DNA of 50,932 nt from Nemertoderma westbladi (Eukaryota; Animalia; Xenacoelomorpha). Below the pieces are notes generated by a model. It did not search any database, was not told the DNA's origin, and saw nothing but the letters and a program-made list of their open reading frames with translations. Of this stretch, positions 1 to 50,932 are shown in pieces (position 1 is the first letter of the stretch; the number at the start of each line of letters is the position of its first letter). The position numbers and the translations under genes were made by a program. The stretch is taken from NCBI GenBank assembly GCA_032718475.1, contig JAUCBJ010003018.1:1-50932 (forward strand). Reading direction: 5' to 3'.

Positions 1-107
1 GTGCCTGTGTGGGAGCTAATGCATCTGCAGTTCTCTGTTTGAAATCGACCTTCAGCAATTTCTTACCTGTACCAATTTCCTACAATTGCTTATAAATTGT
101 CAGCTGA

Positions 108-1038
108 TTGTTAGATTCGTTTAGCGGGCTCTGGTTTCGTTTATGGCATACTGGCAACAGATGTCGAGGAAATCCTGCCAAGTACCTAACTGATCTAGAC
201 TTTGCTGATGACTTAGGAGTACTCTCAGAATCACTAGAGGAAGCCCAACGGCTCCTCAGCTCATTAGAACAGGCTGTTTCTAGTGTTAGTCTTTTTATTA
301 CCTCCAGAAAGACCAAAATTTTGACAGTTAACTTTGAAAGCCCTCAGCAAGTCTCTGATCAGATGAGCATAAGCTCGAAGGATGGTATGCTCGAGCATGT
401 GGATGACTTCTGTTACCTTGGATCATGGAAACGGAAGTCAGATGAGGACCTTCGAATACGTAAGGGAAAGGCATGGGCAGCCTTGAATAGGCTTTCCAGG
501 ATTTGGAAGTCACCGAGAATTAATCGGAAACTTAAGGTCCGATTATTTAGAGCAGCAGTAGTTCCAGTACTCCTCTACGGGAGTCCATGCTGGGCTCGAA
601 CTGCTGAGGACACCAAATCTCTGGATGGTACATTCACAAGAATGCTACGCCGGGTACATTGTGTCAAGTACAATGCACACATCTCCAACCAGACACTATA
701 TAACATTGGAGGTGTCTCATTGGTTCGCCCAAGCTTGACACTAGAACAAAATCGCCTCCGCTTTGCAGGACATTGCTTTCGCCGTGAGGACCAGCCAGTG
801 CATAATCTTGTACTTTGGCAGCCTCATGGAGTGAATAAGCATGGTGGACAGCCCATGACTTTCTTGAGACGCACCTTAAAGGACACTGGCGTTGAAGATG
901 CGGATGATCTAGCAAATGTCATGGGTGATAGGGAGTTGCGGCGGCGCAATTTTGTCGACAGGGCAGCACAGCATTCTTAATATAAATGTAATATATATTT
1001 AATGCAGCTGCAATGCAGCAGGGCGATCCTAGTAGTAG
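108..1038 (+). mobile_element. 5'-truncated RTE-type non-LTR retrotransposon fragment (C-terminal RT/thumb ORF 108..980 plus 3' tail)
   Basis: ORF contains LTDLDFADDL (RT catalytic motif), VDDFCYLGSW, KVRLFRAAVVPVLLYGS and RLRFAGHCFR, typical of RTE-clade ORF ends. It ends in a (TAG)n tail at 1030-1038 shared with the second copy at 8336-8840. Confidence 0.88.
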
Positions 1039-3619
1039 GCCTTTGAAAATATTTTACGGTTGTGGTTAGCAGTTAGAGGCCGTACCGTACTGGTATTTCA
1101 TAGTACCACTGCATACACACTCGGGGTCATTATTTTTAAGTTCGACCAATGGGTGTGGCAAGGGTAGGAGATTTTGGATGAAATTTTCACAATTATTGTT
1201 GATACTTGTGAACAAATGGTATTTTGAAAATTTTAGCTGATTTCATCGATGCATTCGCGAGATATGAAATTTTGCCTATTCGCAAAAATCTGTGAAGCAC
1301 ATGATTTGAGATTGGTGTTATGGGTGAGTGAATGATTAGTTTCATAATAGTTTTGAATTAATTGCGCTTGATTCTAACCATTTGAGACATGAACGTCAAC
1401 ATTTTTATAATTAAATTAGTAAACTATTGATCAAAAGATTGCAATGGGTTATTAAAATCCTCCGAAAATTTGAAATTTTTGAAAATTTCCAATTTTGTAA
1501 TGTGTTGTTCATTTTTGTGATAATTGGTTTACCTGATATTTAAGTTTCCCTTGAACTCTTAGTGGATGTAATAAGCAAGTTTCATTTGAAAACCAAAAAT
1601 CAGAAAGGTATTGTGAATGTTTAAATCGCAAAAAAACTGTTACATTGAAGGCTTTGGTGGTATATAATCTGATTAATTCTATGTTCATGAGCTTTTATAC
1701 CTGACATAATTGTCTGTGAAAATTTGAAGACTAAACTGGGAATGGTTGGGTGTGTATGCCACATTAAAGAAAAACAAAAATATGAGATGCCGATGGATTA
1801 AAATGCTCTGTAATAAGTTGTGATGATGAGTTTTATAATGAATTTAAGTTATTTCGAAAGATATTATTATAAAGTTATTGGTTAGAGTTATTGGTCCGCC
1901 ATTACCCATTTCTTCAGTGTATACCGGTCGGCTATGAACAATTATTGAACATCAGACAGAACATGCTAATGCTAAAAATACAATGCATGGACTGGTTTAA
2001 TAGTGCAGCACCAAATGTATGCCATACTGGTTGTGGATATGGGTTGTGCAATATAATTAGTCACCTAAGTTAAATGTCTAACTAACATCACAGCGGCAGA
2101 GCAGTCTACTATCAGTGTCACGTTATTCTAACCAAAACAATAAACGAACGTCAATAGAACAGTTTTATTTTTGAGTTTAATCAGATGTTATTTGCGTCGT
2201 TATTCCCATGGTGAGGGATGATTATATATTGCGTCGAAAGTCCCCCCCCCCCCCCCCCCCCCCCCTCTATCAGGACTTCAAATGGATCTGTGTCACCCTC
2301 AGCAGTAGAGACAAATGGTTATCCAAGTAGTTATCCAAAGCGGCCCTAAATATTTTACTTTATTTTCTCTCTTATGTTCATTTCATTACTACTGACTTCA
2401 AACTTACTTATCTTCTTTAACTTTTCTTTTTGAACCAAACAAAATACTTCCAGTCCTGCCGTAGTGAATGAATAGCAGTTTTGACTCGCCCCACAGTACT
2501 ATAACAATACATGGCTCGCCGCATAAATCATACATTTTTACACTACTCCATTGCTTAAATATTGACAATAAATCGGTAATTAATGATATTGCATATAATT
2601 TCAATAATATGCAATTACATTATTAAATTCGAGTGCAATATGGAATGTTGCTCTGCCTTGGTTAATATCTTAAGGAGTAATTCATGGGGAATTAATTCAT
2701 TGGTTGTTAAACTTACTGTACAGTAAAACTGCACCAGTTAGTCCACAGTAATAATAGCTGGCCAAATGTTTACCTAAGCTGATAATGTAAAGAAGATAGC
2801 CAAAACAGCTTGCCAGATGTTTTCCTTGTTGCTATGACGGCCACTGCACTGGTGAGCCAAGAGGCAATAGATTGGTCAGTTGTGTTTGTATAAGAACACA
2901 CAGTAAGTAAGGTAGCTAGTGATGGATGGCTAGGACAGTTACGCGCAGAGGTAACCTGCCTACGCACACGGCCACCCCTTCCAACCAAACCAAACCAACT
3001 GCCTGCCAAACTATAATACAGATACACACCTTGCCTTCTACGGAAGGTGGATTAATGCCAGAAGAGTTACTAGGCAACCTACCTTTAAACAGATGGTAGA
3101 TTACATTCAGCTAATCTATAACCCTCGCTATTATTCCCCAGTAAATGGTTAGCTATTGGGAGAGACACAGCAAGAGCATGTGTTTCTTTATTGCGTATTA
3201 CAATATGTTAATTATACAGGCTCCTCAATATTATATTTGATCAGTTGTAATATCGGTGGTACTTAACTGTATCTGTTAATTCAAGTCATATTTTTATTTA
3301 ACTTTTTACTTCCAAATATAACAATAAATTTTCACAACCGAAAACAATAATTTATTTAAACGGTAGTTTAATTACTTAAAATGTGAATTTTATTATATTG
3401 TAATTTATGTTTTGTAAAAACGATTTATTACAAATACGTAATTTTAGTGCGATACTAAATTTAATAGCTACTGTCATTTAACCCATTAATATTTTGGTTA
3501 AACACATGTGTGAACATGTTAGTTATTACTAAATCGCTTGGAATATCCGTTCTTTCTAAATGACAAGGATAACAAAATAAATAATAATACTTTATAAAAT
3601 TAAAAAACAGCGATCAAAA

Positions 3620-4594
3620 ATGGAAAATACGAAAATTATATTCGTGGGCGGTGAAGTGCAGTGCACGGTTTGCACGTCAGGGGGCGTCGACAGTCCTTCA
3701 TTCGCTGATGGGAGCGCGTTAACACGCCATCTAGTGTCAGTCCACGGAATGTCAGCAGCGCAGGGCACCGATAACCATCAACTCGAAAACAACAACACCG
3801 GCCCGATAGACTTAACTCTAAAACAGAGTTATTCGGATGAGTCTGATGTCGCATTCACGGTTCTTCCTATTTCGCCTCCCAAAGTAACTAAATCGATGGT
3901 TGATTATAACGCGATGGAACTGGCGGTGCAGAAAGAAATCAGAGCCGTTAACAAGCAATCTATACTGGGTTTAACTCCAAATTATAAAGCTGTCGTAGAC
4001 GCAGCCTTGCCGCGCGATCCACCCCCGTTGCATAGCGACAACCAATCGCAGCAGACCACCATCATTCAACATGAACGCTACAACTTCATCTGCCACGAGA
4101 CCAAAGAGGGTGCGAGCCACAATAGTAGTAGTAACGTCACACTGGAAGATGCTATTAGCCAGGATACCAGCAACAGGATTTGCTACTACGAATGCGAGAA
4201 ATGTAAAAAGATATTATCGCATAAAGGTAGCTTACTGCGGCACTATAAGTTGGTTCATAACACAGGGAGGAGTTGTTTCGTCTGTCAACATTGTCAGAAG
4301 GTATTCGGGACACTGTCTGGGTTAAATGATCACGATTTGTTAGTTCATAAAGGTATCCACCTGTACAAATGCAAAGAGTGTCACAAGAGTTTCACAAAGG
4401 CGGGAAATTTAAAATCCCACTCGATGATTCATCGTGCCGACAACCCTTACACGTGTCCCCCTCCGTGTGGGCGGAGGTTCACAGAGTTGCGTTACCTTAG
4501 AAACCACATGGAGAACCAACACGATAGGATACATCGTCTCATCTCCATGGCAACCATGGGAACTGATAAACTCCTCGTCTCCAAACGACACTAA
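3620..4594 (+). CDS. Intronless C2H2 zinc-finger protein (four C-terminal fingers, one degenerate N-terminal finger, PxDLS-like motif)
   Basis: 324-aa ATG-initiated ORF. Fingers CEKC..HYKLVH, CQHC..HDLLVH, CKEC..HSMIH, CPPPC..HMENQH; PIDLT motif; AATAAA downstream near 4727. Confidence 0.88.
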   Translation: MENTKIIFVGGEVQCTVCTSGGVDSPSFADGSALTRHLVSVHGMSAAQGTDNHQLENNNTGPIDLTLKQSYSDESDVAFTVLPISPPKVTKSMVDYNAMELAVQKEIRAVNKQSILGLTPNYKAVVDAALPRDPPPLHSDNQSQQTTIIQHERYNFICHETKEGASHNSSSNVTLEDAISQDTSNRICYYECEKCKKILSHKGSLLRHYKLVHNTGRSCFVCQHCQKVFGTLSGLNDHDLLVHKGIHLYKCKECHKSFTKAGNLKSHSMIHRADNPYTCPPPCGRRFTELRYLRNHMENQHDRIHRLISMATMGTDKLLVSKRH

Positions 4595-5198
4595 CAATCC
4601 CAATCACACAGAGGTGTATAAAGGCCAGTATATTTTATACTTGAATTATTATTGACGGCAAGTAAAATAGAATTCTAGAACGCGAGATAGTAATACAATT
4701 ATTCCAGAATATAAATATTATATTTGAATAAAAACTCCAAACTTCGCTGCGCCAGTTAATGGCTACAAAAGTAAACATTACGTGTGTATTGTAATACTAA
4801 TTGACTTTTTATTTAATTTTTCTAGCGTTCGTACTGTAGTAATAATTAGCCGTATTTAGTACAACACTTACTAATTAGATCACTATAAGTTGTTAATGTT
4901 GTAAATATATTGATCTGTACGACAGTTCCCACCACTAACTTACAATGTTCATACCACTTTATTTAGATAATATACTGTTTTTGTCCTTTATAACGTTTCT
5001 CATATTTCCTTAAATACAATAAATTGATTAGAAAATTTGATGAGTTTATTACTTAAAGAAATTTTTGTGTAAATTGTTGTTGTTGTAGCTTCTAGACTTT
5101 GTTGCCCCAATCCTTCTAAAGTAGAAAAAAAAACGCCACGAGATTACATCTTGCTATTCCTGTTGCTGATATAGATATGCTACGCGCCACCCTATTGG

Positions 5199-5411
5199 GG
5201 GTAGGTGTAAAACGCGGATCCGGATTCCAAAATTATCAATTAAGGGAAAGGAGCAGGTTACAGTGGCACGTTATTTTAACCAAAACAATAAACTAAAGTC
5301 AATAGAACAGGTTATAGTTTTATTTTTGGAAGTTATAATAATGTAAAAAATATCGACTTCCGTAGAGACAATGATAAATGTAGAATCCGGATCCGCGTTT
5401 TACTCCGACCC
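5199..5411. mobile_element. MITE with ~29-bp TIRs and 9-bp TSD (Mutator-like)
   Basis: Left GGGTAGGTGTAAAACGCGGATCCGGATTC pairs with right GAATCCGGATCCGCGTTTTACTCCGACCC (2 mismatches). CCCTATTGG is directly repeated at 5190-5198 and 5412-5420. Confidence 0.8.
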
Positions 5412-6282
5412 CCCTATTGGTGATAATTTAACAAATTTACAATAATATCTACCACCCATAATTATAGCCTGACAATTTTTTTAAATTAAATGCAAACCTT
5501 TTCTACTTGGATCGCTATATTAAAATTTAATGTGAGAAATTCCAACAAAAATATGTATTTTATAAAAGCACTATAATGCAATTTAATCATTTATATTTGT
5601 GCGCTCATTTCTACGGATAGTGGGCTAAACGCTGATTACTCTAATAAACTGCAACCTGTTCTATTGACCTCAGTTTATTGTTTTGGTTAGAATAAAGTGC
5701 CATTATTAACCTGCTACAGTGCTCCTTCCCCTTAATTGATAAATTAACATCGAGACGAGATATTAATTCGCCGAGATTTGTGTAATTAGACAACATAATG
5801 ATACAATTGATATTACAGTTACGATCCTCGTTATGAATACTCACTCACTACGTTCATTCGTGCCCCAAACGTCTCGCAGCAGCACACTGTAAAAGTGCTA
5901 ATTTATACACACATTTGCTGTCGAATATTTGAAATTTTTGAAATAATGGAAAGAAAACAAAACTAAAAAAATCGTAACCGATATGTTCATAACACTCTTC
6001 AATTATTATTGATAATCGTAACAATTGGGTAAAAAGTAGCACTTTTCATGTCCATGCTTGATCCGGGTTAATTAATGCACTGGCCGAGCATAGAGAGTAT
6101 TACAAAATCAACAAGTGTCTTTAACTCCTTTTTATAGTTTGATTTCATGACGCAAAATTTATGTAACTGTAATATTGATGAAATTGATTAGAAATATTAA
6201 TGGAATTCATAACTACGTACAACTAATTAAAGTTAGCCTAATAAATACAACAAACTGTACAAAAATAAACCCTTCATTTGTA

Positions 6283-8217
6283 TCATAAGTTAGCGGATTC
6301 TAGAACATCGCATATAACCATAGCAACGGCGTGTCTAGCGACCACAGACACCGCGGATATTCCGCTCGGTAGATAAACTTCCCCCGTCTGCGGGGAATCC
6401 CCCCTCCCCAGCCGTCCACGGCCCCCGTAGCCCCAGGACCAAACGCGACCGTCTTCCGTTACAGCCACCGTAAACGTGTCGCCACAGGCTACCCGCGCCA
6501 CCGCCCCTTCTAAACCCGCCACCGATGCCACTCCTGTTGGAGACCCATCGCAACCCAACTGACCCACCCGGTTGTCGCCGCACGAAAAACACCGCCCATT
6601 GGGTGTTACCATAACAACATGAGAGGTGCCGACAGCCAATTGAGTCACTTTAAAGGGAAATGGAATAACTTGGAAATAACTTACAAAATCTAAGACAACG
6701 TTGTTATTAAGACAAAGTTTATTGTATTGGTTAGACCCGGTTGCTAGGACAACCCCATGTGATGTCACTGCGATGGTGCAATCGGCCCCGCATTGTAGCG
6801 CTATGACGTCACCAGAGAACAAGGGCAACTGAACCTCGGTGGGTGTCGGAACGGAATCGATGGGACCCAAACCCAAACGACCTCCACCCCCGCGACCCCA
6901 GACGAACACCCGGTTGCCCCGGGTAACCGCGACTGCATGACGCCCCCCAGCGGCCACGTCAAGCACTTCGTATTGGAGCAGCGCCTCAACCATGTGTGCC
7001 GACTCAGACCTAACGCCATCCACTGGGTGACCTAGACAATCCGAGTTGACCAATCCGAATACAATGACTACCCCTCGACCGGTCAGACCGACGGAAAAAA
7101 AATCGCCGCACGAAACTTTTCGAATCTCCAAGGAGGAAGAAAATTCTAGAACGTGCGGTGTTACTAAGTAATTGTTGTCAGGGTAACCAGAACGCTCGTA
7201 TACAAACGCACGACCGCTGGTACTGATTCCAACTTTAATAAAACGACCAATAGCGACCTCGGATAATTCATACTGTTGTGAAGGAAACTCGAGCGGTTCT
7301 AGAATACCGTCACCCCAAAAATATATAAGTTTACCAGAACTGGTACTATGGGAACTAGTAACTGGGGACTTCGTGACGTTTTCTGTTGTGTTATCGGATG
7401 CCCAGTTACCTAGACTACAGTAAACATCGAACAACGAATTACCAAGAAAGGGGCGAGCCATGAGGTTAGGCGCGAGCGGTCTCACGGAAGGTTCAAGTTG
7501 TAGCAACTCCATGACTAAATCCCTAAGCTCTGGGGACCCACGCGTTGCGGGAATGGGAGGGTAGCGAGCAGCCATGATGTTAAGTATAACAGCGGGGAGA
7601 TTGTCGCCCTCGAAGGCGCGCTTTCCTACACACATTTCGTAGACTACGCATCCTAAGGACCAGATATCGCTGGCGGCGTTGTAAGCGAGACCTTGGCAGA
7701 GTTCAGGGGCTAGATAGGCTGGAGTCCCGACCAGTGTGACCGCGTTACTAAGGCTACCCAACTGCTTACTGATACCAAAATCACCGAGCTTAATTAGTCG
7801 TTTCGATGCGTGGAGGAATATATTGTGTGTTTTAAGGTCGCGGTGCAGGATGTTGATTCGGTGTATGTGGGACAGAGCGGAAAGGAGTTGAGCTACGTAC
7901 GAGAGTATGCGGGGAGTGGGGAGGGGTTGGGGCGAGCCATGGAGGTAGTCGTATAGACTACCCCCGTCCGCATACTCCATGGCAATCACGAGTCTGTCAG
8001 ATTCGACGAAATTCTCGTAATATCGAACCACATTGGGGTGTTGCACGATGGAAAGTACTCGCCACTCGTTAACCGCTAGTTGGCGCTGCGCAGGGGTTAG
8101 TTGGTCTAACTGGATCTCCTTCAGTATAACTCTACGGGCGTCATTAACTCGGGTACACAGATGGACAGTGCCAAACGCACCTCGACCTATTACACGCTGT
8201 TTTTGATAACTTTCCAT
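6283..8217 (-). CDS. NEK8: NIMA-related Ser/Thr kinase with C-terminal RCC1 repeats (NEK8-like), intronless
   Basis: 644-aa ORF. Kinase motifs GRGAFG, HRDLKTHN, DFG, GTPAYLAPE and SDIWSLGC, followed by RCC1 repeats (VAAGGRH, WGRGGGGRLGLG, VACGDTFT, WGYGGRGRLGRG). Length and N-terminal start of the kinase fit NEK8 better than NEK9. Confidence 0.9.
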   Translation of the reverse strand: MESYQKQRVIGRGAFGTVHLCTRVNDARRVILKEIQLDQLTPAQRQLAVNEWRVLSIVQHPNVVRYYENFVESDRLVIAMEYADGGSLYDYLHGSPQPLPTPRILSYVAQLLSALSHIHRINILHRDLKTHNIFLHASKRLIKLGDFGISKQLGSLSNAVTLVGTPAYLAPELCQGLAYNAASDIWSLGCVVYEMCVGKRAFEGDNLPAVILNIMAARYPPIPATRGSPELRDLVMELLQLEPSVRPLAPNLMARPFLGNSLFDVYCSLGNWASDNTTENVTKSPVTSSHSTSSGKLIYFWGDGILEPLEFPSQQYELSEVAIGRFIKVGISTSGRAFVYERSGYPDNNYLVTPHVLEFSSSLEIRKVSCGDFFSVGLTGRGVVIVFGLVNSDCLGHPVDGVRSESAHMVEALLQYEVLDVAAGGRHAVAVTRGNRVFVWGRGGGGRLGLGPIDSVPTPTEVQLPLFSGDVIALQCGADCTIAVTSHGVVLATGSNQYNKLCLNNNVVLDFVSYFQVIPFPFKVTQLAVGTSHVVMVTPNGRCFSCGDNRVGQLGCDGSPTGVASVAGLEGAVARVACGDTFTVAVTEDGRVWSWGYGGRGRLGRGDSPQTGEVYLPSGISAVSVVARHAVAMVICDVLESANL

Positions 8218-8335
8218 CGTACATATAATTAAACACTAATATAAACAGGGTATTCTTAAAGATGATTTTAATAATTAATTATTCAGTACGGACAGACTAG
8301 TCCATAATAGGTTTCGACAATTTATTAGCCTCTCA

Positions 8336-8840
8336 TACTACTACTACTAGGATCGGCATGCTGCATTGCAGCTGCATTTTTACGAATGCTGTGCCGGCTT
8401 ATCGACAAAATTGCACCGCCACAACTCTCTATCACCCATGACATTTGCTAGATCATCCGCATCTTCAAGGCCAGTGTCCTTTAAGATGCGTCTCAAGAAA
8501 GTCATGGGCTGTCCACCATGCTTATTCACTCCATGAGGCTGCCAAAGTACAAGATTATGCACTGGCTGGTCCTCACGGCGAAAGCAATGTCCTGCAAAGC
8601 GGAGGCGATTTTGTTCTAGTGTCAAGCTTGGGGGAACCAATGAGACACCTCCAATGTTATATAGTGTCTGGTTGGAGATGTGAGCATTGTACTTGACACA
8701 ATAAACCCGGCGTAGCATTCTTGTGAATGTGCCATCCAGAGATTTGGTGTCCTCAGCAGTTAGTCGTCCACATGCTCAAGCATACTCAGCAAAGTCTAGA
8801 TCAGTTAGGCAGGATTTCCTCGACTTCTGGAGCCAGTAGG
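8336..8840 (-). mobile_element. Second, internally deleted copy of the RTE-type LINE 3' end
   Basis: ORF 8380..8718 is nearly identical to the C-terminus of ORF 108..980 and has the same 3' tail. 8760-8840 consists of collinear pieces of copy 1. Confidence 0.9.
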
Positions 8841-9454
8841 TGGAGTTATGCGGTACATGTGTGTGTGTTATGTGTTGTGCGGTACATGTCTACTATGATG
8901 GGATAGATGAGCTTTAAACACTCAGGTATTTTAAAGCCTCTCATAGCATACTTTTAATACTGTTCGATAGGGGGGGGGGGGGGGGGGGGGGGGGGTTATT
9001 GATTGATACATATAAAAAGGAAGATATATCAGTAGTAATGAACCCATGTTAGAAAATTGGGTTCTGTTCAAGGCAAGGAATACTTCTAGGTTTATAACCT
9101 AAGCAGCCATGGCAGGGCAATAACATTTGAAAATTTTCATATTTCACTTTGCTGGTGTTGTTAAACCCTATAAATTATGTTATTATATTACTATAACACA
9201 ACTTTTCGATATGTTCTAGGATTTGGATTTTATAAATTTCATTTGGATGTAAGAATTATTTCGCACTAATTGGCCATTGGAAAAACACTTTCTGTATTCT
9301 TACTTTAATATTATAATATATTGTCGTAAATACTGTCAAAGAACCACGATAACTTAGTAAATACAGGACCATTCCATTATAAATGTGATATAATTATTGT
9401 AATACTGCATAGTTAGTGTGTTTACTGCAATATAGCGAACACCGGTATTGTTAA

Positions 9455-10021
9455 TCAAGTTTTAGGTTGTTGTCTGGGATCTCTAGGGTGTTTCATAGCA
9501 ACTGGTAAATCCGGCTTATCAGACCACTGGGGGGAAGAGGGGGAAGCAGAGGACACTTGGGGAAACAAGGGGGCAATCTCGCCACTGGGAGAAGCAATCC
9601 CAGTTCTAGACCCTGCCGCCTGGGGTTGCCCCCCTACAGGCCTAGTCCCGCCCCCTACAACCCCCCAATCCATGGCGGGGTCGCTTAGGAAAGGAATCTC
9701 GTTGAACAACATTGTAAACTCTCCGATTTTAGTGAGTTCTCCGTTCTTTGCCGCGTTCAACGTGAGAACGTTCCTATGTAGGGAGATATACCCTCGAATC
9801 AACCGAATAATATCACCCGATTCAATAACGTGACACACACTGTTCCATACCGACATATTAATGGAACCAGAACGGTCAGCCACTTTAACAGTTCGCACCT
9901 CCTTCCCATCCTTAGTAACTATGGCAGGACGACCTGTCTCTAATACTATACAAATGACATTGACATTTCGCATCAAAGGTTTAACATCCTTAATATATGT
10001 GTATGAAAGTTCATTAGACAT
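9455..10021 (-). CDS. NABP: SOSS complex subunit B / hSSB1-like OB-fold ssDNA-binding protein, intronless
   Basis: N-terminal OB fold (YIKDVKP..NV..IVLETGR..TKDGKEVRTVKVADRSGSINMSVW..GDIIRL..GY..KIGEF.M.F.E.P..S.P) followed by a low-complexity tail, as in NABP1/NABP2. Confidence 0.92.
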   Translation of the reverse strand: MSNELSYTYIKDVKPLMRNVNVICIVLETGRPAIVTKDGKEVRTVKVADRSGSINMSVWNSVCHVIESGDIIRLIRGYISLHRNVLTLNAAKNGELTKIGEFTMLFNEIPFLSDPAMDWGVVGGGTRPVGGQPQAAGSRTGIASPSGEIAPLFPQVSSASPSSPQWSDKPDLPVAMKHPRDPRQQPKT

Positions 10022-11511
10022 GATATTATATTATAAACTTAATTTACGGTAACTCTAGGTCTATTAATAATTATATGTAAAGTCTATAATATATATACTG
10101 TTCTACGATATTTGTTGATATTATTTTATAATTATAAATAATACACTGCCGGAGTACTAGCTAGATAAATACCATGACGAGGAAAACACACAACTAACTA
10201 TTTCTCAACAAAAGCTATTTCTGTAGCACTAAATGTGCCAGCAAAAACATTCAGTTTCAATTATTTATTTCAAATACATAGAACATTATTTTTACTCGTT
10301 CCCTAGAAAAGGCGAGTTACAGTTACAGTTCATATCCACACCTCTGGCAGCAGGGCAGTCTGGTATTTTCGTATTGCAAAAATAAGACTTAGGCCTATGT
10401 TATTGAATATCGTCTAGCACTCTACAGCTCTAGGCCTATAGTTTTGGTAGAAAAGCACTCCAGTGCAACCTGCACCTTTCCGTTGATTAAAAAATCTAAC
10501 TACGTTTATTGTTTTGGTTAGAAAACACTGTAACCTACTCGCTAGGCTACTCATTTCCCTTATATTTTTTAAGATGGCAGAAGTGCGCATATTAACGATA
10601 ACATACAATCAACTATATTATTCTCACACCTACGAAAAAAATTTCGATAACAATAGATATAATTTCTTTATATTTTAGATGATTTATTTAGATTAATTTT
10701 TGACTAGGCGACTAGGCCTATATTCTGATATTTAGAATACCAATCTTTATTTAACAAAAAGTTCATAAGTTTTAGGTTCAGTTTTTTATTAGGCTACCGG
10801 TACCTAATTATGAATTTTCAGCACCGGTAATGTGATTAGTGGATTTTTAAAAGCGGATTTTTCATTGAATTCACACATTACCGGTATCGTAAATCAGTAA
10901 ATGGTACTACATTCAGACATTCATGCAGTGATATGGTACTGACTGAAGGCCTAGGTGGTAGGCAAATCTAAGAACAGAAGAAGCCTAGTAGAATTTCTGT
11001 TCCGACAGAAAGTTTTTAGACAGTTTTAATTAGGCCTACTGTCTGACTGTAGGGACTATGGACTAGAGGCCGCCCCTCCCCTCCACTCACTACAGCACTA
11101 GCTCTGTAGCTAGGCCTACCAACTACTGCCTATAGCAGTATAGTAGAAGTAGACCTAGGCTGCTGGTAACTCACGACAATATGAAATGAATTAACCTACA
11201 TTCCTGCATTCGGGAGTGCGACGGAGAAGGCCTACCTGTCGCTGTTAATTGTAGATCTAATGTAAGCATGATATAGGCCTAGTGCAGTAATGCAGTGCAG
11301 CTGCAGACAGCCAGGGCCAAATTATATATACAGTATTTGCCTAAATGCAGAAATGTGTACAGATGTACCACCTACTGACATACACCTAACAGTCATGGGT
11401 TATCAGCTGTAAATACATAGGCCTACCGGTAATTATTACTGTACTTTTAAGCAGCAAAGCAGGGACTACCAAAAAAAAGTGAACGGTGAAAGAGTGCAAC
11501 ACGTAACACAT

Positions 11512-11750
11512 GAGTCAACCCGAAGGTTTCTCTCTCTTGGCTGTTACCTATAAAGCAGGGGGCGCGTCTCACTCACTCCCAAGGGTGAATACTCCGTAAA
11601 TATCCAACCATTTTTCTTGACTCCCCTAGCAGATGCCAGCCCCCCCCCCCCTCATATTGCTGGGTTGATGAACCATAGTTACAAAATTGTAACTCACTCG
11701 GCAAGGGATCGAACCCTGTATCTCCCAGCTACTGTAAGTAGATGCAAGCA
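11512..11750 (-). mobile_element. Degenerate tRNA-derived SINE
   Basis: B-box GGTTCGATCCC on the minus strand (~11705-11715). The segment at 11515-11595 (ACCCGAAGGTTTCTCTCT...) resembles the tail of the SINE at 17484-17731. Boundaries are approximate. Confidence 0.5.
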
Positions 11751-12213
11751 TGTTCTGTAAAGTGTAAACTTTCGGTAAATTTTGTTAAGTGTTTGTAAAG
11801 ATTATTCTGTTTAGATAGGCTCGCCACAGTTAACCTACTCAGCTCATCAGCAAAACTTACTATAGAAAAATATTTAAAATTTTAGTTGATTGATTAAAAT
11901 GAAAGAAACAATGGATCACAATCACAGTTGGGACCACAGTACCACATGTAGAGCCAATATAAAGTCAACCTACCCATCCACAGCCTTAAAAGAAATTAAC
12001 TTTGTCCATCAAAGCCAATAAACAAAGCGGATACGTACTGTATAGGCGATCTGCTACCTCTTGAAGCTCAATGCTGCAACATTTATTATAGCTAAATTTA
12101 CATCGCTGATACATCCATACTGTACATCATGATGTAACACAGCTGAAGCTATGTACCCATTATCACCACACATTAATTAATAACACAGAACATAATCCAA
12201 TGGGATGACTCAC

Positions 12214-12288
12214 AAAAAAGAAAGACGTAGTCATGCTAAAACATTGCATTAGATTTGTAACGGTACTGGGAATGTATTTTTCCATTTG
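12214..12288 (-). CDS. ANO: Anoctamin alternative exon G3 (75 nt, QMEKYIPSTVTNLMQCFSMTTSFFF)
   Basis: ttttacag acceptor, gtgagt donor, phase 0-0, open frame, same length as and alignable with G1 and G2. Confidence 0.72.
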
Positions 12289-12497
12289 CTGTAAAACAGT
12301 AATTAATGACTTTGTTAATTATAGTCTAAAACTGTATACCAAGTACAAACCAGGCACAATAAAGTGTAGGCCTATATGACTAAATGTATCTGACAATTAA
12401 GAATTATTACAAAAAACAACTAGAGAATAAATGTCTGAGGATAACAGATGAGAATAATTAATGCTTCAACTGCTGGTTTCGAGTTATGTATATTTAC

Positions 12498-12572
12498 CAT
12501 AAAGCTGACAGTTGATACTGAAAATGTAATACAGGCTGTGTGATGTGCTACATGGAGGTGTGGTTCGATGCC
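12498..12572 (-). CDS. ANO: Anoctamin alternative exon G2 (75 nt, GIEPHLHVAHHTACITFSVSTVSFM)
   Basis: ttcttctcag acceptor, gtaaat donor, phase 0-0, EP at positions 3-4 and terminal FM as in G1. Confidence 0.78.
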
Positions 12573-12869
12573 CTGAGAAGAAATTAATTAAACATTCAAT
12601 TAATGTTTTAATTAGTTGTTTGTATCTACGTTGGAAGGGTAGCTATAGACTTCGCGTACAGTACCAAGGCCTAGAGAGGTAGAGATATGTAGACTTCGAT
12701 TATTATAATGTAAAAAAGTAGATAAAAGTGAATAATCATGCTTTTATCTTTAGAAGGGGGAATGACAGTAACAAAATAGAGCATGCAAGACATTATTTGG
12801 TGCTTGCGATTACTATCATGCATACTAGAGATGCATACTAGTACTGGAAGAGGAATTCATTCTATTTAC

Positions 12870-12944
12870 CATAAATAACATTGGCGTAAATGCGACAATT
12901 ATTCGTGGTATTTTGAAGTAACTTGGCATAAAGGGTTCCACAAG
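12870..12944 (-). CDS. ANO: Anoctamin alternative exon G1 (75 nt, LVEPFMPSYFKIPRIIVAFTPMLFM)
   Basis: ttgttacag acceptor, gtaaat donor. Continues ...RVNPITQ in phase 0 with the conserved EP..P motif preceding TM3. Confidence 0.85.
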
Positions 12945-13474
12945 CTGTAACAAATGATATTATAAGACAGTAGATATGTTCCTATACTTAAAGGAAAAGG
13001 TCCCATGAGCTGTAACAAATGATATTATAAGACAGTAGATATGTTCCTATACTTAAAGGAAAAGGTCCCATCAGCTGTAACAAATGATATTATAAGACAG
13101 TAGATATGTTCCTATACTTAAAGGAAAAGGTCCCATCAGCTGTAACAAATGATATTATAAGACAGTAGATACGTTCCTATACTTAAAGGAAAAGGTCCCA
13201 TCAGCTGTAACAAATGATATTATAAGACAGTAGATATGTTCCTATACTTAAAGGAAAAGGTCCCATCAGCTGTAACAAATGATATTATAAGACAGTAGAT
13301 ACGTTCCTATACTTAAAGGAAAAGGTCCCATCAGCTGTAACAAATGATATTATAAGACAGTAGATATGTTCCTATACTTAAAGGAAAAGGTCCCATCAGC
13401 TGTAACAAATGATATTATAAGACTGTAGATATGTTCCTATACTTAAAGGAAAAGGTCCCATCAGCTGTAACAAA
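12943..13474. repeat. 65-bp tandem array (8 copies + 12 bp) containing the splice acceptor of exon G1
   Basis: Units start at 12943, 13008 ... 13463 and are nearly identical. Each carries TTTGTTACAG|CT on the minus strand. Confidence 0.97.
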
Positions 13475-13719
13475 AATTATTAAATGTGTCTTCAAATCGT
13501 CTGCAATGATAGAAAAATACCGGTTATTAAATTATATAAAGTATATAGTAGTTATTTTCGAAGTGACTGAGTGGAACATAATTATTGAAAAATATAATAC
13601 AAAGAAATATTAATTTGTAAACCACCTGACACACATAAGGTTGATGTTGATAGAGATTTAAAAGTTTATGTATAAAGTATATATATATATTTCAATTGTA
13701 TGTATTCTCAAAGAATATA

Positions 13720-15595
13720 CAGGGTGTTCCACAAAATTTGACACGTTTTTGTTTTTTAATAACTTTGCGCGATCTCAACCTAATTTCCTAGTTTTGGTGG
13801 CAATTTGAAGCCAAAAGATAAACTTAAACTTTGGTTTGGGTATGGAATATTTTAGTTGCCATGGTAACATACATTATTCACACTAACACTTATTCTGAAA
13901 AATAGTATGAAATGTTCTCAGATAATTTATGAGGGAGATGTTGAATATAAGACAAATTTTAAATATTGATCTAAATTAAGTATTAGTGAAGTCATAGTAA
14001 CAATCTAAATTTATTTATTCTAGACAACATCATCACTATCTGTAGCTTTAAGTGTGTTTTAATTGTGCATTTGTTACATATTGGTACATGTGTTGCATAT
14101 TGGTTGTCTACTGTTATTGATGTCTTCATGGTTAGGCCTACAGTCACTACATAATTACAGCATATAAACTTTTTTGGTTACATTTAGATGTCAATTTAAT
14201 AACTAATATGTTTTCTGGAGATCAGAAAGTTTTCATCATAAGTAAGTTTTTTGAGCTGAAATCTGCAAAACTTGTATCACTACAGTATTCCCATAAATAT
14301 CCTGGAGAAAGGCGACCTGACCTACAAGGAAAGACATATCTAGGATTGTCATTAAATTTCGAAACGAAAAAACGCTTTTGCGTAAGAAAGGTTCCGGTAG
14401 ATGCCCCTTAGTGAAAATGTTGTTAATAATATTGGCCAATATTTAACCGCACACCCAGAAACCTCATTACGTAGAGCATCATTGGCTCTAAATGTTAGTC
14501 TTGGATGTTTGCATAGGACTGCAAAGAATCTCCACTTTAGAGCTTACAAACTCCAAGTCGTTCATGGACTACAATCCTCAGATTATTCAACACGAGTAGA
14601 AGCCGCTTCTAAAATAGCAGAGTACCTCCATGATAAGGACCTGAAGTAACGTGTTCTTCAGCGACGAGGCAACTTTTCATATCAACGGCCAAGTAAACAG
14701 ATGGAATTGTAGGATTTGGGGAAAGGAGAATCCTCATAAAATTGTAGAAAAGTTTAGGGATACCCCAAAGGTTACAGTGTGGGCTGCGATGTCCGAAACC
14801 AAACTAATTGGCACCTATTTCTTCCCCCATTCTACTGTAAACAGGTTCTCTTACCTAGACTTGCTAAAGGACTACTTTGTTCCCCAGTTATCAAATCTCT
14901 CCACGGCAATCTTCCAACAAGACGGTGCACCACCCCACTGCTGCACTGGGGCTTATTGGTAAGAGAGTTTCTCAATGAAAACTTTCAGGGACGATGGATC
15001 GGTCGAGATGCTCCTGTAAAGTGGCCGCCACGATCACCAGACATGACTCCCTTGGATTTTAGTCTATGGGAGCATGTGAAGAATCTAGTGTACGCCCAGA
15101 ATCTTCAAAATGTTGAGGAACTGAAGACGGCAATTCGGGATGCCTTTAGTTCATTGTCCCAGGATTACTTCGCTAATTGCTTCAAGGAGATGCGCAGAAG
15201 ACTGGATCACGTCCAGCATATTGGAGGGGGACATATTGAAGTGTATTAGTAGTAAATTATTATAATTAATTAAATTAAATTAGTATAAAGTAGTAGTAAA
15301 CTCATTGTAAACTTACCCAATATTAAACTATTTTAGCCCACTACCTATATGTTTCATTATTTCACTAATATGTGCAGTTTTATACCTTTATATTGATAGT
15401 AAAATTAAGTGGATAATCAAACTCTTGTTTTATATAGCAACATTAAGTTTCCATAGCAACTAAAACATGCCATACCCAAACCAAAGTTTAAGTTTATCTT
15501 TCGGCTTCCGATTGCCACCAAAACTAGGAAATTAGGTTGAGATCGCGCAAAGTTATTAAAAAACAAAACCGTGTCAAATTTTGTGGAACACCCTG
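13720..15595 (+). mobile_element. Tc1/mariner-superfamily transposon, DD41D (rosa-like) type, with ~148-bp TIRs and TA TSD
   Basis: TA|CAGGGTGTTCCACAAAATTTGACACG ... CGTGTCAAATTTTGTGGAACACCCTG|TA. Inverted similarity runs over 13720-13868 and 15448-15595, with an internal transposase. Confidence 0.95.
14208..15249 (+). pseudogene. Frameshifted DD41D transposase
   Basis: Split over four ORFs. Motifs FSDEATF, QQDGAPPH and WPPRSPDMTPLDF. Removing the 8-bp insertion near 14936-14943 gives 41 residues between the second and third catalytic Asp. Confidence 0.9.
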
Positions 15596-15964
15596 TATTT
15601 AATAACTGTAAATATTACAGTATTATTGGAGAATTATCACATTTCTAAAACATGTTTAGTTGTTGTGCTAAATAAATAATTAGCTGAAGAATAAATCCAA
15701 TAGACCTACACTTTTCACAATACACTAATTTATCCCAGAGGAATTCCTTCACAAATAAGTACAACAAATAAGTTAACATTTGCAAATGTCACAATTTTAG
15801 TACACACTACACACTTGAGGTTGCAAAGTACTTTACAGCGTTCCGATACTCGCCGCTTTACTTTACTCACTCACATCACACGTTGTTGTACCACCTCGAT
15901 GACTGTTTCAGTCACATAATTTTTAACTTTTCCGTAAATAAAATAACTATGGATCACTCGTTAC

Positions 15965-16110
15965 CTGGGTAATCGGGTTAACCCTCGACTGCTTGGCTTT
16001 GGCCTCGAACTCGGGCCTTATCTGCTCCTCTTCCTCCTCGAAACCAAATAAATCCCAGTCGTAATCGATCTCGTTTTGGAGCCGCTTCCAAAACTCGAGA
16101 AACGTTGTAG
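15965..16110 (-). CDS. ANO: Anoctamin exon F (146 nt, [A][48 protein letters not shown])
   Basis: tttatttag acceptor, gtaacg donor, phase matches exon E, conserved FLEFWKR and RPEF. Confidence 0.93.
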
Positions 16111-16244
16111 CTAAATAAACCAATAATTATAGAACAACATAATGTAAATTTATTCATAAATAACAAACATTTATAACATGGCCGGCCACATTGGCCTACT
16201 TTATTTGCCGCCCATGAAAAATAATGAAACGAAAACTACCCAGT

Positions 16245-17075
16245 CATTTATCAATCGATTCGTTTGAAATTTTCAGTGAATGGTTTTGACATATTGGCCA
16301 ATAAAACTTGTAGACAGAAATTTCAAATTTTAATCAGAAGACTAATGTTAACTAAAAAATATAAAGTGTGTTTTATTTTTGGCCGATATTTTGTCATATA
16401 ATCGGCTCAAAACATAACTTAACACTCAAAATTTCAAAATTCTGTCTACAAGTTTTATTGGTTAATATGCCAAGCTATTCACTTAAAATTCAAACGAATT
16501 GATTAAAAAATGATGGAGTAGATAGGTTTTGAGTAAAGTAAAAAATGATAAATAACTTTCTGAGTAAAATACGTTAAAGTTTGAACCTTCCCGCGTAAAT
16601 TGGTCAGTCTCTATGTGACAGCCAAATTAATTAATTTAAATAGTCTTATATTAATGATTTTAAGGAAACAGACAGCTGGAATTCTCAATACGGGGGTTTT
16701 AGTATTAGCTGATTTCAATTCTGATGCCAGTTTTCAAGTTTGGCCAAATCTAGTCTGTTTGTCTAGCTGTATGTCGTATTGTCTGTCTATCTGTTGGTTT
16801 GTCCGTCAAAATATAATAAAACACTCGAAATATCTAAAAGTTTCGCTTTGGGGGTTTTCCTGGTCGGTGATTTCATTTCCGATGTCAGTTTTAATTTTTG
16901 ACTGAATTTTTTCTGTCTATTTATTAGTCTGGCTGTCTGCCTTTCTGTCTGTTCGAATGTCGGTTAACATAAAAAAAAACACACATTGTAGCTAACATTT
17001 TCATTATGGGGGTTTTCGGGGTCGCTGATTTCATTTCCGATGTCAGTTTTGATGTTCGGCAAAATCTAGTCTGTT
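16245..17075. repeat. Probable non-autonomous element remnant(s): ~88-bp inverted repeat plus three diverged ~160-bp direct repeats
   Basis: 16245-16332 is inverted at 16426-16513. GGGGTTTT..G.C..TGATTTCA.TTC.GATG.CAGTTTT recurs near 16692, 16850 and 17008, with CTGT-rich spacers. Confidence 0.55.
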
Positions 17076-17483
17076 TGTTTGTCGAGAAACACATTTTTTC
17101 GCGACAATAATGTTAATTTTATTTTTATGGAAACATGCCATTGTAAAATTACCATAAGCTCCAAAACTAAACACGTTAAGAAGTCATAACTTACATATTC
17201 GGATTCGCCATTAAATTCTGCACACAAATCGACAAAAATTAAGGTTTTTGATTTTTTATCGTAAAAAAGGTAAAGTAACCCCCCCCCCCCCCCCCCCCCC
17301 CCTTATAGTCCTAATTATGAACAAAGGCGAATCTATTTGTATTTATGCGTGAGGATAACTATTTACATACATGTGTGTAAAGTAGCACTTTACAGTGTGA
17401 TGATCCGAGTGGCTTTGTTACACGAACGAACGTTAGTGAGAGAGTGAAAATAAAGCCACGACGATCAGAACACTGTAAAGTAT

Positions 17484-17731
17484 CAAGCAAAGCAAAAAAA
17501 GCAAGCAAACAGTCGGCCGAAGCCGGAGGCGACCCGAAGGCTCCTCTTTCATTAGCTTCTACCCGAGGGTAGGGGTGGGCGCTACTCCTATCCCAAGATT
17601 TGCTCCCAGTTATTTAACTGGTACTCATTTCATCGACCACAGTGGATGAAAGGCTGAGTGGACCCTGGCGGGGCTGAACCTACAACCAATAGATTGCAGG
17701 CCCGGCGCTCAACCAACTGAGCTACCCCGCC
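17484..17731 (-). mobile_element. tRNA-derived SINE
   Basis: Minus strand starts GGCGGGGTAGCTCAGTTGGTTGAGCG (A box) ... GGTTCAGCCC (B-box-like). Body CACTCAGCCTTTCATCC...AATGAGTACCAG, ending in a (TTGC/TTTGC)n tail. Confidence 0.82.
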
Positions 17732-18024
17732 TTGTATACTTTGTATCAAGTATGTATGTAGTTTTATTCCAAAATTTCAACATTACGAAATGTTTGTACA
17801 TATACATTATAAGTGATAGAAACTAGACAAATTATATTAGTTGCTGTATAAATAAATGTAAAAATGACATAAATTATGTTATAAATAAGTTAGCTTATAT
17901 TTATGGTGGCGTTTGGAGCCATGTTATAATAATATAGCTAGGCCCTACTGGTTATTAATAGCTATACCCCACCTACCGGTAGGTAATGCAGTAGGCCTAT
18001 CTGGCTGTCAGGCAAATTTCCACC

Positions 18025-18115
18025 TATTGTTTATGTGGTATCCAATGACGGCGTTAAGTAATGTCCCCTTAGTGGACATTACTTAACACCGTCATGGGTT
18101 ACCACGTAAACAATA
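18025..18115. repeat. Imperfect palindrome (~42-bp arms, 7-nt loop)
   Basis: TATTGTTTATGTGGTATCCAATGACGGCGTTAAGTAATGTCC-ccttagt-GGACATTACTTAACACCGTCATGGGTTACCACGTAAACAATA. Confidence 0.85.
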
Positions 18116-18325
18116 ATACCAAATACAATACTAAATGTACAGGCCAATACAATACAGTAATGTCCTCTAAAGTTGTAAAGTCCTAAATAACAACTCTCTG
18201 TTAATACTAACGGCGTTGAGTAATGTTACAATTTTGGAATAAACATATTCAAATATTTACACATTCTAGAACAACCTTGTAACATGAACGCATTACCATG
18301 TTAATTATTAATACTCTCATTTCGT

Positions 18326-18392
18326 ATCAAATTAGCATAGTGGATAACGCGTCGGGTTATGAATGTAAAGGCCGCTGGTTCGATTCTGACCT
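18326..18392 (+). other. Degenerate tRNA-like / SINE head fragment
   Basis: A-box TAGCATAGTGG and B-box GGTTCGATTC at tRNA-like spacing, with no convincing cloverleaf. Confidence 0.45.
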
Positions 18393-18609
18393 ATTACAAT
18401 TTTGTAAGTTTTAAGTAGAGGTAATAATAGTGAATTAGTGTGTATTGGAATGACGTCATGTTATTATATTTAGAATGACGCGGTGACTTACATATAGTAG
18501 TAAATATATGGCGTAGGGAAATACTGAGAAATAATGTCGCATATAAAATTGGAATATATGTCGCCATCGCATAAATTCCATACAAATAAATAATAAGTGA
18601 ATTTCTTAC

Positions 18610-18773
18610 CCCAAATAGCCATAAATATAGAGAAGAAGACCGTGCCGGCGTTGTCGAACAGATGCGTCGCTCTGATAGTAGAGCAACTCTCCTTCAGGTG
18701 CCAATACGGACACAGTTGGTCGCACAGCGGACACATAACCTCCTCCCCCACTGCTCCATTGCAGACTTCATCG
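18610..18773 (-). CDS. ANO: Anoctamin exon E (164 nt, [S][54 protein letters not shown])
   Basis: aaacag acceptor, gtaaga donor, conserved Cys-rich extracellular loop and TM2. Confidence 0.95.
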
Positions 18774-19202
18774 CTGTTTAACGACACAATAATAGCATTT
18801 AATAAACTTACACGTTGTATTAATATAATCCATTAATTTCGAGTATTTGTGACAAATAGAGCCAACCCTAAGTAGTATATACTAAAGGTAGAACAGTTGA
18901 TTGAGTAAATTGATGTCAGTAAATCATTCAAATAAAATATAGATTGCATTTTTTAATACAATTTTCTTATAGTTTTCTATATATTTATTTTTAAGGTTAC
19001 ACCAGACAGGCTGTTATTTGTATTTATTTGCCATTTCATTTAATGCGGTCAATCAAGGGATTGTAGAAGTAAAGTGCAGCCAACATTACATGAAGATGTT
19101 GTATTTAACTGTCACTTCCGATATCGAACTTATCCTGATGCAGTTTACAGATACAAAAAATAGGGATACCAATAAGTTACTGATTCAATAAAATAAATTC
19201 AC

Positions 19203-19337
19203 CTTAATTTGTCGCCAATCATAGTGAAACAGCCGTAGATAAAGGCGATAAAACCAACAATGGCGGCGGGAATGAGGAATTCAGTGTAGAAACCCAACCA
19301 CGCAAAATAAATACCAACCTTCTCGCCAAAATATTTC
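19203..19337 (-). CDS. ANO: Anoctamin exon D (135 nt, [A][44 protein letters not shown])
   Basis: tttttag acceptor, gtgaat donor, [15 protein letters not shown] signature and TM1. Confidence 0.95.
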
Positions 19338-19532
19338 CTAAAAATTAATAATATGTTAATTAACTAAACAAGGTAAAATTAAAGCGATTTAAATAATTTT
19401 ACTAATAAATATAACTAGGCATATATAATTTAAATTTCAACAAAATATGATTTTTTGGAAATAATAGCGTAGTAATTCAGGTACATGGACATTTATGGCT
19501 ACTGGTCAGGAACAGAACTGGTACTATAAATG

Positions 19533-19572
19533 TAACACTAACGCAATGAGGTTAACACTAACGCAATGAGGT
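19533..19572. repeat. Exact 20-bp tandem duplication spanning the donor of exon C
   Basis: TAACACTAACGCAATGAGGT x2, which is ACCTCATTGC|GTTAGTGTTA x2 on the minus strand. Confidence 0.95.
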
Positions 19573-19684
19573 CTAACGGCTGGTACTTGTAATAGCGTCT
19601 CGGTCGGGCCCAGAATTCGTACAACAAATGTCTCTCATTCTTAGCCCCGTCAACCAATACCGAGCCTTCGAAGGAGAAGTCGCC
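19563..19684 (-). CDS. ANO: Anoctamin exon C (122 nt, GDFSFEGSVLVDGAKNERHLLYEFWARPRRYYKYQPLDLI)
   Basis: atttag acceptor, gttagt donor. Completes PLHD|G and contains R.LLY..WA and KYQPLDLI. Confidence 0.95.
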
Positions 19685-19945
19685 CTAAATATTAAATAAA
19701 TAACTACAGTTTATAAAATAGATAATGGGGAGTGTCTTTAGCAGGAGACCCAATAGATAAACTGACCACATTAATTAACCAATAACATCCATCAATACTG
19801 GCTAATAACACGTTATTGTCGTAGATAATTAATTACCTACATTAAAAAAATCGGGTCGCAAAAAAACTCATCAAAATTGAGTAACTAGAGTGTTCTGATT
19901 TTAATACAAATACAGAAATAAATAATTTGTAATACAGTTTAATAC

Positions 19946-22900
19946 ACGCGGCAGTGAATATACCGTTATTCAGTAACTTACATCGTGTAATGGGTACGTG
20001 GCTGTGAATGTACCGTTATTCAGTAACTTACATCGTGTAACGGGTACGCGGCTGTGAATGTACCGTTATTCAGTAACTTACATCGTGTAACGGGTACGCG
20101 GCTGTGAATGTACCGTTATTCAGTAACTTACATCGTGTAACGGGTACGCGGCTGTGAATGTACCGTTATTCAGTAACTTACATCGTGTAACGGGTACGCG
20201 GCTGTGAATGTACCGTTATTCAGTAACTTACATCGTGTAACGGGTACGTGGCTGTGAATGTACCGTTATTCAGTAACTTACATCGTGTAACGGGTACGCG
20301 GCTGTGAATGTACCGTTATTCAGTAACTTACATCGTGTAACGGGTACGCGGCATTGAATGTACCGTTATTCAGTAACTTACATCGTGTAACGGGTACGCG
20401 GCTGTGAATGTACCGTTATTCAGTAACTTACATCGTGTAACGGGTACGCGGCAGTGAATGTACCGTTATTCAGTAACTTACATCGTGTAACGGGTACGTG
20501 GCTGTGAATGTACCGTTATTCAGTAACTTACATCGTGTAACGGGTATGCGGCATTGAATGTACCGTTATTCAGTAACTTACATCGTGTAACGGGTACGTG
20601 GCAGTGAATGTACCGTTATTCAGTAACTTACATCGTGTAACGGGTACGCGGCTGTGAATGTACCGTTATTCAGTAACTTACATCGTGTAACGGGTACGTG
20701 GCTGTGAATGTACCGTTATTCAGTAACTTACATCGTGTAACGGGTACGCGGCTGTGAATGTACCGTTATTCAGTAACTTACATCGTGTAACGGGTACGCG
20801 GCTGTGAATGTACCGTTATTCAGTAACTTACATCGTGTAACGGGTACGCGGCTGTGAATGTACCGTTATTCAGTAACTTACATCGTGTAACGGGTATGCG
20901 GCATTGAATGTACCGTTATTCAGTAACTTACATCGTGTAACGGGTACGCGGCAGTGAATGTACCGTTATTCAGTAACTTACATCGTGTAATGGGTACGTG
21001 GCTGTGAATGTACCGTTATTCAGTAACTTACATCGTGTAACGGGTATGCGGCATTGAATGTACCGTTATTCAGTAACTTACATCGTGTAACGGGTACGTG
21101 GCTGTGAATGTACCGTTATTCAGTAACTTACATCGTGTAACGGGTACGCGGCAGTGAATGTACCGTTATTCAGTAACTTACATCGTGTAACGGGTACGCG
21201 GCTGTGAATGTACCGTTATTCAGTAACTTACATCGTGTAACGGGTACGTGGCAGTGAATGTACCGTTATTCAGTAACTTACATCGTGTAACGGGAACGTG
21301 GCTGTGAATGTACCGTTATTCAGTAACTTACATCGTGTAACGGGTACGTGGCAGTGAATGTACCGTTATTCAGTAACTTACATCGTGTAACGGGTACGCG
21401 GCAGTGAATGTACCGTTATTCAGTAACTTACATCGTGTAACGGGAACGTGGCTGTGAATGTACCGTTATTCAGTAACTTACATCGTGTAACGGGTACGCG
21501 GCATTGAATGTACCGTTATTCAGTAACTTACATCGTGTAACGGGTACGCGGCAGTGAATGTACCGTTATTCAGTAACTTACATCGTGTAACGGGTACGTG
21601 GCTGTAAATGTACCGATATTCAGTAACTTACATCGTGTAACGGGTACGCGGCAGTGAATGTACCGTTATTCAGTAACTTACATCGTGTAACGGGTACGTG
21701 GCTGTGAATGTACCGATATTCAGTAACTTACATCGTGTAACGGGTACGCGGCAGTGAATGTACCGTTATTCAGTAACTTACATCGTGTAACGGGTACGTG
21801 GCTGTGAATGTACCGTTATTCAGTAACTTACATCGTGTAACGGGTACGCGGCTGTGAATGTACCGTTATTCAGTAACTTACATCGTGTAACGGGTACGCG
21901 GCAGTGAATGTACCGTTATTCAGTAACTTACATCGTGTAACGGGTACGCGGCTGTGAATGTACCGTTATTCAGTAACTTACATCGTGTAACGGGTACGTG
22001 GCAGTGAATGTACCGTTATTCAGTAACTTACATCGTGTAACGGGAACGTGGCTGTGAATGTACCGTTATTCAGTAACTTACATCGTGTAACGGGTACGCG
22101 GCTGTGAATGTACCGTTATTCAGTAACTTACATCGTGTAACGGGTACGCGGCTGTGAATGTACCGTTATTCAGTAACTTACATCGTGTAACGGGTGCGTG
22201 GCTGTGAATGTACCGTTATTCAGTAACTTACATCGTGTAACGGGTACGTGGCAGTGAATGTACCGTTATTCAGTAACTTACATCGTGTAACGGGTACGCG
22301 GCAGTGAATGTACCGTTATTCAGTAACTTACATCGTGTAACGGGAACGTGGCTGTGAATGTACCGTTATTCAGTAACTTACATCGTGTAACGGGTACGCG
22401 GCATTGAATGTACCGTTATTCAGTAACTTACATCGTGTAACGGGTACGCGGCAGTGAATGTACCGTTATTCAGTAACTTACATCGTGTAACGGGTACGTG
22501 GCTGTGAATGTACCGATATTCAGTAACTTACATCGTGTAACGGGTACGCGGCAGTGAATGTACCGTTATTCAGTAACTTACATCGTGTAACGGGTACGTG
22601 GCTGTGAATGTACCGATATTCAGTAACTTACATCGTGTAACGGGTACGTGGCTGTGAATGTACCGTTATTCAGTAACTTACATCGTGTAACGGGAACGTG
22701 GCTGTGAATGTACCGTTATTCAGTAACTTACATCGTGTAACGGGTACGTGGCTGTGAATGTACCGTTATTCAGTAACTTACATCGTGTAACGGGTACGTG
22801 GCTGTGAATGTACCGTTATTCAGTAACTTACATCGTGTAACGGGTACGTGGCTGTGAATGTACCGTTATTCAGTAACTTACATCGTGTAACGGGTACACG

Positions 22901-23423
22901 GCAGTGAATGTACCGTTATTCAGTAACTTACATCGTGTAACGGGTACGCGGCATTGAATGTACCGTTATTCAGTAACTTACATCGTGTAACGGGTACGTG
23001 GCTGTGAATGTACCGTTATTCAGTAACTTACATCGTGTAACGGGTACGTGGCTGTGAATGTACCGTTATTCAGTAACTTACATCGTGTAACGGGTACATG
23101 GCTGTGAATGTACCGTTATTCAGTAACTTACATCGTGTAACGGGTACGTGGCTGTGAATGTACCGTTATTCAGTAACTTACATCGTGTAACGGGTACGTG
23201 GCTGTGAATGTACCGTTATTCAGTAACTTACATCGTGTAACGGGTACGCGGCAGTGAATGTACCGTTATTCAGTAACTTACATCGTGTAACGGGTACGTG
23301 GCAGTGAATGTACCGTTATTCAGTAACTTACATCGTGTAACGGGTGCGTGGCTGTGAATGTACCGTTATTCAGTAACTTACATCGTGTAACGGGTATGCG
23401 GCATTGAATGTTCCGTTATTCAG
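19946..23423. repeat. 50-bp tandem array (~69 copies): last 42 nt of exon B plus donor GTAAGTTA
   Basis: Unit TACCGTTATTCAGTAACTTACATCGTGTAACGGGTACGCGGCTGTGAATG. The reverse complement encodes LNNGTF(T/N)AAYPLHD followed by GTAAGT. The terminal unit is the real exon end. Confidence 0.98.
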
Positions 23424-23538
23424 CAGGCGTTTGATCCCGACCTTCCCTGAACCGTATTTGCACCGGAGCAAAATCTGGTAGACCAGCCGGCTGCGTTGCG
23501 TGGGCGTGAAGAAAGTCTCCTTGTCTTTTATTATAAAT
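23382..23538 (-). CDS. ANO: Anoctamin exon B (157 nt, [Q]FIIKDKETFFTPTQRSRLVYQILLRCKYGSGKVGIKRLLNNGTFNAAYPLHD)
   Basis: aaacag acceptor, gtaagt donor, phase matches exons A and C. Confidence 0.95.
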
Positions 23539-23782
23539 CTGTTTAGGGGATGTTGAGAATTAAAAGACACTAGGGGGCGCTATAATAATATACTAAATCC
23601 ATGTAGGAGTAGGGGGCTCTAAATCAATATATATAAATCTCAAAGTCGACAATAGCAAGTACAACGAATAGCCGAGGTACCCTAATATTATTATAACTTA
23701 ATAATTAATATTTATGTGTAATTTAAATAGATCTCACTAGTAATATAGATGGCCGGCCCCATTATCATTTTAAGTATTATTA

Positions 23783-26700
23783 CCCCCTTTACTAACTGTT
23801 CTATGTGGCCCCTTTACTAACTATTCTATGTGGCCCCCTTACTAACTGTTCTATGTGGCCCCTTACTAACTGTTCTATGTGACCCCTTTACTAACTGTTC
23901 TATGTGACGCCTTTACTAACTATTCTATGTGACCCCTTTACTAAAACTGTTCTATATGACCCCTTTACTAACTGTTCTATGTGGCCCCTTTACTAACTGT
24001 TCTATGTGGCCCCTTTACTAACTATTCTATGTGACCCCTTTACTAACTATTCTATGTGAACCCTTTACTAACTGTTCTATATGACCCCTTTACTAACTAT
24101 TCTATGTGACCCCTTTACTAACTGTTCTATGTGACCCCTTTACTAACGGTTCTATGTGACCCTTTACTAACTGTTCTATGTGACCCCTTTACTAACTGTT
24201 CTATGTGGCCCCCTTACTAACTGTTCTATGTGGCCCCCTTTACTAACTGTTCTATGTGGCCCCTTTACTAACTTTTCTATGTGACCCCTTTACTAACTGT
24301 TCTATGTGGCCCCTTTACTAACTATTCTATGTGACCCCTTTACTAACTGTTCTATGTGGCCCCTTTACTAACTATTCTATGTGACCCCTTTACTAACTGT
24401 TCTATGTGGCCCCTTTAACTGTTCTATGTGACCCCTTTACTAACTATTCTATGTGGCCCCTTACTAACTGTTCTACGTGGCCCCTTACTAACTGTTCTAT
24501 GTGACCCCTTTACTAACTGTTCTATGTGACCCCTTACTAACTGTTCTATGTGACCCCTTTACTAACTGTTCTATGTGACCCCTTACTAACTATTCTATGT
24601 GACCCCTTTACTAACTGTTCTATGTGACCCCTTTACTAACTGTTCTATGTGGCCCCTTTACTAACTGTTCTATGTGACCCCTTTACTAACTGTTCTATGT
24701 GACCCCTTACTAACTATTCTATGTGACCCCTTTACTAACTGTTCTATGTGACCCTTTACTAACTGTTCTATGTGGCCACTTTACTAACTATTCTAAGAGG
24801 CCCCTTTACTAACTGTTCTACGTGGCCCCTTTACTAACTGTTCTATGTGACCCCTTACTAACTATTCTATGTGACCCCTTTACTAACTGTTCTATGTGAC
24901 CCTTTACTAACTGTTCTATGTGGCCCCTTTACTAACTGTTCTATGTGACCCCTTTACTAACTGTTCTATGTGACCCCTTACTAACTATTCTATGTGACCC
25001 CTTTACTAACTGTTCTATGTGGCCCCTTACTAACTGTTCTATGTGACCCCTTTACTAACTGTTCTATGTGACCATTTACTAACTGTTCTATGTGACCCCT
25101 TTACTAACTGTTCTATGTGACCCCTTACTAACTGTTCTATGTGACCCCTTTACTAACTGTTCTATGTGGCCCCTTACTAACTGTTCTATGTGACCCCTTT
25201 ACTAACTGTTCTATGTGACCCCTTTACTAACTGTTCTATGTGGCCCCTTTACTAACTGTTCCATGTGGCCCCTTTACTAACTGTTCTATGTGACCCCTTA
25301 CTAACTATTCTATGTGACCCCTTTACTAACTGTTCTATGTGACCCCTTTACTAACTGTTCTATGTGGCCCCTTTACTAACTATTCTAAGAGGCCCCTTTA
25401 CTAACTGTTCTATGTGACCCTTTACTAACTGTTCTATGTGGCCACTTTACTAACTGTTCTATGTGGCCCCTTTACTAACTGTTCTATGTGGCCCCTTTAC
25501 TAACTATTATAAGAGGCCCCTTTACTAACTGTTCTATGTGGCCCCTTTACTAACTATTCTAAGAGGCCCCTTTACTAACTGTTCTATGTGACCCCTTTAC
25601 TAACTATTCTATGTGGCCCCTTTACTAACTGTTCTATGTGGCCCCTTACAAACTGTTCTATGTGACCCCTTTACTAACTGTTCTATGTGGCCCCTTTACT
25701 AACTATTCTATGTGACCCCTTTACTAACTGTTCTATATGGCCCCTTTACTAACTGTTCTATGTGACCCCTTTACTAACTGTTCTATGTGACCCCTTTACT
25801 AACTGTTCTATGTGACCCCTTTACTAACTGTTCTATGTGGCCCCTTTACTAACTATTCTATGTGGCCCCTTTACTAACTGTTCTATGTGGCCCCTTTATT
25901 AACTGTTCTATGTGGCCCCTTACAAACTGTTCTATGTGACCCCTTTACTAACTGTTCTATGTTGCCCCTTTACTAACTGTTCTATGTGACCCCTTTACTA
26001 ACTGTTCTATGTGGCCACTTTACTAACTATTCTATGTGGCCCCTTTACTAACTGTTCTATGTGGTCCCTTTACTAACTGTTCTATGTGGCCCCTTTACTA
26101 ACTGTTCTATGTGGCCCCTTTATTAACTGTTCTATGTGGCCCCTTACAAACTGTTCTATGTGACCCCTTTACTAACTGTTCTATGTTGCCCCTTTACTAA
26201 CTGTTCTATGTGACCCCTTTACTAACTGTTCTATGTGGCCACTTTACTAACTATTCTATGTGGCCCCTTTACTAACTGTTCTATGTGACCCCTTTACTAA
26301 CTGTTCTATGTTGCCCCTTTACTAACTGTTCTATGTGACCCCTTTACTAACTGTTCTATGTGGCCACTTTACTAACTATTCTATGTGGCCCCTTTACTAA
26401 CTGTTCTATGTGGCCCCTTTACTAACTATTCTATGTGGCCCCTTTACTAACTGTTCTATGTGGCCCCTTTATTAACTGTTCTATGTGGCCCCTTTACTAA
26501 CTGTTCTATGTGGCCCCCTTACTAACTGTTCTATGTGGCCCCTTACAAACTGTTCTATGTGACCCCTTTACTAACTGTTCTATGTTGCCCCTTTACTAAC
26601 TGTTCTATGTGACCCCTTACTAACTGTTCTATGTGACCCCTTTACTAACTATTCTATGTGACCCCTTTACTAACTATTCTATGTGACCCCTTTACTAACT

Positions 26701-29700
26701 ATTCTATGTGACCCCTTTACTAACTGTTCTATGTGGTCCCTTTACTAACTGTTCTATGTGGCCTCTTTACTAACTATTCTATGTGGCCCCCTTTACTAAC
26801 TGTTCTATGTGGCCCCTTTACTAACTGTTCTATGTGGCCCCTTACTAACTGTTCTATGTGGCCCTTTACTAACCGTTCTGTGGCCCCTTTACTAACTGTT
26901 CTATGTGGCCCCTTTACTAACTATTATAAGAGGCCCCTTTACTAACTGTTCTATGTGGCCCCTTTACTAACTATTCTAAGAGGCCCCTTTACTAACTGTT
27001 CTATGTGACCCCTTTACTAACTGTTCTATATGGCCCCTTTACTAACTGTTCTATGTGACCCCTTTACTAACTGTTCTATGTGACCCCTTTACTAACTGTT
27101 CTATGTGACCCCTTTACTAACTGTTCTATGTGGCCCCTTTACTAACTATTCTATGTGGCCCCTTTACTAACTATTCTATGTGGCCCCTTTACTAACTGTT
27201 CTATGTGGCCCCTTTACTAACTGTTCTATGTGGCCCCTTTATTAACTGTTCTATGTGGCCCCTTTATTAACTGTTCTATGTGGCCCCTTACAAACTGTTC
27301 TATGTGACCCCTTTACTAACTGTTCTATGTTGCCCCTTTACTAACTGTTCTATGTGACCCCTTTACTAACTGTTCTATGTGACCCCTTACTAACTATTCT
27401 ATGTGACCCCTTTATTAACTGTTCTATGTGACCCCTTTACTAACTGTTCTATGTGACCCCTTACTAACTATTCTATGTGACCCCTTTACTAACTGTTCTA
27501 TGTGACCCCTTTACTAACTGTTCTATGTGGCCCCTTTACTAACTATTCTAAGAGGCCCCTTTACTAACTGTTCTATGTGACCCTTTACTAACTGTTCTAT
27601 GTGGCCACTTTACTAACTGTTCTATGTGGCCCCTTTACTAACTGTTCTATGTGGCCCCTTTACTAACTATTATAAGAGGCCCCTTTACTAACTGTTCTAT
27701 GTGGCCCCTTTACTAACTATTCTAAGAGGCCCCTTTACTAACTGTTCTATGTGACCCCTTTACTAACTGTTCTATATGGCCCCTTTACTAACTGTTCTAT
27801 GTGACCCCTTTACTAACTGTTCTATATGGCCCCTTTACTAACTGTTCTATGTGACCCCTTTACTAACTGTTCTATGTGACCCTTTACTAACTGTTCTATG
27901 TGACCCCTTTACTAACTGTTCTCTGTGGCCCCTTTACTAACTGTTCTATGTGGCCCCTTTACTAACTGTTCTATGTGACCCCTTTACTAACTATTATATG
28001 TGGCCCCTTACTAACTGTTCTATGTGGCCCCTTTACTAACTGTTCTATGTGGCCCCTTTACTAACTATTATATGTGGCCCCTTTACTAACTATTCTATGT
28101 GGCCCCTTTACTAACTGTTCTATGTGGCCCCTTACAAACTGTTCTATGTGACCCCTTTACTAACTGTTCTATGTGGCCCCTTTACTAACTATTCTATGTG
28201 GCCCCTTTACTAACTGTTCTATGTGGCCCCTTTATTAACTGTTCTATGTGGCCCCTTACAAACTGTTCTATGTGACCCCTTTACTAACTGTTCTATGTGG
28301 CCCCTTTATTAACTGTTCTATGTGGCCCCTTACAAACTGTTCTATGTGACCCCTTTACTAACTGTTCTATGTGACCCCTTTACTAACTGTTCTATGTGAC
28401 CCCTTTACTAACTGTTCTATGTGACCCCTTTACTAACTGTTCTATGTGGCCCCTTTACTAACTATTCTATGTGGCCCCTTTACTAACTGTTCTATGTGGC
28501 CCCTTTATTAACTGTTCTATGTGGCCCCTTACAAACTGTTCTATGTGACCCCTTTACTAACTGTTCTATGTGACCCCTTTACTAACTGTTCTATGTGGCC
28601 CCTTTACTAACTATTCTATGTGACCCCTTTACTAACTGTTCTATGTGGTCCCTTTACTAACTGTTCTATGTGACCCCTTTACTAACTGTTCTATGTGGCC
28701 CCTTTACTAACTATTCTATGTGACCCCTTTACTAACTGTTCTATATGGCCCCTTTACTAACTGTTCTATGTGACCCCTTTACTAACTGTTCTATGTGACC
28801 CCTTTACTAACTGTTCTATGTGACCCCTTTACTAACTGTTCTATGTGGCCCCTTTACTAACTATTCTATGTGGCCCCTTTACTAACTGTTCTATGTGGCC
28901 CCTTTATTAACTGTTCTATGTGGCCCTTACAAACTGTTCTATGTGACCCCTTTACTAACTGTTCTATGTTGCCCCTTTACTAACTATTCTATGTGACCCC
29001 TTTACTAACTGTTCTATGTGGTCCCTTTACTAACTGTTCTATGTGGCCTCTTTACTAACTATTCTATGTGGCCCCCTTTACTAACTGTTCTATGTGGCCC
29101 CTTTACTAACTATTCTATGTGGCCACTTTACTAACTGTTCTATGTGACCCTTTACTAACTGTTCTGTGTGGCCCCTTTACTAACTGTTCTATGTGACCCC
29201 TTTACTAACTGTTCTATGTGGCCCCTTTACTAACTATTCTATGTGGCCCCTTACTAACTGTTCTATGTGGCCCCTTACTAACTGTTCTATGTGGCCCCTT
29301 TACTAACTGTTCTATGTGGCCCCTTTACTAACTGTTCTATGTGGCCCCTTTACTAACTGTTCTATGTGACCCCTTTACTAACTGTTCTATGTTACCCCTT
29401 TACTAACTGTTCTATGTGACCCCTTACTAACTGTTCTATGTGGCCCCTTTACTAACTGTTCTATGTGGCCCCTTTACTAACTGTTCTATGTGGCCCCTTT
29501 ACTAACTGTTCTATGTGACCCCTTTACTAACTGTTCTATGTTACCCCTTTACTAACTGTTCTATGTGACCCCTTACTAACTGTTCTATGTGACCCCTTTA
29601 CTAACTGTTCTATGTGGCCCCTTTACTAACTGTTCTATGTGACCCCTTTACTAACTGTTCTATGTGGCCCCTTTACTAACTGTTCTATGTGACCCCTTTA

Positions 29701-32700
29701 CTAACTGTTCTATGTGGCCCCTTTACTAACTGTTCTATGTGACCCCTTTACTAACTGTTCTATGTGGCCCCTTTACTAACTGTTCTATGTGACCCCTTTA
29801 CTAACTGTTCTATGTGGCCCCTTACTAACTGTTCTATGTGACCCCTTTACTAACTGTTCTATGTGGCCCCTTTACTAACTGTTCTATGTGGCCCCTTTAC
29901 TAACTGTTCTATGTGACCCCTTTACTAACTGTTCTATGTTACCCCTTTACTAACTGTTCTATGTGACCCCTTACTAACTGTTCTATGTGACCCCTTTACT
30001 AACTGTTCTATGTGGCCCCTTTACTAACTGTTCTATGTGACCCCTTTACTAACTGTTCTATGTGGCCCCTTACTAACTGTTCTATGTGACCCCTTACTAA
30101 CTGTTCTATGTGGCCCCTTACTAACTGTTCTATGTGGCCCCTTTACTAACTTTTCTATGTGACCCCTTTACTAACTGTTCTATGTGACCCCTTTACTAAC
30201 TGTTCTATGTGACCCCTTACTAACTGTTCTATGTGACCCCTTACTAACTGTTCTATGTGGCCCCTTTACTAACTGTTCTATGTGACCCCTTTACTAACTG
30301 TTCTATGTGGCCCCTTTACTAACTGTTCTATGTGACCCCTTACTAACTGTTCTATGTGACCCCTTTACTAACTATTCTATGTGACCCCTTTACTAACTGT
30401 TCTATGTGGCCCCTTTACTAACTGTTCTATGTGGCCCCTTTACTAACTGTTCTATGTGGCCCCTTTACTAACTGTTCTATGTGGCCCCTTTACTAACTGT
30501 TCTATGTGACCCCTTTACTAACTGTTCTATGTGGCCCCTTACTAACTGTTCTATGTGACCCCTTACTAACTGTTCTATGTGACCCCTTACTAACTGTTCT
30601 ATGTGGCCCCTTTACTAACTTTTCTATGTGACCCCTTTACTAACTGTTCTATGTGACCCCTTTACTAACTGTTCTATGTGGCCCCTTTAACTGTTCTATG
30701 TGGCCCCCTTACTAACAGTTCTATGTGACCCCTTACTAACTGTTCTATGTGACCCCTTACTAACTATTCTATGTGACCCCTTTACTAACTGTTCTATGTG
30801 GCCCCTTTACTAACTGTTCTATGTGGCCCCTTACTAACTGTTCTAAGTGACCCCTTTAATAACTGTTCTATGTGGTCCCTTTACTAACTATTCTATGTGA
30901 CCCCTTACTAACTGTTCTATGTGGCCCCTTTACTAACTGTTCTATGTGGCCCCTTACTAACAGTTCTATGTGGCCCCTTTACTAACTGTTCTATGTGACC
31001 CCTTTACTAACTGTTCTATGTGACCCCTTTACTAACTGTTCTATGTGACCCCTTTACTAACTGTTCTATGTGGCCCCTTTAACTGTTCTATGTGGCCCCC
31101 TTACTAACAGTTCTATGTGACCCCTTACTAACTGTTCTATGTGACCCCTTACTAACTATTCTATGTGACCCCTTTACTAACTGTTCTATGTGGCCCCTTT
31201 ACTAACTGTTCTATGTGGCCCCTTACTAACAGTTCTATGTGGCCCCTTTACTAACTGTTCTATGTGACCCCTTTACTAACTGTTCTATGTGACCCCTTTA
31301 CTAACTGTTCTATGTGACCCCTTACTAACTGTTCTATGTGGCCCCTTTACTAACTGTTCTATGTGACCCCTTTACTAACTGTTCTATGTGACCCCTTTAC
31401 TAACTGTTCTATGTGGCCCCTTACTAACTGTTCTCTGTGGCCCCTTTACTAACTTTTCTATGTGACCCCTTTACTAACTGTTCTATGTGACCCCTTTACT
31501 AACTGTTCTATGTGACCCCTTACTAACTGTTCTACGTGGCCCCCTTACTAACTGTTCTATGTGGCCCCTTACTAACTGTTCTCTGTGGCCCCTTTACTAA
31601 CTTTTCTATGTGACCCCTTTACTAACTGTTCTATGTGGCCCCTTTACTAACTGTTCTATGTGGCCCCTTACTAACAGTTCTATGTGGCCCCTTTACTAAC
31701 TGTTCTATGTGACCCCTTTACTAACTGTTCTATGTGACCCCTTTACTAACTGTTCTATGTGACCCCTTACTAACTGTTCTATGTGGCCCCTTTACTAACT
31801 GTTCTATGTGACCCCTTACTAACTGTTCTACGTGGCCCCCTTACTAACTGTTCTATGTGGCCCCTTTACTAACTGTTCTATGTGACCCCTTACTAACTGT
31901 TCTATGTGACCCCTTACTAACTGTTCTCTGTGGCCCCTTTACTAACTTTTCTATGTGACCCCTTTACTAACTGTTCTATGTGACCCCTTTACTAACTGTT
32001 CTATGTGACCCCTTTACTAACTGTTCTATGTGGCCCCTTTACTAACTGTTCTATGTGGCCCCTTTACTAACTGTTCTATGTGACCCCTTTACTAACTGTT
32101 CTATGTGGCCCCTTTACTAACTGTTCTATGTGGCCCCTTTACTAACTGTTCTATGTGACCCCTTTACTAACTGTTCTATGTGGCCCCTTTACTAACTGTT
32201 CTATGTGACCCCTTTACTAACTGTTCTATGTGGCCCCTTTACTAACTGTTCTATGTGACCCCTTACTAACTGTTCTATGTGACCCCTTACTAACTGTTCT
32301 ATGTGACCCCTTTACTAACTGTTCTATGTGGCCCCTTTACTAACTGTTCTATGTGGCCCCTTTACTAACTGTTCTATGTGGCCCCTTTACTAACTGTTCT
32401 ATGTGACCCCTTACTAACTGTTCTATGTGACCCCTTTACTAACTATTCTATGTGACCCCTTTACTAACTGTTCTATGTGGCCCCTTTACTAACTGTTCTA
32501 TGTGGCCCCTTTACTAACTGTTCTATGTGACCCCTTTACTAACTGTTCTATGTGACCCCTTTACTAACTGTTCTATGTGGCCCCTTTACTAACTGTTCTA
32601 TGTGACCCCTTACTAACTGTTCTATGTGACCCCTTTACTAACTGTTCTATGTGGCCCCTTTACTATCTGTTCTATGTGACCCCTTTACTAACTGTTCTAT

Positions 32701-35700
32701 GTGGCCCCCTTACTAACTGTTCTATGTGGCCCCCTTACTAACTGTTCTATGTGGCCCCTTACTAACTGTTCTATGTTACCCCTTACTAACTGTTCTATGT
32801 GACCCCTTACTAACTGTTCTATGTGGCCCCTTTAACTGTTCTATGTGACCCCTTTACTAACTGTTCTATGTGGCCCCTTTACTAACTGTTCTATGTGACC
32901 CCTTACTAACTGTTCTATGTGACCCCTTTACTATCTGTTCTATGTGACCCCTTTACTAACTGTTCTATGTGGCCCCTTTACTAACTGTTCTATGTGGCCC
33001 CTTTACTAACTGTTCTATGTGGCCCCTTACTAACTGTTCTATGTGGCCCCTTTACTAACTGTTCTATGTGGCCCCTTTAACTGTTCTATGTGCCCCTTTA
33101 CTAACTGTTCTATGTGGCCCCTTTACTAACTGTTCTATGTGGCCCCTTTACTAACTGTTCTATGTGACCCCTTTACTAACTGTTCTATGTGGCCCCTTTA
33201 CTAACTGTTCTATGTGACCCCTTACTAACTGTTCTATGTGACCCCTTTACTAACTGTTCTATGTGGCCCCTTTACTAACTGTTCTATGTGGCCCCTTTAC
33301 TAACTGTTCTATGTGGCCCCTTTACTAACTGTTCTATGTGGCCCCTTACTAACTGTTCTATGTGGCCCCTTTACTAACTGTTCTATGTGACCCCTTTACT
33401 AACTGTTCTATGTGGCCCCCTTACTAACTGTTCTATGTGGCCCCTTTACTAACTGTTCTATGTGGCCCCTTTAACTGTTCTATGTGACCCCTTTACTAAC
33501 TGTTCTATGTGGCCCCTTTACTAACTGTTCTATGTGGCCCCTTTACTAACTGTTCTATGTGACCCCTTTACTATCTGTTCTATGTGACCCCTTTACTAAC
33601 TGTTCTATGTGGCCCCTTACTAACTGTTCTATGTGACCCCTTTACTATCTGTTCTATGTGACCCCTTTACTAACTGTTCTATGTGGCCCCTTTACTAACT
33701 GTTCTATGTGGCCCCTTTACTAACTGTTCTATGTGGCCCCTTACTAACTGTTCTATGTTACCCCTTACTAACTGTTCTATGTGACCCCTTACTAACTGTT
33801 CTATGTGGCCCCTTTAACTGTTCTATGTGACCCCTTTACTAACTGTTCTATGTGGCCCCTTTACTAACTGTTCTATGTGACCCCTTACTAACTGTTCTAT
33901 GTGACCCCTTTACTATCTGTTCTATGTGACCCCTTTACTAACTGTTCTATGTGGCCCCTTTACTAACTGTTCTATGTGGCCCCTTTACTAACTGTTCTAT
34001 GTGGCCCCTTACAAACTGTTCTATGTGGCCCCTTCTACGTTCTTGTGCCCTTCTAACTGTTCTATGTGACCCCTTTACTAACTGTTCTCTGTGGCCCCCT
34101 TACTATCTGTTCTATGTGGCCCCCTTACTAACTGTTCTATGTGGCCCCTTTAACTGTTCTATGTGACCCCTTTACTAACTGTTCTATGTGGCCCCTTTAC
34201 TAACTGTTCTATGTGGCCCCTTTACTAACTGTTCTATGTGACCCCTTTACTATCTGTTCTATGTGACCCCTTTACTATCTGTTCTATGTGACCCCTTTAC
34301 TAACTGTTCTATGTGGCCCCTTTACTAACTGTTCTATGTGGCCCCTTTACTAACTGTTCTATGTGGCCCCTTACAAACTGTTCTATGTGGCCCCTTTACT
34401 AACTGTTCTATGTGGCCCCTTTACTATCTGTTCTATGTGACCCCTTTACTATCTGTTCTATGTGACCCCTTTACTAACTGTTCTATGTGGCCCCTTTACT
34501 AACTGTTCTATGTGGCCCCTTTACTAACTGTTCTATGTGGCCCCTTACAAACTGTTCTATGTGGCCCCTTTACTAACTGTTCTATGTGGCCCCCTTACTA
34601 ACTGTTCTATGTGACCCCTTTACTAACTGTTCTATGTGACCCCTTTACTAACTGTTCTCTGTGGCCCCCTTACTATCTGTTCTATGTGGCCCCCATACTA
34701 ACTGTTCTATGTGGCCCCTTTAACTGTTCTATGTGACCCCTTTACTAACTGTTCTATGTGGCCCCTTTACTAACTGTTCTATGTGGCCCCTTTACTAACT
34801 GTTCTATGTGACCCCTTTACTAACTGTTCTATGTGGCCCCTTACTAACTGTTCTATGTGACCCCTTACTAACTGTTCTATGTGACCCCTTACTAACTGTT
34901 CTATGTGGCCCCTTTACTAACTTTTCTATGTGACCCCTTTACTAACTGTTCTATGTGACCCCTTTACTAACTGTTCTATGTGGCCCCTTTAACTGTTCTA
35001 TGTGGCCCCCTTACTAACAGTTCTATGTGACCCCTTACTAACTGTTCTATGTGACCCCTTACTAACTATTCTATGTGACCCCTTTACTAACTGTTCTATG
35101 TGGCCCCTTTACTAACTGTTCTATGTGGCCCCTTACTAACTGTTCTAAGTGACCCCTTTAATAACTGTTCTATGTGGTCCCTTTACTAACTATTCTATGT
35201 GACCCCTTACTAACTGTTCTATGTGGCCCCTTTACTAACTGTTCTATGTGGCCCCTTACTAACAGTTCTATGTGGCCCCTTTACTAACTGTTCTATGTGA
35301 CCCCTTTACTAACTGTTCTATGTGACCCCTTTACTAACTGTTCTATGTGACCCCTTTACTAACTGTTCTATGTGGCCCCTTTAACTGTTTTATGTGGCCC
35401 CCTTACTAACAGTTCTATGTGACCCCTTACTAACTGTTCTATGTGACCCCTTACTAACTATTCTATGTGACCCCTTTACTAACTGTTCTATGTGGCCCCT
35501 TTACTAACTGTTCTATGTGGCCCCTTACTAACAGTTCTATGTGGCCTCTTTACTAACTGTTCTATGTGACCCCTTTACTAACTGTTCTATGTGACCCCTT
35601 TACTAACTGTTCTATGTGACCCCTTACTAACTGTTCTATGTGGCCCCTTTACTAACTGTTCTATGTGACCCCTTTACTAACTGTTCTATGTGACCCCTTT

Positions 35701-38700
35701 ACTAACTGTTCTATGTGGCCCCTTACTAACTGTTCTCTGTGGCCCCTTTACTAACTTTTCTATGTGACCCCTTTACTAACTGTTCTATGTGACCCCTTTA
35801 CTAACTGTTCTATGTGACCCCTTACTAACTGTTCTACGTGGCCCCCTTACTAACTGTTCTATGTGGCCCCTTACTAACTGTTCTCTGTGGCCCCTTTACT
35901 AACTTTTCTATGTGACCCCTTTACTAACTGTTCTATGTGGCCCCTTTACTAACTGTTCTATGTGGCCCCTTACTAACAGTTCTATGTGGCCCCTTTACTA
36001 ACTGTTCTATGTGACCCCTTTACTAACTGTTCTATGTGACCCCTTTACTAACTGTTCTATGTGACCCCTTACTAACTGTTCTATGTGGCCCCTTTACTAA
36101 CTGTTCTATGTGACCCCTTACTAACTGTTCTACGTGGCCCCCTTACTAACTGTTCTATGTGGCCCCTTTACTAACTGTTCTATGTGACCCCTTACTAACT
36201 GTTCTATGTGACCCCTTACTAACTGTTCTCTGTGGCCCCTTTACTAACTTTTCTATGTGACCCCTTTACTAACTGTTCTATGTGACCCCTTTACTAACTG
36301 TTCTATGTGACCCCTTTACTAACTGTTCTATGTGGCCCCTTTACTAACTGTTCTATGTGGCCCCTTTACTAACTGTTCTATGTGACCCCTTTACTAACTG
36401 TTCTATGTGGCCCCTTTACTAACTCTTCTATGTGGCCCCTTTACTAACTGTTCTATGTGACCCCTTTACTAACTGTTCTATGTGGCCCCTTTACTAACTG
36501 TTCTATGTGACCCCTTTACTAACTGTTCTATGTGGCCCCTTTACTAACTGTTCTATGTGACCCCTTACTAACTGTTCTATGTGACCCCTTACTAACTGTT
36601 CTATGTGACCCCTTTACTAACTGTTCTATGTGGCCCCTTTACTAACTGTTCTATGTGGCCCCTTTACTAACTGTTCTATGTGGCCCCTTTACTAACTGTT
36701 CTATGTGACCCCTTACTAACTGTTCTATGTGACCCCTTTACTAACTATTCTATGTGACCCCTTTACTAACTGTTCTATGTGGCCCCTTTACTAACTGTTC
36801 TATGTGGCCCCTTTACTAACTGTTCTATGTGACCCCTTTACTAACTGTTCTATGTGACCCCTTTACTAACTGTTCTATGTGGCCCCTTTACTAACTGTTC
36901 TATGTGACCCCTTACTAACTGTTCTATGTGACCCCTTTACTAACTGTTCTATGTGGCCCCTTTACTATCTGTTCTATGTGACCCCTTTACTAACTGTTCT
37001 ATGTGGCCCCCTTACTAACTGTTCTATGTGGCCCCCTTACTAACTGTTCTATGTGGCCCCTTACTAACTGTTCTATGTTACCCCTTACTAACTGTTCTAT
37101 GTGACCCCTTACTAACTGTTCTATGTGGCCCCTTTAACTGTTCTATGTGACCCCTTTACTAACTGTTCTATGTGGCCCCTTTACTAACTGTTCTATGTGA
37201 CCCCTTACTAACTGTTCTATGTGACCCCTTTACTAACTGTTCTATGTGGCCCCTTTACTATCTGTTCTATGTGACCCCTTTACTATCTGTTCTATGTGAC
37301 CCCTTTACTAACTGTTCTATGTGGCCCCTTTACTAACTGTTCTATGTGGCCCCTTTACTAACTGTTCTATGTGGCCCCTTACAAACTGTTCTATGTGGCC
37401 CCTTTACTAACTGTTCTATGTGGCCCCCTTACTAACTGTTCTATGTGACCCCTTTACTAACTGTTCTATGTGACCCCTTTACTAACTGTTCTCTGTGGCC
37501 CCCTTACTATCTGTTCTATGTGGCCCCCTTACTAACTGTTCTATGTGGCCCCTTTAACTGTTCTATGTGACCCCTTTACTAACTGTTCTATGTGGCCCCT
37601 TTACTAACTGTTCTATGTGACCCCTTACTAACTGTTCTATGTGACCCCTTTACTAACTGTTCTATGTGGCCCCTTTTCTATCTGTTCTATGTGGCCCCTT
37701 TACTAACTGTTCTATGTGGCCCCTTTACTAACTGTTCTATGTGACCCCTTACTAACTGTTCTATGTGGCCCCTTTACTAACTATTCTAAGAGTCCCCTTT
37801 ACTAACTGTTCTATGTGACCCCTTACTAACTTTTCTATGTGACCCCTTTACTAACTGTTCTATGTGGCCCCTTACTAACTGTTCTATGTGACCCCTTTAC
37901 TAACTGTTCTATGTGGCCCCTTACTAACTGTTCTATGTGACCCCTTACTAACTTTTCTATGTGACCCCTTTACTAACTGTTCTATGTGGCCCCTTACTAA
38001 CTGTTCTATGTGGCCCCTTACTAACTGTTCTATGTGACCCCTTACTAACTTTTCTATGTGACCCCTTTACTAACTGTTCTATGTGGCCCCTTACTAACTG
38101 TTCTATGTGGCCCCCTTACTAACTGTTCTATGTGGCCCCTTACTAACTGTTCTGTGTGGCCCCTTTACTAACTGTTCTATGTGACCCCTTTACTAACTGT
38201 TCTATGTGACCCCTTTACTAACTGTTCCATGTGGCCCCTTACAAACTTTTCTATGTGACCCCTTTACTAACTGTTCTATGTGGCCCCTTACTAACTTTTC
38301 TATGTGACCCCTTTACTAACTGTTCTGTGTGGCCCCTTTACTAACTGTTCTATGTGACCCCTTTACTAACTGTTCTATGTGGCCCCTTACTAACTGTTCT
38401 ATGTGGCCTCTTTACTAACTGTTCTATGTGACCACTTTACTAACTGTTCTATGTGGCCCCTTACTAACTGTTCTATGTGGCCCCTTTACTAACTGTTCTA
38501 TGTGGCCCCTTTACTAACTGTTCTATGTGGTCCCTTTACTAACTGTTCTATGTGACCCCTTACTAACTGTTCTATGTGGCCCCTTACTAACTGTTCTATG
38601 TGGCCCCTTACTAACTGTTCTATGTGGCCCCCTTACTAACTGTTCCATGTGGCCCCTTACTAACTTTTCTATGTGACCCCTTTACTAACTGTTCTGTGTG

Positions 38701-41700
38701 GCCCCTTTACTAACTGTTCTATGTGACCCCTTTACTAACTGTTCTATGTGGCCCCTTACTAACTGTTCTATGTGGCCTCTTTACTAACTGTTCTATGTGA
38801 CCACTTTACTAACTGTTCTATGTGGCCCCTTACTAACTGTTCTATGTGGCCCCTTTACTAACTGTTCTATGTGGCCCCTTTACTAACTGTTCTATGTGGT
38901 CCCTTTACTAACTGTTCCATGTGGCCCCTTACTAACTGTTCCATTTGGCCCCTTTACTAACTGTTCTATGTGGCCCCTTTACTAACTGTTCTATGTGGTC
39001 CCTTTACTAACTGTTCTATGTGACCCCTTTACTAACTGTTCTATGTGGCCCCTTACTAACTGTTCTATGTGACTCCTTTACTAACTGTTCTATGTGACCC
39101 CTTTACTAACTGTTCTATGTGACCCCTTTACTAACTGTTCTATGTGGCCCCTTTACTAACTATTCTAAGAGGCCCCTTTACTAACTGTTCTATGTGACCC
39201 CTTTACTAACTGTTCTATGTGGCCCCTTACTAACTGTTCTATGTGACTCCTTTACTAACTATTCTAAGAGGCCCCTTTACTAACTGTTCCACGTGGCCCC
39301 TTTACTAACTGTTCTATGTGGCCCCTTACTAACTGTTCTATGTGACTCCTTTACTAACTGTTCTATGTGGCCCCTTTACTAACTATTCTAAGAGGCCCCT
39401 TTACTAACTGTTCTATGTGACCCCTTTACTAACTGTTCTATGTGGCACTTTACTAACTGTTCTATGTGGTCCCTTTACTAAATGTTCTATGTGGCCCCTT
39501 TACTAACTATTCTAAGAGGCCCCTTTACTAACTGTTCTATGTGACCCCTTTACTAACTGTCCTATGTGGCACTTTACTAACTGTCCTATGTGGCCCCTTA
39601 CTAACTATTCTAAGAGGCCCCTTTACTAACTGTTCCACGTGGCCCCTTTACTAACTGTTCTATGTGGCCCCTTACTAACTGTTCTATGTGACTCCTTTAC
39701 TAACTGTTCTATGTGGCCCCTTTACTAACTATTCTAAGAGGCCCCTTTACTAACTGTTCTATGTGACCCCTTTACTAACTGTTCTATGTGGCACTTTACT
39801 AACTGTTCTATGTGGTCCCTTTACTAAATGTTCTATGTGGCCCCTTTACTAACTATTCTAAGAGGCCCCTTTACTAACTGTTCTATGTGACCCCTTTACT
39901 AACTGTCCTATGTGGCACTTTACTAACTGTCCTATGTGGCCCCTTACTAACTGTTCTATGTGGCCCCTTTACTAACTGTTCTATGTGGTCCCTTTACTAA
40001 CTGTTCCATGTGGCCCCTTTACTAACTGTTCTATGTGGCCCCTTACTAACTGTTCCATTTGGCCCCTTTACTAACTGTTCTATGTGGCCCCTTTACTAAC
40101 TGTTCTATGTGGTCCCTTTACTAACTGTTCTATGTGGCCCCTTTACTAACTATTCCAAGAGGCCCTTTTACTAACTGTTCTATGTGACCCCTTTACTAAC
40201 TGTTCTATGTGGTCCCTTTACTAACTGTTCCATGTGGTCCCTTTACTAACTGTTCTATGTGGTCCCTTTACTAACTGTTCCACGTGGCCCCTTTACTAAC
40301 TGTTCTATGTGGCCCCTTACTAACTGTTCTATGTGACTCCTTTACTAACTGTTCTATGTGGCCCCTTTACTAACTATTCCAAGAGGCCCTTTTACTAACT
40401 GTTCTATGTGACCCCTACACTAACTGTTCCACGTGGCCCCTTTACTAACTGTTCTATGTGGCCACTTTACTAACTGTTCTATGTGGCCCCTTTACTAACT
40501 GTTCTATGTGGCCCCTTTACTAACTATTCTAAGAGGCCCCTTTACTAACTGTTCTATGTGGCCCCTTTACTAACTGTTCTAGGTGGCCCCTTTACTAACT
40601 GTTCTATGTGGCCACTTTACTAACTGTTCTATGTGACCCCTTTACTAACAGTTCTATGTGACCCCTTTACTAACTGTTCTATGTGACCCTTTACTAACTG
40701 TTCTATGTGACCCCTTTACTAACAGTTCTATGTGACCCCTTTACTAACTGTTCTATGTGACCCTTTACTAACTGTTCTATGTGGCCCCTTTACTAACTGT
40801 TCTATGTGGCCCCTTTACTAACTGTTCTATGTGGCCACTTTACTAACTGTTCTATGTGACCCCTTTACTAACTGTTCTATGTGGCCCCTTACTAACTGTT
40901 CTATGTGGCCCCTTTACTAACTGTTCTATGTGGCCCCTTTACTAACTGTTCTATGTGGCCCCTTTACTAACTGTTCTATGTGACCCCTTTACTAACTATT
41001 CTATGTGGCCCCTTACTAACTGTTCTATGTGGCCCCTTTACTAACTGTTCTATGTGGCCCCTTTACTAACTGTTCTATATGGCCCCTTTACTAACTGTTC
41101 TATGTGGCCCCTTTACTAACTGTTCTATGTGACCCCTTACTAACTGTTCTATGTGGCCCCTTACTAACTGTTCTATGTGGCCCCTTTACTAACTGTTCTA
41201 TGTGGCCCCTTTACTAACTGTTCTATGTGACCCCTTTACTAACTGTTCTATGTGACCCTTTACTAACTGTTCTATGTGGCCCCTTTACTAACTGTTCTAT
41301 GTGACCCTTTACTAACTGTTCTATGTGGCCCCTTTACTAACTGTTCTATGTGGCCCCTTTACTAACTGTTCTATGTGGCCCCTTTACTAACTGTTCTATG
41401 TGGCCACTTTACTAACTGTTCTATGTGACCCCTTTACTAACTGTTCTATGTGACCCTTTACTAACTGTTCTATGTGGCCCCTTTACTAACTGTTCTATGT
41501 GGCCCCTTTACTAACTGTTCTATGTGACCCCTTACTAACTGTTCTATGTGGCCCCTTACTAACTGTTCTATGTGGCCCCTTTACTAACTGTTCTATGTGG
41601 CCCCTTTACTAACTGTTCTATGTGGCCCCTTTACTAACTGTTCTATGTGACCCCTTTACTAACTATTCTATGTGGCCCCTTACTAACTGTTCTATGTGGC

Positions 41701-43934
41701 CCCCTTTACTAACTGTTCTATGTGGCCCCTTTACTAACTTTTCTATGTGACCCCTTTACTAACTGTTCTATGTGGCCCCTTTACTAACTGTTCTATGTGA
41801 CCCCTTACTAACTGTTCTATGTGGCCCCCTTTACTAACTGTTCTATGTGGCCCCTTACTAACTGTTATATGTGGCCCCTTACTAACTGTTCTATGTGGCC
41901 CCTTTACTAACTGTTCTATGTGACCCCTTTACTAACTGTTCTATGTGGCCCCTTTAACTGTTCTATGTGACCCCTTTACTAACTATTATATGTGGCCCCT
42001 TTACTAACTTTTCTATGTGACCCCTTTACTAACTGTTCTGTGTGGCCCCTTTACTAACTGTTCTATGTGACCCCTTTACTAACTGTTCTATGTGACCCCC
42101 TTACTAACTGTTCTATGTGGCCCCCTTTACTAACTGTTCTATGTGGCCCCTTTACTAACTTTTCTATGTGACCCCTTTACTAACTGTTCTGTGTGGCCCC
42201 TTTACTAACTGTTCTATGTGACCCCTTTACTAACTGTTCTATGTGGCCCCTTTACTAACTGTTCTATGTGACCCCTTACTAACTGTTCTATGTGGCCCCT
42301 TACTAACTGTTCTATGTGACCCCTTTACTAACTGTTCTATGTGACCCCTTTACTAACTGTTCTATGTGACCCCTTTACTAACTGTTCTATGTGGCCCCTT
42401 TACTAACTGTTCTATGTGGCCCCTTACTAACTGTTCTAAGTGACCCCTTTACTAACTGTTCTATGTGGTCCCTTTACTAACTGTTCTATGTGGCCCCTTT
42501 ACTAACTGTTCTATGTGGCCCCTTTACTAACTGTTCTATGTGACCCCTTTACTAACTGTTCTATGTGACTCCTTTACTAACTGTTCTATGTGGCCCCTTT
42601 ACTAACTATTCTAAGAGGCCCCTTTACTAACTGTTCTACGTGACCCTTTACTAACTGTTCTATGTGACCCCTTTACTAAATGTTCTATGTGGCCCCTTTA
42701 CTAACTATTCTAAGAGGCCCCTTTACTAATTGTTCTATGTGACCCCTTTACTAACTGTTCTATGTGACTCCTTTACTAACTGTTCTATGTGGCCCCTTTA
42801 CTAACTATTCTAAGAGGCCCCTTTACTAACTGTTCTACGTGACCCTTTACTAACTGTTCTATGTGACCCCTTTACTAAATGTTCTATGTGGCCCCTTTAC
42901 TAACTATTCTATGTGGCCCCCTTACTAACTGTTCTATGTGGCCCCTTTACTAACTGTTCTATGTGACCCCTTTACTAAATGTTCTATGTGACCCCTTTAC
43001 TAACTATTCTATGTGGCCCCTTACTAACTGTTCTATGTGGCCCCCTTTACTAACTGTTCTATGTGACCCCTTACTAACTGTTCTATGTGGTCCCTTTACT
43101 AACTGTTCTATGTGACCCCTTTACTAACTGTTCTATGTGGCCCCTTACTAACTGTTCTATGTGGCCCCCTTTACTAACTGTTCTATGTGACCCCTTTACT
43201 AACTATTCTATGTGGTCCCTTTACTAACTGTTCTATGTGGTCCCTTTACTAACTGTTCTATGTGACCCCTTTACTAACTGTTCTATGTGGCCCCTTTACT
43301 AACTGTTCTATGTGGCCCCCTTTACTAACTGTTCTATGTGACCCCTTACTAACTGTTCTATGTGGTCCCTTTACTAACTGTTCTATGTGACCCCTTTACT
43401 AACTGTTCTATGTGGTCCCTTTACTAACTGTTCTATGTGACCCCTTTACTAACTATTCTATGTGGCCCCTTTAACTGTTCTATGTGGCCCCTTTACTAAC
43501 TGTTCTATGTGACCCCTTTACTAACTGTTCTATGTGGCCCCTTTACTAACTGTTCTATGTGACCCCTTTACTAACTATTCTATGTGGCCCCCTTACTAAC
43601 TGTTCTATGTGGCCCCCTTACTAACTGTTCTATGTGGCCCCTTACTAACTGTTCTATGTGGCCCCTTTACTAACTGTTCTATGTGGTCCCTTTACTAACT
43701 GTTCTATGTGACCCCTTTACTAACTATTCTATGTGGCCCCTTTACTAACTGTTCTATGTGACTCCTTTACTAACTGTTCTATGTGGCCCCTTTACTAACT
43801 ATTCTAAGAGGCCCCTTTACTAACTGTTCTACGTGACCCTTTACTAACTGTTCTATGTGGCCCCTTTACTAACTGTTCTATGTGACCCCTTACTAACTGT
43901 TCTCTGTGGCCCCCTTACTAACTGTTCTATGTGA
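23783..43934. repeat. ~20.1-kb satellite of 25-bp units (24- and 22-bp variants, ~800 copies): last 12 nt of exon A plus 13 nt of donor/intron
   Basis: Unit CCCCTTTACTAACTGTTCTATGTG(G/A), which is (T/C)CACATAGAACA|GTTAGTAAAGGGG on the minus strand. The array ends inside exon A at 43934. Confidence 0.98.
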
Positions 43935-44050
43935 TCTCGTTGGAATACTGCTGTAAAGTAATTCGGTTCCTCAGGAAAGATTCCGTCCTCCATTTTAAAA
44001 GGATGTGGGATTCTGTCAAACCAGTTCTCAGCTGGTATAATATCGTTTAC
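43923..44050 (-). CDS. ANO: Anoctamin exon A (128 nt, VNDIIPAENWFDRIPHPFKMEDGIFPEEPNYFTAVFQRDHIE[Q])
   Basis: ttctatag acceptor, gttagt donor, open frame with FTA.F.R motif. The split codon CA|A joins exon B in frame. Confidence 0.9.
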
Positions 44051-44400
44051 CTATAGAATAAAATTATAATAAAGGAATGAATACATTATATAATATTTGA
44101 ACTACTTATAATAGTTAATAATAATAATAATAGTAACTACTTATCTATATAATACAGTAAATATTAGAGTACAATAAATTAATTATGATAATATATTAGA
44201 ATATAGACTTGAATCTATGAAAATATTAATTAAGTAGTTTAATTAAATTAATCAAGAAAGTTATTAAAGTATAAAAACGTTACCGGTAGGTACTATGTAT
44301 GTACAGCAGCAGCAGCACCACAAATGCAACCAAGGCGTTACGTACAATCTGTGCAGTCAGCTGATCGCTAGGTTTCGTCCAACGCAGGTGGCTTTCGGGT

Positions 44401-44605
44401 GTTTGAAAAAGGTGGACTGGACACAGAAAACATGGACAGACCAATCACGGGCGATTTGCGTCACACAGCATGTCCACTTTTTCAGCTTAGTTGTCCACCT
44501 TTTTCCAATTTGAATAAGGTGGACTGGGTTGAGAAAGAACAGGCAATGAATTGACCAATCAGATTGATTTGCACATTATAGCTGCTCTGTCCACGTTTTT
44601 CAAAA
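44401..44605. repeat. Two adjacent ~100-bp inverted-repeat units (MITE-like)
   Basis: TTTGAAAAAGGTGGAC...GTCCACCTTTTTCCAA and TTTGAATAAGGTGGAC...GTCCACGTTTTTCAAA, each with an internal GACCAATCA. Confidence 0.55.
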
Positions 44606-45674
44606 AATTTCAGAAGGTTTTTATGGATTATTATTGTTATTATTATCCCATACTTACTGTGAACAACCAGCCAACCGAAGTTGTCGAAATAGGCCTAGTT
44701 CAATAATATGGGGCGAGCCACGCGAAGTCTGTGAGCTGAGCCTTACAGCCTTAGCATCAATATTGGAACGTCAACATTCTAACTCATTACAGTATAAAGT
44801 TAATTATAATAACTACCTATTGTACTGTGAGGAGGGAAATATAATATGCTTTATTTACCGTTCATCCCTGTTATTAAACGACAGAGCGCAGCGAGGGAGG
44901 TAAATAAGTCCCCATATGTTGGGAGTGGCGGTCCGAAACCCTAATTCAAAGTGGAAATGGAGGCCCAAAACCTTATTAAAACTGTCATGTAACCAACCCC
45001 TATATGGAATATTGAAAAAGCGCGCCACACGGGTTCTGGTAAAACGAAAAGCGCGCCAGCCATGACATCAGCATTCAATTCAGCATTCACCATGAAATTT
45101 TGCAATTATTAGGTACTGTCTGACTGTATTATATATATTGTAATAATTTATCAGTTTATACTGCAGCAGACCTACAGTCTGACAGTATTATAATATTAAA
45201 AGGCGAGGGAGAGCGTAGCGAGCAAAGACAATTTGCAGATATATTAAGATTAATACAGTATTAGTCAGATAGTACATAGTAGGTCAAGCGATTGTTTTTA
45301 AATATAGATGTGATTAAATTGCGAGCGTAGCGAGCAAGAAAATTTTAAAATTTATAGTAGGCCAACGAACTGTTTTGAAATACAGAATGTGATTATGGAT
45401 TATACATTGAGAGCGTAGCGAGCATGATAATGTGGATTTATATTGGTTTGAACACACTCATGCTCATTGAACACACTCATACAACTCATGTAGGGCTTCT
45501 AATGTTACTCATGTAATTTGCTTCAGCCTGTCATGTGGGTTTACCGGCGACAATTTAAAAAAATGCCTACTACTAAATAACTGCTGAACTGTTTATTATT
45601 ATTATTTATTTCGTCGTTAATCTGATAACTTTGAGTATTTTTTTTGGTTTATTTATTGATGATATTTGTTAGCT

Positions 45675-46823
45675 ATGACATCGCGAAGGTTATCCACACC
45701 GTATCAGACGATAAGGCGACAAACTTTGGACGGGAGACCCGTTAATGGCAAGACTACCGTTACCCGTTCTGGCCAAAAGGATACTGTCGGAAACGTTCAG
45801 ACTCAGGAAACTCCGCCTCGCGCTGATGGCCTGCACGAAATAGAGGTTCAATGCTCTGGTTCCAGCTGTGATATTGCAATGATATGTATCACAGCACCCG
45901 GCGTTGATTTCGGCAGCGTAGAATTCTATTGTGGGAAGTGCGTCGCCAAACACGTCTGTAGAATCACTGACAATGCTGATACGATTAGTAAACTTAAGGA
46001 AGAGATCTCTCGGCTCTCCGAGAAAATTAATAATACAGAAACTCGTCTAGGTACTCTTAATAGTAGGGTAACCGATCATCGCACAGAGCTCGAGGATAAA
46101 CTGGAAACCCTGCAGGAAGTAGTGGATTCGCATGCAGTTTCCCGTGATAACAGCAGTGAGTGTGAGAGTATCATTGAAGTTGATAACCAAAACGTACAGT
46201 TTTCCCAGAAATCTGCTGAGGCAGACTATAACGGGCAATGGAAAAAAGTTTTTTCTTCCAAAAGGCGCCATGCAACACCGAGGACTAGAGGAACGAGTAC
46301 ACAGGATAACGTAGCTCTACTTTCTCAGAGGATCAGACATGAGAACTCTGAGCATGATCGCCGAAAAAACAATATTACAATCAGCGGTTTACCGTCGTCC
46401 CCCCATGCGGAAACAGATAAAACTATTCGGGAAATAGCGGCCGAACTTAACGTGTCGATTAGCGATCGTGATTTGACACACCGGCAAGTCGGTAAAACTG
46501 TAGTAGGTATAGCCCCACGAATAGTCGTCACCCTGCCCTCTGATAAGAGGGCCGAACTCATTAAACGCGCAAAAAATCTTCGTCTATCGCAGCGGTTCTC
46601 TACAGTCTATATCTCTCCCGATTATACTCCTGAAGAGGCAGCATTGCGTTTCAGTCTACGTCAGAAACGTCGCGCTCTTACAGCTTCCGACCAGTCCAAA
46701 AAGTGGGTTATTTATGGCGATGAAGTACGCGATGTAGCAACACTGCCAAAGCACCCCACAAACAATAGCACTCAGCCCAACGACAGTAACGCCAATGTTA
46801 TTCCTGCGGAAGCGTTGGATTGA
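45675..46823 (+). CDS. LINE ORF1 protein (Cys cluster/PHD-like, coiled coil, RRM-like and C-terminal domain)
   Basis: C...C....C....FYCGKC, coiled coil ISKLKEEISRLSEKIN..., RRKNNITISGLP and VYISPDYTPEE, typical of CR1-group ORF1. First ATG is at 45675; the track uses an upstream TTG. Confidence 0.8.
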   Translation: MTSRRLSTPYQTIRRQTLDGRPVNGKTTVTRSGQKDTVGNVQTQETPPRADGLHEIEVQCSGSSCDIAMICITAPGVDFGSVEFYCGKCVAKHVCRITDNADTISKLKEEISRLSEKINNTETRLGTLNSRVTDHRTELEDKLETLQEVVDSHAVSRDNSSECESIIEVDNQNVQFSQKSAEADYNGQWKKVFSSKRRHATPRTRGTSTQDNVALLSQRIRHENSEHDRRKNNITISGLPSSPHAETDKTIREIAAELNVSISDRDLTHRQVGKTVVGIAPRIVVTLPSDKRAELIKRAKNLRLSQRFSTVYISPDYTPEEAALRFSLRQKRRALTASDQSKKWVIYGDEVRDVATLPKHPTNNSTQPNDSNANVIPAEALD

Positions 46824-46831
46824 CTACTTGT

Positions 46832-47834
46832 TGCTGCGTCGCCAACGACTCCGGTGGGCGCCACTGCATCGCCCATGACTCTGGCTGGTGCCACTGCATC
46901 ACCCACGACTACGGCAGGCACCACTATGTCCCCCACTACTCCAGTGGGCGCCACTGCATCGCCCATGACTTCGGCGGGCGTCACTGCGTCGCCCACAACT
47001 CCGGCGGGCGCTACTGCGTCGGCCACTATTCCTGCGGGCGCCACTGCGGCGCCCACGACTCCGGTGGGCACCACTGCGTCTCCCACGACTACGGTGGGCG
47101 CCACTATGTCCCCCACTACTCTAGCGGGTGCCACTGCGTCGCCCATGACTCCGGTGGGTGTCACTGCATCACCCATGACTCCGGCGGGCGCTACTGCATC
47201 GGCCACGACTCCTGCGGGCGCCACTGCGTTGCCCACGACTCCGGCGGGCGCCCCTGCATCGCCCATGACTCCGGCGGGTGCTACTGCGTCGGCTACGACT
47301 CCTGCGGGCGCCACTGCGTCACCCATGACTCTGGTTGGCGCCACTGCGTCGGCCACTACTCCTGCGGGCGCCACTGTGTCGCCCACGACTCCGGCGGGCG
47401 TCACTGCATCGCCCATGACTCCGGCGTGCGTCACTGCGTCGCCCATGACTCCGGCGGGCGCTACTGTGTCGGCTACGACTCCTGCGGGCGCAACTGCGTC
47501 GCCCACGACTCCGGCGGGCGCCCCTGCATCGCCCACGACTCCGGCGGGCATCACTGCGTCGCCCACGACTCCGGCGGGCGCTACTGCATCGGCCACGACT
47601 CCTGCGGGCGCCACTGCGTCGCCCATGACTCTGGTTGGCGCCACTGCGTCGGCCACTACTCCTGCGGGTGCCACTGCGTCACCCACGACTCCGGCGGGCG
47701 TCACTGCATCGCCCACGACTCCGGCGGGCGTCACTGCGTCGCCCACGACTCCGGCGGGCGCTACTGAGTCGGCCATGACTCCTGCGGGTGCCACTACGTC
47801 GGCCACTACTCCGGCGGGCGCAACCGCGTCGCCG
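46832..47834 (+). repeat. 30-bp GC-rich coding minisatellite (~33 copies) encoding (TTPAGATASP)n
   Basis: Unit ~ACGACTCCGGCGGGCGCCACTGCGTCGCCC, frame preserved throughout. Confidence 0.95.
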
Positions 47835-50525
47835 AAATGTAAACCAAATACCCAGAACAACAGCAAACAATCGTTTCCATATATAATATCAAGCAATGTT
47901 TTCCATTTTGCGTCAAAGATACATTTGCTTAAAGAAATGGTGTTTTTAACTGGCTACTCTATAGTCGCAATCCAAGAAACAAAGCTAGACAAGAATATTT
48001 CCGATGGTAGTATTGTCATTGAGGATTATCACTTCGAAAGATTGGACAGAAAAATCGAAAATTTTACTAAAGAAAAGGGGGGAGGTGGACTTCTTACATA
48101 CACAAGTAAATCGTGGTGCCCTAATAAACCAGCGGTTATCGGAAGTGTATCACTGCCAGACATGGAATTGCTGGCAATTGCCTGTCGACCCAGATTTCTG
48201 CCGTCGGTGTATTCGTGTGTGATAATTATTAACATCTATATTAGACCGCAGGCTAAGTGGCCTGTCACTCGTAAAGAACTGAGAAAGATTTTCTCAACGA
48301 TTATGCGTCTGCATCCCCGTGGGTTTTTAATTGCTGTTGGCGACATCAATAAGAGTAAGTTAGGCTACCTAGAATCAATCAACCTTCATAACCTGGTGGA
48401 ACAGCCTACTTTCATTCCCGCTAATTCACAATTGGATATTGCGTATGTGTCTAACAGAGATGTCTACAACTGTATTGTGGGGGCACCTATTGGCCCTGAT
48501 CATTATTCTATTTACCTTGAACCGCTGGAAAATTGCGAAAATCTTTATAAACGTAGAGTCCAAACTCGTTTATCGCGGAATTTGAGTGCTACAAATGAAA
48601 ACATGGATAGAGTTCGTCAAATCTTTGAGGAAACGGATTGGAGTATTTTCAGAGATGATGATGTTAGTACATCAGTGGATCAAACTGAATCATACATTAA
48701 ATTTGTAATAGATGAAAATCTTCCAGTAAAAAGGAAAAAGGTAATATCCGCTACTTCTAGAATGCCAATAGTTGAATTAAAACCATTGTTAAAGGACAAA
48801 TTGAAAGCAATTCGAAACGGTGATAAAGCACTTCGAAATGGGATTCAACGAAAGATAAACCGATTGGTTCTCAATAGCAGACAGAAGAGTTTTCGTTCGA
48901 TGACGAAAACGGAATTATATGCTTGTTGTCAGTTGCCTTTAAAGGGCAAGCGATTAAAAACTAGTTTCAACGAAGATGAAGTTGAAAAATTGAGCAAATT
49001 TTTTGTTAGATTTAATGAAGATACTCCAAAGGATGACGATGTGTTTTCTGGAACAATATATCCCAACGAAACAGTAATTACTCCGAAACAGGTGGAGGAC
49101 AAATTTAGAGTTTTGGATGCGAAGACAGCTTGCGGACCTGGGATAGCGGACGCATCCATCTACAAAACTTTTGCGAGGGAACTTAGCATCCCCTACGCCA
49201 CTATGTACACACAGAGCTTCCAGTCACAAAAGTATCCCCTGGAATGGAAAAAGGCATATGTGTCATCGTTGGCTAAGAGTAAAGATTCAACTATAGAAGA
49301 CATGAAAACATTTCGACCGGTATGTGTTTCTCCAATTAGTGCTCGCGGTATAGACAAGCTTGCACTTGAGATGTTTCGAATGGCTACTGAATTATCAGAC
49401 GATAATTGCCAATTCGCTTATAAAAAGAATCGATCAACGGCAGATGCAGTAATTACTTTAATCCATCAAATTTCATCTGCATTGGACACACCATCAACAA
49501 TAGCAAAATGCATTTTCATAGACTACTCTTCAGCGTTCAATACGGTTCTTCAGCGCAAGTTTCTAAATAAACTGTTGAACGAGTTATCCCCAGAATATAA
49601 ATGGCTAGCAACCTGGATTCATTCTTATATGAATAACTTTCGACAAATCGTTAAATCAGGAACGGTAATGTCGGCTGAGCAAGCAGTGACAGTCGGTTTC
49701 CCTCAAGGCGGGCCCATGAGCGGACCTTTATTTACGAAAAATACAGATGATATTAAATCCACAGACAATTCTATAGCGAAATATTCCGATGACACGCGGA
49801 CCCAAAAAGCGATTACAAATTGGTCAGATAACTTAGTATATGAAAATACGATTGCAAATATAATCGAAAGATCTATTGAGAAAAATTTAAAGATTAATCC
49901 TAAGAAGTCAGAGGAGCTTTGCTTCATACCTCGAAACTTACAAAATGAGCTACTGCTTGATATTTCTGCATCACGTATTGTAATTGATGGTAAATGTGTT
50001 CCACGTCCCACAGCGGTAAAATATTTAGGTGTATTTATTTCCCAAGATTTATCGTGGAACCAGCATGTCAATCACGTTGTTCATAAAGCTAATTACTCAG
50101 TGCGACAATTTAGCTTTATAGTTCGATTTTTAACTGAGAGAACGGCTATATTCATTTTTAACACATATATTTTACCGATTTATACATACTGTGCTGTTGC
50201 CTGGGTACCGAATATTACTGAAAAGCTGCGGAAAAAACTACGTAGGCCGATTTCGCTATATGCCAAACATTCAAAAGTTAATAAACAGATGCTTTTTGAT
50301 ATTGTAAATGGTTGTTATAAAGGTATTTTTAAGAAAATGGTCGACAAAATTATAGATTCAAAAGATCATCCGTTGCATAAATCGTTGTTAGCACATACCT
50401 CTAGAAATGCCTCAACTAGGAACAATTTTGCCATATCTTACTGTCGTACTCACAATTATAGAAACTCTTTTATACCAACTGCACTGCGTTTTTTGAACAA
50501 GCCGGAAACTTTACAATATTTGTAG
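46854..50525 (+). CDS. LINE ORF2: APE endonuclease plus reverse transcriptase, with N-terminal Thr/Ala/Pro repeat
   Basis: EN motifs IQETKL, GGGGLL, CRPRFLP, GDIN, LDIAY, PDH. RT motifs QFAYKKNRST, FIDYSSAFNT, GFPQGG, KYSDD, VKYLGV. C-terminal RT..YRNSFIP.ALR.LN. Start codon uncertain. Confidence 0.93.
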   Translation: MGATASPMTLAGATASPTTTAGTTMSPTTPVGATASPMTSAGVTASPTTPAGATASATIPAGATAAPTTPVGTTASPTTTVGATMSPTTLAGATASPMTPVGVTASPMTPAGATASATTPAGATALPTTPAGAPASPMTPAGATASATTPAGATASPMTLVGATASATTPAGATVSPTTPAGVTASPMTPACVTASPMTPAGATVSATTPAGATASPTTPAGAPASPTTPAGITASPTTPAGATASATTPAGATASPMTLVGATASATTPAGATASPTTPAGVTASPTTPAGVTASPTTPAGATESAMTPAGATTSATTPAGATASPKCKPNTQNNSKQSFPYIISSNVFHFASKIHLLKEMVFLTGYSIVAIQETKLDKNISDGSIVIEDYHFERLDRKIENFTKEKGGGGLLTYTSKSWCPNKPAVIGSVSLPDMELLAIACRPRFLPSVYSCVIIINIYIRPQAKWPVTRKELRKIFSTIMRLHPRGFLIAVGDINKSKLGYLESINLHNLVEQPTFIPANSQLDIAYVSNRDVYNCIVGAPIGPDHYSIYLEPLENCENLYKRRVQTRLSRNLSATNENMDRVRQIFEETDWSIFRDDDVSTSVDQTESYIKFVIDENLPVKRKKVISATSRMPIVELKPLLKDKLKAIRNGDKALRNGIQRKINRLVLNSRQKSFRSMTKTELYACCQLPLKGKRLKTSFNEDEVEKLSKFFVRFNEDTPKDDDVFSGTIYPNETVITPKQVEDKFRVLDAKTACGPGIADASIYKTFARELSIPYATMYTQSFQSQKYPLEWKKAYVSSLAKSKDSTIEDMKTFRPVCVSPISARGIDKLALEMFRMATELSDDNCQFAYKKNRSTADAVITLIHQISSALDTPSTIAKCIFIDYSSAFNTVLQRKFLNKLLNELSPEYKWLATWIHSYMNNFRQIVKSGTVMSAEQAVTVGFPQGGPMSGPLFTKNTDDIKSTDNSIAKYSDDTRTQKAITNWSDNLVYENTIANIIERSIEKNLKINPKKSEELCFIPRNLQNELLLDISASRIVIDGKCVPRPTAVKYLGVFISQDLSWNQHVNHVVHKANYSVRQFSFIVRFLTERTAIFIFNTYILPIYTYCAVAWVPNITEKLRKKLRRPISLYAKHSKVNKQMLFDIVNGCYKGIFKKMVDKIIDSKDHPLHKSLLAHTSRNASTRNNFAISYCRTHNYRNSFIPTALRFLNKPETLQYL

Positions 50526-50932
50526 TAACAATATTGTTATTACATCTTTTCGGCCATAGTACCGTGTTTTACTTTGATTATCTTTTTTTTTAGAAAATAC
50601 CGTTTTAATTTTTATTTGACTAGTATAATTCTAATTTTTGTAATATCTGCATCATTATATGAACTCATTTCCTGCCATATATATAGTTTTTATATATCTG
50701 CCTTATATGAATTGTCCCAACTTGTTGAATATCATAGTACTTAATGATAGGTTCGATTTTAGCTCTTAAAGTGTGCATATTTTAATTAATATTTTGAAAT
50801 TTTTAATAGATCACGGTAATATAACTTAATCTACATAGCGTATTTTATAATCATATACATTTCTTTTTACTTTAATTGCTTGATGTGCATTAATAATATT
50901 CCTCTTTATATATCCATATACGGGAATAAAAG

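What the first reader, a model, noticed from the sequence alone, without database searches (positions are those of the whole stretch)
12943..43934. Splice-junction amplification: every intronic tandem array is a multiplied exon-intron boundary of the same gene
Seen: four unrelated tandem repeats (20 bp x2, 65 bp x8, 50 bp x~69, 25 bp x~800) each start exactly across an anoctamin splice site (three donors, one acceptor) and extend only into the intron, leaving one intact exon. That is 4 of the 18 junctions identified, while several kb of deep intron and intergenic DNA carry no comparable array. Together they look like stages of one process from birth to 20-kb satellite. Inference: a splice-site-targeted mechanism (RNA-templated or rolling-circle repair, R-loop or pausing-linked slippage), or selection for arrays of snRNP-binding sites. 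I do not know of this being described as a system, but I cannot check the literature.
Basis: partly seen in the sequence, partly recalled or inferred. Interest (0 to 1): 0.93.

Follow-up and report, generated by a model that had tools for sequence, protein, structure and literature searches.

The report
Splice-junction "mirage" repeats in anoctamin gene
In an animal ion-channel gene, four splice sites have each been copied head-to-tail into the neighbouring intron (2 to 815 times), a repeat type already known from lancelets and human genes; the RNA uses the copy next to the exon at the two sites checked, so the repeats are likely tolerated by-products, and one array likely grew from a decayed extra copy of a switchable exon.

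Summary
The four arrays are real and each holds a splice site of a minus-strand anoctamin gene: donors in 25 bp x815, 50 bp x69.6 and 20 bp x2, an acceptor in 65 bp x8.2. They fill 24.2 of the 31.8 kb gene span. Random placement gives this with p about 1e-4 to 2e-3, though the window was picked after the fact. Spliced contigs use the exon-adjacent site at the two arrays checked; 0 of 824 decoy sites keeps the frame open. This is the published "mirage" minisatellite (lancelet Adh3 and globins; human F7), here far larger. The scan has already noted it across this genome and in 148 findings from at least 24 genomes. Corrections: growth "only into the intron" follows from geometry; the 65-mer shares just 2 identical bases with its exon; three off-junction arrays exist. 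New here: RNA shows two mutually exclusive 75-nt exons, a third copy lies beside them, and the 65-mer looks like a decayed fourth. Decoy sites show no special conservation. Why arrays crowd at exon edges is still open.

The parts
43923..44050 (-). Anoctamin exon Ea; its last 11 bases plus donor ACA|GTTAGT form the first 25-mer unit
   Evidence: Pfam Anoct_dimer 95-130, E 8e-4; frame continuous into Eb; donor not checked against RNA
23784..43933 (-). 25-bp donor array, 815 units, 88 unit types, 748 with GTTAGT intact; contains a block repeated at a lag of 175 units; intron 20,384 bp of which 245 bp is not array
23382..23538 (-). Anoctamin exon Eb; its last 42 bases plus donor GAT|GTAAGT form the first 50-mer unit
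   Evidence: Pfam Anoct_dimer 133-187, E 8e-19; donor not checked against RNA
19946..23423 (-). 50-bp donor array, 69 whole units (68 intronic, 13 types) plus a partial distal unit; all keep GTAAGT; read-through meets a stop 3 codons past the donor
19563..19684 (-). Anoctamin exon Ec; donor TGC|GTTAGT
   Evidence: Pfam E 3e-7; spliced contig of run X4 uses this first donor
19533..19572 (-). 20-bp donor duplication, two identical copies
   Evidence: present without difference in a contig of run X2
19203..19337 (-). Anoctamin exon Ed (no array)
   Evidence: Pfam E 2e-15; spliced in X4 and X5
18610..18773 (-). Anoctamin exon Ee (no array)
   Evidence: spliced in X4; tblastn with P0005, E 1e-12
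15965..16110 (-). Anoctamin exon Ef (no array), upstream partner of the switchable exons
   Evidence: Pfam E 8e-10; spliced in X4
12943..13474 (-). 65-bp acceptor array, 8.2 units, 8 decoy acceptors; the unit read from its AG resembles the head of a sister exon (likely a decayed fourth copy)
   Evidence: loop contigs in DNA runs X2 and X3
12870..12944 (-). Mutually exclusive exon Eg1 (75 nt), spliced at the exon-adjacent acceptor
   Evidence: X4 contig Ef-Eg1-next exon, depth 178; homologue segment p 9e-5 and 1e-5
12498..12572 (-). Mutually exclusive exon Eg2 (75 nt)
   Evidence: X4 contigs (depth 80-90) and an X5 contig, same flanking exons as Eg1
12214..12288 (-). Third 75-nt exon-like copy Eg3, open frame with AG and GT; not seen spliced; holds an intronic poly(A) site at 12249

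Best explanation
These are 'mirage' minisatellites: four splice sites stand in tandem copies, each likely started by a small local duplication in exon-like DNA, likely enlarged by unequal exchange between copies, and likely tolerated because splicing takes the copy next to the exon (seen at two arrays, predicted at the other two). Step 1 (inferred): a 20-65 bp segment is duplicated by slippage or break repair; a repeated GTTA flanks the 20-mer, a 12-base match between two paralogous acceptors flanks the 65-mer, and the 25-mer has at most 1 base of overlap. Step 2 (geometry plus established selection): copies wholly inside an exon would damage the protein and are lost, while a copy across one junction always leaves one whole exon with its site, so the rest is intron. 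Step 3 (pattern shown, process inferred): arrays grow and mix by unequal exchange or conversion. Step 4 (shown for the 20-mer and 65-mer in contigs): the exon-adjacent site is used; every decoy gives a frameshift or stop (shown), so mis-spliced RNA would likely be removed by nonsense-mediated decay. Step 5 (inferred, weakest): loss of exonic copies alone does not give 4 of 4, so duplications must arise or expand more often in or near exons; I favour a property of exon DNA (G+C 46% against 24-35% in these introns, hence chromatin or recombination and repair) over aiming at the splice signal. Under that bias the junction-spanning copies are the only survivors.
For: Unit anatomy. Enrichment over a null that already excludes exonic duplications. 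88 unit types with recurring variants and identical runs of 25-34 units at lag 175. RNA-like contigs use the first donor of the 20-mer and the last acceptor of the 65-mer. 0 of 824 decoys (747 + 68 + 1 + 8) leaves an open frame. The window's only other long array sits in frame in a G+C-rich LINE ORF, and the 65-mer unit is itself exon-like (26 of 51 bases to Eg3, shuffle p 1.3e-4; 0 of 506 background AG-51-mers as good). Published mirages behave the same way (PMC3087553; PMC1557585).
Against: No genome is held, so the bias to exons was not measured genome-wide. The 65-mer array is only 33% G+C, which does not fit a plain G+C rule. All three donor arrays sit on GTNAGT donors (3 of 4, against 0 of 5 other donors; Fisher p 0.048, post hoc), which leans to a splice-signal effect. 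The donors of the two largest arrays were not read in RNA. Contigs drop rare forms and cannot tell site choice from decay of mis-spliced RNA. The distal ends of the 50-mer and 65-mer arrays are partial units, so their original breakpoints are lost.
Confidence: 0.58

Rival explanations
1. Splicing-linked mutational targeting: polymerase pausing, R-loops or pre-mRNA-templated repair at splice sites would seed the duplications at the splice signal itself.
For: 4 of 4 long arrays in the gene span hold a complete splice signal; the three donor arrays are all on GTNAGT donors, 3 of 4 against 0 of 5; many other genes of this genome are noted with the same pattern (unchecked notes).
Against: Nothing here shows an RNA intermediate; units hold intron bases, so spliced mRNA cannot be the template. 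The 65-mer is explained by homology between two paralogous acceptors. The donor test is post hoc on 9 sites.
Confidence: 0.27
2. The decoy arrays are kept by selection as binding sites for U1/U2 snRNPs or as regulators of splicing, including the Eg1/Eg2 choice.
For: All 69 whole 50-mer units keep GTAAGT and none of 11 variable positions falls in the donor; the 65-mer lies just upstream of a switchable exon.
Against: That absence is not significant (p 0.085); in the 25-mer, donor positions vary as much as the others (p 0.39). Copy number spans 2 to 815. No decoy yields a protein.
Confidence: 0.06
3. A chance cluster in a repeat-rich genome whose original introns were short (about 200-430 bp), so that any array is near a junction.
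For: Without arrays and transposons the introns are 195-429 bp; masking transposons raises the per-array chance to 12-34%; the window was chosen for the pattern.
Against: Even masked, p = 1.6e-3; the pattern is noted again and again in this genome.
Confidence: 0.05
4. The large arrays are inflated by assembly.
Against: 88 and 13 unit types with interleaved recurring variants; the 65-mer is a high-depth loop in runs of two studies and leaves into the same flank, and the 20-mer is in a contig of X2, though either run may be the assembly's source.
Confidence: 0.04

Closest known systems
Lancelet 'mirage' minisatellites (Adh3, globins BflGb6 and BflGb9, troponin C, PGBD5). Seen: 7 passages of PMC3087553, 8 passages of PMC3902484; the original Adh3 paper not read, known only as cited there; supplements not opened
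   Same: Tandem copies of an exon-intron boundary at either donor or acceptor, several per gene, units 10-160 bp, normal splicing, origin called unclear
   Different: Copy numbers given in those passages are 2-7; here up to 815 (20 kb). The organism is not shown to be a lancelet. One array here appears to derive from a decayed mutually exclusive exon
Human boundary-spanning minisatellites: F7 intron 7 (37 bp, 5-9 copies), 6-16 (25 pseudo-sites), CBS, LAMIN B2, PDGF. Seen: abstract, Introduction and Discussion of PMC1557585
   Same: First unit spans the exon-intron boundary; the most upstream donor is used although the copies are functional
   Different: One donor array per gene and at most 25 copies; 5'-to-3' scanning explains donors but not the choice of the last of nine acceptors seen here
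Mutually exclusive exons from tandem exon duplication (search listing only)
   Same: Same-length, same-phase paralogous exons used one at a time (Eg1, Eg2)
   Different: Searches found no report of such exons in an anoctamin, and none tying them to a junction minisatellite

Membership tests
Mirage minisatellite | Head-to-tail repeat whose unit spans an exon-intron boundary of the host gene | tested here: met
   Clear for the 20-, 25- and 50-mers. The 65-mer holds the acceptor and 2 identical exon bases, then a diverged exon-like head
Mirage minisatellite | Copies keep AG or GT splice signals | tested here: met
   748 of 815, 69 of 69, 2 of 2 donors; 8 decoy acceptors
Mirage minisatellite | Regular splicing is undisturbed | tested here: met
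   Met at the 2 of 4 arrays that were laid, in contigs that drop rare forms; the other 2 inferred from the reading frame
Mirage minisatellite | Length varies between haplotypes or cells | tested here: inconclusive
   An X1 contig over 18705-19940 has 1217 letters on 1236 places with 21 gap letters, i.e. 20 missing and 1 extra, which would fit an allele without the 20-bp copy; the place of the gap was not shown
Mirage minisatellite | Locus-specific unit, not a dispersed satellite | tested here: inconclusive
   No unit 14-mer elsewhere in the window; 65-mer loop at about 5 times flank depth in X2; no genome held
Mutually exclusive exon cluster | Paralogous exons of equal length and phase | tested here: met
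   Three 75-nt phase-0 exons, each in frame with Ef; all align to one homologue segment
Mutually exclusive exon cluster | Each is spliced between the same flanking exons and not to one another | tested here: met
   Eg1 and Eg2 share both flanks and no joint between them was listed; Eg3 not seen spliced

The most novel reading that the evidence does not exclude
This lineage has a mutational process aimed at splice sites that both builds kilobase arrays of decoy sites and, at a larger step size, duplicates whole exons into mutually exclusive sets; the 65-mer is a fourth switchable exon caught in decay and re-amplified, and its copy number tunes which pore-side segment the anoctamin uses.
Probability: 0.15. 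Interest if true: 0.75.

Novelty: new member of a known kind. Interest (0 to 1): 0.3.

Why it matters
The repeat type is known and this scan has met it many times, so this locus alone adds little. It still bears on two open points. The cause of junction-seeded repeats is called unclear in the passages read, and a genome with hundreds of copies per site can test exon-DNA bias against splice-site targeting. And an exon that is spliced at the last of nine near-identical acceptors, inside a mutually exclusive pair, is a natural test of exon definition against scanning and decay. The switchable exon covers a membrane-side segment of the channel, so the isoforms may differ in function.

Tried and rejected
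Whole-genome test: no genome held. No run is on record as RNA; X4 and X5 are treated as RNA only because their contigs are spliced and one ends in poly(A). Eg3 has no spliced contig among the 4 X4 and 1 X5 records laid; this is not evidence that it is silent. Downstream and upstream anoctamin exons were sought with tblastn of four homologues (three printed, output cut) and not found in the window. The organism's own protein was not among 8 hits of 24 candidates. The idea that the 65-mer is Eg1's own head plus its own intron tail was rejected: the distal tail does not match the unit tail beyond the shared acceptor (p 0.65); at protein level the unit's likeness to the sister exons is not significant (p 0.07-0.70). 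No convincing docking/selector pairing around the switchable exons (the downstream exon is outside the window). Selection on decoy motifs not supported. Unit lengths are all non-multiples of 3, expected 20% of the time, so dropped. Papers opened without bearing: PMC10078293 (12 passages), PMC12783039, PMC12592175, PMC4555475, 10.1101/2024.12.01.626237 (no hit for 'repeat' or 'satellite'), PMC10565955.
Full report
Observation. A minus-strand anoctamin gene runs through them. Six exons (Ea 44050-43923, Eb 23538-23382, Ec 19684-19563, Ed 19337-19203, Ee 18773-18610, Ef 16110-15965) join in frame with any one of three 75-nt exons (Eg1 12944-12870, Eg2 12572-12498, Eg3 12288-12214) to 927 nt without a stop. 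The six match Pfam Anoct_dimer and Anoctamin in order; the three short ones get no Pfam hit but align to one segment of two homologues (shuffle p 1e-5 to 0.049). The start and end of the gene lie outside the window. The three donor units are 11+14, 42+8 and 10+10 exon+intron bases. The arrays fill 24.2 of 31.8 kb; the Ea-Eb intron is 20,384 bp, of which 245 bp is not array.

More than chance? With each array cut to one unit and wholly exonic placements excluded, a unit falls on a junction 4-14% of the time; all four, p = 3.8e-5. With transposon DNA masked the figures are 12-34% and p = 1.6e-3. Three further arrays (period >=10, score >=50) are off junctions: a 17-mer, a 19-mer and a 30-mer x33 in a LINE ORF. 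Counting them, >=4 of 5 in the gene span has p = 1.2e-4 and >=4 of 7 in the window p = 1.2e-5. The window was picked for this pattern, so the values overstate, and no genome is held for a fair test. Growth 'only into the intron' is no extra evidence: a tandem copy across one junction always leaves one whole exon at one end.

Splicing. No run is on record as RNA, but contigs of X4 and X5 are spliced. One 1488-nt X4 contig joins Ec, Ed, Ee and Ef at the modelled sites, uses the first of the two 20-mer donors, and ends exactly at the end of Ef. On the next stretch, X4 has Ef-Eg1-next exon (depth 178) and Ef-Eg2-same next exon (depth 80-90); X5 has the second form; no Eg1-Eg2 joint was listed. So Eg1 and Eg2 are mutually exclusive, and Eg1 is entered at the acceptor next to the exon, past eight decoys. 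A fourth X4 contig (depth 25) reads through the Eg2 donor and ends in poly(A) at 12249 inside Eg3, where the genome is not A-rich. Eg3 was not seen spliced. Of 824 decoys tested (747, 68, 1, 8), none leaves an open frame, so decay of mis-spliced RNA could hide their use.

Are the arrays real? The 25-mer has 88 unit types, 33 of them single, with recurring variants and identical runs of 34, 32 and 25 units at a lag of 175 units; the 68 intronic 50-mers fall into 13 types, three units one base from the exon copy. That is the pattern of unequal exchange, though the long block could be an assembly duplicate. The 65-mer appears as a 95-nt loop contig at depth 83 against 16 for the flank in X2 and as high-depth pieces in X3 that leave into the same distal flank. 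X2 holds the 20-bp duplication without difference; an X1 contig over the same region lacks 20 letters and gains 1, at a place not shown. Either sample may be the source of the assembly. The 3.5-kb and 20-kb lengths are unverified.

The 65-mer differs from the others. Only 2 bases past its AG are identical to Eg1. Read from the AG, the unit matches Eg1 at 15 of the first 24 bases and Eg3 at 26 of 51 (shuffle p 1.3e-4; none of 506 intronic AG-51-mers scores as well against any of the three exons), as close as the three exons are to each other (25-34 of 75). The intron tail before the most distal copy does not match the unit's tail beyond the shared acceptor (p 0.65). The simplest reading is a truncated fourth sister exon whose acceptor shares 12 bases with that of Eg1, 65 bp away, and slippage or unequal exchange between the two. 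Protein-level likeness is not significant, so this is an inference from DNA. The switchable segment aligns, through the abalone homologue, to about residues 439-463 of mouse TMEM16F; that this is the start of the third membrane helix is recalled, not from a call.

Mechanism. I favour local duplication biased to exon-like DNA, loss of wholly exonic copies, growth by unequal exchange, and tolerance through use of the exon-adjacent site. Exons here are 46% G+C against 24-35% for non-array intron, and the one other long array lies in frame in a G+C-rich ORF; the 65-mer at 33% does not fit well. Splice-site targeting remains a real rival: all three donor arrays are on GTNAGT donors (3 of 4 against 0 of 5, p 0.048, post hoc). 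Selection for decoys finds no support: donor positions of the 25-mer vary as much as the rest (p 0.39) and their constancy in the 50-mer is not significant (p 0.085). TRF match falls with size among the three larger arrays (98, 96, 92%), which fits ageing, but four independent arrays are not a time series.

What is known. Tandem copies of exon-intron boundaries are named 'mirages' in lancelet Adh3, globin, troponin C and PGBD5 genes; they occur at donors and acceptors, vary in length, leave splicing normal, and their origin is called unclear (PMC3087553, 7 passages; PMC3902484, 8 passages). Human F7, 6-16, CBS, LAMIN B2 and PDGF carry donor-spanning minisatellites of up to 25 copies; in F7 only the most upstream donor is used, in 6-16 and CBS two pseudo-sites as well (PMC1557585, abstract, Introduction, Discussion). 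The lead to these papers came from earlier notes; I read the passages myself. Supplements were not opened; those of PMC3087553 hold the mirage alignments. Searches listed no genome-wide test of junction enrichment, and no mutually exclusive anoctamin exon or link of such exons to mirages; the library lacks most subscription papers. The scan's own unchecked notes list 75 fitting look-ups among 79 windows of this genome, with arrays up to 1,300 copies, and 148 findings in at least 24 genomes. My searches did not fix the taxon.

Verdict. Real, more than local chance, and a new, large member of a known kind. Interest 0.3. The part worth keeping is the mutually exclusive exon cluster with an acceptor array that likely grew from a decayed member.

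Noticed in passing
window 12214-12944 (-): Cluster of three 75-nt paralogous anoctamin exons; two shown mutually exclusive in spliced contigs. No report of this in anoctamins was found.
   Followed up: yes
window 12249 (-): Intronic poly(A) site inside Eg3; the transcript reads through the Eg2 donor and meets a stop 26 codons later, giving a truncated isoform.
   Followed up: partly
window 45663-50525 (+): Apparently intact LINE-like element with two ORFs; the 1233-codon frame has a reverse transcriptase domain and begins with a 30-bp x33 array encoding Pro/Thr/Ala-rich decapeptides (Pfam Decapeptide, RVT_1).
   Followed up: partly
window 13717-15598: DNA transposon with 155-bp inverted ends (94%) and a broken transposase-like region in the Ef-Eg1 intron; 200-800 depth in DNA runs against about 16-45 for unique DNA. 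Family name mariner-like is from recall.
   Followed up: partly
window 3620-4594 (+), 6283-8217 (-), 9455-10021 (-): Three intronless ORFs (C2H2 zinc finger; kinase with RCC1 repeats, Nek8-like by recall; SOSS-B-like) lying inside what is likely a long anoctamin intron, since the next exon is outside the window.
   Followed up: partly
window 363-980 (+) and 8380-8718 (-): Two near-identical retroelement 3' fragments in opposite orientation flanking the zinc-finger and kinase genes.
   Followed up: no
window 19533-19572: Possible allele without the 20-bp duplication in run X1 (20 letters missing, 1 extra, place not shown).
   Followed up: partly
window 23784-43933: Higher-order block in the 25-mer array repeated at a lag of 175 units, about 4.3 kb.
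   Followed up: partly
window 2242-2265, 8970-8995, 17279-17302: Pure C or G runs of 24-26 bases.
   Followed up: no
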